The notes under the pieces are model-generated. The model was not told the origin of the DNA and did no database searches. It worked only from the letters and a program-made list of their open reading frames with translations. This document shows, piece by piece, positions 1-64,000 of a stretch of DNA of 64,000 nucleotides. The position numbers were made by a program, and so were the translations under genes. Source of the stretch: Marsupella aquatica (taxonomy: Eukaryota; Plantae; Marchantiophyta). How positions within the stretch are numbered: position 1 is the stretch's first letter; the number at the start of each line of letters is the position of its first letter. The DNA lies in contig OZ316892.1 in assembly GCA_973895155.1 (NCBI GenBank), forward strand, positions 15,740,861 to 15,804,860, given 5' to 3'.

Positions 1-289
1 CTTCACGATTCGACACTATCTAGTCAACCAGTTCTGACATTGGGCGAAGTCCGTTACCTGCTTGATTGACAAAATGGAACGGACACGTAGTCAATTCGGT
101 GCCGTTCAACAGCTTTAAGTGGCATTTGTCTTTTCTAACGAGCAGAAGATGTACCCGTTTCTTATCTAGAAAAATGTGTGGTCTGTTGCTAGCACTTGGT
201 GCTAGCCAAAATTTGAAACAGATAGCAAATATATTGACTGTTAAATAAAGCGTGTCTTCTTATAATGACCTTTATATTGCCCGTTTATT

Positions 290-527
290 ATCATTGAATG
301 GTGGGCCCCATTATGTTAGCATTTCAGAGAGCGCTTATATGGTTGTTATTTTTTAACATTGAGCCATTTTTTTGAACTTTGAATAACCTATAAAACTTGT
401 ACAAGTAAATAGTTTCTCGTATGAGTAAACAGATTTTCTGCTATGAGTAATTGAAAGCCTCATATGAGTAAATTTTTGCTCGTAACAGCAAATCTATTTA
501 CTATTTGCTGTCACGGTGGTTATACCC
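290..527. mobile_element. Transposase-side terminus of a MULE of the family at 24133-37305; the rest lies upstream of the window
   Basis: Sequence ending at 527 (atctatttactatttgctgtcacggtggttataccc) is the near-exact reverse complement of the end starting at 24133. Subterminal CTNNTANNAG units occur at 396, 416, 438, 459 and 479. LINE RT sequence begins right after. Confidence 0.8.
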
Positions 528-2592
528 ATCACATGTACATATGGGAAACGATGCTTTTGCTTGGAATCAGTAGTCAGTTCAACTGGTGCAAGCTTTATTA
601 AGTGAAGCTACTTCACGGGTGCATCTGAATGGCCTGCTGTCAGGGGACATTGGTCTGCGGCGTGGAGTGAGTCAAGGCTGTCCCTTGTCATCGTTACTTT
701 GTGTAATTTCTACCCAACCACTCATGGATTATATGGATGCAGAGCTGGCAGGAGGAAACTACTAGGGATACAAATTTCTGAGCAACTTATAGTGTGCTAT
801 CGGTTGTTTGCTGATGACCTTGGAATGTTTATCCCTGCCACTGAGAGAGGCTTCCAACTGGTGACGGAAGTACTGCAGTGCTACAAAACAGCCACGGGGG
901 CTTGGTTGAATTTGCAAAAATCTGTGGTGATTCCTGTGGGGATGGAGAACACCCCGACATGGCTTAGAGAGACTGGCTGTATTATCAGTGCTCCGGGAGA
1001 GTTACAGAAATACCTTGGGGCCCCACTTGGTGTGGACTTGAAGACAGAGCAGTTGCATCGATTTTGCCTGGACAAGATTGGTATCAGGCATTCTTCATGG
1101 GCCAACAAGCTACTGTCATTCACTGGGAGATCCCTTTTAATTCGCCATATTCTCCAGGCTATACCTATTTATCATACTATGTTTCTAAAGGCATCGGCGG
1201 GTCTGGCACGGAAATTAACTGCACTATGTTGTGACTTTCTTTGGGGATCCGGAAGGAGGCAGAAAGATCCCTTTGGTTTCATGGGCACGGATGTCGCGGC
1301 CGCAAATGGAGGGCGGCCTGGGGTTTAAGGAATTCAGGAGCCACTCTGATGCCTTACTCTCTAAGTGGTTCACACGGGCGCTGGACTGTCCGACATCTGA
1401 GTGGGCTCTCATGTTTGAAGCTAACCTAAACCTGATTAGTTGGGAGAACTATAAGGTGATACGCAGGAACTTGTACACTTTCAGGGATAAACTGCTGCTG
1501 TGCAGCCCTAGGTCTTTTCACGGTTTATCCTATACGGGCGGGCTATGGAGGGCATGGACTGAACTCCGCTCACATCTCATTTTTGTACCCTTGGAAGTGA
1601 TTCCTGGTAGATGGAGTATAGGGGACACTTTGCGCTACTTGAAAGGATTTCAAGCTTGGTCACATGAGGATTTTGCAGTGGTAACTGAGAGCTTTGGCAA
1701 GTTGGGGATTAAATGTATTCAGAATATGTGGAGAGAAGAGCTGGGTGGTTGGATAGACTTATCAGAACAGTGGGATCATATCAGGGGACTCTTAGCGGTC
1801 CAGCAGATGAAGTGCAGGGATTTTGGTGAGAGGATCATGGAAATCGGGTCTTGCCAGGTTGACTATGTTCTTGGACCAGTCTGTTGGAGGTGGGCTGATA
1901 AGCCTAGGATGCTAAAAGAATTCAAACTCACTAATGTACAAGCATACCAATTTCTACATCCAAATGCTACGGATTATGAGAGCCTGAACCGTACCAGGGG
2001 TACGAACAAGTCGGAGGCAGAATGGAGAGAAGGTTGGGCAGGAATATGGAGATCGGATTTGTCAACACGCGCCAAGACCTTAATGTGGCGGGTGTTGGCT
2101 TCAGGACTTTTTACAGGAGTGAGAGCTGCTTGCATTGGCAAGGGTTCGGGGCAATGCAAGCTTTGTCCTAGAGATTGTGAATCACTTAAGCATTTATTTA
2201 TGCTCTGTGAACATGCAAGGAAGTGCTAGCTGGTGTGCGCAGATAGTTTTGGGGGTTTGTTGGCTAACTTCCCTGTTGGATTGGTCGGGCTGCTGGATTC
2301 TGCGATGGGGAGAGAACCCATGAAAATAGTGAAAATGTTTGTGCTTTATCAGATGCTATGGATGTTGTGGACTGGTAGGAATGAGCATATGTTTCAAGTA
2401 GCGGGTACGCATAGATTTGACTTTAGGTTTTTGCTTTCGAAGGCCTCGGACCATGTTGCTGCAGTTGGACAGGGTCTGCCCCAAAACAGAACACACAGTA
2501 GATTACTTTGTGCACGCGAACAGCTTAACGTAGAGAGAGTGGTATGGCTCAGCCGATGTGATGGGTGGGTGACATCGGTCACCCGGTATTGA
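528..2592 (+). pseudogene. L1-like LINE ORF2 remnant (C-terminal RT plus zf-RVT zinc finger), frameshifted
   Basis: RRGVSQGCPLS, LFADDL, KYLGAPLG, GGLGF and C-x2-C...ESLKHLF-x2-C motifs across ORFs 699-1328, 1231-2229 and 2233-2592. Confidence 0.9.
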
Positions 2593-3916
2593 CATTGGAG
2601 TGGATGGACTGTTTGACCATACCACTATTGACTAATGTGACAAGGTTATGGAAGTTTAGGGTGTTATCACTGCATATGTCTTAAGTATCACTTCTACAAA
2701 CTATCCACTCATTTGTTGCGACTCCTTAGCCATAGGGACTTTACCTACTCTCTTCAATCACTCATTGCATGTTCAAGGTTCAAGGTTAATTGTCTAGGAC
2801 AAGGTTGTCCATGTTGTCCATGCACCTTTGAAGTTGGATGGGGGATACCACTTAATTTGACATTCAATTATTACAACATGCCATTGTAAGGAAAATTGCA
2901 GGTCCACTATCCAAGCTCAACGTCTTAGTGCTAAGTACTTGTGTGAGTGAGTGCTCCTCACCAGTTGCAAGCTTCAATTAGTAGAGGTACCCCCTTACAT
3001 GAGCCCCTTACATGAGCCCCCTACATGTCATTGGCTGAGTACCTTAGTACTCTCCACCCTTGTGCGCGGGAGAAAATGTTTCTTTGTCCGCGAAGAGGGT
3101 TTAGGGAGGGGACGGTTTAGGGTGCGAATGAGGCAACGAGGCTCGGGCAGTCGATACTGAATTGATCAAGGAGGAGGAGGAGCAAACAAGGCAACTGGGC
3201 AAGGGCAATCTATGATTGATTGATCGAGGAGGGAAAAATCGTCCCTACACGGGATTCTTAGTTTGCACCCTATCGGGCGTTCTTCCCGCTCTCTGTGATT
3301 GAAGGGAGGAGGAAGGGTTTAGCGCCACACTTGAAGCGCAACGTGACCACATTCAATCAGGTGCTAAGTGCGTCTACAAGTGCTCCCCGAAGGCATTGCT
3401 TCCCGAAGGCATTGCTTCCCGAAGGCATTGTAGGGGCATTGCGGGAAGACTTGGCGGGTCAAACGCAAAGTTGAAGGTGTGGGGGTCCATCTTCCGCCAT
3501 TTGCTTGTTGGGTTGTTCTTCGGTGAAGAGGAGAACGAGCTAGAATGTAAATGCGCTGCGACATTGGAGCGGGCGACATTGGAAGTGCGGGGTTTTGGGT
3601 GTCAACTTGTTTTGAAGAGCGCTGATCTCTGGTGCGGTGTTGGGTGCGGCTGGTGTTCAGGCAGAGGTGAGAGGTCCCGTGCAACGCACTGTGGTGCTTC
3701 ATTGTGCTCTGTTTGTACTTTGTTTGTTCATCTTAACTCTGGAAAATTAATGACAGCAAAAACTATGGTTCATATATAGAAGGTCGTCCCTATTCGAGAC
3801 CTCTCTTGCTGAATTCTCACCTCACTCTCTCTCGCCCTCTCTCTCGGTCTTGCTCTTCCATCGTATCTTGCTCTTCCATCGTGTCCGCTCTCTATTGCAG
3901 ATTTCTCTCTCTCACG

Positions 3917-4846
3917 ATCCTCAAATACGTGTCATCATCTCTCCCTCTCTTATGCACGCCCATCACTATAGCAATCTCAGGTCGGGGTCGGCGTTGAACT
4001 TGGATTTCACTATGGAAATGTAGATGGGATCTTATACACTAGTATTCTAGTGTGCAGAAGTGTTGTGCAGAACTAAGAGAGGGTGCGGGGGGTTTTTCTT
4101 TGCCTTTGCTGAGCTGCGATTTCAACTCAACGGTCCTGTCCTTAGTCGCTTAGTGCTTATTTGTGTCTTGCAACAACTTTTCAGACCTGCGCGCCTGCAA
4201 TGCTTGTACTTTCAGAATCGTAGACTTTAGAGTATACTCTTGTACTATCAATGACTAAATTAGAAGTTATTACGTGCGCCTATATGCTTCACTTGTGTCT
4301 TTGGAGGCTTTTGGATTAGAGGTTGCACAAAGCATGGATGTCATAGCCCTAAACTTCAAATTTCCCTGCATGCAATTCTACCTCTACATTCATGTTTCGG
4401 CAACAGGAAGAACGCAAAGGGAGCAGGTCACTCTTCCATTGACTACTTTGCCACTGTATGTATTCAATGTACAGGACATCAGTCAAATGTGATACTCTAT
4501 AATGTACTCCACGGACAACTGATGAGCCACAAAACTGATGAGCCACACTCTGTCTGTGGCACTTGCAGATCATTTTTCCACCCGTTCGAGAGCTTTCTCT
4601 TTTGCCAAGCTAGGCACAAAGAAATCATTCCAGGGTTTTGTCAACTCCTGAGGTCTGTAATCACTCAGAGCCCTCTACATTTCATTGCTTTGTCTTCACT
4701 GGTGGTCTCAAGGTCGAGCGTTTGTGCTGCCCATCCTCAAGTATGTACAAAAATCTCTCCCTCTCTTATGCATGCCCATCACTATAGCAATCTCAGGTCG
4801 GGGCCAGGGTCAAGCCAGGATTTCACTATGGAAGTGTAGACTGGAT
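3917..4846 (+). repeat. Dispersed direct repeat of ~110 bp (3917-4030 and 4733-4846)
   Basis: Both copies share atctctccctctcttatgcaYgcccatcactatagcaatctcaggtcgggg...ggatttcactatggaaRtgtaga. Confidence 0.8.
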
Positions 4847-5246
4847 TTGGGTTATTTGATTGGATTTTATGTATGGGGCGTCGATTGTATTCTACTGGCC
4901 TTCTTGTTGTGCTAAGCAATGTCCTGTTGTGGACTTTTGAATTCTTCTGCTGGTACCCCTGTTTTCGTGGCCCCCAAAATTTATAAAAATTTATGTGTGA
5001 AAATGCTAGCCCAACAATTGCCCACCTTTAATGGCAAAAATCGTTCAGTAATTGCCTGTGTCCAATCTCAGAGTCCTAAACTTAAAATTTCCTCCATGCA
5101 CACAACCCATCTTGAATTTATAGCTTGAAATAACAGTTTCTCAAATCTTTGGTATTAATTCATAGTTTTAGTTTCTCATTCCTTGCATGCTTCACTACGT
5201 CACTGACTCTGGCCATATTGTGTTGTTTTCTATTGGGGTAGAAGTC

Positions 5247-5906
5247 ATGGCTCGTCCAAAACGGCCAGCACGCAGAGGCGGATCATAGGTGAGGCACCAT
5301 TCCATGAGTAGACATCATCATTGGTCCAATGCACAAATTCATCAGAAAGCCACTCATGTTTGTGCCATTTGTGATGATGGAGGTGACCTGGTCATGTGTG
5401 ATGACCCTTGCCTGAGACAATTCCATGTCAATTCCTGGTCCACTTATGCACCACAGAATACATGCCCTGGGGTTGGGCTCCGGGGGGACCATCGGGGTGC
5501 TTGGACCTGCTTTGATTGTGCCACTAATATCAGCAAGTGTGCTCAATGTGGCACAAACGGCACTGTTGGGGGGGATCAACCAGAGCTGCGGAAATATCTT
5601 GACAGGTTTTGTGTTTGTTTTTTTTGTTTGACATGCCTGCCCCATGATAACTCTCTTTGCCCACTACATGTTTGTCCTACTTGTGGGGAGCCTGATGATG
5701 ACTACTGGATAGACATGGTCCATTGTCCTAGATGTCCCACAGCCTGGCACCATGAGTGTTTACTAGCCCTTCAGGCAAAAGGGTATGCATGTGACCGCCA
5801 AATTTATTCCCACTCTGCACACGGGGTTGATAGGTGGTTTTTGTATTGCCACCTCCATACGATTGACCCTCATTTGTAGACCCCTGTGAGAGACCACTTG
5901 ACTTAG
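5247..5906 (+). pseudogene. EDM2/NSD-type composite PHD-finger protein with in-frame TAG stops
   Basis: CAICDDGGDLVMCDDPCLRQFH...WTCFDC...CPLHVCPTC...CPRCPTAWHHECL...LYCHLHTIDPHL*TPVRDH matches the layout of the plant EDM2 PHD module. Confidence 0.75.
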
Positions 5907-6850
5907 CTATTGCTGGATGACACCTCCAGCGCCAGCAACAAAACAAGTGAATCAGCACCAACAGGCTGAGCTAAATGAATCCAACATTGCACATCTCACA
6001 TTTTGGACTTTTTAATGAAGTGGGCACCTCACTGCAATGTCAACCATAGCTCAGAGACACCCTGCTACAGTGAGCTGTCGATCGACTTTGTGACTGCATA
6101 GTAAATTTGGATTTTGCTTTTTCAGTTCAGCCATACATGGTTCTGTCCTTATACTTTCGTACACGATGACACCTCAAAAACTAAGTTTACTTATATTTTG
6201 AAGACTGATTAAGTTAATTGCAATTTCAAAGTTAGGGCCTGCACAAGGATGTCTGTGTTTTTTCCACTTTCAGTGTGTATGGTAAGAGACCATAACTGTG
6301 AAAGACTAAAGATTCCAAGCAGACTGTTGCCTGGAGTAAAACAACATGCATGCCCAGGAGTATGAAAATACATATATAGCTACCATTATGTATTTGTTTT
6401 GGCTCTTAACAAAGGTCATCTTAAGTCGTGTGCCTGACCCATACATTTGTACAATTACAGATGTGACTGGAAATTGGGCAGTTTAATGATATCATTCTCA
6501 GTCCCCACCACTGTCACGTAAGATACAGGTATTTGAATGTGAATTCAGGCTATATGCAGACAGGACAATATAAAGGGCCACATGTATACTGAAGTAGGCT
6601 GTCGTTCTACTTTCATCAATGTAATTACATGAACATATGGTGAAAATAATTTGACTGAAGAGTATATGGTTTGTCCTATAACTCCGTGCTGGGATTTACT
6701 GCATGTATTGACTTTCAATCCTGTCATGTGGGCCACAATCAGGGAGCTAGAGTGCACTTTGTGTCATCAGAGAGCATTGGGCTGAAGCATTGAGGGATAG
6801 GCAATGAGGGCACTGGTATTTCTCTATTGGCTTTTATTACAGGAGGCATC

Positions 6851-7777
6851 ATGCCTTCCAAACGGAAGCGTGAACCTGTCCCCCTTCCACCTTCCTAGTG
6901 TGCTCCCATCTTCCAAGGGGTCAAACTCTTTTTTGTCCCAGGTATTCAGAGTGCAAGATTGAATATCCTTAGGAGAAAACTCATTGAGCATCACGGTATA
7001 GAGACACAATGTCAACTACAGGACATTCAAGTCACCCATATTATTGCAGAAACATGGGAACATTGTTTGAAAATGGCATCTTGGTCGGTTTTTAATGACA
7101 GAGTCTTCTTGAGGCATGTCAAAGTACTTTCAGCAGAATGGATGTCTGACTCCCTTAGAAAAGGGAGTGTCCAAGATCCTGATGATTACAATTTGTTTGA
7201 GAGCAAGTACAACAGCGTCCAAATGATGAAAGATAGTCGAGATTGGCACAAGGCTCGTAGAATTGCAGGGAGAGGTGGGAGTAGGGTTCCGTCTATTGAC
7301 CAGATCACAAAAGTATACAACAACATTATCCCATATGAGACAGAACCCATCCTAGACCGTACAATGTTCAGAGGTGTGAGGGCTGTTATACTTGACAAGT
7401 CTATCAAGCCATATAGGGTCTGTTGTTTCAAGAGGGAGATCAGTAGAAGAGGTGGTACAGTGATTGAGAAGCTCACTAATGAGACCACCCATGTCATTGC
7501 TCATTCATATTCTAAGGCATGCCGAGAGTATGGAAAGTCCGTGGTACGATGGCTCATCGCACATGGGCTGCGTGTGGTCTGCCCTGAATGGGTCAGGCAG
7601 TCACTTTCGGAAAATATGCGATTGGATGAGCATAAATTTGATTTAAATGAAGTATGGCCAGCAAAGCCATTCATTCCCTATGACGACCCAGAATATGTTA
7701 CTTCTGAGTTCCAAACCACGAATGAAGAGTTTTTTGATAGTGCGTATGATTCTGTTAGCCCTAATGATTATGAATAA
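6851..7777 (+). pseudogene. Tandem BRCT-domain protein (one early TAG)
   Basis: Two BRCT-like units: IFQGVKLFF..LIEHHG..VTHIIA..VLSAEWMSDSL and MFRGVRAVI..ISRRGGTV..TTHVIA..VVCPEWVRQSL. Confidence 0.75.
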
Positions 7778-8142
7778 GTAAGGTCTCAACTGTCTGTATG
7801 CTAGACGGTTATATTTTTGAAATAAAGTTTTGTGTGTTACTTTGGTCTATAAGACATTACTCCTTTTCATCCTCCAAATGTCTGGGTTTTGCATTTGGAG
7901 ATGTATGGCAGTGTATGATGTACGTTTTACCATTGACTGGTCAACGACCAAGCACCTCACTGATTATAGCAAGTCTATTATGATGTTGCTGCCTGCAATG
8001 AGTAGATGATACGTGAGCAGGTCGGGCGCTAGCACAGAGCGGACTTGATAGTGAGTGTACACCGTGTCTGTGATATTTCCTTCATGAAACTTGCATGTGT
8101 CCCTCCATGTACTTAGAATATGCAATTGTATAAGCCTGTCTA

Positions 8143-11100
8143 GTGCAAAGGGTACATAGCCAAGGTGTGCCTACAACAGTTGAAGGTATGGATCAGGCAA
8201 ATGAGGATGGACATTTGGGGCAAAGGAATCAGACACATACCAATGAACTGCGACTCCCTTTGCATCACCCATTGAGGATTGCACGTCATGACTCCAAGTT
8301 GTGGAATAGAGAGGTGCTTAGAGCAAGCCGGGGCAGAAATGCCCGGATGAGATGCCCCTGCATGCAATGTCAAGGATACCACTCGATGACCCTGAACCAA
8401 GTGCATTCTCATCTTCAAAGGCATGGAAGACATCCAGTCCGTAGGGTGTGGAATGTGCCAGAGGAAGAGGATTCATTGGATGATGAATGGAGGGCAGATT
8501 TTGAAAATGTGAATACAGCAAGACGCTCTGCATTCTTTCATAATGTCACTGGTCATGCAGGCAAAAATGCCGAAGATGAGTATGTTCCACAGGGAGGTCC
8601 CGAGACTTCTAATGAGGACGGGGCAGATGTTCCTAGGATGGTTTCAGACATTTTTGAAGACCTGGATGCACTTTATGAAGATGCAGAGGCATAGGGGGAT
8701 GAAGAAGCAGACATGCATGGTGCAGGCCCGTCGGACCAAGAAGAGTTTGACATTGGAGAAGGAGTTGGAGATGATGGTCAATTCTTGGGAGCTGGGGCCT
8801 ACTTGGAGGAAGCTACGTCCCCATTGTATGGTGGTGCAAATTGCTCCAAACTAGGGTTCATAGTGATGTTCCTCAATATATGTGGATGTCACCGTGTGCC
8901 CAACATATGTGTAACAGAGTTGTTGATGTTCCTATAGAGGACAGTACTACCCGCTGGAAACATTGCTCCTAAGAACATGTATGAGGCAAAGAAGGTGATG
9001 AGCAAACTTGGTTTGAATTATGTGTCCATCCGTGCATGCCCAGATGGCCATGTACTTTTCATAAAAGAATATGTTGATTGCCTATCTTGCCCTATCTGCA
9101 GAAAGCACAGATATAAGAACGTGGGGAAGTCAACTCAACCTGCTAAGGTCCTACGGAATTTCCCTCTCATTCCAAGATTACAATACCTCTATAGGTGTCC
9201 ATCCATTTCTAAGATGATGACTTGGACCTCTGATCACAAGAGTACAGATGGTTTGCAACGTCACGTTGGAGATTCCAACCATTGGAAGTACATAGATGAG
9301 AAGTGGCCGGACTTTGCAGCAGAGAGCAGAAATGTGAGGTTTGGTCTAAGCCTCAACGGTGCTAATCCATTTGGAGACAAGAACATGTATTCTTGCTGGC
9401 CAGTGACTTTGATAAATTATAATCTCCCGCCTTGGATATCCACCAAGCATTTTTTTGTGATCTTGTGTATTATGATTCCCGGCCCAAACTCTGCTATAAG
9501 TGCAAACATAGATGTTTGGTTGGCCCCTGCTGTGGAGGAATGGGTTATTCTATGGACACATGGAGTTATGACAGTTGATGCACTTTGTGGACCTGGTAGA
9601 CCAAGGACATTCAACCTACGTGCAATTATGTGTGTTAATTTGATAGCAGACTACCCTGGACATAGCATGATATCTGGGCAGGTACGGAAGGGATATCTGG
9701 GTTGCACACAATGTGGCCGAGATGTTACATCTGAACGGTCCGCTTCCTTGGGCAATATCAAATTCATGGGCCACAGGCGATATCTTCCTGCCGACCACCC
9801 TTTCAGGCACAGGCCATCCCACATAGCCCGCTTCAACAACCAGAGGGAGCTTCGAGAGTCTCCTTTGTTGGTTAGTAGAGATCAACTTCTGCAGTGGGGA
9901 CTGAACAAGGTGTCTTATGATGAATATGGTGCTTCCAAAGACGTGCCAGACGACCCAGCAAAGACTCATGGCATCAAAAGGCAGACAATCATGGACACAT
10001 CATTGGAGTATTGGAAGGTAACATTTGCATATTCACTTGTACTCAGTGAACCTATTCACAACAGTTTTTAGTTATTGTGTCTGAACCTAATTGTGGCAAT
10101 CATGCGTACTTCATGGGTGCAGGATTTTGAACCAAGCAAACATAACATTGATGTAATGCACATTGAGAAGAATGTATGCGAAAGTCTTTTGAAGCTTCTG
10201 TCAGGGGACAACGATACTGCAGCAGTACAAAAGGACCTTCAGGAGAAGGGCATTCGTCCTCAACTTTGGCTGCAAGAATCCAAAAATAGGCCGGGTGTGG
10301 TATATAAGTACCAAGCTCCATATGTTTGCACCCAGAATGAGTGGAACACAGTTTTGTCTAGGTTGAGTTCGTTCAGAGTACCCTCTAGGTATGCTGGAGC
10401 CTTTGCAAAGCATATAAGGAAGAAGGAGTTGGGAAGCATGAAAACTCATGACTTCCATGTTATGATGCAAGACATTCTACCAATATGTCTGAGGGGATTG
10501 ATGCAAAAACCAGTTTGCAATGTCATTTTGAGACTGTGTCAGATCTTTCGCCGTATTTGTGTGAAGGTGTGGGACCCTACAACATTTCCTCAGTTAAAGG
10601 CAGATACTGTGCGTGTGCTTTGTGACTTGGAGATCTATTTCCCGCCAACATTTTTTGATGTCATGACTCATTTGATCATCCATGCGGTTGAAGATCTGGG
10701 CCACTATGGCCAGTGAGTACAAGTGGATGTATCCAATGGAATGGTACATGAAGTCGCTAAAAGGCCATGTACGTACTTATTACATGCCTGAAGCAAGCAT
10801 GGCTCTCGGTTACATTCAAGAAGAGACCTTGGGGTTCCTAACAGAATACATGGGGTGTAGATAGTGTTACGAGCAGGGTGTGGGATGCTGAGGAAGAAGA
10901 GGGGATGGCTAGAGAGGTTCTTCAAGGCCCTTTTACTTCCCTGCAATTGTCTGCAAAAGTTCGTGATGCAGCACACTTATATGTGTTACACAATACAGTC
11001 ATGATGCAACCTTGGTGGCAGTGAGTACTCATGTTTCCGCACCCTCCCTGCATTCCTTCTTTATTCATATCCATTTTGGTAGGATATGTACATTGTATTG

Positions 11101-11890
11101 AGAAATTATTCTCATTGTCATCATTGTATGCAAGGAATATAATGTGCAGAAGGCCGCCCAATTAGGGTTAAATCACCAGGCATCCCCTACTTTTCCTGAG
11201 TGGATTAGGACAACAATTCGAGAGGATAGCAGGCAAAACCCAAACATGGATAGAGATGTTCTCCTCTTGTCTGTGCCTCCTAGACGTATTGTACAGCGGT
11301 ATAAATGGATGAAAGCATATGGGAATCAGTACCGTGTGCATGATGATGAGGACAAGCATTTAGTGACATATAATTCGGGGGTAATATCTGTGTTTGAGCA
11401 TATAGATGCTCAGAACAACAGGGGCTGCATGGAGATGGGATATGTCGGGGAGTTGGCAGACATCTGGGCACTGAATTATGGGAACACATCACAACAAATC
11501 ATCCTAATGAAAGGTTCATGGGTGAAGCCAGATTGGCATGGGCCAAGAGCGACCATGAAACGGGATATGGATGGTTTTCTAATGGTCAATTTTAACCAAA
11601 GACTGGCAGAATGGATGGAGCCTTTTGTGTTCCCAAGTCAAGTTGAGCAAGTGTTTTTTTTAGATGTGGAGGAGGCTCGTGGTTGGCATGTAGTCTGCCA
11701 TAGCTCACCTAGAGTTCGAAGGATGGAGGGTACTAAAATAGAGTTCAGTTTGGATGCACATGGGGCCTTTGAACAGCCAGTAGTAGATGTTGTACATCGG
11801 GGCCAGGGGACCAGGGAGTACATCCCCTTGACAGTGAGACAGACTTATGAGGGAGAGGTTGAAGCTGAGATGGACAAAGATGATGAGTAG
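8143..11890 (+). pseudogene. CACTA/EnSpm TnpD-like transposase (Transposase_21, DUF4218, DUF4216-type regions), spliced and disrupted
   Basis: CPC..C..HL..HG, YEAKK..LGLNY..I.ACP, YSCWPV..YNLPPW, IDVMHIEKNV, MKTHDFHV, FPPTFFDVMTHL, WMYPME and EPFVFPSQVEQVFF; introns near 10018-10122 and 11022-11134. Confidence 0.92.
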
Positions 11891-12357
11891 ATGGATCTAT
11901 TTTGTTGTGAGTAGGTGACTCTTTGAAGTGCCATGAGTAGCAAATATCAGCAATAAATGGATGACTTGTTTGTGCAACCGTAGTAACTTGGTGAGTAGGA
12001 TGCCAGACAAAAATGGCATGTGTGAGTATGAGAAGCAAGCTGTCAAACACCGAGCATGGGTGAAGCAATGTGCCGCAGCCCTGTTGGGTGATGTGCAAGA
12101 GGCTATTTCGGATATGTAAGGGACTATGCATAGTATGAGCTGTATGCGTATGTCGTTGTGTGCATCTGTTCATTGTGTAGCTTCTGTAATGGACTACTAC
12201 ATTCATAACCTGTGTCAAATTTCATGTGGGTGTTGCAGTAACAAAAGTATCCTGGCCAACACTGTCGAAGCGGAATCATTGTAGACGGAAGACCTTTTGT
12301 AATCCTTACGGACCTAGGCGACGCAGTGAGAGGTTGACTTCAAAGACCCCTATTTCA

Positions 12358-14366
12358 ATGGCTGAATCTCCTGATAAGAATGAGGTAGAGGATTGCATGC
12401 CTAATGGTGGTGATACAGAATATGATCCTGACCAAGATCCGAATGCAAGTGCTAGCATGTCATCGGATGATGACATGCCAAATCCTACCCCTCCACCAAA
12501 GCCTGCTTGCAGTAAGGAAACTGGGGGAACTTCTATGAGATCTCGACCAACGCCCTCTGTATACTCAGCCCAAGCCCCGAGCAACAACAATTGCAATAAC
12601 CCACAATTTAATGCCCCCAACTATAACTGGCCATAAGCACGACAGGGGGCAATAACTATGGCGGGTCTATGGGTGTAGGCCCTTCTGCCAGCTATATGGG
12701 TCCTAGTTGGCCAAGTAAGTGTGAACATTTGAATTTGTTTCATGAATGTGGACAAGTGTATTTTGAGCTACAATTGGCTGCTTGTGTTCCTCAATAGATG
12801 TGGGTCTGATGTGAGTGGCAGACCCAATGTGGGACCGTATGCAGCCCACAAATATGTATGAAGGAGGGTCAATGGGGCCATCAAGGCAATTCATGGGAGG
12901 TCCTCATCCAATGGGGACAGGATGGCAAGGTTATGGTGGGTATGGTGGGAACCCAGCACCAACACCAACACCAACACCTTCAATCCAACCGACAGAGACT
13001 CTGAGGAGGGGAGGAGGTATTTTCTATAGCAGTTGTACATAAAGTATTTAAATCAGGTAATTTACAGAGACCATATGATATTAATGGTGTTAATTGCATT
13101 TCTCTTTTCAGATAACCCTATCACACCCCGCGCAGGCCATGGGGGAGGAACTCCTGGATTTGCAACACCAAGTAGTGCGTCAGGGAGCACTGGGAGAGGT
13201 GAGAATGTGAAGCTGGGTACTGTCAAAGTTGATGATGAAGGCCGGATCACAACGATGAGTGCTGGAAATAATAGATGGCACAATGACCTGCAAATGGAGT
13301 GTCTATGATGGTTGGACATTAGCTGTACTAACTTTAATTGTCAACATCCATCTGACTGGGAACTGGTTTGCAGATATATGCAAGACAAATGGGAATATTT
13401 GGGGAATTCTGGGAAAGGGGTCAGTGCTGATTGTCTTGCAGAGTATGGACAAACTATCATGAAAACAGAGAGGCATCAATTGCACAAAGCATGGATTGCT
13501 GATGGCAGTAAACCACATGCTGAAGCACCCCCAAGTGTTCATGTAGAACAATGGGCTTGACTGAGAGGGACATTCCTGTCTAGGGTAGGATAGGAGAAGT
13601 CTGCACAAATGATTGCTGCTAGAAATGCAGTGAAGAATCCTATGCTTACAGGGAGGGGAGGACATGCACCAGTAGTAGCCAAATTGGTTGGGTTCCCATG
13701 CCATACAAATCTGTATTTACATTTCAATTTTGGAGTTGACTGTATGTAGTTGTAGCAGCATGGTACGTTTAGGCAAGATTCATTGAGAAACGTGTCTTGC
13801 AATGTTTATGTGCACCAGAAAAAGCTTACTAGAGAGAAACCCACAAAAGAGGAGGTTGTGGCAGAAATCAAAAGGGTAAAGTGTGATGAAGGCAACGTTG
13901 GATCTAAACAGGTAATTTAGGAGCATTATTGATGGACAATCTGTTGTACAGTCTTTCTTTAGATGCATAGTACTGTCAGCCCTTATGCAATTGTAAAATT
14001 GTTGAGAAGAGCCGTTTGGTTGGTGTATGTCATATATAGCAGGGAGCAGTGTCTACCCTTACAGAGATATTAGACCGGTTGAAGACTGTGGAGAATGCTT
14101 GGCCATCAGTCGAGACTGAGATGAAGAGTCAATTCAAGGACATAGCCAGTCTTCTTCAAAGCCAAGGATCAACCTTAAGGGAAGTACAAGCTGAATTACG
14201 TGAGTTGCGGGCGATGCACATTGCTGGCAGGGTTGAGCACCCAATTGCACATCCATTACATGAGCCTGCAAATATTGAGGAAGTTGTGCCTACAAAGAAG
14301 AGTGGTATCTCGGGGGTCTCACTATATGGAGGCCTCCCCATCACCTGCAACGTTTCTAGGCCCTGA
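12358..14366 (+). pseudogene. Probable CACTA TnpA-like second gene, multi-exon and degenerate
   Basis: Same strand, downstream of the transposase. P/G-rich N-terminus, W-rich central region ending NPMLTGRGG, coiled-coil C-terminus and GT-AG introns. Boundaries are approximate. Confidence 0.5.
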
Positions 14367-15328
14367 ACCCCCTAAAATGTAAGAAAAAATTTCCTTTTTA
14401 AACCCCTATAAAGTTGGAATATTCCAAAATTTTGGTCAGATGACCCTATTATTCTTATAAGTTTCAAAAATTGGATTTAAAGACCCTATTGTTCCTCTGC
14501 AAAAAAATTTAAGTTTTCACTTTGAACCAATAAAATGATCCTATCCTTCGTGGCACGTGATGTGCCATTTTTGTGAAAATGAAACCCCCGAGAGTGGTAT
14601 GTGTCATCTGAAATCATGTTTAGTGTACCGTGACTTTACCTGGGAATTTGAGGTTCATGGGTGCAGGATGGTTCAGGTCCAGGTTCTAGACCCTCAAGGT
14701 TTGTTACATTGTGCATCAGGTGATCAAATTGCAGTGGCTGCAACAGATCCAAAGATCATCAAACCTGGTACAACTACCATTGAGAGTAAGTATTTGTTGG
14801 TTTGAATCCTCTGTCTGGCCTATTAATGTGGTTGAGTATCTATGTGATGTACGTTCAATTAGTGCAAACTTGATGGTTTGTTGAGAGCTTTAGTGCAAAT
14901 ATGCTTAGTTGTTAATGAAGGAATTTGTGGCTGCTATTGAGGTACAGAGCCAGCACAGGAGGAGGTGCGCATGCCAAATCCAACAGGCAGGAAGAGGAGA
15001 CAAAACTTGGAGGCTACCAAATTTTCAGATTCACAAGAGAAGTAGAGTGATGAGAATGATGTGGTTTTCATAGACTCTCAGCCTCCCCCAGGTATTGGAG
15101 ATGAGTTTTCTCAATCCCCACCACTGGTGAACATGGGAAAGATGAGGACCAGAAACAGTGGGAAGGAGACTTTGCCTTACAAGGCACCAAAGAAGAAGAG
15201 GAATATTAATTCTCCAAAAGGGACAGCAGTGACCACTGTAGCACAGTCTTCTAGGCTAATGGCAACTGATAATTCTGGTGTTTGTGTTGGGATCGACATA
15301 CTTCAAATTGAAGCAAGTACTTTCCATG

Positions 15329-18300
15329 GAGGTGTTTACAAAAGGCAGGAAAACAGGAAACAAGCATTCATAACAGAAATTGATAACAGGGAAAAAGACT
15401 GGTAACAGGAAAATTGATGGCTCTTTCTTGCATGTTTTTCTGCAAAGTTACTTTTGAAAAAACAATTCTGGTAGCACCCGGCGCTGGTAAAAATAGCGCC
15501 AAAGGCGATGTTTTTTAAAAAGACACCAAAAAAACAAACAGGAGTAAATATAAGAAACTCGTAGCGGTAGGAACTCTCCACAATTATTGCTAGCGCTGGG
15601 CGCTGTGAAGAGTCTATAATTTGTACCAGTTGCACTCTCGGAGGATATTTAATGAAGGGGGTTATGAAACGTTCGATCTCGGAATGATATATATTTAACT
15701 CAATTATAATTAACCAAAACCTTTCAGTAGCGCCTGGCGCTACTCCCGGCGCTACTACAGTAATCCCACTAGACAACCATTGTCTATTCCAGCCTCCTCC
15801 CGATCAGGGTCTTTCCAGAAGCCATCTAGCTGCAAAGATCCATGACTGTTCCCGCAAGTTCACCTAATACCACAAAATTAGACGGAAAAAAAAACATTTA
15901 TGCAACCACAGCCTGCAAAGAATCCAAACCAAAGAACCCTTAGAAAATTGGGAAGCGCCCGATGCTAGCCAATATTGCACCTGAGAACACGTCTTCACAA
16001 CTCAAACTTCAAGAATCTGAAATGAAAATATAATAGTGACAGTATGTTTGAGGAGCGCCTGGCGCTAATAAAACTTGAAAGGGCTTAAAATCAGCCAATT
16101 CATCAAGATGGTTACATATTGAAACATTAAATGACGTATTTGAAGAAAACCCCATTGCTACCTATAAAGTATCAGATGTTTCTGATGCGGAGCTTTCAAA
16201 TCTGTCTGTGGACTCGGCTTCGTCATCAATGTACTTGCTTCGGGAAACATCATCTATATAAGGGTTCCTCATGAACTTCCTGTCTGCTCCCCTCTAAAGA
16301 TGTAGACCTTTTGTTTCCCAACAAAGTGTTCTAATTTTGTCAACCCTCCTAGCAGCATTTTCAGCGTATGAGGGCAAAACAAACGCTTCTCAGGAGTGAC
16401 AATTACATTCCTAGCTAGTCTCCTTCGGAGTTGGAAACGCTTCCTCAGATTCCATTCTGACCTGATCCAGTAAAACGGAAAAAAAATATAAGTATAGGGG
16501 ATAAGAGAGCAAGAACCCAGAATTGTCAACAACACTTGAAATTAAGGATAAAGAAGCTTACTGGGAGAACATTACTCGTCTGAGTCTTCGCTCTTCTCCG
16601 AAGAATCTTCCTCCTGGGTTTTCTCTGTGTCATCTCTGACGTCTCCAGAGGTACCTTCCTCTTCATTGGAATCAAAGTTGAGAATAGAGCGGAGCCTATC
16701 TTTCTTTTTGCGACCACTTAAATTGGTCGCGGGAGGAGGCAATATCGGAACATGCTTGGGATCAAGAAGTTCTAAGAAAACCCTTGATGCAGTCTCAACA
16801 AACTCACGCCTATTTTCCAACCCAATCACGAAATGACCAGAAAAATCACCAGCAATGAATATGCTTCCTGAACCTACAGTCCAGTCAAGGACAATATCTC
16901 CAAGAAGAGTAAAAAGCTCTATCACCAACTGCATAAAACCAACCAAAAGACAGGTGTTCCCAGCAAAATCCAACTCCGGGCAATGATCTGTCTTCAAGGT
17001 TGGGAGCCCAATCAAGTTAGAGATCGAAGGATCTTCACTTATTGATAGAGGCTTAAACCTTGGATCCTTTGGTACCTTTCCCTTTAAAGAAGTTCAACAA
17101 AATATGTCTAGCCTAAGGGTAAATACCTACACGCATCGCACACGTTTGGCTAAAATTATCAATCGACGGGTAATGTTTCGAGAACTACAACAAAGACTAA
17201 ATTAGCGTCGGGTGCTAACAATAAACAAGAGATGGAATGATCTGTACTTGAATATCGGTCTTTGCTCTGTACATGGGCATAGACATGATGACATTGTGAG
17301 AATTGACAGAATGGAACTTTTTTGACTGCTGGCATGCTAAAATGACCTGCGAGACCTGGTCATGGTCATCTAAATACAAGATTGCAAGCATGCCATCATC
17401 AGAAAGGAAAGGGTCCATCGCTTTGAAGAAAGAACTGGGAACTGTGTGGTCTAGTACATTCCACTTTGGAACCCGACGGTCCATGAGCGTAGGTTTAAGC
17501 CCAGTAGGAAGATAGATGAATCCTGCATTGACACCAAACGATCTTTCTTTTCCTCCTCTGATTACTCCCTTTTCTCGAGAACCCGACTTGATTAAGTCCT
17601 TTCCCCATTTCTCTGCATCAGTCACCCAATCTGGTTTTGCTGCTTTGTTGAAAGCAGTATCAATAAATTCTTGGATACTTGTTTCCACCATGCAATGCCT
17701 AGAAGATTTACTCTTGAAGGTTCCCACATCTCTCCGAACACCAGTTCCAGCGGCATCATCTCGGGAAGATTCTCCAGCTTGAATTGCCCTTTTCTTCTTC
17801 TTCTTTGTACTAGTTGCATCAAGAGGGACGATCTCTTTTGCTTTATCAATTGGAGTTACTGGGTCTGATTGGGCACCGGTATTGGCTTCGGAAGGCTCTG
17901 GAGTGGCATCTACTTTTGTTTCATTGGTTGCAGCGTCAGACTTTCTCCCACCTAAAGGAAAAAGAACAGAATTTATTTAATGCCGAATAATAGCGCCAGG
18001 CGCTGTCCAAACCAATTGAAAAAACAAACCAATAGACATAGTCATATAGCAGCGCCTGGCGCTAACCAAAATGTGAAGCTACAAGCTGAATGACAACTTA
18101 CATTTTTTGGCGGACCGCGTTGAGGTACTCAGTGCCGAAGCTTTGGTTTTTGCTTTGGCTCTGGGTTTGCGACTTCGATCAACATTAACAACCATAGTTT
18201 TGCACACCATTTGCAATTCTACCGCCGACTTGCTCACATCACCTTTGATTCCCTGCTTCATGTCGGACACAAACTTGGGAGGGACCTGAGACTTCGAAAG

Positions 18301-20117
18301 CTTATGAAATACATCTTTCTCAGTGTCTTCGAATGGAGAGTCCCGTCTATCGGTGTCCAAATACCATGGACAATGAATTCTCTCCCATTCTGATAGTTTC
18401 CTTGGTGAAAGACACCCTTCAGCGGGATACATTGAATACACGTCGGCCAGTATGTCTCCTTCAGGAACAATGATCCACTTTTGGAAAGCAGCAGGGTATG
18501 CCCAAAAGTAATCTGGCTTCACAATCTCCATATGCATGAAGAAACGGTATAGGTATCGTTTGGCCCTCTTTTGATTCTTGAGGGTGTAGTCAGCCTTGTC
18601 GGGATACTTGGAAGGCCACATTGTATTAAAAAACTTGTCTTTCACAGCGTCCCCGAATTTCTTGAAATCATTTGAGACTATTTCAATAAGCGATTCAATC
18701 AACTCACACTCCCACTCTTGCAACCAATTGGCGGGGACTATATCACTGACCTGGCGTAGGGAGGTTTGCAGCAAACCAATAGCGATTCCCTCCATAGTGT
18801 TCCAAGTTTGCCAGGTATGGCACCATTGCTTCACTGGATTGTCATTAACGCTCTATGGATGGAAGAATTGTTTCCTCAGCTCCGGTGTACAATGGGCAAC
18901 CAGAAGGGTACTCCTCAGCTTGGGGTCGAGGGTAGAGACAGCGGTAAACAATCTTGCTCGATCCATTGTACAAACAACTGCATCCGGCTTCTTCTCTCTC
19001 TTATTCTTCTCTATGAGGGGGTACATCTCGGCACATGTCCACATGAAATCCTTAAAAGTGGGGCTTAACAAAGGAGTTATTTTGGATACCTTTATAGCCC
19101 AATCCTTTGTTGCCTCCTTCATCATCACTGCATGTCTTTTTGAAATCTCTTTGGGAGACCAAGGTGTACACTGAGCGGCAGCATGTTCCAGATTCATCTT
19201 AAACTGTCGAGAATAAGACTTGATCTTATTCTCACACAAGATGTACAGAAGCGCTTCTTGAGGCATTTTTTTCGTATACCATGACCCCTTCCGTGTTTTC
19301 TGCATGATTTGTCCAAACTTCTTGAAGTTTGCAGCATCAATGATGGACTTGTAGTAATCAAGTTCATTCAAGAGAATTTGGTTGATATAGTCTACGTCAA
19401 GTATCCAAGAGGGTTTGACCACTGCCAGCCCAAGCCTGAAAACGAGAGAGGGAGTCAGTAGCACCCAACGCTAGTGAAACACTGTGATCATAGATTAGAA
19501 TAGAAATATGTATGAAGAGACACTTACTGGTTAACAGTGTGCATCGCCGCCTCAATCTCGATCAAGGACCCCTTTTCTCCCTTGAATATTGTGCTTTGGA
19601 CGCGAGGATGGTATTTCACATCATCCGGATTCTCCCTCGTGACGATGGACCATGCGTAGAGTCGATGGTTTCCATCAAACACAGAAAACATCTTATCTTG
19701 CAAAACTGCAAAGTCAGGGTCTGCAACACATTCTGCCTCAAACTTTTTGTTCTCTGCAACCCAAATTGCATCCCAAGAAGCACGAATCTCTGGCGTGCAG
19801 ATCTGGACTTCTCCATTGGAATCTGTTGGTTGGATGTAAAACAACATGTCGATCTTAGAATTGTATCCTATGCTCTGAAAGGAGTCTTTCAGCTTCTCTA
19901 TCGAAGGACTTCCCTTCTATAATGTTCGTACTACTTCCATATGAAGTAGTCGGCACATTGGAATCCTTGGCGGATCCTTGTCATGTCCTCTGAAATATTT
20001 CCCAAACGACATAATGTGTTTAGAGATCACATCATAAACTGTAAGCGACGTCTCTCCGAAGTCCTCCATAGCAAACGAATCAGAATCATCCATCTTCCCT
20101 CTCTTGCTCTTCGGGAA
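15329..20117 (-). mobile_element. Partial MULE copy C (ParB-MTase side)
   Basis: Start GAGGTGTTTACAAAAGGCAGGAAAACAGGAAA resembles the reverse complement of the 43354 end. Contains palindrome copies and a gene homologous to 33160-36973. Truncated at 20117 against an integrase fragment. Confidence 0.75.
16162..20117 (-). pseudogene. ParB/Srx-like domain plus beta-class amino-DNA-methyltransferase-like fusion, copy C (5 exons, 5-prime truncated)
   Basis: FSVFDGNHRLYAW...MHTVNQ (ParB-like). GVNAGFIYLPTG, FFKAMDPFLSDDGMLAIL and GFMQLVIELFTLLGDIVLDWTVGSGSIFIAGDFSGHFVIGLE (MTase motifs in IV...X-I-II order). Confidence 0.75.
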
Positions 20118-20737
20118 TGATACATCGCAAGACTACACCTTACAACCCCAGGGCTAATGGATTGACTGAACGAGCAAATGGACTAATGGGAAAAATCTTA
20201 AACAAAATGGTGGAAGCACATAAGACTGATTGGGATATCAAACTCCACTCAGCATTATGGGCCTATAGAACAGCAGAAAAGATTACAACTTTGAGGACTC
20301 CATTCTATTTAAACTTTTGGTTTGGATAGTATTGTACCCATCGAATTTGAAATCCCTACTGAGAGAATTCTCATTGATAAAAAATGGCAGAATCTGAAAG
20401 TCTTCAGATAAGGTTGGACAAACTAGATGAACTAGAAGAACACCGACTCTTGGCTTTGGATCATACCACTATTCAGCAAAGTAAACGGAAAACAGCATAT
20501 GACAGCAAATTAAAAACCCCTGTTCTTCAACAAGGTGATTTAGCCCTGGTTTATGATTCTCGTTATATGTTCTTCCCGGGGAAACTCCATACTCATTGGA
20601 TTGGACCATATAGAGTTGTAAAAGTATGGCCCAATGGATCATTATCCTTGGAAACTCTAAATGGAGAACCCCTTGATACTCGAATAAATGGTTTCCAAGT
20701 GAAGAAATACTACTTACCACACTCTAATGGCTTGTGA
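20118..20737 (+). pseudogene. Ty3/Gypsy integrase C-terminal fragment
   Basis: HRKTTPYNPRANGLTERANG, WDIKLHSALWAYRT and PGKLHTHWIGPY; homologous to the pol end at 58051-58750. Confidence 0.92.
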
Positions 20738-20766
20738 GGGCACGGCGCCACTTGAGGAGGGGGCTA

Positions 20767-23700
20767 TGTAAGTAGTGAGTAATTCCAAAAGTATAAAGAA
20801 ACTGGGAATTTTTAAAAAAATTTGAGGTATTTAAACTATGTTTACTGCTAACCGTAGAGTAAACTGCATTCCGACTAAACTCTGACAATTTACAAGTCGC
20901 TAGGTAAACTTCTTATGAGTTTACTAGTTTACTAGATTATGGGTTTACGAGTTGAGTCTGATTACGGGTTTACGAGTTGAGTCTGATTACGGGTTTACGG
21001 GTTGACGAGTATCGACCACGAGTGTAATTACTGGATTACGGGCTTACGAGTTGATGACTTACGAGTTAAGGGTTACGAGTGCGCGGTGTGCGGAGGAGCC
21101 TTACGATTGCGACGTCTTATGGCTATCTCAACGGACCTTTCTACGGGTTGGGAGTATGCGACGAGAGCAGCTGAAGCGCAATAGAGAAACGCGCCTTGTT
21201 AAGATCTCTTCTGCCTCTATCTTATTCCACGATCTTAGTAGCAACTCGAGCAGCAAGAACATCCGGAGAACCAGCTATGGCAGACCTCGGAGCTGATGAG
21301 CAGTACCACGTTGAATCCCTGGTGTTTCCCAAGGCAGTGTTGGTCCGAATCCCACAGGCGCCCGATAGCTACGCCAATTTAAGGATGACGCTACAGCAGC
21401 TGGGGTTAGAACTCCTCTTGCATATACCATGGAATGTGGAGTTAGACACATACTTGCAAGATTTTGTCAAAGGCACTACTATTTCCCCTGAATTCCATCA
21501 AACAATCCGAGCTCGACCAAGTCTGTGGACAGTAGAACAGATTTCTTTTGCCTTCGGTTGCTCATCAGAAGGATCGGCATTGTATTCCAAGAAGAAGGAC
21601 TTGTCATCTCCTTACTTCTCTGGAATCAGAAACCTCGCAAATGGATGGAATCTGACTCAGTGCAATTACCCTGATCTGAGAATTCTTTTGGAATTTCTAG
21701 TACCCATTCTCCATCCGAAAAAGCCAACTATCTGCCCTGTGTCCTTGGCTAACACTATTGTAGTTGCTCACAGTGGAGTTATAAAAGTAAATTGGGCCCT
21801 ACTTTTATTTAACGTTATGAAAGATCAAGTGAGGAGCTTGAAAGCAGGGAGGACTACTTACTTACAACATTATCTCTCTCAACTCTATTATACCTATGAC
21901 TGTTTACATTTCGAGGAGAGAACAGAAAGGGGATTACTTCTGATCGAGATGGGCATTGAGGAAGAAATCGATGTGGAAGAACCAGTGGATGCCATTTCCC
22001 TGAAATCCAATAACGAGGATATTGATATGGATATAGAAAATGTATCTGTAGGAGATCTTGAAGCTTTGCCTGAACACAACTTGGAGTTAGTCCAACACCC
22101 TCTGAATAACCAAGTGTACTCACGAGAAGTCAGCATGGGAGAACAACCTGCAGCTGAAGAAGGTGAAGAGGATGAAGACCTCTTTGAGCAACAAGAGCAT
22201 ATTGCGGAACCAACAATTGTTGTCATCCTAAGGACCAACTCGCCCACTCCTTCGAAAGCAGAATCAAATTAGCAACTTATTGATAAGTTGATATCTCTTC
22301 TCAGTTGCAGTGATGATGGACTCTATGATGCTGTTAATGATTTAAGAATGGAAGCTGTCAGCTTGAAGTCACCATTCCCTGACCAGTTAAGCCCTATCAG
22401 GATGATCTCCCCCCCAGGAGAATCAACACCAATGGAATATGTGACTTTCACCCTTGCTACTCAACAGGTCCCTCTTCTAAAATCAAGTGACCTTGTTCCA
22501 GTGACAGAAGGTATCAGCTGTGCAACTATCGTAGATGATCTACTAGAGATACTACAGTGTGAACCTCGACACATAACATCTATGGTCAGAAACTTAGTGT
22601 AGCAATGTCCAACTAGTACACCTTCTCTTAGTCCAAGTTCCCACCCTTACAGTCCTGATTCCAACTACGAACCCACAGAAGGACCGCTCTACAATCAGCC
22701 ACAGTATGAGCATCCTTACGTTCGAGAGGATCTACCTGAAGATTCTGATCCACCCTCTGATTTTAATTCCATTCGATCTTATGATAACTCCTTAACACCG
22801 TCACCAAGGCAGGGATTTGAAGATGTTGATACTGCCTTAAGATCCAATCCAAACTTAGTAGCAGTTATCACCTCGTCTACTCAGACCCCCCGGAATGCTG
22901 TTATCGAGAACAAATACCCGAGACCCCCCGAATTCCAAGTACGCAGGTATGTGGAGACCTGTAAGATTATGCAGGCCAATAGACCACCGGTTGGAGAGTT
23001 CTGGAGATATTATTATATCAAGAAGACGGAGGCCAGTTATATCTTGGACATCAGGTGTTTTGGGACTTCCAGGGTGGAGATGGCACAATTTGATGAGTTC
23101 TGGACTGACTCTCTCTACTTCCGACCTACTCTTGCTATGATGCTACTTCAAGGTGATGTAGAGGTAGAGGATCCAGATTTGGTTTTGGCATACTTCGGAA
23201 ACTTTGCAACCTATGCCCTGGATTTTGTGGTTTCTTTCCTGATGTAGAGTAAGAAGTCTACTGCTCTACAACATGATTACATTCCTCAAGAGCCCAAAGT
23301 TACCCTTGTTTCAACCAGTTCATTGGCTAAGAAACAGAGGATTTGGAATAATGTCACCACTCAGACCTTGACACACTTCAACCGGTACTTCAGAGATGTC
23401 AGATGGAGACTTCGACCTTTCTATTCAAGGATGATGAATAGTGATGAGTTCCTGTATCATTATCCCCAAGTATATGCTGCTACCTGCAACAACTATGATG
23501 TGATCAAAATGTACAGAGAAGCTCTTCGTATAGATTCATGTTATTTGATGAAGAGAATGCCTTTGATGTATCCTGAGAGACAACTGAGATGCCTACCTTA
23601 CTCCAGAGGATCCCCACGCCAAGCTGAGCTGATAGAGGTTACCCAAAATCGAACTATTACCCTTGTGGAGCTACTCGAACCAGAGGACATCCGACAACAA

Positions 23701-24132
23701 GCTTGAAGAAGTCTTAAGTGTTTTTAGTTAGTTTTTAGAGTAGTGCATCTCATCTGATTTTTATAAAAGCGTTCTAGAGCTTTGGAAGCTGTCATACTTC
23801 TTTAGTGTATAGTCTGTACCTAGCAAAACCTCCTGGCAAAATCTCAGAGTTTTCTGACTTATAGTTAGGAAGTTAAAAATAGTTGAATTCATCAAATCTT
23901 TACTTTACCGCGATTACGAGTTACGAGTCAATGACCTTACGAGTTTACGACTTTACGTTTTTATGAGTTTACTAGTTTACGAGTATAAGTCATTTACTAG
24001 TTACTAGTTTACGAGTTCACACTTAGTCATTTTTCCGACTTTTCACTCACAGTTTTGTAGTTTTAAAATTTTGAGGGGTATGAAGAGGCATGTCTCTTCG
24101 ACCCTGTGACCTCTCACTCGGTAGATTTTTAC
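20767..24132 (+). mobile_element. Putative long 3-prime LTR, left part; interrupted by MULE A and resuming at 37315
   Basis: Polypurine tract GAGGAGGGGGCTA lies directly after the integrase and is followed by TGTAAG at 20767. TTACGAG/TTACGGG-rich repeats at 20940-21080 and 23910-24020. Confidence 0.6.
21277..23706 (+). pseudogene. Retrotransposon accessory ORF (~810 codons, several in-frame stops)
   Basis: Track ORFs starting at 21196, 22288, 22951 and 23323 are all in one frame. The N-terminal part (LLHIPWN..DFVK..IRAR..FG..NGW..C..LEF) aligns with the ORF at 54972-57575. Confidence 0.7.
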
Positions 24133-24171
24133 GGGTATAACCACCGTGCTAGCAAATAGTAAATAGATATT

Positions 24172-24325
24172 CTCATACGAGCCAATTTTGCCTCGTACAA
24201 GCAAAATTTTGTTTCGTACAAGTAAACAAGTTCCTCGTATGAGCATATCTATTTACTCGTACGAGTTTCTATTTTCTTGTATGAGTTTCTGTTTTCTTGT
24301 ATGAGTATTTTTTTTCTTGTATGCA
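24172..24325. repeat. Subterminal array of 10-bp CTYGTAYRAG quasi-palindromes, 20-22 bp period
   Basis: Units at 24172, 24192, 24213, 24234, 24256, 24276, 24296 and 24316. Confidence 0.8.
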
Positions 24326-25860
24326 TTTTAGTTTCTTCTCTTCACGGTATGTAGCGTCCATATATGCAATAATTGTGTGGACAATATTATGGTGGGTCCC
24401 ACCATTGTACAACATTAGAGGAAATTTCTCGACGATTTCACACAAGGACTCCAATATATTGCCACGAAATATGAAGTCAAAACAAAGTCATACAATACTA
24501 GCGCCTGGCGCTAGTATAGTATTATACAAAAAAACAACACTTTAAGAACTCACACTTCTGCCCGTTAGAAAAGACAAACTACAATTGTAGCTGTTCAACG
24601 ATCAAGCAACAGTCTACGTTCTCGTTCCCAACTGCCTATCAAGTATGTAACGGACTTCTCCCAACGTTAGAATTGGCTGGCTACATAATGTCGATTCGAG
24701 CACATCCAGTTTGAACACATTCTTGAACACCCAATACACATGTTTGCAAGGCATGTAAGGCTTCCGATAAGTATGTCGACGGTAGAAATCCTCGCAAGAG
24801 CAACATGGGAAACAACATATCTGAACCCAATAAGAGGCGACTGATCTCTCATGTTCATGGGTCCGGATACAAAACTGTTTCCCCGATGCATTTCCACTCG
24901 TGATCACTCTCTCTCCAATGACGCTCATCACTTCTTTTTCAGAGGCTTCAATTCTCTTCAAATGCGTTTGGGTAAGATGCACTCTTTGCAAGCATTTCTT
25001 CCCGTTCCTTGAAGCGCACCTCACAGATGGGTCAGTTAGGTTGATCCTCTCCGGGAAAAGATTGACATCAATCCGTAATGCAGAAGGCAATGGTGCTTCG
25101 ATTTCATCTCCACGGCCTTCGGAGAGAATAAGTCCTTGTTCTTTCAAAAATTGAATCTTTGCTCCAGAAAGATTGGTCCCTCTGGCAATTGGGAGATGTG
25201 AAGGAACATTGGGAATGTTCGGGACTCCTCTCCTTGTTGTGCTTCGGTGACAGTGGTTGTTGGGGCAAAACCATATCTGATCGTTATAAGGTTGCCCCCT
25301 GAACATTCTGCATCCTCTCACGGAAATTGCAACAACACCATCTGGATTCGGAAGACCAACCTTCTTTACTCGATTTTGACATTCATCACGACTACCTCCC
25401 CGTCCAAGGGTTCCGTTACACACTGGACCCGCACCCCGTTTTGAGGTCCGACGCAACTGCCAGGCACCGGGAGGTACTTCACTTTCCATTGGGGAAACTG
25501 AATGACAATATGCAGTCTCGACAGGTCTTGCAGGCGTCACTGGTGGGACAGAGGATCTCGTTGCTCGACGCGTAGGTGTGTCAATGACCACAACTTCCTC
25601 AGAAGCATCGCTTTCTGACAAATTATGGACCGCATCAATTCCACCGGCTGAAGGCGTAGAAGGCATTTTCTCGAAATCAGTGGAATGCAGGTTTCTCCTT
25701 TTCAAACCTTTTGTATTTGGTGAAGTAACAAGGATGGTATCATGCCTGTGCGAGTCTTCTGTCGAGACGTTCCCAGTTGCATGTCCTTTTTGTTTCACCG
25801 ATCGAGTTACAACATCACCATTCCATGGAATGCTTCTTTCCAAATCAAACTCAGCAGCGT

Positions 25861-28238
25861 TGTCACGCGATTGACATGGGTCTTAACACCAAAAACGTCA
25901 CTATGGGTGCCAAAACCATCTCCTTGTACCTGAGGATCACGAAGGGATGTTGTGAATGCCGGTAAACACCAGTTTATGCCCTTAACACCAGACTATCATA
26001 GCAAGACTCTATCACACATCGCCCAAGCTCAATCCCAAGGAACCGAGGTTGGGGATCAGATCTGCGCTCATGATAGTTCTGGTGAGAAGGGGTCTTCATA
26101 TCGGGCCCGTACACACAGGGCCTAGCGCTACGGTGCGCATAGGTCTATACATATGCTTACTGTCATAGGTATGTTTCTATTCCGCCGCCGGAATGTACCC
26201 ATAAACCAGTGACTCCTGACTGATTCCCGGCTTAGGGACTTCTAAGCCATTGCCCCACCACTCTGCCATTCCACTCTCAACAATCAGAGCTATGACAGTC
26301 CTCACCCAGCCCGCTTCAATGCACCCGGTACACCTCTCAGTGGCGCTGCTAGTTCCATCATACACTCAGATTGCCTCACACACACACACATCCATGAGAG
26401 AAATGAGGCCTGAGAGGAAAACTCAATTAGATTCAAAGATGTGCACAATAGTTCACTGAGAACACTTGATCCGAACACTAGGGCCGAAGGCTGTCTCCTC
26501 CAGATTGTGACGTGCTTGCCCTGCAAGCCCCGTGCTTGCCATGCAAGCTCAATCCTGAACTCAACCTCCTTCACTGCACTTCATTCTTGGGGGCACATAC
26601 AGATCTCACACCTCCAATTCAGAACGTCAAGTTACGCATGCATAGTTGACTCGACTTCAAAGCTGGTACCAGGCCTAACGGCGATCTACCCCAGACTGCA
26701 ATGAGGCCCGGCCTCACGCTTGCCCTGCAAGCTCAGCTCTGGCCATAGATCCCTTAGTGCTCTCCACCAGACAAAGGCCGGGACTCCCCATGGGTCACGT
26801 AGCCTTGCCAGACTGAACTGTAAATGCTCCTCCTGCTGCCCCTTAATCAGTACCTCAGCCTCCCTAATGTGCCCACCGCAAATCGAATTGAAATCCTCCC
26901 CACAGTTTACAATCACCAATACATCACCTATCACCAAGGCTCTGTATCGGGGGAAAAGAACCCAGTTGTGCTGCCCGCTAGAAAGAGCCACAATCCAGCT
27001 CGCAAACCTAGCAACCCGTTGCTGTGAAGCTTGGTTGATTACTCCCTGAGTATAGCACAACCAAGCTCTCCCCAACACGCAGCGTCCAAGTCCAGCCTTG
27101 CTTGCACAGAGCTCCTCCCCGCTACTCAGTCTAAGTGAGATCACACAACTGAAGTCCCCCCCTGCCTCTACCGGAGGGATGCTCTATATACTCTCTCATT
27201 GAGCCCAAATGGGTGGATGCTACGCTGTTGGAGCCCCATCCCAGCCCTAATAGAGCCGCCACTATCTCTAACTACTGAACCCTAACTCGCAACTTTATTT
27301 CTATCTCGAATTGGCTATGTACTTCGGATTCGGCCCTCCTCCATAGTTTTCGCGAGCTTGCGCCTCCTCTCCCGATTTCTCTATTTAACCATTTTCTGCG
27401 TGGATAGCAGCGTTGGAAGCGGCTTGAGCTCCTCTTTCCAACGAGGTCAATTATAGCCGATTTGGTCAAATACATAGAGAGTTATGCCCCCATAACCGAG
27501 AGGGGGTACTCACTATTGCGCTAACCCGAGTTACATAGCTAACCCGAGTTCGGCTAACCTAGCTATCCTATCTAACCCGAGTAGAGCTAACCCGTGGTCT
27601 CGGGTTAGGCCGTCACCCGCTATCCGCTATCCGCTATCCTAGCCTAAGCTGAGCCCGAACCCGAGCTTACCTATGCTAACCTGACCCCGAGTAAATCTAA
27701 CCCGGGATCAATCTAATCCGAACCCGGGTTAAGCCTAAGCTGAAGCCGTGCTTACCTAAGCTAAGCTGAAGCCGTGCTTACCTGAGCTAAGCTGAAGCCG
27801 TGCTGACCTAAGCTAAGCTGAAGCCGTGCTGACCTGAGCTAAGCTGAAGCCGTGCTCACATAAGCTAAGCCGTGGTCAAGCTTGGGTTAACCCGAAACTG
27901 AAGCCGAATCCGCTAATTCCGGCCACAAGTTAACCCGTCACACTAATCAGGCCGTATCTTTCTTAATACACCTCCGTTTCCCGAGTGTTTTATATCGATT
28001 TTACTCGCCTTGACCAGATCTTTCCAATGCTCTTTACAGATCCGGATTTGGTGACATATTGAAAGAGATATGGTCGCCGACCACCTGCGACATAGCTTTT
28101 ATTTCCCTACTCTTAACGCCATGATTGCCCTTATTCTTGCCATCTTGCTAATTGTTATGCAATATCAATAGCTACTCCTTGCATACAGCAACCTACTTAA
28201 TCAGATTACAAAATAAGGACCATGTCATTGGCGTCACA
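25861..28238. mobile_element. Solo LTR (2378 bp) inserted in the transposase
   Basis: TG...CA ends, 5-bp TSD AGCGT (25856-25860 and 28239-28243) and ~25-bp imperfect terminal inverted repeat. Removing it restores LLSNAAEFDL as in copy B. Confidence 0.88.
27737..27872 (+). repeat. 26-bp tandem repeat (TRAGCTAAGCTGAAGCCGTGCTKACC, ~5 copies) inside the solo LTR
   Basis: Directly visible; flanked by degenerate taacccgag repeats from 27520. Confidence 0.9.
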
Positions 28239-30983
28239 AGCGTTCGACAGGAGGAGATTGGTGGCTTCCTCAAAGAGACGCGGTGACCCCGCCAGGTCCG
28301 CTGATCTGAAGGCAAGCTCAAAAATAGTTGGGCCAGTTCCTCTGCACTGCTCAATCCCCTTTTGTATGCAGTATAAGCAGCAATTTGAGCAACCGCTCTA
28401 TTTTGGTCCGTTTTACATCCTTCAAATAGACCAACCTTTTTTTTCTGTTGCCATGCTTTCATTCCAGCATGCCTAGATTCCGAACCAGTACAATTAGGAA
28501 TCATCCCAGCCTCTTCGGCACTCTTGCTCTGAAACGTTGCACGCAAGGGTTTAGTACATGTAAGAAATTGCACACAAAAGTGGAAACACAATGGAAATAA
28601 CAGTAGCGCCAGACGCTAATAAACTGATGATGATATTTCCATGTAAAGAGCCGTTTAACACAGAATAAAGGTAGTCCTTACATCACTCATAGTCCAAATG
28701 GATTATTAGCGCTCGGCGCTACTATTGCAGATAAGGAACTCTTCTATCTCACACATGCTTCACTAGCGCCGAGCGCTATTAATGGGAACATGCATCCTAG
28801 AGAAGTGTATAACTCACCAGTCTTATGAAGTTCCCCATTGTCTCCATCGGACAACCCACCAAGATAGCCACCCTTGCAGCATCCGAAGTTTGCCTGAGTG
28901 ACAATTGCCAGACCTCCACTAGTCATCAATTTCCCTAGAGATTCAATATGCTTTCAAGAAAGTTGGCGCATTCCGAAGATGATCCCACATCTCCTTGTGC
29001 TTTCCATCTTTTACACCTTCTCGGGAATGACGATGAAAAGATTGGAAAAAATGAAAGGCATCTGATCTTTCTCGCTCTGGGTCGGGTACACCGTCAAAGA
29101 ACACGTTTCAAACAGCATTCCAACCAGCCTGAGCATTGTCCGCCATGAATCCCCGAATTGTAACATCCTGTAAACCATTTTCATCGGCAACCTCTAACAT
29201 CAAACGCCAGGCTCTCTCCAGAGGTTTTGCATCTTCGGCCTTTAGCTCACAAGTGAATATGGTGCAAAGTGCCCGGTAATGATGATCATATACATGGGCA
29301 CTGAAAGTAAGCCAATCTGCCGTGCTTCGATGCATCACATCAAAACTTACCCATGAACCCTCTAACGACCCACCAGGTTTCATTCTTTGGAGCAGGTCCA
29401 GACCACTACCGTCACCTTTTACAGTCATTTAAAAGATATGAGCACTCTCGTCCCGACAACCTTGACCAGGGAGCAAGAACCTATGAAGAAAAGGCAGTCG
29501 GATACACTTTTGCATCCTCACAAGAAATTCCAGTTCCCCTTTCCCCTTCTGATCTTGACGGACACTCCTTAACACAGATGCAAACTTTTGAGGAGATGCG
29601 ACGACCATCAGGGACTCCCAGATTTCCTTCTCTTCTTCAAGAGAGATTTCTTCAACAGAGGCCTCGCAAAATGTATTCGTCAGTGTCTTAGTTGCAGAGT
29701 TTTTAATCCCTGCTGGGGATGCCATCGGGTTTGCAGTGAATCCCTTCTCCAGATGAGACTTTGCAACCTTTTTTGCCTCCCTCGAAAAGACCCGTCGACT
29801 GGGATGATTGTGAAATCCCATATGAACAGCAAGTCGCGACATGTGGGCCAAAGACTTAATGTCAACTTTTGCAGATGGATACATGTAGAACATTAGAGCA
29901 GGGCAGGCCTCAACGCACATCGGAGGTTCGGAGCAATGGTGACAAACAACTCCACCTTCGGAGATCAATTCCCCAACTCGGAATGGGCCCGAAAGTTTTG
30001 GGGTTCTTGCCAACATCTCATTATTTCGAAACTTGTTGTCTTTCCACCACGGACAAGCATTATTTCGACACTGCAGCGATCCCGTACACTGGACTTTCCC
30101 GAAATCCCACATTTTCTTCGAAAGAACATTTGAAGACGTTTTCACAATCCGAGTCCAATAATAGCAATCCTTACCACGATCCATATCTTTCAAACGTTCA
30201 CCTTTTGCGTTCACACAGTCTACCGGGGGTAACTCAAAAACCACATTCCCATTGTAAGATGTGGGAAGACTAGGCACTACGTGATGAACAAAATCACTCC
30301 CCCTTATAAACCGAGACAATTCACTATGACCTTTGGATTTCAAGATTGTATCCATTGCACTCTGCCGGTACACAGTCAAAGGCACAATCATTTCTCAATC
30401 CGCATTAGACTCCTTTTTAACCTCGGATGGGTAAACTGGAATCTTCTCTCCGAGAGTAGTTGTCGCTTGCTTATCATCTCCAGAACTTTCCGAGAGTTCG
30501 ATGACATTGAGTTCAGCCACTGTGGGAGGACGAGTATAGGAGGCCCCAAAATCTCTCAAAACAAAAACCTCATATTCTTTCTGAGCCTCCAGAGTCCAAT
30601 ATCTTAGACCATGAACAACATCGTAGAAAACTGGAGTCTCCCCCAAACAAACTGACACTAACGAGATCGCTAAAATAGACTCCTTGGTGACATCAAATCT
30701 CACTCCCAAATATTCCTCTGAAACACGCTTTGATTCAGATGATTCGAGGACGGGAATTGTGATTACATCCAGAGTGTCCTTCCTCGTGACAACGATATTT
30801 TGAGCCATGGCTTCAAAAGAGGGATATGCATTTGCCCCACGCGAAATGAAATATGTTTATCATGAGATTCGAGTACAAGAAGTAAACGTTCCATTCTCAT
30901 TATAGAGTCGTTATAGATTTGGACGCACTCCATCAATGACGTTTTGTCGTCTTACCAACGGCAGGATTCGGGTTCATAGTTAC

Positions 30984-31127
30984 TAGCGCCTGGCGCTACC
31001 TCTATGTGTAAAACACCCTTGGGTGAGGACTACGAATGCCAATAATAATAGCGCCTGGCGCTACCTCTGGGTGCAAACATTCTTGGGTGAGGAGTACGAA
31101 GGCAATAAATAATAGCGCCTGGCGCTA
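30984..31127. repeat. Three perfect TAGCGCCTGGCGCTA palindromes in ~64-bp tandem units upstream of transposase A
   Basis: Copies at 30984, 31049 and 31113, with similar spacers (cttgggtgagga.tacgaa). Confidence 0.9.
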
Positions 31128-31589
31128 CCTATTTCAATGGACTTGAAAACATTCAATGGAAGGATAAGTACGATAACGCGATATAGTACGAGTCATTAAG
31201 TTGGCACGCTTTAAGATCTCCACTGGATCTTCGCGAATCCAATCCATCCGGGTCCAAATGTGTCAGAGATCGAGGAAGCGTCCACGAAAGTTATATCAGA
31301 GGGTCCTCTTCAAAGTGGGCAGCCAGGACCAAGTGCGAACTCTCCTTATATCTAGTCGTTCTCCTCCGATGTCCTCATTGTCAAGCCATTCTTTACTGAG
31401 TCGCAGTTGTGGCTCATCTTTCGGGCGTGTGGTTCCCGTTCTCGCATTCGGGCCCAGTTGTTCTTTTGGCTTTCGTGCACGTTCTTGTTCTCCTTCTCAT
31501 CCTCGTTTCTCATTCTCTTCCTAGTTCACGCTGTTGTCCTCCTTCACGTTCTTGTTCACGCTTCTTGTTCTCGTCCTAGTTCACTTTCA

Positions 31590-32012
31590 ATGGCACCTCC
31601 ACGGGGGAAGGCAAAGGAGGAGGCACTTGTCCCGAGTGACACCGACCGGGAGACCCCCGCATCAAATAGCTTACCGCCTCGGGACGAGAGGACGACGGTT
31701 CCAATCTCAAAGAAGGGGAAACTCATCTCAAAGATGAAGAATGCCCCAACTGTGGGACGCAGCGAAGGATCCAGTCGGCCAAATGCGAGCGGCCTGACTT
31801 CTGTTCCCGCTAGGGATATCGCCCATGCTTCAGTTGGCTGTCCAAGAGCCGACACTATCTGCACGGGAGTCTCTGTATCTTCTTCATCCACCGAGAGTGA
31901 TCGTTCTTCGAGCGGGGACTCATCACCGAGCAGGCAAGGATTTGCGTGGTATGGATTGAGCGACTCGAATGACGACTCTGATGCGTACAAGCCAAGTTGG
32001 TGGGAAGACTGA
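31590..32012 (+). CDS. Small Ser-rich ORF (140 aa from ATG) between the two MULE genes; function unknown
   Basis: ATG at 31590 after a pyrimidine-rich leader; MAPPRGKAKEE...YKPSWWED. No recognisable domain. Confidence 0.35.
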   Translation: MAPPRGKAKEEALVPSDTDRETPASNSLPPRDERTTVPISKKGKLISKMKNAPTVGRSEGSSRPNASGLTSVPARDIAHASVGCPRADTICTGVSVSSSSTESDRSSSGDSSPSRQGFAWYGLSDSNDDSDAYKPSWWED

Positions 32013-32337
32013 TTTCCCGGTGTCAGAGCGTCTCGTTCGAGTGCTGGAGAGACTTGGAGGATCCATCGAGGTTGATAGGATCTAATTCCACTCGTTTTTT
32101 TCCGTTACAAAACCCATACCGTTCCTTCCTCGTATGTCGGATTTCTAGTGTATTGTAACATTTTGTATATGAACGGCACAGCCATTCGTTTTTACCCTGG
32201 TGTCAATGCTTTTGAATTCAGAAGACCAAGCTTTAATTTTGGGTTCTACTCCCGTGTTTGCATTGTATTTTTGAATGCGAAACTGATCTATTTCTTTGAA
32301 ATGGCCGTAAACACTCGTTTGCTGTCAATGTTTTTAC

Positions 32338-32773
32338 TAGCGTTCGGCGCTATTATGACAAACAAAGTGTCCATAACACTGTCATGACATGTCTTATCTC
32401 TGAAGTGTTTTTGATAGCGTTGGGCGCTATTAATGAAAGGAATCACAAGTCAAACCCGTTCGGAGTTATTTTTACTTTTATTTCAACAAAGTCTGTTCAA
32501 TTGATGTGCATTTTAATAGCGCCAGGTGCTATTGTAATTCATTGGAATATTCGTTGAATGAATGGGTTCATGTGGTCATGTTTGTTGTCATTGGACTCCG
32601 ATTTCATCATTTATTTGGATACTAGCGCCGAGCGCTACTAAAGTTGGCTTGTCGACTCCTGCACAAAATTGGAAAATTTATAGACACTTGTGTTGATAGT
32701 ACTGTCCGAAGCTACATTAAGATGGTTTTTTAGATACATTTGAAAGTATGTTGTATAATAGCGCCTGGCACTA
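32338..32773. promoter_or_regulatory. Cluster of five degenerate TAGCGCCNGGCGCTA palindromes upstream of the ParB-MTase gene
   Basis: Copies at 32338, 32415, 32517, 32623 and 32759. The regulatory role is inferred. Confidence 0.65.
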
Positions 32774-33159
32774 TCCACAACTACCGACACTGATGTGGTT
32801 CCAACGGTCACTTTCCAACGGTAATATTATAGTAGATTGAGGTTCACGGAACCCTTTTTGCTTTTGTCTGGGATGAAAGTCCAATCGGAGAATGCCATCT
32901 GTACTTGGGACCGTTGTAATCGAATGGCTGGTTCCAATGTATCAGTGTCTTAATACGAGGTGGAGATCGCTTGTTTGGGATAATTTAGTCCGTCTACGCG
33001 CTCAGACCTCGGACTGTACGAGTTTGTCAAGTGCGTATGTGCATCTTTTATTGGTCCCGTACATTTTGAGACGTGATCGTGACAAGAACTGCACGGCGCG
33101 TCCGGCAGTGCCTTTGGTCAGGCGCTCTCCACGACAACTTTTGGCTGGGTGATACGAGA

Positions 33160-36100
33160 ATGGGGGAGGCTGATGGTGGTCATTCTGAGTCCTCTCAATC
33201 TTCGTTTGCTGGTTCAGTATACACCCGTCACGTCACTCGATCGGCTGCATCCCTATCGACTTCCGAAGCTGAATCTGCACAGCCCTTCCCGAGGTCGAGG
33301 AGAGGGAGAATGGACCCTAAGGACGTCTCCATGGGTGAAGTCAGTGACATAGGCTTATCGATAGACGAGGTAATATCAAAGCACGCATTGTCGTTCGGGA
33401 AGGATTTTTGAGGATTCGATAAGGAGCCACCTTGAATTCCTCTTTGTAGATTGCTCCCCATGGAGGTTGTTCGAACCTTACAGAAAGAAAGTGCATCGAT
33501 CGAGAAGTTGAAAGAATCATTCTGTGTCACCGGGTACAACTCGCGCATTGGGATGCCTTTCTACGTTCAGCCTGCGAATGCCGATGGGGTTTCTTATATA
33601 TGCACCAGCGAGATCCGGGACTCTTGGGATCCAATCTGGGTCGCAGAGAACGACAAGTTTGAGGAAGAGTGTGATGCGGACCCAGCATTCCATATTCTAA
33701 AAGATAAAATGTTTTGTGTGTTTGACGGAAATCATCGATTGTACTCGTGGTCAATCGTCACGAGAGAGAATCCAGACAACTTGAAGTATCATCCTCGTGT
33801 GATTTGCGTCATTTTCAATGGTGACAGAGGTTTGCTAGTTGAGCTCAAGGCGGCAATGCACACCGTGAACCAGTAAGTTCTATTCGTTAACTGTTGTTAC
33901 CCCTATCATTCATTTTGGACCAAACATGCTTTGTGAAAGTGTTCGTTCCCCAATTTTTGCTAGCGCCCGGCGCTACTAATTCCTTTTCATTGCATCCAGG
34001 CTTGGACAAGCAGTCGTTGAGCCTTCCTGGATTCTTGACGCGGACAGAATTTCCCGAATTCTATCGCGTGATCTTGATCACTATAAGCCACTCATCGACA
34101 GCACGAACATGGCAAAGTTTGAGGCGATCCGAAAGAAGACGAGAAAGGGGTCTTGGTTTACACATAAAATGCCACAGGATGCTCTCATCTACATTCTGTG
34201 TGTGGACAAAATCAAGTCTTACTCAAATCAATTTAAGTCTGATATGGCTTTAGCCAAAGCTCAAGGGGCTTCTTGGTCAGAAGAGGAGACCACAAAGAGG
34301 CATGAGGCAATGATGAAGGTGGCGACCAAAGATTGGTCGATCAAAGTGACGAAGATCACCCCTTTACTTCATCCGGATTTTGGAGATTATTTGGGAACCT
34401 GTGCTGAGATGTATCCCGTAACTGAGAAGAACAAATGGGAGAAGAAGCCAGACACAGTTGTATGCACAATGGATCGAGCCAGGTTGTTTATTGCTGTTTC
34501 ATACCTGGATCCAAAATTGAGGTGCACCCTTCTAGTAGCCCACTGCACTCCCGAGATTCGGAAACAGTTTTTCCATCCTACAAGTGTCAACGACGAGCCT
34601 GTGAAGCAGTGGTGCCATACATGGCATACTTGGAATTCTGTGGAGGGAATTGCAACTGGAATGCTTCACACTTCTTTCAAACAGATTTCTGACCGGATGC
34701 CGGCTGACCGTCTCACAAAGTCTGGGTGTGAGTCAATGGAGGCCATGCTTAAGATCATTCTCGATGAATTCAGAAACTTTGGGGATCTTGTCAAGGCAAA
34801 ATTCTTCAACAACTTGTGGCCTTCCAAATATGCGGACAAGGAAGATTACACAGAGCGGAACCGGAAGAGAGCCAAACGATATCTATACCGGTTTTACATG
34901 TGGATGGAGCTTAGATCTCCTGACACTCTGTGGGCATACCCGGCTGCATTTTAGAAATGGGTGTCTATCGAAGAGGGAGACGCTCTTGCCAACCTTTATT
35001 CGATGTACCCAGCGGAGGGAAAGTTTCCACCACGTTCATTGTCGGAGTGGGAGAGACTTCACTGTCCGTGGTACCTCAACACAGACAAATGGGATTTACC
35101 GTTCGACGAAGCTGAGAAGGATGCCTTCATGAAGTTGCAGAAGTCCCAGATCCCTGCCAACTATGTGTCTGCAATGAAGCAAGGTCTCCAGTCTGATGTT
35201 GACGAATCTGCATCTGAGTTACAGAAGAATTGTGAGTCTCTTGTCATGCACGTTGACCGAAGCCGTAAGCCAAGAGCAAAGGCGAAGAATGAGTCGGCTG
35301 CACCAAGTGACTCCACAAGGTCCTTCAAGAAAAGTGAGTAGTCTAAGCGCTTTTTGGTTACTTGTTGGCGTTGCTTATGCAGGAGTTTTATTTGGAAATT
35401 CCTTTGATTAATAGCGCCTGGCGCTAGTCTGAAAGGTTGGACTCATTCAAGTTTCTGTGCCTAATAGGAGGTCGAAAGTCCGACACGGAGGTCCCAGCTG
35501 CCGAAGGGAAGAATGATGCAACTCCTCAGGCATCGGAGGCAAACACTGGAGCTCAAGAAACCCCGGATCAAGGGACCCCGGATGGTGCTGGAAAATCCAT
35601 TGTCCCTCTTGACGCAACTAGCACGAAGAAAAAGAAAAAGAGAGGCGCCGGTGAGGACAGAGCAGCATCATCTACTCGAGACGTTATTTCCTGTGGACTC
35701 CAGAGAGATGTCGGGAATTTTAAGCGAAGGTGTTCTAGACACTGTTTTGTGGAGTCCAATTTAAACGAATTTTACGATTCGGTATTTAACAAGGGGATGA
35801 AGCCCATGTGGGTTACTAAAGTTGAGGCCTAGGGAAAGGAATTGGTAAAGTCAGGAGACAGAGAGAAGGGAGTAATGCGTGGCGGAAAAGAGAGGGGCTT
35901 TGGTGTGGATGTTGGTTTCATCTACATTCCCACTGGATTAAAACCAACACTTCTTGATCGGAAGGTTCCCAAGTGGAACCTTCAGGATTACACTATTCCC
36001 AGCTCTTTCTTCCGAGCCATGGAGCCGTTCCTTGCAGACGATGGCCTACTTGCAATTTTACACAGAGGAGACTATGATCAGGTATCTGAAGTGATTGCGG

Positions 36101-36973
36101 CTTGCCAGGATTCTAAGTGTTTCCAGTGTATTTCAACCCACCATGTGGTCATGACTACACCAATGTATAGGCCCCGATCTGATACTCAGGTAACAATTCC
36201 TCTTGCACATACTAGCGCCCGACACTACTATCAGCATTCGCAATATCTACAATTCACTGGGCTGGAAAATCGGCCAGAGTTTGTTGATACTTCCGGTAAG
36301 GTCTTCCTCGATCTTTTACAGAACAAAGAAGTGGTTGCACCAACTCCTCCTAAGAAGATTCCTGGAAGTAAGAAGCAGGACAGGCTCCGTGCTATTCTAA
36401 ATTTTGATTCGGAAGATGAGGATGAGGGTGGAAATGCTTCTCAGCAATCTAAAGATGATGAGGTGTCGAAGAATGTGGTGGACCTTGGATCTGGAGATGA
36501 GGACAGTGAAGAGTCAGAAGAGTAATTTTTTTTAGCTTTCTTTCTCTCATTGTATACTTTTTTCCAAAAAACTCCTCTACTCCCTTTTGTCTAGAAAATT
36601 CGCCCGATTTCCCGACTTCGACTAAAGAACTCCAGTTCAAATTCTCAGGTCAGAGTGGAATCTTCGGAGGCGTTTTCAACTTCGAAGGAACGTCTCTAGG
36701 AACGTTGTACAGACCCCGGAGAAGCCATTTGTTCTCCCCTCTTATGCTGAAAAGGCGGCACGACGGGCAGATTTAGTCAGGACGCTTACTTGGGAGAGTA
36801 AGGGTCTTAGACTTAGGAGAGGCTCAGATAGAAAGTTTGTGCAGAATCACTTCGTAGATGATATTGCAAAATCCAAGTATGTGGACGACGAAGCAGAGTC
36901 CACTGATAGATCAGAAAGTAGCGGTTCTGAATCGGGCTCAGAGTTGAGTGGTGGTTGTGGATCTGGTCTTTAG
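33160..36973 (+). pseudogene. ParB/Srx-like plus amino-MTase-like fusion, copy A (exons ~33160-33872, 34000-35333, 35469-36189, partial ~36253-36522, 36649-36973)
   Basis: VRTLQKESASIEKLKESFCVTGY...FCVFDGNHRLYSW...MHTVNQ; GVDVGFIYIPTG; FFRAMEPFLADDGLLAIL. GT-AG splicing keeps the frame and matches copy C. The SAM-binding segment is deleted. Confidence 0.78.
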
Positions 36974-37314
36974 TTTTCCTTATTTTATTTACCCGTTTAT
37001 GGAGAACGACGACACTCAATAAGAACGCCGTGACGTGTCGGATTGGAGTAGCGCTCGGCGCTATTACTGTAGCCGGTAGTTCAAAGAGGTTTTTATTTGG
37101 TTGTTTTCCTTATAGCGCCCGGCGCTAGTATAAATGTACTCAATGGCCGCTTCACGTCCAATATATGTGATAATATTTTCATACCCTTTGGTGTCTTTTT
37201 TGGGTGCACATTTGCTGGTATGAGTTTTGTTGTTTGCTGTTTACTGTTTGTTGTTTGCTGTTTACTGTTTGTTGTTTGCTGTTTGCTGTCATGGAGAGAT
37301 CCCCCGATTTTTAC

Positions 37315-38154
37315 TATAAGATACCTCCACCACTAGTGTAGTTTATGGTAAAGTCTAGCAATTTTTGCCTTTCCTTGGTGCTCTGCCAGTTGATCATGAA
37401 TGTTAAGAGTTCGAGATCAAGCTTGACACCAGGAGAAGACTTTCCTCCTTCTTGTGGTTTAATCCTTTGAATAAATCATGGGAAGTAAAATTCCAATTGT
37501 GTAAATCTTATGAGATCTAATGACAGATTCCTCTTTGGGTGACTCATTACAATCTCCTGAGTTCTTGGAGTTAACTCACTGAGTTTAAGTCTTATTTGAA
37601 ATTGATGGATTTTCTTTCATGTTGCTTAGTACCATCTAAATGTTGAAGTAGCTACCTTTTAGATCTTATCTGAGTACCACTTAGAAAGAAAGGATAAGAC
37701 ATGTTGACGGCATTTTAAAAGGTACTCTAGTAAGCAATTTAGATCTGAAAAGCAATATGGATTTGTATCCTTAAGTCTTTTCATTTTGACTTATGTCTAA
37801 GGAGTAACCTTGGAAAATTCCAGACTTCCTTAGCATACTTTAAGATATTTTTCCTTGTGTTTTGTTAATCATTCCATTTTCATTAATTTATGGTTACATG
37901 ATGCTGAGTTGTCATTTAAAACCACTCACCGCTGTGGAGCGATCTTCAAAATACCTTATTAAAGTAATCAATTCTGATTACTATGTGTTAAAGAGAGTTC
38001 TTAAACTCTCATTTGTGTTTTTATGTATCAAATCAACCCCATCTTGTTCTTTACGGGAACGAATACCGAGTTTGAAGACCTTTAAGTGTGTTTTTGGTTC
38101 TTCATAGCAAACTACAGACAACACCAAAGAGGATCGATGTATTGAGGGTCACAC
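37315..38154 (+). mobile_element. Putative continuation and end of the LTR begun at 20767
   Basis: Resumes after the MULE TSD with a TATAA element and lacks the MULE palindrome. The CA end near 38154 is approximate. Confidence 0.5.
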
Positions 38155-41100
38155 AACCTATAGTTACCGTTGAATATGACCATTGAAAGGAAAACCTGAG
38201 AATAGATCGAATTCATTTTTACTCACCAAATAGTAGCGCCCGACGCTAGTAATTTCCAAGGCCTAAAGTCTTCAATTTTTAAGTCAGTTGGGTATTCAAA
38301 ATAGAGCCATAAGAGGCATTAATACGCCATTACTTTCCCCAAAACCCTGTTTTCTCATATTTATGATACAAAAGAAAACTAGCGCCCGACGCTAGCAAAA
38401 AAAAAGCCTTTTCAGCCTTTTGAAGGCTCCCACTTCAAAGTTTACCATTGTATACATTGATAGTATGAATGAAATCAATATTAGCGCTTGGCGCTAATCA
38501 TCCAGTGTCTCCTTTAGGAATTTGTTTTATGTCATTTGCTTTTATTAGCGCCTGGCAGTACACACAAATTGCCGTTAGATGGACCCTAAACTTTTGGATT
38601 GTTATTAATAGCGCCAGGCGCTACACATAAATTGACTCTGCATGGGCCTCTACTTTTGGATTGTTTTTAATAGCGCCTAGCGCTATTCATCATCTGATGT
38701 TTCTAGAACAAAAGGGTTCTTCCTAAATGACATTTATTGTAAATGACGTTGATCATAAATGACGTTGATATAACGAAAAAATACATTTATTGTGTCAGAG
38801 GATTGTCTTATTATAACGGCTTTATGGAACTATTAGTCAGGATCGATAACAGTCCTTGCCCGCGGAATTTTGATTCATAATTTTCTTGCGCTCATTTGCT
38901 TCCAAGGCTTTTGTGATGTCTCAGTCAATCGTAGTTACCCGTATGTCCACCGGTGACATTGTTTCCATTCCAATGTCTATGGCCGAAAGGTACAGGCAAA
39001 TAAGTGAGGTTTATCTTTGTGGAAGGTTTGATTTGCGCATGAATGACATAGAGGCAATCGTTCAAGAGGGAACGGAAGCCAATGACTTCAAATCTGTTGC
39101 ACTTTTTGATGTCGATGATGGGGTGAGATTCTGGCACCTTAATGCTGGGTTGCGCTACTCCATTGTCATTCAAGAACCAAATCAAGGAGATCGACAATCC
39201 CCTCAGAGGGATCCGGTGGATGTAGTTACTCTTTCCGATAGTGATGATGAGGAGCCACCAAGGATCCCCCTTGTGGAGCCTTCGGCACCTGACGTGGTCT
39301 TGGTCAAAGAGGAGATGCCATCGTCGCAATCCCATATTGTATACCGGAGAAGTGCAATGGACGTGCTGCTCAAGTCAACTGGGTCCAGCAAACTTTTGAG
39401 GTTCATTTTGGCTGGAAACTTTCCGGCATGAACAAGTACCTTGTTTGCCTCCGAAGTACAATGGAAACGTAGTGTTTGAGTTGCCTCCATCGTCGGGAAT
39501 TCTTTCAAAAGGATCCCGTCTACGGGACATGGACTAAACCAAGGATTGCTATATCTGGACTAGAATATTTCCTACCACTACAAACGTGCAGCCCAAGAAA
39601 TACTGGGAATTTGGTAAAGTTACTTGTACTGGATTTATTGAGTGCAGGAATAAAACTTGTGACTACTTCCGCCGAAAGAAGAGGAGGAATGCAAAGGCAT
39701 GGGCTGGTACCCCAAAACTTGGAGGCTCTCACCGTGTTGGATCGTTCATTGAGCAGGGTGGAGTTGTTTGTCATTATTGCCAGGAGCTCCCTTTTTGTGT
39801 AGAGGCATGCTCTACGAGACTATTTTATATGTATCCTCAAGTTCTGCTTGACTCAGATACCTGTAGTCACATGTCTCGCCTTGCGATTCATATGGGGGTA
39901 CAACCATCCTTGTCGTAAGGTATTTTCTTGGAGTGCGGAAAAGGTAGTTGAAGATGTCATAAAAAAGAAATTGGAAGGCAATCTGACTTGGACGCCTGCC
40001 GGGATTAAAAATGTAGCGACAGGATCTTTTGTACAGTCTTTGTGTGAGAGCCTGGGTGAGATTGAAGATATCGAAGAGACAGAGATTTTCCAGTCTCTAA
40101 TGGTAGTTTCTACTCCACAGGAGTTTGCATCTCTTTTCAGGAGTGTTAGGCAGGACCAGAAAGGCCGTGGAGAGTTGGATTTTCTTGTTCGATATCAAAA
40201 GAATATCAACATGCCTTTTCTACAGAGGTACATGATCCTTCCAGGTCAAGGATCTCAAGAAGACAGACCTCATATATTTAAGATGACTTCCAAAGGCCAT
40301 GGGTTTGGGGTGGATCTTTTGCGGCAAATGCAACCTGGAGGGATGCTTGAAGGTGCCTCGGTAAGCTTTGATGTCCTGAAACGAATGACCAAGGATTGGG
40401 TGACTTTCAGCGCACGCGTTTACGATCACAATTACCGCGCATTGTGTACAATATTTACTTGCAAGCTAAAAACTGAGGACACGACGTCGTTCGAGAAGGC
40501 TTGGAGATTAATGATTGAGGTTTCCAAAGAGAATGGGTTAGATAATCCAACCATTCGTGGCTTCATGGCAGACAATGCCCAAGCCGAATGGTTAGCAGTC
40601 CGAAATGTTTTTTTGGGAGGGCAGCCAAACCCTGAACGGGAGAGGACGGACGCTTTTCATTTTTACCAAGCTTTTCATCGCCATTCTGTTGAAGGAGTGT
40701 TGGAAGAGAAGCAGGTGGAACACTGAATGCTATGGGATAAATTACGGAACGCACCAACATTTGTAGAGGCTTACCGACTTTCAAGAGAGATTGACCTATG
40801 GTGGCAGTCGGGTAACTGCTTACCTGGAAAGCTCCGAATGCTTCAGAGTTGGTATCGTGGTGGGTCGTGCGTTGGAGGCAGTGGGGAAATTTTATTTGCT
40901 TGGTGAGTAATAGCGGCACTAGTAATATGCAAGTCAGATTCCTTTGTAGAAGTACATTTTTCACATGACATTCCTCAACATTCCATCCAAAGAATCCAAA
41001 TAATGTAATTGATTCTAAAATATTGACTTGTTTATTTCCATAAACATGTGATTACACAATAATATTGATGGTTTTGTCAAAATGTTCTGCCTAGCGCCTG

Positions 41101-43354
41101 GCGCTAGTATGTTTTGTGGATTCTTACTAGTGTTTATGCTTTGTCATTCCAAGACAAAAGTGCTGAAGAAGGCGCTAGGATTCCTAATTGTACCAGATCA
41201 GAGTCTGTTCACGCAGGAATGAAAGCATGGGTAATGAAAAAAAAAGTTGGGCTCTTCGAGGCATGTGAAATGGATCAGAATCGAGCTATATTGCAGGTTG
41301 CAACATATACCGCATATCGGAAAGGATTGAGTAGAGAAAGAGGTCCTACAATATGGAAACTGGCTTTCCGTTCAGCTGACCAGGCAGGTTCCCCAAAGTT
41401 GTTCGAGGATGCGATGAACATGCTCCTCTCCAATGCAGCTGAGTTTGACTTGGAGAGAAGCGTTCCTCTCAACGGAGATGTTCTAACAAAGTTTGTCAAG
41501 AGGAAAGGACCTGCAACTGGGATTGTCTCGCCACAAGACTCCCACCGGCATGATAAAGTCCTTATCACATCGCCAAATACCAGATCACTCAAGCGTAAAA
41601 ATCTGCACCACACAATGTTTGCTTCCGTATCGGAAGAAAACCCTGATGACATTTCCGTTGTCAATCTCTTAGGAAGTGATGATTCGAGGGATGCAGAACG
41701 TGATGATTTCAGTACACCGCAGGGTCGACATCAATCACGTTCAACACAATACCCACAAAGTGCTCCCACTGTACTTTAGCAGACATCGCTCCAATCTCCA
41801 GTTCTTGAAACAAAAGTCATGCAGGGTTCATGGCATCTGCGTCGGACATCAAGATTTGGGGCCGGTCCACAGTGCAACGGGTCATTTGGCGGTAGTTTCG
41901 AGAGAGATGAGTGAAAAAAATAGAGTGAAGAAAGTTGGGTTCCCCTCATCAAACGGTGTCATCGGCATTGTTGTCAAAGGACAACGCATGTTCAGGGGGG
42001 AACCCATAGCCAAAATGATATGGTTCTGCCCAAACAACACATGTTATCGGAGCCATCCCCGCCGTGGTGTAGTGAACGTGCCCTCCTTTCCTGATGTTCT
42101 TCCTGTTATAAAAGGAACAAATGTTTCGGAAGCTGAGATGAAGTATCTTGTTGTCCAGGGAATACCTATAGCCCAAGGAAGAGACGGTACGTCCTCTACC
42201 TCCACCATCACTTTTTGAGCTTTGAATCAACGTAAACTTATTTCCAGAGAGAGTCAATCTTCTGGAACCCACTGCTTGTCTCCGAAGTCGGAATGGAAAG
42301 AACATGGTTCCTCGATCGACCTTGACCCATGGTCACATGAAGAGGATTGAATCTGCAAGAAAAGAGACCATGTCCGTCCAGGGACAGTGGGATGTTTCTA
42401 TTGGGAACTCATGGGGGAAGCAATTCAAAGTACAAACACATGGGAATCTAAGGATGCCAAATAGTTACTTCGTGCAGATTTGTATTTTCCCGACTTGTTC
42501 TTGTGAGGATTTCTATCGTCGACATTCTCGCAGACATCCATATATATATGCCTTGCAAACATTTGTACTGGGTTTTCCAGACCGTTTTCAAACTAGACGT
42601 TGAGGAATCTACTTTGACCAGCCAACCAATTCTCACAGTTGGAGAAGTTCGACTGATCTTGGAGAGGGAGAATGCTCATGGTTTATAGAGAAGGATATAT
42701 TTGTCCTATACTTGAAACGGTTATATTCGTTTTTGTCGTATTACAACGGTATAGTTTTATGTTAGCGCTGGGATGGAAGTCTTCCTTATTATCATTTACT
42801 TCATTGTAATCCTATCACTACAAATGATATTTTAAATTTTTGTTTCCCACATTCTGCATTCATCCAATGTCATTTTCTAAATGTGTTGGTTGTTTCCATT
42901 TTAGCTAGCGCCAGGCGCTAGCCCATCGTTGGTGGTCTTTCAAATTGTCCGGAGTTTTCATTTGTGGTTTTCTGCCTTATTGTTGGCCTATAATATTATG
43001 TTACTTATGGTGGGACCTACCATGTCAATGTTTTTTCCCATGATATTCACTGGTAAATGTTTGTGTGTCTGTGGTTTTTGGGACACTATTTTCCAGAAGT
43101 ATGTTGGTGACTCCGGACTCACTTATCATCAGACAACAGTTGTTGCCGTGTTAGTTGGTTCTAAGCTCTAGAATGTAAATGAAGCGCAATGCATATTGCT
43201 TTTTTTCAGATGTATCTGGCTTGAAGTAATGAAGTATTATCCTGTTCCAATGACTAACTTTTCCTGGTAACAGCAACATATTCCTGATAACAGCAAAAAA
43301 AATTATGCTACCAAAATTCCTGTTTTCCTATTTCCTGTCTCGGTGGCTATACCC
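38155..43354 (+). mobile_element. Partial MULE copy B (transposase side)
   Basis: Palindromes at 38234, 38380, 38482, 38546, 38609, 38671, 41092 and 42906. Terminus ...cggtggctataccc at 43354 matches the GGGTATAACCACCG end of copy A. Confidence 0.82.
38916..42688 (+). pseudogene. MULE transposase copy B (GCM-like, DDE, SWIM), frameshifted; intron ~40903-41153
   Basis: Colinear with copy A: SFDVL, FMADNAQAEWLAVRNVF, DAFHF, NCTRSESVH, CSCEDF..PCKHLYWV. Confidence 0.85.
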
Positions 43355-43445
43355 GCGAGTTCTCAGGATAATATCTTTCTGAAATTCATTTTTTACCATA
43401 TCACTTTTAGCTAGCAATCTCGCTAACATGGGAATGTTGTGGCAG

Positions 43446-46267
43446 GTTAACTCAATGTCATGTAGAGAACTCCTAGGTTTTGGAGGCTGAACGTGTCCAG
43501 AAGATTTTGAACAATGACTTATCCGTTTACAAGGATATCATCGACGTTGAGAATTACAAACTTTTCCAGCATAAGATGGAAAACATGCAGAAGACGGCAT
43601 GGTATTCAAAGAACATGACGCTAGATGCCTGCACTTATATTCTATCCACTGCTAACATTGCATTGCAGACCAAGGACCTGAAGAAGAAATTTGCTCTTAA
43701 GGAAGCTCAAGGCGAGCCCCTCTCTCAGGCCTCACAGGACTTAGCAATGCGTGAGATGATGAAAGAACAACTTGCTGATTGGAATGTGAAAGTTCCAAAG
43801 ATCGGTCCATTACTAAATCCAAAGTTTGGAGACTTTTTCAAGAAATGTGTCAAAATGCATAACTACTACGAGAATGAGAGAAAGGAGGCCTAGAGAACAA
43901 ATGACAAAGGAAGGGGAAATGTTTCTTGTGGTCTTGATCGAGCTCGATTGTTCACTGGTGTGACCTCCTTATCCCCAGAGCTCCGATGTACACTCCTAGA
44001 GGCACAGTGTTGTCCTGAGCTTTGGAAGAAATTCTTTCATCCAGGTCAATTCTCAGATAGTGAGACTAACCTTTGGCTTCATCGTTGGGCAGTGTGGGAG
44101 CAAGTCAAGTCAATTGCGTCTTCCCTCATGTCTGAAATTTTTTGTGAGGTAATGCCTACTATCCCTGAGTTGAGGATCCTTATGTCTTCAAAGAAGACGA
44201 AAGCTTTGCTAATCCTTGACATTGAGGAGGATTTTGAGGATTTTCAAACTTGAGTGAAGACTCATTTCTTCAAGCAGATTTGGCCCCCAAGATAGGAGAG
44301 AAGGTCAACATTGCATTGTTTTGGAGGAGAGCAAAGAGATACACATATCAATTTTTTGTAGACAGAGAAGTAGCAGACAAATTCTACTGGTGGTCCTACC
44401 TAGCTTGCTTCTCCCCATGGATAGCAAGAGTTAAAGAGGACCCTACAAGTGATAAGTTTGGGGAATATTGTATGTTTCCTTGCAAGGGTAATGAAGCTCC
44501 GAGGAGATTGAGCGAGTGGGAGGTTCTTCATTGTCCATGGTATTTGGACTCGGACAAATGGTCTATGACCTTTGACATTGCAGAGAAAGCAGCTCTTCAC
44601 ATGATCAATTGTGGATTCCTTCCGGAATCTTACATCTCGGAGTCCAAATTGGCACCCACTGACGCTGAAGTTGGTGGTTGCAAGGCGATGGAAAAGGCTT
44701 GTCTTGGTGTAGCTGCCATAGTGGATAGGAGTCGAGCTTGAAAGCCAAGAAAAGGAGCATTGAAGGACACATCTAAAGATGGGTCCCAGTTATCCGGGAA
44801 GCCAAGTAAGTCTGTCAATTTTCTGTTACTTTTTATTTTCAAGTCCGGATGTGTGTCGAATATACATACACTAATGGCTTTTGTTTCACAGAGAGGAGGA
44901 AGGGAGCGGCTTCTGAGAGTTTGAAGAGTGGAGTAGATGATGGTGAGGAACCTTAGTCCCCAAATGTCAAAGTTACAACAAAGAGCGCAGTGGATTTAGG
45001 AAGTATAAAGCGTTTGAAACGGAAGCGGAATATCTAGATTCTTTCAGATTCGGACGCGCGATGAAGAAGTTTCAGTTGCTCAAGGTGTTGCTCGAATGTG
45101 TGGTTTGAAGATGGATGGGTAGAGACATTTCCTTGCTTGCAGCAATTTGACCGATACTGCAAACTCAATCAACGTAAATAAAGTGAGGCCATCTTGGATG
45201 GGAGATGGAGATCGATGGATTACTGCAATGTCGAAGAGCGTGGAGTGCCCAAACCTTGTCGTAATTAATGGAAAGCCTTATGCTGGAATTGGAGCACATT
45301 TGGGATTCATTTATCTTCCAATTGGGCATAGAACACACGTTATAGACAAACATGTCCCTTCTTGGAATGTTTGGAGCAGGAAACTGCCATATTATTTTTT
45401 TGGAGTGATGAGACCAATGCTTTCAGACGACGGATATGTTGCTATGTTGCACAACTCGGATTTCAATCACATGAGGCAATATTTACGGCAGTCAAGCAAA
45501 AAAACAAATTCAAACATGTTCAGCAATATACCATTTTGTTGTCTACCCCTTTATGGAGGGCAAATATGGATATCGAGGTAATTATCCCTTCAATTTTTGG
45601 ATATGTTTTAAGCTAGCGATGTTGCTAAGAAAATGTTAATTTTCCACTTCTTAACATGATCGGTTTACCTGAAAAATTTCCATTTTTTTGACTCAGTTAA
45701 TGCTAGCGAGCTTGCTAACAAAGTTTTCAACATTTCGAAAGGATTATGGTTCTTTGTTCAGGTGTGCACTCTCATACTGGATGTTTTTTGTCGAGTGGAA
45801 TTTAATGCTAAGATTCCTAAAGACCCCGCGTATGTTCCTTTGACGTCTTCGGAAGATGCCAGACTGACATAAGTCAATGTTGAGTGTTTGTTACCCTAAG
45901 ACTGACCCGTGTCCAGCAGCGGGTGTTGCTGGATCAAAAAGGCTTTCAATTGGGTTCATGCAAGCCGTGATGGAATTCCTCACGAAGCCCAAAAACATAG
46001 TCCTGGACTGTGTGTGACGGGAGCTCGTTTTCTGTCGGAGAATACTCCGGGAGGTTTGTTGTGGGTGTTGAGGACAGGGACATTCTCCATTCATGTGCTC
46101 AAAACGGTTTAAACAGTGTTCTTGAGAGGCACTTGAGCAAGGCAAAGATGATAAAGGATCAGGCAGCCAAGGGTAATCAAGATGTTGGGTCGGATGATGA
46201 GTTCACGATTCCAAGAGATGAACAGACTGGGCCTTCAAGCGAGAAAGACGAATTTGACCTGGAGTAA
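43446..46267 (+). pseudogene. Diverged ParB-MTase homolog, copy D (exon 1 with the ParB motif is absent)
   Basis: Shares PLLNP.FGD, DRARLFT, FFHP, LSEWE.LHCPWYLD.D, GFIYLPIG and GFMQAVMEFLT...IVLD...GRFVVGVE with A and C; intron positions are conserved. Confidence 0.8.
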
Positions 46268-47750
46268 AGTACTTGGCCTCTTCTGGTGTCAGACTCCCTA
46301 TTTGGTTTCTTTTATTTTCTTCATTTTGTTGCTCTTCGTCATCTGATGCCGGTGGTTGCGTCAGTGATAGGGGTACCCCCTATCCTCGCAGCTGACCTCG
46401 CCAAGATTGATGTACGGACAAAAAAACAGAAAAAAAAAATTAAAAATTGTTTTTTTGAAAATTTCCATAAAAAATTAAAATTAATAAAAAATTCCAACAA
46501 AATTTCATGTCCGTACACCTGGCCATCTCGGCGAGTCTGTGGTGTCCGTACGATACGGATACATATAGTAAAAAAAATTCAATTTTTTTTTTCTCCATCA
46601 AATTTTGGAAAAAAAAATTGAACCTTTTTTTTGCATTTTTTTTGGCACCGCAACTTGGCGAGCTCTCTGAGATGACATGGCAATTGATATCAGGTTGACT
46701 GATGGAAAACACTGATAACTGATGATGTAGCTTTACTCCAGTGATAGGAGGGTGGATTGGTTTTCTGAGGAGAGATTTTGTCTTTGGAAGGAAGTCTAGG
46801 AATCCATTGTGGTTACTCCTGAGAAGCCTTTTAATCTTTCGTGCTATGCTGAGACATCGGCAAGGCAGGTTGATGAAGCTCCTGTGGTCTTGACTTGGGA
46901 GGCAAAAGGACTTTGACCAATGAGAGGTGCTCAAAGATATCTGGATTGTTCAAGGTTTATCAACAATGAGGTGGGGATAGTCCGTCAGTATTTAGATGAG
47001 TCTGCCAAGTCCACGGAGAGGGAGACCAATAGCAATCCTAGTAGTAGTGACATATCTGATGAATCAGAGGATGAAGTTTATGACTGAACAAGTAGGAATT
47101 TGTAGGATTGGATGTACTGGTCGAAGTCGATTCTTACAGTTTTGCTGTGTTGAAGTTTTTGGCGATCCACACTTTCAATGTAAAGAGGTTCCATATTATG
47201 ATGGAAGTGTCTACTTTTGGTGATCATTTTTCAAAAAACAATGTGTGTGCCTCAAGTATGGAATACATATGACAATCATGCATGGTTTTTCTTGTGATTT
47301 TCTTTTGATTATTGTAAGAGGTGGAAAACTGAGATTTTTTGGCATTGTTTTCATGGAATGTATTAGGACTTTGAAGGCCGAAAATGCCTCGCTAACAATA
47401 CTGCCTTGCTAGCAAAATCTCCTGTTTCCTCGCACCATACAATTCCTCCACTGTTTGGTGTATCAACAATGGGCGGGACAGTAGGAGAGATGTCTGTAAT
47501 AGCTAGAGCAAGCTCAGCTAGACTCAATGGTAACAGATTAGGTAATGTAATATAAGCTCTAGGACCATAAAAGTTAAAGGAGCTGCAAAAATACATAAAT
47601 AAAATTGCAATGCAAAGAAATGAGCAATCAAAAGAAATTGCTCAAAAGAGGATTAATCTATCCTCTAATAAACTAACGACCTAAAGAGTCCTCAATTATG
47701 TTCCAAACCTTCTCTCCATTCTCTATCAATTGGCTAAGATAAATCTACCA

Positions 47751-49306
47751 TGTTGTTGAGGGGGCACACTAAACAATGCATACAAATCTTCCACCATGAT
47801 TTGAGATCCCAATCAGTGGTAGCCACCCAGCGCCCTCACCAATCCCGGCACTTGCTCCTAAGTGCCCTTGGTGCCCGAACGCCTCCACGGAATACCTCGA
47901 GCAAGCATCCAAGTGCCTCTAGCACCACCTGCGGCCACTCCCATACGAAGCCACACCTGCTCACCTGCACGACCGCTACTCAACGGTCCTCATTGTCTGC
48001 ACAAACAACCAAGCACCTCGGTAAGTAACCCCTCCGGATCTAGAACTTGCCCAGTCTAGCATCCTAACTCAAGATCAACAAACGTTGGTAAATAGGTCAG
48101 CGATAGGTCCTCCCAATGCCATAAGCCGGAACCAGAACCCACGCCCATTGTCCATCCAGAATAGCTCCTTCCTTGGGCGCGGCCCGGGTTCCCCCTCATA
48201 CCTATCCATCACCAACTGACCACCCTGACCTCAGGACATGCTCATGGCCCAAATAGCGTAGCTTGTCCTAAAGCTTGTCCCAAGCTTGTCCCAACACGCC
48301 GGGACCAGAACGGCCCCGACCCTAGCAACCGCTTTTGGTTCACCCCACTGATGGTCTAGGGACCGAGCACCCTTGGGACTCAGCCTCCATACCTACTTGG
48401 CCTTGCCTCCCCAACGCAAGCTCCCTTGGGAGGCTGAACGCGGCTTGGCTGCTGTTCGGCAGGATTTGGCAAGCGGGCAAGCTAACACCCGCAAACCACA
48501 AGAACCCACGGAACCCCTGGACCCATCTGAACTCAAGAGGGCGTAGCCTTCCTCAAGAGCTTTCCAACGAACCCAAGAAGTCCTCCAACGGACTTCCCGT
48601 TGGGAAAATATCGCCATTTCCGTTTGGCGGTTTCCTTTAGTGTTGCGACCGCCGCGGCTCACGACTTCGGCTCGCCCTTAGCTCCCAGGGAGACACCACT
48701 CCCCTCATATATGCTTCTGGAGACCTGCCACCCCCGGACCAGCTTTGGTCCTTAAACATTTGGCCCCCAACCCGGATCCCATCGCGCATAATGGACGCGC
48801 CACCAACTGGCAACGCCCATAACTTTCTTGATAGGCATCCACAAGCGGAGTGCCTTAGCCCGTTGTGACCGGGACGACCCAGTGCTCATGCCTAGGCCCT
48901 CAGGTCTGATCGCCGCTCGGGGCCCCCGATCGGCCCAACCCGGATCGGGCCACAACTTTCGCCCCAAGCGTCCGTTGCCAATGGCATCAACTCCATTGGC
49001 CTTGGGCCCAAGAGGAGCTCACTCCCAAGCCCTCAGAACTCAAAGTCCATCCGATGGTCCGGATGGCCATCCTTGAGCCCGGCCCATTTCCCCTTGACCC
49101 GACCAGCCATAGGCTAGTCCAAGTCCTTAGTTTGTATCCCCAGCTTGGCCCCTTGCCTCGCCAGTGCCACGTCTCATTGCCCACAAGTCTCCCCATGCTA
49201 AGTCCTCCCCAGATGGCCTATCCGGGCCTGGACCATAAGGGAGCTCGGCGTCGGAGTCAGCGACACCAGAGCTAAGTGTTAAGGTAGCCGAGTTCCGCGA
49301 CTTGCA
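47751..49306 (-). mobile_element. Putative 3-prime LTR of the chromovirus
   Basis: Minus-strand polypurine tract AAGGGGGGG abuts TG at 49306. The distal TG/CA end near 47751 is approximate. Confidence 0.55.
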
Positions 49307-49740
49307 CCCCCCCTTAAAAATGGTCACATCCGCGTGACTTGAGTAAACGTTCCAACACGCCTAGACCACTTTGGGCCTTAAAAATTTTATGAGGTAACAA
49401 ATGGTTTGCCCATAAGGCTGATGCAAACCAGGCTGGTATGCGCATTCCAAACGTAGGAAATTCCAACCTATCCCACTTATCCAAGTAGGATGCCAGTCCA
49501 AACGGGTTAGCTAACTCCAAACTTGTTGGACCCATTGTCCTCCCCTTGGGGCGCTCCCCTTTGGTTCAAACTAGCCCGCCCACAGGTGTAGGGCGGGCAC
49601 CATCAACTTCCACTCGCAAAAAGCAAATCGGCCACCCAACAACCTCTAGCACCAACGCAATCCGCCTTTATCCTTAAGAGGCCGAGAGGAGTGAAACTAG
49701 GATACAACTCACAAAGGTAGCTACAGCTGCCTGTACCAGT

Positions 49741-52700
49741 TCACAACGGTGGTAGGCCGCTTCGCTTACGATAGCTTCCAAGGATCTCTGAGGCATTACC
49801 CAAATTTTCTTCCGGCTCCCAAGTACTCTCGGCCTGGTCGTAGCCAGCCCACTTCACCAAATACTCTAAGATTTGCCTTCCCAACTTGAGTTTGTAACGG
49901 TGGTCCAGAATTGCCTCCACCTCAAACTCCTCCGCGTCCTCCACCAGCATGGCGTCCGGACGCAAGACCTGATCCTAGTTGGGATCATCATCTTTGACAA
50001 ACTTCTTGAGCCGGCTAACATGGTAGCTTTTGCCCACGCCCATTTCCTTGGGTGTCTCCAACACCACCAAAACCGGATTATCCTTGTCGGCCCATCGTAT
50101 GATGCGATAGGGCCCCGCATATCTGGGAGCCAACTTTCCTACTTATGTTCCCGTGGTATTGCTCAGGTCTCAACTGCAACCAGACGCTCTCCCCAATTTC
50201 AAAGCTTACCTGGCGTTGATGTTTATCCCCTTGCTCCTTGTACCGACTTTGGGCAAGGGTCATACCCTTGGTAGCCGCTTCCACAACTAGGCGTCGCTCT
50301 CGAATAAAATCGTCCGCAAAAGAAACCTTGATTTCCGTCCACCAAGCTTCTGGATTTATAAACCAGGAGGGCGCCCTTGGCATCCTCCCTGTGGCCAACA
50401 CAAACGGCGCAAACCCCATCGCCGAATGCTTGGTCGAGTTATACCTAAACTCGGCCATTGTTAAATGCTTCGCCCAATCCTTCTAATTGGCTGTCACAAA
50501 GTGACGCAAGTAGTCCTCCACGATACCATTAACCCGTTTTGTTTGGCCATCTATCTCATGATGATACGCTGATCCCCTGGTCAGGTCCGTTCCGGATAAC
50601 CGGAACAACGCCTTCCAGAAATGGCCCGTGAACTTGGTATCGCGATTGGACAGGATATGCAACGGCAATCCCCACTGTCGGAAGACATTGTCAAATACTA
50701 GACCGGCAACCTCTCGGGCCAAAACCATCTTCGTAGTAGGCAAGAAATACGCCATCTTGGAAAAACGATCCACGATTGTTAAGATGGAGTTACTTCCGTG
50801 GGACTCCAGTAATCCAACAATGAAGTCCATGGAGATAGACTCCCATGGAGCCGCAGCTACTGGTAAGGGTTGCAGCAGTCCTCCTTTTGCCCTATAGACC
50901 GTTCGGTTCTTTTGGCACGAGTAACAACTTTGCACGTGTTGAAGGACCAATTGCTTCATGTCTGGCCAATACACATCTCGTGACATGCTGCGATACATGG
51001 CGGCTTATCCTCTGTGCCCTCCCTAGGGCGAGTCGTGGTACTTTTGCAGAACCTCTAACCTTAGAGACTCTGGTATGTACACACGCCTCTACTTGTATTG
51101 CCATAACTGGACATTATGCGTCGTATCCAACCCCAATGATACGTGCCTTACCTTGCCCTGGCTACCCCCATTGCTTTGCCAATCCTTAGCTAACCTGTCA
51201 TCCCCATACGCCGCGGCCAGAACCTTTGGCCACTCGGATTCGAGCATCATGATCCCATTGACACGATGTTGGTCCTTACGCGATAACGCGTCCGCTGTCG
51301 TATTTGTCTTCCCTGGAATGTGGCGGACTTCGAAATCGAAATCCGCCAAGAACATATGCCAGCGCATTTCCTTGGGGTTCAGCCTTGGCTTAGAACTGAA
51401 GTACCCGGTCGGCGAGCTATCTGTGTGGATTACCACTTTGGGACCGTTCTTAAGGTAAATCTCCCACTTCTTCAACGCGTAGATCACAACATACATTTCC
51501 CTTTCCGGCGTGATCCAGTGATTTTCCAACTTACATGACTCAAAGGCCACAGGACGCCCATCTTGGTGAAGACAGGTGTCGATGGCATAATCACTTGCGT
51601 CTGTCCAAATCTCGAACGGCTTCCCCATCTCAGGTAACTTTAGAACCGGCGGCGTTATCATTAAACGCTTAAGTTCTAGGAATGCTAACTCGCAATCCTA
51701 TGTCCACACAAACACTTTGTTTTTCAACGTTAGCGCATTGAGGGGCCTCGCGATCCTCGCATAGTCTTTCATGTATCTCCGATAGAACCCCGTAAATCCT
51801 AAGAAGGCTCTAACTTGCCTTACATTGGACGGACGCTCCCATTCTTTGATCTCCTTAAGCTTATCCTGACTAGGTGTAATCCCTTCCGGGGTAAAGGTGT
51901 GGCCGAGGAACTGAATCTCCTTCATCGCAAACTCGCACTTGCTAGGTTTAGCAAAGAGAGGAGCCTTACGAAGGCAAGAGAACACTTCTCTGAGCAACTG
52001 CTCATGCTCCTCCAATGTTTTCGAGTAGATTAGGATGTCGTCAATAAAGACGACCACTCCTTGGTCCAACAAGTCATGAAAGATGGTATTCATCATCTTC
52101 ATGAACGTTGCGGTTGCATTACACAACCCGAACGACATAACCAAAAACTCATAGGATCCAAACCTTGTGCGCATCGCGGTCTTATACTCGTCTCCCTTAG
52201 CCATGCGGATCTGGTAATACCCAGACCGCAAGTCCACTTTTGAAAACCTCTTAGCCTCGGAGAGGCAATCAAAGAGGTCATCCATATGAGGTAACGGGTA
52301 CTTGTTCTTTACCGTCTGCTTATTGAGGGCCCGGTAATCTACGCACAATCTCAAAGTACCATCCTTTTTGGACACAAACAGTGCGGGCGCCCCGTAAGGA
52401 CTCTTACTAGGGCAAATGAATCCTTGGTCGATCAACTCTTCCAAGGCGTTCTTCAACATCATTCGCTTGTTCAGGTTCAAACGATAAGGAGCTTTAGCCT
52501 AAGGAGCCAATCCTAGCTCCAACTCAACTTGGTGATCCACTTCTCTCCGCGGGGGTAAACCTTTAGGTAGCTTCTGCGAGAGCACTCGTTGAATTCCTCT
52601 AAAATTTTGGGAATTCAACCGCAGTCGGGCCCGACCTTAGCTGACTTGACCTTTGGCTGCAACGCAGCCTCCTTAGTTGGGTGGAGATGAAAGAAGAAAC

Positions 52701-54075
52701 ATTCATGTCCACCCTTGAAGTCTTTCCACCATTGCTTCGCCGATACACACGGAGACATCCACGACACTTTACTTACTTTAAGAAATCTTTCTTTATTTTC
52801 GGTAATTTTGTGTACAACGATGGGCTCACCGCCCTTATTGGGAAAATGGAGCACCTCACTCCCCAGTTTCAAGGTAACATTGTGCTTTCTGAGATAACCT
52901 ACCGACAAAATGAAGTCTACGGCTAGACCGTCTAGAACGTAGAACATCTCTTGACTAACAAAATTTTGTTGTTTGCCTGTGACCTCTACCCGAAGTCTAT
53001 GCACTACTCTCGACACTATCCCCTTCGTGTCATTGGCAAACTTGCACACTAACGGTTGTAACAACTCTTGCACGTCCACCCCAAGACGAGCTGCCGCCTG
53101 CCCACTTATGAAGCAGGCGGTCGCGCTTGTATCCACCAAAGCAACACCCAGATTACCGTTAGAAGTGACATTCACAAAAATCAGTTTTTCAGGATCCATT
53201 GTCTTAAATTTAGGTATCTTCTCTCGCAACAACACCCTCTCTCCGTCAGGGACATCCCCTTCAGGGACCTTGTCAGCTACTAAGGGTTCGGTTAGAGCGA
53301 TACTTACCTTAATGCTCTTCTGCCCTCCACCATCTCCGTTTGGTTTGCCACCTTTCGTGGAACAATCCTTACTTTGATGGCCCATGGCACCACATGTGAA
53401 ACACGAACCTTCAGCCCGCCTCTGCTCCATGGTTGCCTGCTTCTTTGCTTTCTGTGCTGATGAGGCTCCTTTCTTAAAGTTGTCGGCCTTCCGGTTTTGC
53501 TTAGCTTCTCCATTCTGGGTCTGGGGATCCGAACCACCGGCCCCCGCCCCCTTAGGTTGCTTACGCTTATTCCCGGGACCTTTTGCTTTCCCAGCTTACC
53601 CCTCGGATCCCTTGCCACCCACCTTTGCCAAGTCCGGTCGGTTATTCACCAACGTAGTGGCCTTGTCGAAGGCATCAGAAAGCGTTTTGAACTCATGACG
53701 CTTTTCCTGCAACTTTTTCCTTAGCAACGGCGGGAGCTTCACGATAAAGTTGTGAAGCTGTGTATGCAGGGTCTCTTGTCCCGCCGGGATACACGCCAAC
53801 TGATTTTGGTAATAAGTGATGAACTTTTGGATATCACCCCTAAAGCTCATCTCCGTTACACATTTCTGAGCGTGCCGCTCCGGGTACTTAGTGGTGACAT
53901 GAGCACGGAGACCCTCAACCAGGTTTTCCCAAGTTAACGGCAAGGAGGAGTCCTCTCGCGACTTCTTCCATGACTTGTACCAAGTCAAGGCATAGTCCTT
54001 CAGGTAAGGAGCGGCTGCGGTAGCCCAAGTGGAACGCTCAACGCACGCTTGAAGATGAATCTCCATTGTGGAGAG
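49741..54075 (-). pseudogene. Chromovirus (Ty3/Gypsy) gag-pol: gag, CCHC, protease, RT, RNase H, integrase, chromodomain; degenerate
   Basis: CFTCGAMGHQSKDC, ALVDTSA, LRLCVDYRALN, VFIDDIL, WTDASDYA, WESISMDFI and FEVEAILDHR..EYLVKWAGYD..STWEPEENL. The gag is cut at 54075 by another LTR element. Confidence 0.93.
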
Positions 54076-57000
54076 TGTCACGTCGTAGGCTTCGGCCTTA
54101 ACTCAGACTTCAGCTTAGACGGGCACATCCCTCGTAAATCTGAGGGTTCGGGCAGGAAGGGAAGCACGTAATGCACCTTATTCTCGTAAACTAGCGCTAA
54201 GTGCGCATACTGCTAAATACGAACACCTCCTAGGTATGGTTTGTGTTCCGCCGCCGGAACGTACCTTAGTCGATAGCAGGATCGACCCCGGCTCAAGGGC
54301 TTCTAAGCCTTCGTGCTGTCCGCCTTCGATCCGGATTTGATGATACAGGTCCTCAACCCATGCTCGCAACCACTTACCCGCAGGCTGCACCCTGTGCACG
54401 TCTCGGGTAGTGCGTTTGGCCTGGCGCTGCCACCCATATATGAGAAACCCACACACATATGCGCACACATGCATACAATCTTGATTTACACGAAGGAAAA
54501 TGATGGGAAAGGATTTTACTACAAAGGGAACATATGCGTACACTTAGTTGACACGACAGCCCTGGAATGCACAGGTTCAAGGCCGAGGGTGCACACTACA
54601 ACGGAGCCCGGCTCCGCACTCGCCCGGCGAGCTTAGTCCTACCCCCTCCCCTTGGTACTCTGTCATTCCCAGAGGTCGGGACTCCCCGCATGTCCCGCGG
54701 ATGTCCGACTCTGAAACTAAAAACCCCCCTACCTCTACCGAGGGGTGCACTAAATACTAAGAGCCGAGGAACGGGGTGTCCTCTCGCCGAAGATTCGCTG
54801 ACTAAGGTCCTAACTAAGCTGACAGTCAGGCCGGAAAACGGCTGTGTCTTATTAGAAGATCCTAATCTACGCAGGCTGGACAGCAGGGCAGCGCTGCTGT
54901 ACCTAAGGCAGGTGCCTGTCCCAAGAGCCTGACTAAGCCAATCCTAATCCTAATCTATTCCTACTCCGCCGCTAATGCCTGGCACGCTTGCCAGAGCCGC
55001 CCGAATGGGAACGGCCATCCCGCTGCCTTCGAAGCCTGTCATTGTCCGCCTTGAGGAGCTGGACCTGGTCCAGCAGAGATTCGTTCTCTCGCCTTGCCGC
55101 GTCCGTCTCCTCTGCTGCCTCCTGACATGCCTCCTCCAGCTGCTGGGCGTCGCTCGTCAGTTTACTCGCCAGCTGGTCCTGCTTCTCGGCCTCGGTTTGG
55201 AGCCGCGCCATCTCGGCCTGCAGCGTGGCTATCTCCGTCGCGTCCCGTTGGGCTCGCTCCTCGGCCTCCTCCAGGTCTTTCTGCCAGGTGACAGCTTGTT
55301 TCTTCAAACTGTCAATCTGGTTCCAGAGTCGTGTAATCTCGGCCTCGTTCCCGGCTTTGGCCTGTTCGGCTAGGGCGGTAAGAGCGTACGCCTTTGCTAA
55401 CAACTCATCGGCGGCTGCAACCTTGGGTCGTAGTTGCAGAAGCTCAGCCTCTTGAGCCGCCACTTCGTTCTTTAGGTACACGGACTCCACCTGGTACCGC
55501 TCTATCCTCTGAAGGGCCTCCGACTGGGCCCGACCTGCCTTTACGGCGGCAACCAACTCCTGATTGAAGAAACAGGCTACCTTTCGGGCCATGAACTCCC
55601 CGGTATCCCGGGCAATTTGATGAGAGAAATCTCCCAGAAGCCCGTTCAGAAATGTACCCTGTACGAAGAGTTCCGGGTGGTCCAAGTTGTGCTTGTCCGG
55701 ATTTGGGCACGGGCAGACATCAACACGCGTAGGGGCCGGGGCAGTGACGTCCAGCCCTGGGGACATAACGTTGAAAGGGGCTGGAGTGTCCTCCTGCAGC
55801 GATGTCCGGTTCTCCGGAATTGCCACCGGCGGGTCCTTGGGAGACCCGGGTTCGGGTAAGACCTCTGCCGTACCAACTTCTGTACTTAGCCCGGCGAGTT
55901 GGGTCGCATCAACGGTTGCGACGACCGACCCCTCTGGTGCCTCCTCGGTTACGATTACAGCTATTTGTGGAGGTGGGGTGGGTGAAGCTGGCGTGTCCAC
56001 TGGACTTCGGGCCTCGGGTTGGGGCCGTCTCTCCAATCCCGGAAAAACCCACCTAGCTGGGACCAGCTTTGTAACGTTGATGCGGGGAAGGGTTCGTCGA
56101 TCAAACCGGGCGTACCACTCAAGAATGATTTCGATGTGGCTAGCGAAATACGCCTTCCCGCCAATGTACAGTGTCTTCCTTCGCCGCTCCATCTCTTCAT
56201 GGAATTTCTTAGTGAAGTACGACGCCCATTTCCTAGGTCGATGGTTCTCGACTTGGATAACCTGGGCGGCGGAGATCTCCCCCCGGGGTTCCATCATGTG
56301 GAGAGCGTACCTCTGGAACTCCAGCCGCTCAGCTATCTCGGGCATGAGGCAGGTCCTCATCACGAACCCGTTGTCTACTGATCCCTCTGAGGGAAAACTT
56401 GAAGATTGGTACTTGGCCCCCTTGCCCCCGGGAGCCCGTGATTCGACTCGATGGTCACCTTCGGGTAACCCGAAGATCATCTTGAGCCGTTCTTCTGTGA
56501 GGGACATATTCCTTCCCCGCAGCCGAGTCTGTTGACGTACGTCGTCATAATTCTTGACGAATTCTGTCATGTCCTCCCCGTAGTACCTGCAAGTGTTCCA
56601 GGGGAGAGAGGCGAGGTGCTCAAATCCCTGAGTCTTCAGGTACACCGCATGCTTGGGATGGAGGATGTTGCTGTGAACGTTTTCCCCCATGCGATGCATC
56701 GTCACCTTGGCTACGGCTACCGTGGCCAACGGTAACCCGGATGCAGTGGCGGATTCCTTCCTCTTCTTTCCCCGTGACTGACTCGGGGAAGGTGATACTT
56801 CCCCATCCTCCCGATCGGGCCTGGGGAGTGCCACTGCGGTTGGTAACGGGCCCGGGGCGGCCACGGTCACCATGTTGTCTGCTGGGGCCGCTCCTGGGGT
56901 CAGAGCAGGGGGTGGGGACGATATAGTGTCAGCCCCCCGAGCGCTTGTTCCTCTGGGCCGCCTGGTCAAGGGTGGGGTAGCCTCGTCGTCATCGCTAAGA

Positions 57001-58083
57001 TCCACAGCGTTGATGACGGAGCGTACCTGTGCTGGCTGGGTGATAGGTGGTGGGGTTTGGCTAGGCTACGGCTGAGGCTGAGGCTGGGGTTGCATGGGCA
57101 CGGGTACGGGTACGGGTACGGGTACGAGTACGGGCCCGGCTGAGTTGGTCATGTTGGTTGATGGCCGAGTTCCCATGAAGCTCTGCAGGTGCTGGTAGAA
57201 GTTCTCCGAAGCGAGTGCGGGCGCCCTTGTTGAACGGTTGGTACTGGACTCGCCGTTAATGACAGCCCGAACCTAGGCAGGGATGTGGTCGAAGTGATGT
57301 CGTTGCAGGTCGATTGTACCCGGGATATTGAAGACCTCGTCCGGAAGCCGAAGCAATGCTTCCCAGAACCCGATATATTTATCTCCGTTGAAGTACCCAG
57401 ATACCTCAGCTGGTCGGTAAAGCTCGCTCTGAGATGGGTAGTCAAAGTTAAGGACGTAGTGGTGTCGTCCTGCTAGGTGGATGACTCTCTCGTATTCGCG
57501 TTCGATCTCGTATCGGCGCGGGTTGGCGTGTATCAATGAATCGGCCAAGTCCCTTCCGGTAGATAGGAACTGCATCCAGAATCAAATGGCCGAGCTGGAG
57601 AGGATCGTGTGCGACATTCAGAGGAGATAGTAGTGGCGACCTAGAGAGAACGAGAGAGCTGGGGTCAAAGCTGGCGCGCGGACTGATGGACTGGTGCACT
57701 ACAAAGGGTTGGCTCCCCTTTTATACTTTGAGGGCTTGTCGATCCCCGACGTCTCCTCGACGCCCATAGGTTGAACCGCTCACGCTTGTGGTGTACCGGC
57801 CACTCCGCCGGTCTGAGTCAGCGTGCGTCAGTGGCCGCTTCCTTAAGTTTGTTATACGGACCCGAGGGAGGGGCCCCTCCACGCTCGTAACCCGGGTGTG
57901 CGAATAGCGACCCGCCGCCAGCCCGAACCTGAAGTCCCCCTTATTGCCTAATGATGTCCTACCCCTAATGATTACCTAAATACTGTCGTTATGCTAATAA
58001 TAGCGGCCTAAGACCCACCTAATGCGCGTGCCGAGCGCAGTTAGACTAAATCACTCATTAACCGCCGTACCGACGGCGTCACA
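54076..58083 (-). mobile_element. Putative 4008-bp 3-prime LTR of the large Gypsy element
   Basis: Ends TGTCACGTCGTAGG and (reverse complement) TGTGACGCCGTCGG. Purine tract AAGCAGGGAGCTA precedes it on the minus strand. Ends and internal blocks are shared with the solo LTR at 25861. Confidence 0.72.
54972..57575 (-). pseudogene. Accessory ORF within the putative LTR (~867 codons, two in-frame TAGs; coiled-coil C-terminus)
   Basis: Track ORFs 57273-57575 and 54972-57005 are in one frame. TATAAAA lies on the minus strand near 57720. Homologous to 21277-23706. Confidence 0.78.
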
Positions 58084-61000
58084 TAGCTCCCTGCTTAATT
58101 GTGAAGCATCCTCGCGAACATCGCTATCGGCGTCGTCATCTTGATGGTGGTACTTTTTTACACGATTGTAGCTGATTCGCGTGGGGAGTAAATCGCCGGC
58201 ATACGTCGCAAGCTCCAAAGATCCGTTTCGGTAGATCTGATTGACAAGGAAGGGCCCCAACCACCGGGTATGCAGCTTCCCTGGAAACTGCATGTACCTA
58301 CTATCGTACAGAAGGACTAGATCGCCTGCCACGACGTCGACCCTCCGTAGTCCTTTGTCGTGCTGCTTCTTCGAAGTTGCCTGTTTCTTCACGGTGTGTC
58401 GAGCTGCCAGTAGCCGTGCTTCTTCCAAGGCTTCAATCTGATAAGCTCGGTCTGACAGACTTTCAGATTCAGGTAAGCGATCCCGAATGCTGATCCGTGG
58501 AGTGTGCACTTCAAATTCGACGGGCACCAACGAATGTTGGCCGAACACCAGAAAGTACGGGCTGTGACTTGTAGTAGTTTTGTAAGCTAGGTTATACGAG
58601 TACACCGCCGCGTACAACTTATCATCCCAATCCGTTTTGTGCGCAGCTACAGTTTTGTTGAGGATCCTCCCAATGATACCATTTGCTCTCTCCGCCATCC
58701 CGTTGGCTTTAGGATGATATGGGGTAGTCTTGCGGTGCTTGACTAGGTAACGCTCCGTAAGCTGGGCTACGGTGTCATTGAGGAAGTGGGTTCCACGGTC
58801 GCTTACCAATTCTAAGGGCGGTCCGAATCGGGTGAAAATCTGTTCGTATAAGAATCTGGCACTGGTTGCGGCGTCGTCCTTTACCGTAGCCCGCGCTTCG
58901 ACCCATTTGGTGGAGTAATCAATAGCTAATAGGATGTACCTGCACCTTCGCCTTCGGGTAACGGGAGTGAACGGTCCGATATAATCAATTCCCCATTTTT
59001 CGAATGGTGCCAATGGAAGCACAGATGTGAGCGGGTGATGATGAGCCCGCCTCGGGGCCCCCGCTCGTTGACACAAGTCACAGCCTTTAATGAAGCGCTG
59101 TACATCCCGATGCAACGTAGGCCACCAATACCCCGAGTCCAGAATCTTTCGGGCTATCGTAACTGCCGCGAAATGGCCTCCAGCTTCTTCTTCATGCAGG
59201 GCCCGTATCACGATAAGTGTCTCCTTATACTCTAAGCAGCGTCGTAACTTTCCGTTAATACCTTCCTTATGTAGGTGACCCTGTATCATGACGTAAGGCC
59301 CAGCTTTCCGTAAAAACACAGCGGCGGCCTCCTGATTGATACCGTCAGGGATGCGGCCCGTTAAAAGGAAGGTGATTATTGAGCCGTACCACGTTGGTGT
59401 CCCTTCCCCCACGTGGAACAACTCCTCATCCGGAAAAATATCATCAATTGGCTGATCGACTGGTACGCCGTCCAGTCGTGAAAAGAAATCGGCATTGAGG
59501 TGTACCCTTCCTGCCCGAACCCGAACTTCGTAATTAAATTCCTGGAGAAGTAGCACCCACCGGGCTATCCGTCCTGTCACATCCGCTTTGTTGACCATGT
59601 ACTTCAGGCTATCATGATCCGTGTGGAAAATGACCTTGTAGCCTAGCAGATAGTGTCGGAACTTTTTACACGAGTAGATTATTCCCAAAGCTTCTCGATC
59701 AGTGGGGGAATAATTCTTTTCGGCTGCAAATAGTTGACGGCTAGCGAAATAGATGGGGTGATCACGTCCATCCTCATCTAGCTGACTAAGTACGGATCCG
59801 ATACAGAACCCTGACACATCGACATACACGTGGAACTCCTTATTCCAGTCTGGGGTGACCATGATAGGCGCGGTGGTGAGTCGTTTACGGAGTTCCTCAA
59901 AAGCAATCCGTCTTCGGGGTGTCTCCTCGACCGCTGCGTCTTTCTTCATCATCTCAGTTAAGGGCAACGCAATTTTAGCAAAGTCTTTAATGAACCGGCG
60001 GTAATACCCTACGCAGCCCAAGAAGGATCGTACTGCTTTTTGATCCAAGGGGAACACCACCGCCATCCAGGCCGCAACTTTCTCTTGGTCCACCTCAATG
60101 CCCCGTTTGGACACACGATGCCCGAGTAACACCCCCTCCTCTACCCCGAAGAAGCATTTGGCGGGATGTAGTTTGAGGTTAACATCTCGGCATCGTTGCA
60201 ACGTTCGTCGTAGGTGTTCGGGGTGCATGGCAACGGTTCCGAAGATGGCAAAGTCATCGATAAATATCTCCAAAAATTCCCGTAGGAAATCGTGGAAGAT
60301 ATTCATCATAAGGCGCTGAAACATAGCCGGGGCGTTACACAGACCAAAAGGCATCCTCCGAAATGCGAACGTTCCCCACTCCGTAGTGAAAGTTGTTTTG
60401 AGTTGATCCGCGAGACGAATCCAGATTTGGTTATAACCTGAATACCCGTCAAGGAATGTATAGATTTCATTTCGGGCCACCATATCTAGAACCATATCCG
60501 TGAATGGTAATGGGTAATGGTCTTTTCGGGTTGCGTCATTCAGCTTACGGTAGTCCTGACAGATACGAATCTTAGGTTTTCCATCCGTACCTCCCTTCTT
60601 TGGTACAATGACAATGGGAGAGACCCAGTCGCTGGCCATTACCGGGTAAATGATATCGGCGGCGAGGAGACGATCAATTTCCTCCTTCACTAAGATGGAG
60701 TACCTCGGATTCATGCGACGTTGTCGCTGTCGTACCGCATGGGCTCCTAGGTTCAGATCGATTGTGTGTTCTCCCAACTCGGGGGAGACGCTTGTTAAAT
60801 CATGATGACTCCATGCAAACACATCTTCATATTCCTTGAGCAAAGCTTGGATGGATTTTTCAGCCTTCCCCGTCAGAGCGTGGCCCAGGTTAAAAGATTT
60901 GTCCATCCCAATAGTGTACTTCCGGTAATGCTCCTTCCTGATGACTTCAACCTGGTTTCGTAGACTCGGGTCCAGGCTCGCGTCAAGCTCAGCTAACCGA

Positions 61001-63933
61001 ACCCCTCCGTACATGGGTGGGACCGGGATTGGTCTCGGGATGGGGTTTACTTCCTCCAATTGCGGAATGGACGGATCCCATGAGACTCGCTTTTTATGTC
61101 TCGGTCTCGAGTTTTCAGCCTCAGGCGGTTGTTGGGCTGGTTCATGGTTACGAGGCTCTGAAATGGAAGGAGTAGCCTCGGCTCCCTGCTTAGCTGGAGC
61201 CGTGTCCTCCATCTCGACGAGTTGTTCGTGCGTTTCCTCATCCCCGACAGTAGATGTACTTGGGGTGGACTCAATGGCAGCCCTCGGGTAATTTAGGAGA
61301 TGTGTTTCTCAGGTTGCTTCAACTCCGAAGACATCTTCCTCGGATAGGGACGAGATGAGTTCGATCATATTGAGTTCCTCTTCCTCCGAGGTCTCCGAAT
61401 CATATTCCTCGGGTCCTTGTGGGGTTTCTCCCTGATAATCGTCCATTGCCCAGGATACCCGTACGGTGGGTTCCCCGAACCGTAGCTCCTTCTTTCCCCA
61501 ATCCGTGACTACGCGGCCACCGTACAACCACGGCCTGCCCAGAAGAACCGGATAAGAGGAGGGACGAACCGGCCTCATGACTAAGAAGTTGAGATAGAAC
61601 TCTACCCCTCCCACCAGAGTGGGCACTCGTGTGAGCGTGCCTAATGGGAGGACCCTTGCCCCGTTTGCTAATCTGATAGCTCGGGCCGTGGGTTGATACG
61701 TGAGGTATCCTAACTTGACTGATGTTTCTTCAGTCATGATGTTGACTCCCGCTCCTCCGTCTACAAGAACCATCTTGATGGTACAGTTATTAATTTTGAT
61801 CGAGATGTCCGGCGCTCCAAGGTCCTCGCATATCATGTTGCAGTCCGCACTCCCAACTCGGGGTAGTCTCCTCCTTCGGCGACCCATGAGCAACTCCCTC
61901 AGTTGTCGTCTGTACTGTGGGTTGTTCTGCAGCAGTTGCCCCACCGTCGCTGTAACCGGGCAACTCTTCACGTCCTCCTTAATATCATAGTCCTCCTTTG
62001 TTTCTTTCGTTGGCTGCTGCTTGGCTTCCTCTTGTTTATCTTGCTTTTCTTGCTCCTGACGCCGGGCTGTCTCGGCTGCTTTGATGTCCTTATCGATTGC
62101 CTTCTGGTATTCCCGAGCTTCGTAAGCCTCCAGTTGTTTCTTTACCAATTCTTCGATGCGGGGGAAAAACAGCTTCGGGTCATCCCATCGGTAGTCATCG
62201 TCCTTTTCCGGGGGTATATTTATCGCTGGCTGCACCGGAGTAGTATCTTGCTTTTTCCTCCGTTTCTCCTCCGTCTTTTCTTCCTTCCGTTCGGCCCTTG
62301 TCGACACTCGGTAGCACTCGGCCTCATCCAATGGATTAGGGTGTTCCGCCACGTCCACCAGATTCACCCACTCGGTGTTGTCATCTTGCCATTCTACAGC
62401 AATCATTTGGACGACTGCATCGCTCGTGACTGGTCCAGCCTGGGCCGGTCTAGCCGCACTCGTTCGAGCAGCGATTACCAACGGACAGTTGGACGTGGAA
62501 TGAGCCTCCGTTTTGCAAACTTGACATAGTGGGGTGCCTCGGCCATCTCCCTGACATCTTGGTTGGGTGCATTCCCTCGCAAAGTGTCCTGGCTTTTCAC
62601 ATTTGTAACAAACCGGGGACCACCAAATCCCTGGCTTAGGAGGGATGCTCGGGTTACTGATAACCTGGAAACTCCGGCCATTACTTGGGTAGGGGTACGC
62701 AGTTCTACCCGCTAAATTACGCGGTCCTACCATTGAAATCTGGTACACGGAATCAGGAGGGTCCTCAAAGAAATACTCCGTGGACTCCCATTCGGGGCCC
62801 GGGTTGTCAACATCATCCAGCTCTACTTGGTGAACTCGGTTCTTCCACCTTGGGCATTCCTGCACCACATGGCCGGATTGGAAGCACTTTGAACACCACG
62901 CATGGGCTTGAATCTCAGATGGCTTCTTCTTCTCCATCGGCTTCTCCGCAAGATGTACTGACAGTGCTTTGAGTCGATCCGTGATTTCGTTCAGCTTGTC
63001 TGCTTCGGCAGCCTTTGGATCTGGTATCGTTCTTCGCGCCCGGGGTTTAATCTTCCCCTCCTTCTTCACTCGTCTCTTCTTCTTTTTGCTCCGGCTTTCG
63101 CTCTCCAAGTCACTTCCTGATGAACTGGAGGTAGAGGATCCGATGCTTGAAGCTAAATCCGAACTGGATTCCGTCTCGGAGCTGGACGAGGTCGAACGAT
63201 GTTTCTTCTTCTTCTTGCGTTTCTTCTTCCTCTCGTCGTCCGATTCGGAGTCACTGTCACTGAAGGTTTCATACTTACCCTTCCTGCGGCGTGCTCGCTG
63301 GCTCCGCCGGGAGTTATAGGTGGACTCCCGGTAAGTTTCGGCGCACGCTATGGCCGCCTGCATTGAAATTGGATTATTCTGGCGTACCCAGAATTGCATA
63401 TTCGTGGGCAAACCATGAAGGAACCATGTAAGCTGGAGCGCGTCTCCTGGCCTGGGCCGGATCTTGGCCGCAAGTTTCTGAAACTTCTGAATGAACTTCC
63501 GCAGGGACTCTTTTTTTCCCATGCGAAGCTGGCCAATCTTTAATAGAGAACGCTGTTCTGATCCAATGGCACGAAACTCCTGCAGCAATGCAGCTTGGAA
63601 TTGTGCCCAGGTAGTCCCGGGTGGTAACGAGTTGTACCATGGACGAGCTTCTCCCCGCATCACTCCCGGGAGGATGGTTAGCTTAATGGCGTCTTCCCCA
63701 TTAGCTTTAGCAGTGGCTTCAAACTCATCCAACCATTCATCCGAATCATCCCCATGACGCCCTTTGAAAGGTCGATAATGAAATCGCGATCGTTGCGATA
63801 TTTGTGGAGGCACCTGAGCAGCGCGGGCCACCGGTGGAGCGGCTGCCATAGGTGGTGGTGGTGGTGGTGGTGGTGGTGGTACCGCAGCAGGGCCGGTCGA
63901 ACCGGACCCCGAAGATCCCGGGGGTATGTTCAT
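58051..63933 (-). CDS. Ty3/Gypsy gag-pol polyprotein (gag, 3 CCHC knuckles, protease, RT, RNase H, integrase) with one in-frame TGA at 61309-61311
   Basis: CYKCEKPGHFAREC, VLVDGGAGVN, RICQDYRKLN, IFIDDF, YVDVSG, H-x6-H..C-x2-C, WGIDYIGP and LVSDRGTHF. The two track ORFs share a frame. Confidence 0.95.
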
Positions 63934-64000
63934 ACGTCGGGACGATTGCGAGTCCTCCGAGCCCGACGAGTCGGAGCTTGTTGTGGTTGCACTTTCTCGT

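Follow-up and report, generated by a model that had tools for sequence, protein, structure and literature searches.

A subfamily-specific palindrome in the non-coding DNA of liverwort Mutator-like elements, a candidate site for the elements' own ParB-fold accessory protein

Mutator-like elements (MULEs) in a 64,000-nucleotide stretch of the genome of the liverwort Marsupella aquatica (the whole stretch analysed, hereafter the window) carry a 15-bp palindrome, TAGCGCCNGGCGCTA, that is confined to the non-coding DNA of the elements, is conserved in position across deep divergence and differs in a distant subfamily. The reading we favour, which we put at close to an even chance, is that the palindrome is a conserved, subfamily-specific site bound by a dimer of the elements' own accessory protein, a fusion of a predicted ParB fold with a probably inactive methyltransferase-like domain, and that it serves anti-silencing in the manner of VANC.

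The features of the window are listed in Table 1. BC is flanked on both sides by GTAAAAATC, and the empty-site joint (24123 to 37306) was found in 4/4 runs. Its terminal repeats are degenerate (20/35 bases match, with GGG starting both ends), and its transposase is transcribed divergently from a five-exon accessory gene. BC is Mutator-like, with a 9-bp duplication (within the 8-11 bp of MULE target-site duplications; PMC6446971), a DDE signature with a zinc finger, and degenerate terminal repeats. Two insertions, an LTR element and BC, split the older AD, for which a target-site duplication was sought and not found. Reading A and B as one element was rejected, because the target-site duplication groups B with C. 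Transposase B is broken by stops and by an insertion (~25856-28239). MULE DDE transposases have a (C/D)xxH signature, and by inspection we recognised the motifs SFDV, MADNA, DAFH, SESxH and CSCEDF...CKH, together with an N-terminal region rich in cysteine and histidine; the Pfam MULE and SWIM models gave no match to the transposase pieces scanned.

Table 1. Elements, genes and palindromes in the window
Feature	Position	Strand	Remarks
Right end of a further element copy	1..527	+	transposase 3' end; same terminal sequence, ending at 527
Decayed palindrome at the 3' end of that copy	within 1..527		190
Older element AD	15336..43354	+	left end approximate; right end ...CGGTGGCTATACCC at 43354
Five palindromes, AD left subterminal region	15472..16067		15472, 15591, 15728 (perfect), 15953, 16053
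Gene A (ParB-fold / helical / methyltransferase-like)	16161..20122	-	five exons
Palindromes in gene A introns	17203..19473		17203 (intron 3), 17991 and 18050 (intron 2), 19459 (intron 1)
Complete Mutator-like element BC	24133..37305	-	carries a 2.4-kb insertion; 9-bp target-site duplication
Perfect palindrome downstream of transposase B	24499..24513
Transposase B	24614..30810	-	two exons, intron ~28529-28817; DD..DxxH..E signature, SWIM-like finger
Three palindromes in transposase B intron	28604..28778		28604, 28707, 28764
Three perfect palindromes upstream of transposase B	30984..31127		30984, 31049, 31113; 64-65-bp tandem repeat
Five palindromes upstream of gene C	32338..32773
Gene C (ParB-fold / helical / methyltransferase-like)	33151..36973	+	five exons
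Palindromes in gene C introns	33961..36227		33961 (intron 1), 35412 (intron 2), 36213 (intron 3 remnant)
Two palindromes, BC left subterminal region	37049..37127		37049, 37113
Six palindromes upstream of transposase D	38234..38685		three within a 62-63-bp tandem repeat
Transposase D	38916..42690	+	broken; intron 40903-41153
Perfect palindrome in transposase D intron	41092..41106
Perfect palindrome downstream of transposase D	42906..42920
Distant gene copy E	43355..47088	+	mid-intron 1 to exon 5
E-type palindrome, intron 1 of copy E	43412..43425		TAGCRA-NN-TYGCTA
Two E-type palindromes, intron 3 of copy E	45614..45717		45614, 45704

At up to 3 mismatches the window holds 36 palindrome sites against 0.96 expected, and none of 100 shuffles reached 36, which rejects a chance origin. 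When sites were assigned to exons, non-coding DNA and other DNA by hand annotation, 35 of the 36 fell in the non-coding part of the Mutator-like elements (6,322 bp) and none in their exons (14,011 bp); the other DNA (38,592 bp) has no perfect site and a single one with 3 mismatches, at 26116, which is at chance level. An earlier, sequence-only reading of the window had described the palindrome as confined to element non-coding DNA between 15472 and 42920 and absent as a full copy from exons. All 11 perfect copies that it listed were found, the 14 degenerate ones differ from the consensus by 1-3 mismatches, and the exons are indeed free of sites; confinement holds apart from the site at 26116, and the range has to be widened for the element site at 190. 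Introns 1-3 of both A and C and both transposase introns each contain at least one site, as had been claimed, but A and C also have a fourth intron (~16462-16575 and 36522-36648, respectively), which in both genes is without a palindrome. Clusters of sites stand upstream of both divergent genes.

The sites align at matching places in introns A1/C1, A2/C2, A3/C3 and B/D, and synonymous sites between the AD and BC subfamilies are saturated (pS 0.79-0.84). At the five palindromes upstream of C, other copies of the family vary at 1/75 motif bases versus 30/396 flanking bases (p=0.03), the lone variable base being a change that restores the consensus; the same comparison in the inner part of the region gives 1/45 versus 30/342 (p=0.10). 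The persistence of a CG-rich motif in decaying DNA had been taken as a sign of selection for a dimer-type site. Selection for such a site is supported. The surrounding DNA is not specially CpG-poor: the observed/expected CpG ratio is 0.74 in element non-coding DNA (motif masked), 0.67 in element exons and 0.66 in other DNA. As the CpG depletion of element DNA is not below that of its neighbours, no lasting trace of protection from methylation is seen, which counts against the anti-silencing reading.

Copy E, which shares 34-36% amino-acid identity with C, has no site of the 15-bp palindrome in 4,146 bp (up to 3 mismatches). It carries three copies of a different, 14-bp palindrome with a 2-base spacer, present in both orientations; three TAGC-N5-8-GCTA sites occur in 1,272 bp, with a shuffle mean of 0.014 and 0/2,000 shuffles reaching three. 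Neither the ParB exon nor the transposase of copy E is in the window, and since the transposase is missing, the E motif cannot show which protein co-varies with the site. A distant metagenomic relative, L028, stands alone among 31 transposase loci in having a detectable ParB exon, and has the same divergent layout. Seven aligned units of a 64-bp repeat adjoining this exon give a 22-bp palindrome (20/22 positions with C/T and G/A decay allowed, versus 12/22 at the best control offset) with the core GCGCCGGCGC, a reconstruction from decayed repeats at one locus; its GCGCC half-site is common to the palindrome of the window. GCGCC-type clusters were found in none of the other 30 loci, by a scan with little power on decayed DNA. 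The 31 loci (17 clusters, 7 with at least 4.5 kb upstream) were also searched for palindromes repeated without mismatch; this search missed the decayed array of L028, so that its blanks are weak. It returned a 72-bp satellite at L021, and three-copy palindrome matches were seen at L003, L009/10/12 and L022; no link to the element was made for any of these. The tandem-site pattern had no match in metagenome contigs or prokaryote genomes.

Homologues of the accessory protein were found in the sequenced liverwort Riccia sorocarpa, and one of them (P0119) gives the predicted domain order: first a ParB/sulfiredoxin fold, then a helical domain, and last a domain that resembles beta-class amino-methyltransferases but is without the catalytic motif. 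In the window the 5' end of gene A is truncated by the LTR element, and gene C is broken by stops and has lost, through a deletion, the last part of intron 3 together with most of the exon 4 stretch that holds motif I. Substitution patterns indicate that the accessory gene is under purifying selection, constrained at least as much as the transposase (pN 0.17-0.22 versus 0.25-0.32). Its product has a predicted ParB fold at the N-terminus, supporting the earlier claim that the element itself encodes such a protein. The model of this domain in P0119 has pLDDT mostly above 85, and the top four of 48,161 chains in a fold search are all ParB/Srx proteins: KorB (Z 6.7, rmsd 3.1, 95 aligned), PadC (Z 6.5), Pnob8 ParB (6.0) and sulfiredoxin (5.4), all with Z below 8 and with Foldseek E-values that are not significant (>=0.4). 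The arginine of the GxxR box (DGNHR) is invariant in 10/10 rows, and a downstream asparagine is also conserved.

The description of the palindrome as parS-like holds as an analogy only. We could not find a ParA ATPase partner: no ATPase family was seen among the element ORFs scanned, and the complete BC consists of transposase and accessory gene. Fold search with the helical domain gave weak matches (Z ~4) to the DNA-binding regions of SopB and Spo0J, among unrelated helical ones, and identified no clear helix-turn-helix; comparison of this domain with the Atlas gave no informative match (best 0.81). ParB was not detected in sequence searches of solved structures, Pfam scans of element ORFs and homologues matched neither ParB nor DUF3723, and the NCBIfam scan gave DGQHR at E 0.16 only. 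The viral structure library returned nothing at E<=0.001, the accessory-gene search of viral contigs returned none, and a protein search by shared words, for which exon 3 of A was the query, had no match among longer proteins.

Several known systems resemble parts of this arrangement. The motifs bound by VANC belong to its own family and lie in introns, between genes and in terminal regions, with hypomethylation shown (PMC5735166). According to that source, the VANDAL elements of Arabidopsis likewise are MULEs with degenerate terminal repeats and an accessory protein, and have family-specific short motifs in intronic, intergenic and terminal DNA, partly arising by tandem repeats. A motif that differs between related families is a VANDAL feature too, and here copy E and L028 carry other palindromes. 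VANC motifs, however, are described as 8-9-bp non-palindromes, and binding and hypomethylation are shown for them, whereas the sites here are candidates. Unlike VANC, the accessory protein combines a ParB fold with a methyltransferase-like domain; because the Pfam scans of its homologues gave only N6_N4_Mtase and the fold search ParB/Srx, homology to VANC appears unlikely. A ParB gene beside inverted repeats has already been proposed in red-algal transposons, with self-binding suggested for PAG3 of Plavaka, Mutator and Zisupton elements (Petroll et al., 10.1101/2025.02.11.637652). As described there, PAG3/PAG2 elements share with ours a ParB-like N-terminus on a transposon accessory protein, tandem inverted-repeat arrays beside the gene, and a methylase domain (PF01555) within the same element. 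PAG3, however, is reported there as fused to a 2OG-oxygenase, its methylase being a separate gene with a SET domain; set against that description, the present protein joins the ParB fold to a PF01555-like domain with a degenerate catalytic motif in a land-plant-type MULE, and the palindrome stands both in tandem arrays and scattered among introns, and is subfamily-specific.

With KorB-OB of plasmid RK2 and ParB-parS (as presented in PMC11790492) the element shares a ParB/Srx nucleotide-binding fold with GxxR and palindromic sites that lie within the mobile element encoding the protein. The oligonucleotide of that paper gives OB as TTTAGCGGCTAAA, which also has TAGC/GCTA arms, a resemblance only. 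Unlike these systems, the gene is eukaryotic and spliced, the searches above gave neither ParA nor helix-turn-helix, there is no segregation role, and nucleotide binding is putative; according to PMC12704722, sequence does not predict nucleotide preference in the ParB/Srx fold. The same source describes phage and prophage ParB-CTPase::N6_N4 methyltransferase fusions, in which a ParB fold is likewise followed by a PF01555-type methyltransferase; in our protein the C-terminal region is matched by PHROG DNA-methyltransferase families (E 4e-9 to 1e-5). Ours, by contrast, is longer by ~400 helical residues plus a long linker, has lost the catalytic motif and is carried by a eukaryotic transposon. 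A fusion of this phage type is a plausible ancestor. Language-model features place the ParB-containing part of P0119 closest to DUF3723 clusters (0.97, 192/256 features). DUF3723 genes of fungal Starships are also accessory genes of large eukaryotic transposons, as described in 10.1101/2021.12.13.472469, but given the Pfam result this likeness is a lead only.

We propose that the ParB fusion, rather than the transposase, reads the palindrome, because the sites are spread over introns and the central spacer, whereas another short repeat, ACAG[CG]AAA, is found at the element ends. The fusion would act as a dimer on the palindrome and, to judge from the conserved arginine and asparagine, may load and slide in a nucleotide-dependent manner, with the methyltransferase-like domain as a non-catalytic binding or dimerising module. 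Copies of the same subfamily would in this way stay expressed against host silencing, as with VANC, and the palindrome of each subfamily would serve to tell its copies from those of the others.

The same protein might instead bind the sites to repress its own genes in the way of KorB, or to compact or bridge the element as a clamp for transposition, rather than to counter silencing. KorB is its best structural match, tied with PadC, and is described as a CTP-dependent sliding clamp that acts from distant operators to repress genes of the plasmid encoding it (PMC11790492), and the clusters upstream of both divergent genes would suit such a role; however, the plant precedents with non-coding motif arrays (VANC, TnpA) activate and hypomethylate, and no KorA-like partner was identified, and we regard this outcome as unlikely. 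It is improbable, too, that the palindromes are sites of the transposase, used for transposition or for activation driven by it. MULE transposases can bind motifs and activate cognate copies, as reported for AtMu1 (10.64898/2026.08.24.746577), palindromes are also present near both element ends, and the lost transposase of copy E would likewise have differed. AtMu1, however, is described there as binding terminal repeats, whereas our sites are mostly internal, and the GCGCC-type array lies at the sole locus with a ParB exon, with no such cluster at the 30 others in the weak scan. We hold it quite improbable that the palindrome is recognised by a transcription or chromatin factor of the host, the element having accumulated sites as enhancers or methylation shields: intronic and upstream placement fits enhancers and the half-site recurs in L028, but 38.6 kb of other DNA contains only the one chance-level site, and copy E in the same genome uses another spacing and core.

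The fused methyltransferase could itself be active and deposit 4mC or 6mA in or near the CCNGG core. Its domain best matches CcrM and M1.HpyAVI, with Foldseek E-values of 1e-4 to 8e-4 from a model of poor quality (mean pLDDT 49), and N6_N4_Mtase (PF01555) is above cut-off in the homologues P0122 and P0128. The domain is under purifying selection, motif IV precedes motif I as in beta-class N4/N6 DNA methyltransferases, and a motif-I-like glycine loop is kept. Active beta-class amino-methyltransferases, however, have the catalytic motif IV (D/N/S)PP(Y/F/W), which is kept in 0/21 aligned rows, the three copies of the window reading YLPT, YIPT and YLPI; the alignment suggests that the domain is likely catalytically inactive. 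CCNGG, which the earlier reading had speculatively likened to bacterial cytosine-methyltransferase targets, was rejected as the key feature: it is the least conserved part of the palindrome, the inner C's being the most variable half-site positions (9 and 11 changes in 70 half-sites, versus only 0-3 at positions 2-4), and the E motif lacks it. An active enzyme is very unlikely on these grounds, and we give as little credence to a small RNA or single-stranded DNA hairpin, acting for example in splicing. A 6-bp stem with a 3-base loop could form, and the central three bases of the palindrome vary most; but stem changes on the transcribed strand of the 11 intronic copies comprise 4 G-U pairs and 5 mismatches, with no pairing bias, many sites lie outside genes, and the E motif has its 2-base spacer and occurs in both orientations. 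The RNA hairpin was rejected.

A further-reaching form of the anti-silencing proposal, which we consider rather doubtful, is that land-plant Mutator elements domesticated a phage-type ParB::methyltransferase as a nucleotide-gated sliding clamp that loads at private palindromes, spreads along its own element and blocks host silencing, with protein and palindrome co-diversifying between subfamilies. To our knowledge, transposons have been shown to recognise and de-silence their own copies only through VANC, TnpA or the transposase itself. The present element offers a defined protein, a defined 15-bp site and, in the 14-bp site of copy E, a natural specificity control, and the Riccia sorocarpa homologues make a binding-and-swap experiment direct. 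ParB-like sliding, if the protein is capable of it, would account for the reach of an accessory protein across an entire 11-kb element, and would make it a new sequence-specific tool for plant epigenome work. Were the ParB clamp reading true, a bacterial ParB/parS mechanism would be operating on eukaryotic chromatin.

One identical terminal sequence closes three transposase 3′ ends in the window. The ends of the complete element BC are paired by a perfect 9-bp duplication, and contigs joining 24123 to 37306, its empty site, were found in 4/4 public runs (one run possibly from the same source as the window). Since BC is bounded in this way, transposase B pairs with accessory gene C, and accessory gene A with transposase D in the older element AD. 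BC lies inside an LTR element that interrupts AD, and AD lies inside intron 1 of accessory gene E, a distant third copy. Inspection of the transposase shows a SWIM-like finger as well as the signature residues DD, DxxH and E; no Pfam model matched it. These features, the 9-bp duplication and the degenerate terminal repeats together fit a MULE as defined in PMC6446971. The accessory gene has five exons, a small downstream ORF being joined by in-frame splicing, and every window copy of these genes is broken.

Several further features accompany the elements. Short subterminal repeats near the ends, different in sequence from the palindrome, are candidate transposase sites. Transposase B holds a 2.4-kb insertion that other copies do not have (joint in 3/4 runs); many contigs cover it. 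The ORF pieces have no Pfam match; BC interrupts an LTR element, to whose integrase end they run antisense. Intron 4 of copy E is far longer than in A or C, with an A/T-tract-rich stretch, maybe a small insertion.

Coordinates of features (window positions unless a metagenomic locus is named)
Feature	Position	Strand	Remark
Identical terminal sequence	527; 24133; 43354		transposase 3′ ends
Ends of BC	24133; 37305
Transposase B	in BC	-	divergent from accessory gene C
Accessory gene C	in BC	+	divergent from transposase B
Perfect palindromes	15728; 24499; 30984; 31049; 31113; 33961; 35412; 37113; 38609; 41092; 42906
Palindrome tandem arrays	30984-31127; 38546-38685; L028 2585-3098
ACAG[CG]AAA repeats	15336-15412; 37233-37282; 43290-43338; 485-511
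Insertion in transposase B	~25856-28239		26-bp tandem repeat at 27650-27896
Imperfect 100-bp inverted repeat, 20-bp tandem repeat	24158-24327		just inside BC right end
Long ORF pieces	21175-23706
Exon 5	16161-16461; 36649-36973; 46736-47088
Intron 4 of copy E	46269-46735
72-bp satellite	L021 14176-19078

The sequence-only reading had described eleven perfect copies of the mirror-symmetric 15-mer TAGCGCCNGGCGCTA, confined to non-coding element DNA, and both statements held. At up to three mismatches the window contains 36 sites (0.96 expected; as many in 0/100 shuffles). On a hand annotation of element exons, element non-coding DNA and other DNA, 35/36 lie in 6,322 bp of element non-coding DNA and none in 14,011 bp of element exons; the other DNA has one three-mismatch site in 38,592 bp and no perfect one. 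Sites reported in introns 1-3 of A and C and in the transposase intron proved to align at matching places between AD and BC, whose synonymous sites are saturated, with extra sites gained or lost nearby. Intron 4 of A and C holds none.

Among 70 half-sites, from sites picked at up to three mismatches, the outer A is never altered, the outer G once and the outer C three times, against 7, 9 and 11 changes at the inner G, C and C; 30/37 changes were C>T or G>A. The outer arms vary least and the inner bases most, and therefore the conserved part is the outer arms, not the CCNGG core. Other family copies compared with 32320-32790 differ at 31 places, 1/75 motif bases and 30/396 flanking bases (p=0.03; p=0.10 when confined to the inner part), and the sole motif change is back to consensus. 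Degenerate palindromes at 32338, 32415, 32623 and 32759, for which no variant is listed among these copies, seem common to the family. CpG depletion of element DNA about equals that of neighbouring DNA, which speaks against a protective role. The three tandem arrays repeat every 62-65 bp, roughly six turns of the helix, although their spacers are unrelated in sequence.

Exon 2 retrieved 112 relatives from 1.84 billion representatives; 7/10 looked up were named proteins of the liverwort Riccia sorocarpa and the other 3 had no name, and these hits suggest a bryophyte-type plant as host. The model of one Riccia homologue, P0119, is confident across residues 10-580. For residues 10-182 the best four matches among 48,161 solved chains were all ParB/Srx proteins at modest Z: the plasmid RK2 repressor KorB (Z 6.7, rmsd 3.1, 95 aligned), PadC (6.5), Pnob8 ParB (6.0) and sulfiredoxin (5.4). 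Foldseek also placed ParB first, without significance (E 0.4), and the arginine of DGNHR is invariant in 10/10 aligned rows. Residues 20-330 have as nearest language-model neighbour the fungal DUF3723 (0.97), an accessory gene of Starship transposons, hinting that DUF3723 is likewise ParB-like; the Pfam DUF3723 HMM did not match P0119. The 400-residue helical part gave no clear match. The C-terminal domain has its relatives among beta-class amino-methyltransferases, but their catalytic consensus, (D/N/S)PP(Y/F/W), is kept in 0/21 aligned rows: Riccia rows mostly read DLPS or DMPT, window copies YLPT, YIPT and YLPI. Comparison of A with C shows purifying selection on all domains (pN 0.17-0.22, pS 0.81-0.84), a constraint as strong as that on the transposase (pN 0.25-0.32). 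An acidic motif closes exon 5, reading YVDDEAE in C and FIDDEA/FVDDEA in Riccia homologues; it is possibly a short host-protein-binding motif.

Copy E, 34-36% identical to C, lacks the 15-mer. It has three copies of TAGCRA-NN-TYGCTA instead, one in intron 1, two in intron 3 and none in intron 2 (four window matches at up to one mismatch, 0.36 expected; three reached in 0/2,000 shuffles of E non-coding DNA). Among 31 related-transposase loci in metagenomes (17 clusters), a ParB exon was detectable in L028 alone, whose genes are arranged divergently as in the window. Its intergenic region carries about eight units of a 64-bp repeat, a period as in the window arrays; the core varies only by C/T and G/A in seven aligned units. 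From this one decayed locus we reconstructed a 22-bp palindrome (20/22 symmetric, 12 at the best control offset) whose core, GCGCCGGCGC, is the window half-site without spacer. No comparable array was found in the other 30 loci, where scans are weak on decayed DNA and the result counts little. At L021 a related transposase is followed, 5 kb further downstream, by a satellite whose 68 copies each have an imperfect GATTG-N5-CAATC inverted repeat.

As the site is symmetric, orientation-free and in double-stranded DNA, its reader would be a dimeric protein; the stem changes counted across 11 intronic copies, 4 wobble versus 5 mismatched, disfavour a role as an RNA hairpin. The reader is probably encoded by the element, because the site is confined to one family and E has a different one. 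E, whose transposase is missing, does not discriminate between the two element proteins. The transposase is the less favoured, since most sites are internal and the ends bear another repeat; moreover, the AtMu1 transposase binds terminal repeats (10.64898/2026.08.24.746577), whereas the VANDAL anti-silencing protein VANC binds intronic and intergenic motifs (PMC5735166). The ParB fusion would also suit a palindrome because ParB-fold proteins load at palindromes (PMC11790492). By analogy, anti-silencing has close to an even chance of being the outcome; KorB-like repression or bridging is improbable.

Petroll et al. (10.1101/2025.02.11.637652) report arrays of inverted repeats next to a ParB-like accessory gene in red-algal Plavaka, Mutator and Zisupton elements, and propose self-binding. 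There the PF01555 gene is separate, whereas here ParB fold and methyltransferase-like domain form one protein. Phages commonly carry ParB::N6_N4 methyltransferase fusions according to PMC12704722, whose main text does not contain 'transpos'; other eukaryotic amino-methyltransferases, described in PMC4738411 and PMC8885841, are distinct from ours. The records listed in searches of an open-access library, with few subscription papers, described no land-plant MULE carrying this fusion or palindrome. The palindrome is thus real, under selection and subfamily-specific, in a MULE of land-plant type, and its most likely reader is the ParB-fold, pseudo-methyltransferase protein that the element itself encodes.

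Follow-up and report, generated by a model that had tools for sequence, protein, structure and literature searches.

What use could a liverwort transposon make of a gene with a ParB-like domain and of a palindrome scattered over its own non-coding DNA? The question is raised by element A, positions 24133-37305 of a 64,000-nt window (the whole stretch of DNA analysed) on contig OZ316892.1 of Marsupella aquatica. The initial annotation had it bounded by a 9-bp target-site duplication (TSD) and short, degenerate terminal inverted repeats (TIRs), and both hold: the same nine letters stand on either side, and the empty site is present in contigs from runs X1, X2 and X3, which connect 24123 directly with 37306, the two sides of the joint having nine letters in common in X1 and X3 and six in X2. 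The TIRs start with GGG and agree at 15 of their first 26 bases; the left one is identical at 26/28 positions to an end at 527 (end E) and at 22/28 to the end of copy C at 43354.

24124..24132, no strand: left target-site duplication GATTTTTAC, 9 bp, empty-site joint in three runs
37306..37314, no strand: right target-site duplication GATTTTTAC, 9 bp, empty-site joint in three runs
24133..24160, plus strand: left degenerate TIR, on the transposase side, 15/26 against the right end
After the left TIR to about 24330: subterminal CTCRTAYGAG-type repeats
37278..37305, minus strand: right degenerate TIR, with 21-bp subterminal repeats before it
24614..30808, minus strand: decayed Mutator-like DDE transposase with one intron, about 28530-28817
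25861..28238, no strand: nested solo LTR (TG...CA) with the 5-bp TSD AGCGT, splitting the transposase

In the transposase the residues D (SFDV), D (MADNA), DxxH (DAFH) and E (SESxH) can be read by eye, between an N-terminal Cys/His region, presumably 'GCM-like', and a C-terminal SWIM-like CxC..CxH; I take the D, D, DxxH, E series together with this finger to be the Mutator/MULE signature. No Pfam, NCBIfam or PDB match was found for it (window pieces and four relatives against the MULE and SWIM Pfam families). Its assignment as a MULE transposase rests on these motifs and on the 9-bp TSD with its empty-site joints, which lies within the 8-11 bp of the superfamily (PMC6446971), with no profile match behind the label; TIRs in this group may be long, short or absent, so that short degenerate ones are in keeping with it. 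Element A belongs to a multi-copy transposon family and is dead: exons 1-3 of its cargo gene carry four stops and exon 1 of its transposase six, a deletion at 36258, seen in A only, removes the SAM-binding exon present in other copies, and a solo LTR of 2.4 kb sits in the transposase, where other copies join 25855 to 28239.

The window holds related copies:

15320..20127 (left limit approximate), minus strand: sister copy B, cargo with an intact SAM-binding motif DWTVGSG, seven palindromes
38100..43354, plus strand: sister copy C, transposase, eight palindromes, TIR ending at 43354
43355..47080, plus strand: distant copy D, ParB exon missing from its cargo

B and C are probably one element divided by an LTR insertion; a clean TSD for the pair was not found, the best candidate having two mismatches. 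That the same parts recur in B, C and D is correct insofar as each holds some of them, but all three are partial, B having only the cargo, C only the transposase and D a ParB-less cargo whose central region is 36% identical to that of A. The palindrome TAGCGCC-N-GGCGCTA, also said to recur in D, is absent there, and three TAGCGA-NN-TCGCTA-like sites occupy the introns of D instead.

The 17 copies of this 15-bp palindrome first counted in A were confirmed at up to two mismatches, seven of them perfect, and 32 lie in the window as a whole; 100 dinucleotide shuffles of element A yielded 0.01 on average and never more than one. The nested solo LTR and the flanking LTR element are free of it, as are 528-15300 and 47701-64000.

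24499..24513, no strand: palindrome downstream of the transposase
28604, 28707, 28764 (28604..28778), no strand: three palindromes in the transposase intron
30984, 31049, 31113, 32338, 32415, 32517, 32623, 32759 (30984..32773), no strand: eight palindromes between the genes
33961, 35412, 36213 (33961..36227), no strand: one palindrome per cargo intron
37049, 37113 (37049..37127), no strand: two palindromes near the right end

All 17 are non-coding (P = 1.7e-9, with 7,499 of 10,796 bp coding in blocks drawn by hand), and every intron carries the palindrome (4/4 in A, 3/3 in B, 1/1 in C). Between A and B or C, pS is 0.68-0.86 and pN 0.17-0.31, synonymous sites being saturated or nearly so; the introns are identical at 0.50, 0.58 and 0.55 of positions against 0.43-0.46, 0.48-0.52 and 0.50-0.55 after shuffling, and all that blastn detects in common between the intergenic stretches is the palindrome with a few bases beside it. 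With synonymous sites at or near saturation and intron identity at or little above that of shuffled sequence, the palindrome has been kept while its surroundings turned over. These comparisons support the view that the palindromes behave as selected, element-specific double-stranded sites. Instead, a host transcription factor might read the same sites, or they might serve as RNA hairpin or splicing signal, with the cargo unrelated to them, which I consider very improbable: single sites do fold into hairpins of 5-9 bp (-3.6 to -8.4 kcal/mol; 8/32 folded), and the GGCGCC core of several moss-type dyads resembles the E2F site, but the innermost C and G, which face each other symmetrically over a single base and cannot pair in a hairpin, are both kept in 23/32 sites, and C>T or G>A accounts for every deviation at this pair in the other nine, a pattern that fits a dimer on double-stranded DNA. 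Moreover, no compensatory changes were seen against 28 single-side ones, of which 22 are C>T or G>A; not all sites are in transcribed introns, and their sequence shifts between subfamilies, D with its different dyad being the example within the window.

The gene that could read these sites lies head-to-head with the transposase:

33160..36525, plus strand: cargo gene, divergent from the transposase and spliced
33160-33872, 34000-35333, 35468-36189 and a remnant at 36258-36525, plus strand: cargo exons
33436..33872, plus strand: ParB/Srx-fold domain with R13, D-G-N-H-R and N145
33998..35333, plus strand: central cargo region, about 445 aa
35740..36423, plus strand: beta-class amino-methyltransferase-like domain, Y-I-P-T replacing [DNSH]PP[YFW]
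36626..36970, plus strand: third conserved frame or further exon, which B and D likewise have behind their cargo, with no family found

Its predicted introns were placed by GT-AG sites and by homology to B, D and P0056, and the whole protein comes to about 1,100 aa (923 aa from exons 1-3 and 178 codons from the last exon of B). The divergent spliced gene with a DGNHR motif, and the ParB/Srx-like fold suspected in it, were both recovered, DGNHR being encoded at 33724. The predicted model of the N-terminal domain (pLDDT 88.5) aligns with Caulobacter ParB 7bm8 over 93 residues at Z 8.5 and rmsd 2.5, and the top 30 VIA rows are all ParB, Noc, KorB, PadC, Srx or SerK-type proteins, KorB at Z 7.5; Foldseek E-values for this model are weak (best 0.036), and at Atlas 0.95 the domain goes to a cluster of which 11% of the members have ParB_N. 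The phosphate-binding GxxR motif of Box II (GNHR) is present in 20/21 relatives and N at the Box III position in 21/21. By its model the domain folds like ParB, with nucleotide-binding residues kept. The ParB fold also occurs in proteins that are not clamps, and nucleotide use is described as unpredictable from sequence in the available part of PMC12704722. Canonical ParB reads its palindromic parS through a central HTH and dimerises by a C-terminal domain. The central region of the cargo gave no family or structure match, and neither an HTH nor any other domain that binds DNA was recognised in it; it is presumed to be the candidate seat of sequence-specific DNA binding.

The amino-methyltransferase-like fold at the other end of the protein was likewise found, with CcrM as best Foldseek match (E 1.2e-4) and, as in the beta class, a permuted Rossmann fold with a C-terminal SAM-binding motif. 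The SAM half of the model has a pLDDT under 50, and PF01555 is hit at E 5e-5 by B and at 2.7e-5 to 0.028 by 4/7 relatives, all under the gathering cut-off. The catalytic motif [DNSH]PP[YFW], as defined in PMC4738411, occurs in 0/33 aligned relatives of the window's clade: its first position is Y in ten, A in nine, F in seven, S in three and another residue in four, and its last is aromatic in none. The domain is likely to be catalytically dead in the window's subfamily, and the self-marking by methylation that had been put forward is not supported there. One could still argue for an active 4mC/6mA methyltransferase with an unusual active site, setting a protective mark round the palindromes as proposed for algal proteins. 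Purifying selection acts on the domain (pS 0.77, pN 0.19), its SAM-binding motif is kept, CcrM is its closest fold, and in a distant clade the first residue is often acidic or an amide (DIPE, DCPV, NVPG, DMPD), with D-I-P-W in 1/10 loci read; moreover, a liverwort does use an N4C methyltransferase, according to the part seen of 10.1101/2021.02.12.428880. However, with the motif missing throughout the window's clade and YIPT also in the high-depth majority form, I regard this as highly doubtful.

Relatives turn up in liverworts, in a lycophyte and on plant metagenome contigs, and a transposase of the same kind stands head-to-head with the cargo at 5/16 long loci, which bears out the linkage of the two genes outside the window. 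Together with the purifying selection, this supports the cargo as a trait of the family, as first suggested. A dispersed dyad was detected near ParB in 10 of 33 non-redundant metagenome loci (none in the other 23), compared with 1/21 distal segments (Fisher p 0.036, the near-ParB segments being longer, 204 kb vs 77 kb), 0/99 shuffles and 0/6 non-element window tiles. The exact-match test is weaker (4/33 vs 1/22). Near ParB in other loci, two motifs were found again (12 near and 0 far; 11 near and 0 far), three of five leave-one-out motifs give no signal (2 near and 3 far; 0/0; 0/0), and the pooled core test gives p 0.09. Sister ParB domains, L007 and L050 (97/93), have similar sites; as kin share DNA by descent, such agreement of motif and tree cannot separate the cargo from the transposase as the reader.

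The reading that I prefer, at a probability of roughly 40%, is that the ParB-fold cargo binds its own palindrome, clamps, spreads and keeps host silencing off, its methyltransferase-like domain being predicted dead. The cargo protein would load on the palindrome of its own element, close round the DNA as a nucleotide-gated clamp and spread along the element, holding off host silencing, while the dead domain, its SAM-binding motif kept, would serve to read DNA or a base, or offer host factors a surface on which to dock. The cargo is probably the reader of the palindrome; I lean towards it acting as a dimeric sliding clamp that uses CTP or ATP; and that the benefit is anti-silencing, as for VANC on VANDAL or VirB against H-NS, I would put at even odds. 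The earlier proposal of a self-recognition system built from prokaryote-type domains is in part retained, for the folds, the family trait and the selected sites, with binding as a prediction. Because A shows 31 differences from the majority form, 25 of them A-for-G or T-for-C, because C>T and G>A prevail among the palindrome changes, and because CpG o/e is 0.57-0.71 in the coding parts (0.60-1.02 in LTR pieces, so coding DNA fares no better), the sequences suggest elements that were once methylated, which counts against anti-silencing.

Alternatively, these methylation footprints, suggesting copies that were not long protected, could speak for a transcriptional autoregulator, in which the cargo reads the palindrome for KorB-like repression or germline timing and so limits or times transposition. 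Eight of the 17 sites sit between the divergent genes, and the fold matches include KorB; the presence of sites in all introns and at the 3' ends, however, suits a coating of the whole element better than promoter control, and I judge such an autoregulator quite unlikely. The palindromes may also serve transposition, with the cargo clamp or the N-terminal zinc domain of the transposase condensing the 11-kb element, pairing its ends or marking donors. DNA organisation is the native task of ParB, the TIRs agree at few bases, the transposase is linked to the cargo in the long loci mentioned, and a Mutator transposase can be both sequence-specific binder and activator (10.64898/2026.08.24.746577, as far as seen). 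However, in the same part of that report the AtMu1 transposase peaks at TIRs, whereas the sites here lie inside the element and resemble neither the TIR nor the subterminal repeats; A and C have the palindrome in common with ends that differ at 6/28 bases, and ParB with inverted repeats also occurs beside a CACTA-type transposase (10.1101/2025.02.11.637652, in part), so that I hold a role in transposition to be unlikely. My preferred reading, protection from silencing, can be widened: land-plant transposons would have domesticated a nucleotide-gated sliding clamp of the bacterial ParB type, with element-specific parS-like sites in every intron for loading, passage along eukaryotic chromatin, the element shielded by way of a dead methyltransferase, and site and protein co-diverging from one subfamily to another. 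I consider this fuller version doubtful; if true, it would mean that a ParB clamp works in a plant nucleus and that a set of orthogonal anti-silencers addressed by site exists in nature.

The pairing of ParB and methyltransferase on transposons, and the hypothesis of self-binding, are already published for algae, and the novelty implied at first was too high. As far as the passages found of PMC12477816 go, the accessory protein of Ectocarpus Sola1-1_Ec32 is ParB-like with an N4C/N6A methyltransferase and is hypothesised to bind and modify its own element's sequence. Like A, Sola1-1_Ec32 is a large DNA transposon with both domains in one gene on the strand opposite the transposase, the protein measuring 1,104 aa against about 1,100 aa here, a likeness by domain description. 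It differs in its 4-bp TSD, its 282-bp TIR and its brown-algal host, A being a Mutator-like element of a land plant with a 9-bp TSD; its enzyme is described as predicted to methylate, whereas the cargo here is without the catalytic motif, and those passages mention no palindromes. Red-algal Plavaka (EnSpm/CACTA) elements with PAG3/PAG2, whose transposase is of an unrelated superfamily, have a ParB-like gene with nearby inverted repeats as proposed sites, and PAG homologs are noted on Chondrus Mutator elements (10.1101/2025.02.11.637652, in the parts available). In those elements a 2OG oxygenase is the fusion partner of ParB, the methylase is encoded separately, with SET, and the repeats are tandem arrays beside the gene, whereas A joins ParB and methyltransferase-like domain in one gene and has single sites over introns and intergenic DNA.

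Among bacterial systems, ParB/parS, KorB and VirB/virS resemble the cargo in the ParB-CTPase fold, GxxR and candidate Box I and Box III residues, and Shigella VirB, a ParB-like CTP clamp, counters H-NS silencing (PMC10676424, in part). The cargo is set apart by its DGNHR, nearer the DGQHR subtype (E 0.16 and 0.022) than canonical ParB, a helical insert of ~45 aa, no identified HTH, no ParA and a spliced eukaryotic gene. The beta-class enzymes CcrM and MboII, of the phage and prokaryotic kind, and MpDN4MT1 share the fold of the cargo domain, with the catalytic strand first and the SAM-binding motif last; the Marchantia N4C methyltransferase MpDN4MT1 is active and has TSPPY (10.1101/2021.02.12.428880, as excerpted), where the cargo family has x-L-P-T/N. 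In VANDAL21, VANC21 binds motifs within its own element, both intronic and intergenic (PMC5735166, in the part seen), and the likeness to A extends to a Mutator-like element with an accessory gene and to short motifs, differing by family, in intron, intergenic and terminal DNA; A has such motifs in non-coding DNA at 17/17 sites, with other motifs in other subfamilies. VANC, however, has DUF1985 and DUF287, which had no Pfam match here at E up to 1 where other folds were recovered, and it recognises non-palindromic 8-9-mers in tandem repeats; anti-silencing is experimental there. Set beside these systems, what is new here is the land-plant Mutator-like lineage, the selection on its sites, their specificity to subfamilies and the likely dead enzyme.

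The main element, copy A, is a real and well-defined feature, of a kind that has already been proposed in algae. Its boundaries and main components are as follows:

24133-37305: copy A, flanked by two GATTTTTAC repeats (9-bp target duplication)
30808 to 24614, minus strand: transposase of A, with one intron
25861-28238: solo LTR with a 5-bp duplication, splitting the transposase of A and missing from other copies
33160-33872, 34000-35333 and 35468-36189: exons 1-3 of the cargo gene of A, predicted from the sequence by in-frame GT-AG splicing

The initial annotation described an element bounded by a target duplication and degenerate terminal inverted repeats (TIRs), and this is borne out by the 9-bp repeats, by an empty site in contigs of three public runs, in which 24123 is joined to 37306, and by the likeness of both ends at 15 of 26 bases. 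Copy A is inserted within a multi-copy LTR element, and further ends of its family are located at 527 and 43354. The first of these belongs to E (1-527), the transposase-side end of another family member, which is 26/28 identical to the TIR of A and carries a variant dyad, TAGCAC-TTG-GTGCTA, at 190. The solo LTR interrupting the transposase is very abundant in the runs; at 27520-27900 it contains a 26-bp tandem array and AACCCG-rich repeats, resembling 54191-54265. In one run, X1, collapsed near-identical contigs (depth 250-380) occur beside divergent ones (depth 12-24), where depth does not equal copy number. The window also contains nested LTR retrotransposon pieces (20127-24132 with 37306-38000, and 47700-64000), including an open pol frame of 1,085 aa at 58051-61308 (minus strand).

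I call the element Mutator-like because of its transposase motifs, namely an N-terminal Cys/His region, the D, D, DxxH and E motifs and a C-terminal CxC..CxH finger, all conserved in sister copy C and in four database relatives, and because its 9-bp duplication falls within the 8-11 bp given for MULEs in the available portion of PMC6446971. No Pfam, NCBIfam or PDB profile matches this transposase, so that its earlier description as a MULE transposase holds with respect to motifs and duplication, and not with respect to profile recognition. A Sola or CACTA identity of A is ruled out by the 9-bp duplication and the GGG ends.

Allowing up to two mismatches, the 15-bp palindrome TAGCGCC-N-GGCGCTA is found 17 times in A, the number first reported, 7 times in sister copy B and 8 times in C; the rest of the window has none. 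Chance can be rejected, as shuffled sequences yield 0.01 palindromes versus 17 in A, and so can a tandem-repeat artefact, as the flanks are unlike at all 15 sites tested in 28240-37305. A decayed CACTA element at 8100-15300 (Transposase_21, E 1.5e-59; DUF4216, E 4.6e-9), used as a control, showed no dispersed dyad. Upstream of its transposase, at 5289-7777 (plus strand), are open reading frames with NSD-like PHD fingers and two BRCT domains, possibly a chromatin-reading transposon cargo. The palindromes of A are all non-coding (17/17, P 1.7e-9), and A, B and C have such sites in each of their introns. To autoregulation by the cargo I give little weight. The claim that the same parts recur in the sister copies holds for the palindrome in B and C, and fails in D, which is 36% identical in the central region and has none. 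Three TAGCGA-NN-TCGCTA-like sites were spotted by eye in the introns of D, and one more in the coding DNA of A; the de novo dyad test missed this motif.

Between A and B or C, introns are identical at or slightly above the level of shuffled sequence, and in intergenic DNA the palindrome alone aligns. As synonymous sites are saturated, the palindrome is either kept by selection or repeatedly regenerated. Changes within it are never compensatory (0, versus 28 single-side changes), which, together with symmetric inner bases that could not pair in RNA, speaks for recognition by a dimer on double-stranded DNA. An RNA role, or a site for a host factor, is the least probable explanation of the palindrome.

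The cargo gene, which is divergent from the transposase, has 923 codons with four stops in exons 1-3 of A, and the last cargo exon of B contributes about 178 further codons. Copy A lacks the SAM-binding part, lost at 36258, a point across which other copies are continuous in high-depth contigs; of its stops (33409, 33433, 34952 and 35830), the last was shown, like the deletion, to be private to A. Purifying selection acts on every part of the protein, the enzyme-like domain among them (pS 0.68-0.86, pN 0.17-0.31, A versus B or C). A third conserved open reading frame follows the cargo (36626-36970, plus strand, in A; 16150-16478, minus, in B; 46749-47036, plus, in D); it has an acidic, serine-rich tail, is also under purifying selection (pS 0.86, pN 0.25) and has no family match. 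Between both genes of A lies a serine- and lysine-rich frame of 140 aa (31590-32012, plus strand) that matched nothing in the window, in Pfam or in PADLOC; it may represent another gene or an upstream exon.

A ParB-like domain had been predicted, and the fold was recovered at the N-terminus: its model (pLDDT 88.5) matches ParB, Noc, KorB, PadC, Srx and SerK, with weak Foldseek E-values, and aligns with Caulobacter ParB at a VIA Z of 8.5 (rmsd 2.5, 93 residues). R13, GNHR and N145, conserved in 20-21 of 21 relatives, can by their position be equated with the nucleotide Boxes I-III of ParB (PMC12704722, in part). Scans of viral and prokaryote contigs with the ParB profile confirmed 0/86 and 0/71 pattern matches as relatives, so that no donor lineage was identified. 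No meaningful match came from PDB sequence searches with the profiles of ParB, the methyltransferase and the transposase. For the central 445 aa there were no longer homologs, Atlas matches stayed under 0.9 and PADLOC returned none; a PDB profile match to a ribosomal protein helix was taken as compositional.

The C-terminal domain matches PF01555 under its cut-off (E 5e-5) as well as phage methyltransferase families, and the model of a database relative, P0004, matches CcrM (E 1.2e-4) and a phage adenine methyltransferase (E 5e-5), with its SAM half poorly predicted. Since VIA ranked Trm14 first (Z 9.5; beta-class enzymes 6.3-6.8), the beta-class assignment is drawn from motif order and Foldseek. 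The amino-methyltransferase-like fold stands, but the catalytic motif [DNSH]PP[YFW] (PMC4738411, in part) is missing from all 33 aligned relatives, which read x-L-P-T/N; A has YIPT, and so does the majority form of the public runs. The enzyme domain of the plant cargo looks dead, judging by its residues, so the methyltransferase label may mislead on function, and active self-methylation by the cargo is improbable. In ten more distant loci, inspected by eye, the motif mostly begins with D, E or N, and one of them (L043:3500-4275) has the sole near-canonical motif seen, D-I-P-W, suggesting that activity may survive there and making L043 the best candidate for an active enzyme. Identity of the cargo with MpDN4MT1 or VANC was rejected.

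Two liverworts and a lycophyte supply the named cargo relatives: Calypogeia fissa (4 of 10 looked up), Riccia sorocarpa and, as the lycophyte, Selaginella (the latter two, 2 of 19 hits). This points to a liverwort or some other seedless plant as the probable host. The ParB profile retrieved 80 metagenome loci in 54 non-redundant groups with plant-type flanking genes, and 10 groups have a methyltransferase-like region downstream of ParB. Upstream of ParB, on the opposite strand, L015, L033, L037 and L074/075 carry the same transposase as A, and L007 has its N-terminus (E 5e-4), which gives linkage in 5 of the 16 groups whose upstream DNA spans at least 4 kb. In L080 a CACTA transposase (1857-2519) precedes the ParB-methyltransferase gene and shares its strand; it may be a nested neighbour, or the cargo may have passed from one transposon superfamily to another. 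The window's palindrome is absent from all 80 loci. Among the 33 groups longer than 3 kb (21 shorter ones omitted), 10 have their own dispersed dyad near ParB, versus 1 of 21 distal segments and 0/99 shuffles (p 0.036), the near segments being longer than the far ones. A stricter test was weaker (4/33 versus 1/22), and 2 of 5 leave-one-out motifs replicated. L007 has 14 perfect AGGTGCC/GGCACCT-type sites, and TACTTT-N8-AAAGTA is common to L033, L043 and L055. Related ParB domains tend to have like sites, for which descent alone suffices as explanation. In the moss-type dyads of L013, L033, L037, L052 and L065 the arms differ, but a decayed YGGCGCCR-like core seems to be common to them; a pooled test of this core was not significant (p 0.09).

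I propose, with a probability of about 40%, anti-silencing by a ParB-like clamp, the reading that most simply unites these observations: the cargo protein would read the palindrome as ParB reads parS, load there and then spread, and so would alter the chromatin of the element that encodes it. The palindromes of A match the site placement of VANC21 targets (PMC5735166, in part), and VirB is a ParB clamp deployed against silencing (PMC10676424, in part). However, this reading is weakened by marks of long methylation in the copies (25/31 differences between A and the majority are A-for-G or T-for-C; 22/28 site changes are C>T or G>A). It is also weakened because a Mutator transposase is able to bind cognate copies by itself and activate them, albeit at the TIRs (10.64898/2026.08.24.746577, in part). 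Alternatively, the palindromes may be a transposition scaffold, which I consider unlikely.

Two questions become directly testable, one being whether nucleosomal DNA allows a ParB clamp to load and slide, the other how transposons outside flowering plants escape 5mC silencing. The near-identical multi-copy family is a source for cloning an open cargo gene, its hosts are related to transformable bryophytes, and, if anti-silencing is true, site-protein pairs could hold transgenes active. A literature search gave no account of this land-plant Mutator-like family, though it may be described in Repbase, in Dfam or in Iyer et al. 2011, a reference of the Ectocarpus paper (PMC12477816, in part). That paper, as far as available, reports that in Ectocarpus Sola1-1_Ec32 a gene for a 1,104-aa ParB and N4C/N6A methyltransferase protein lies opposite the transposase, and likewise proposes self-binding; red-algal Plavaka elements have a ParB gene adjoining inverted-repeat arrays (10.1101/2025.02.11.637652, in part). 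ParB-based accessory genes in algae have so far been a hypothesis with little sequence evidence; the land-plant family offers a defined 15-bp site with evidence of selection keeping it, and subfamilies with differing sites suited to swap tests. According to the accessible part of the red-algal source, VANC is the only protein experimentally proven to enable a transposon to recognise its own DNA and lift silencing from it.
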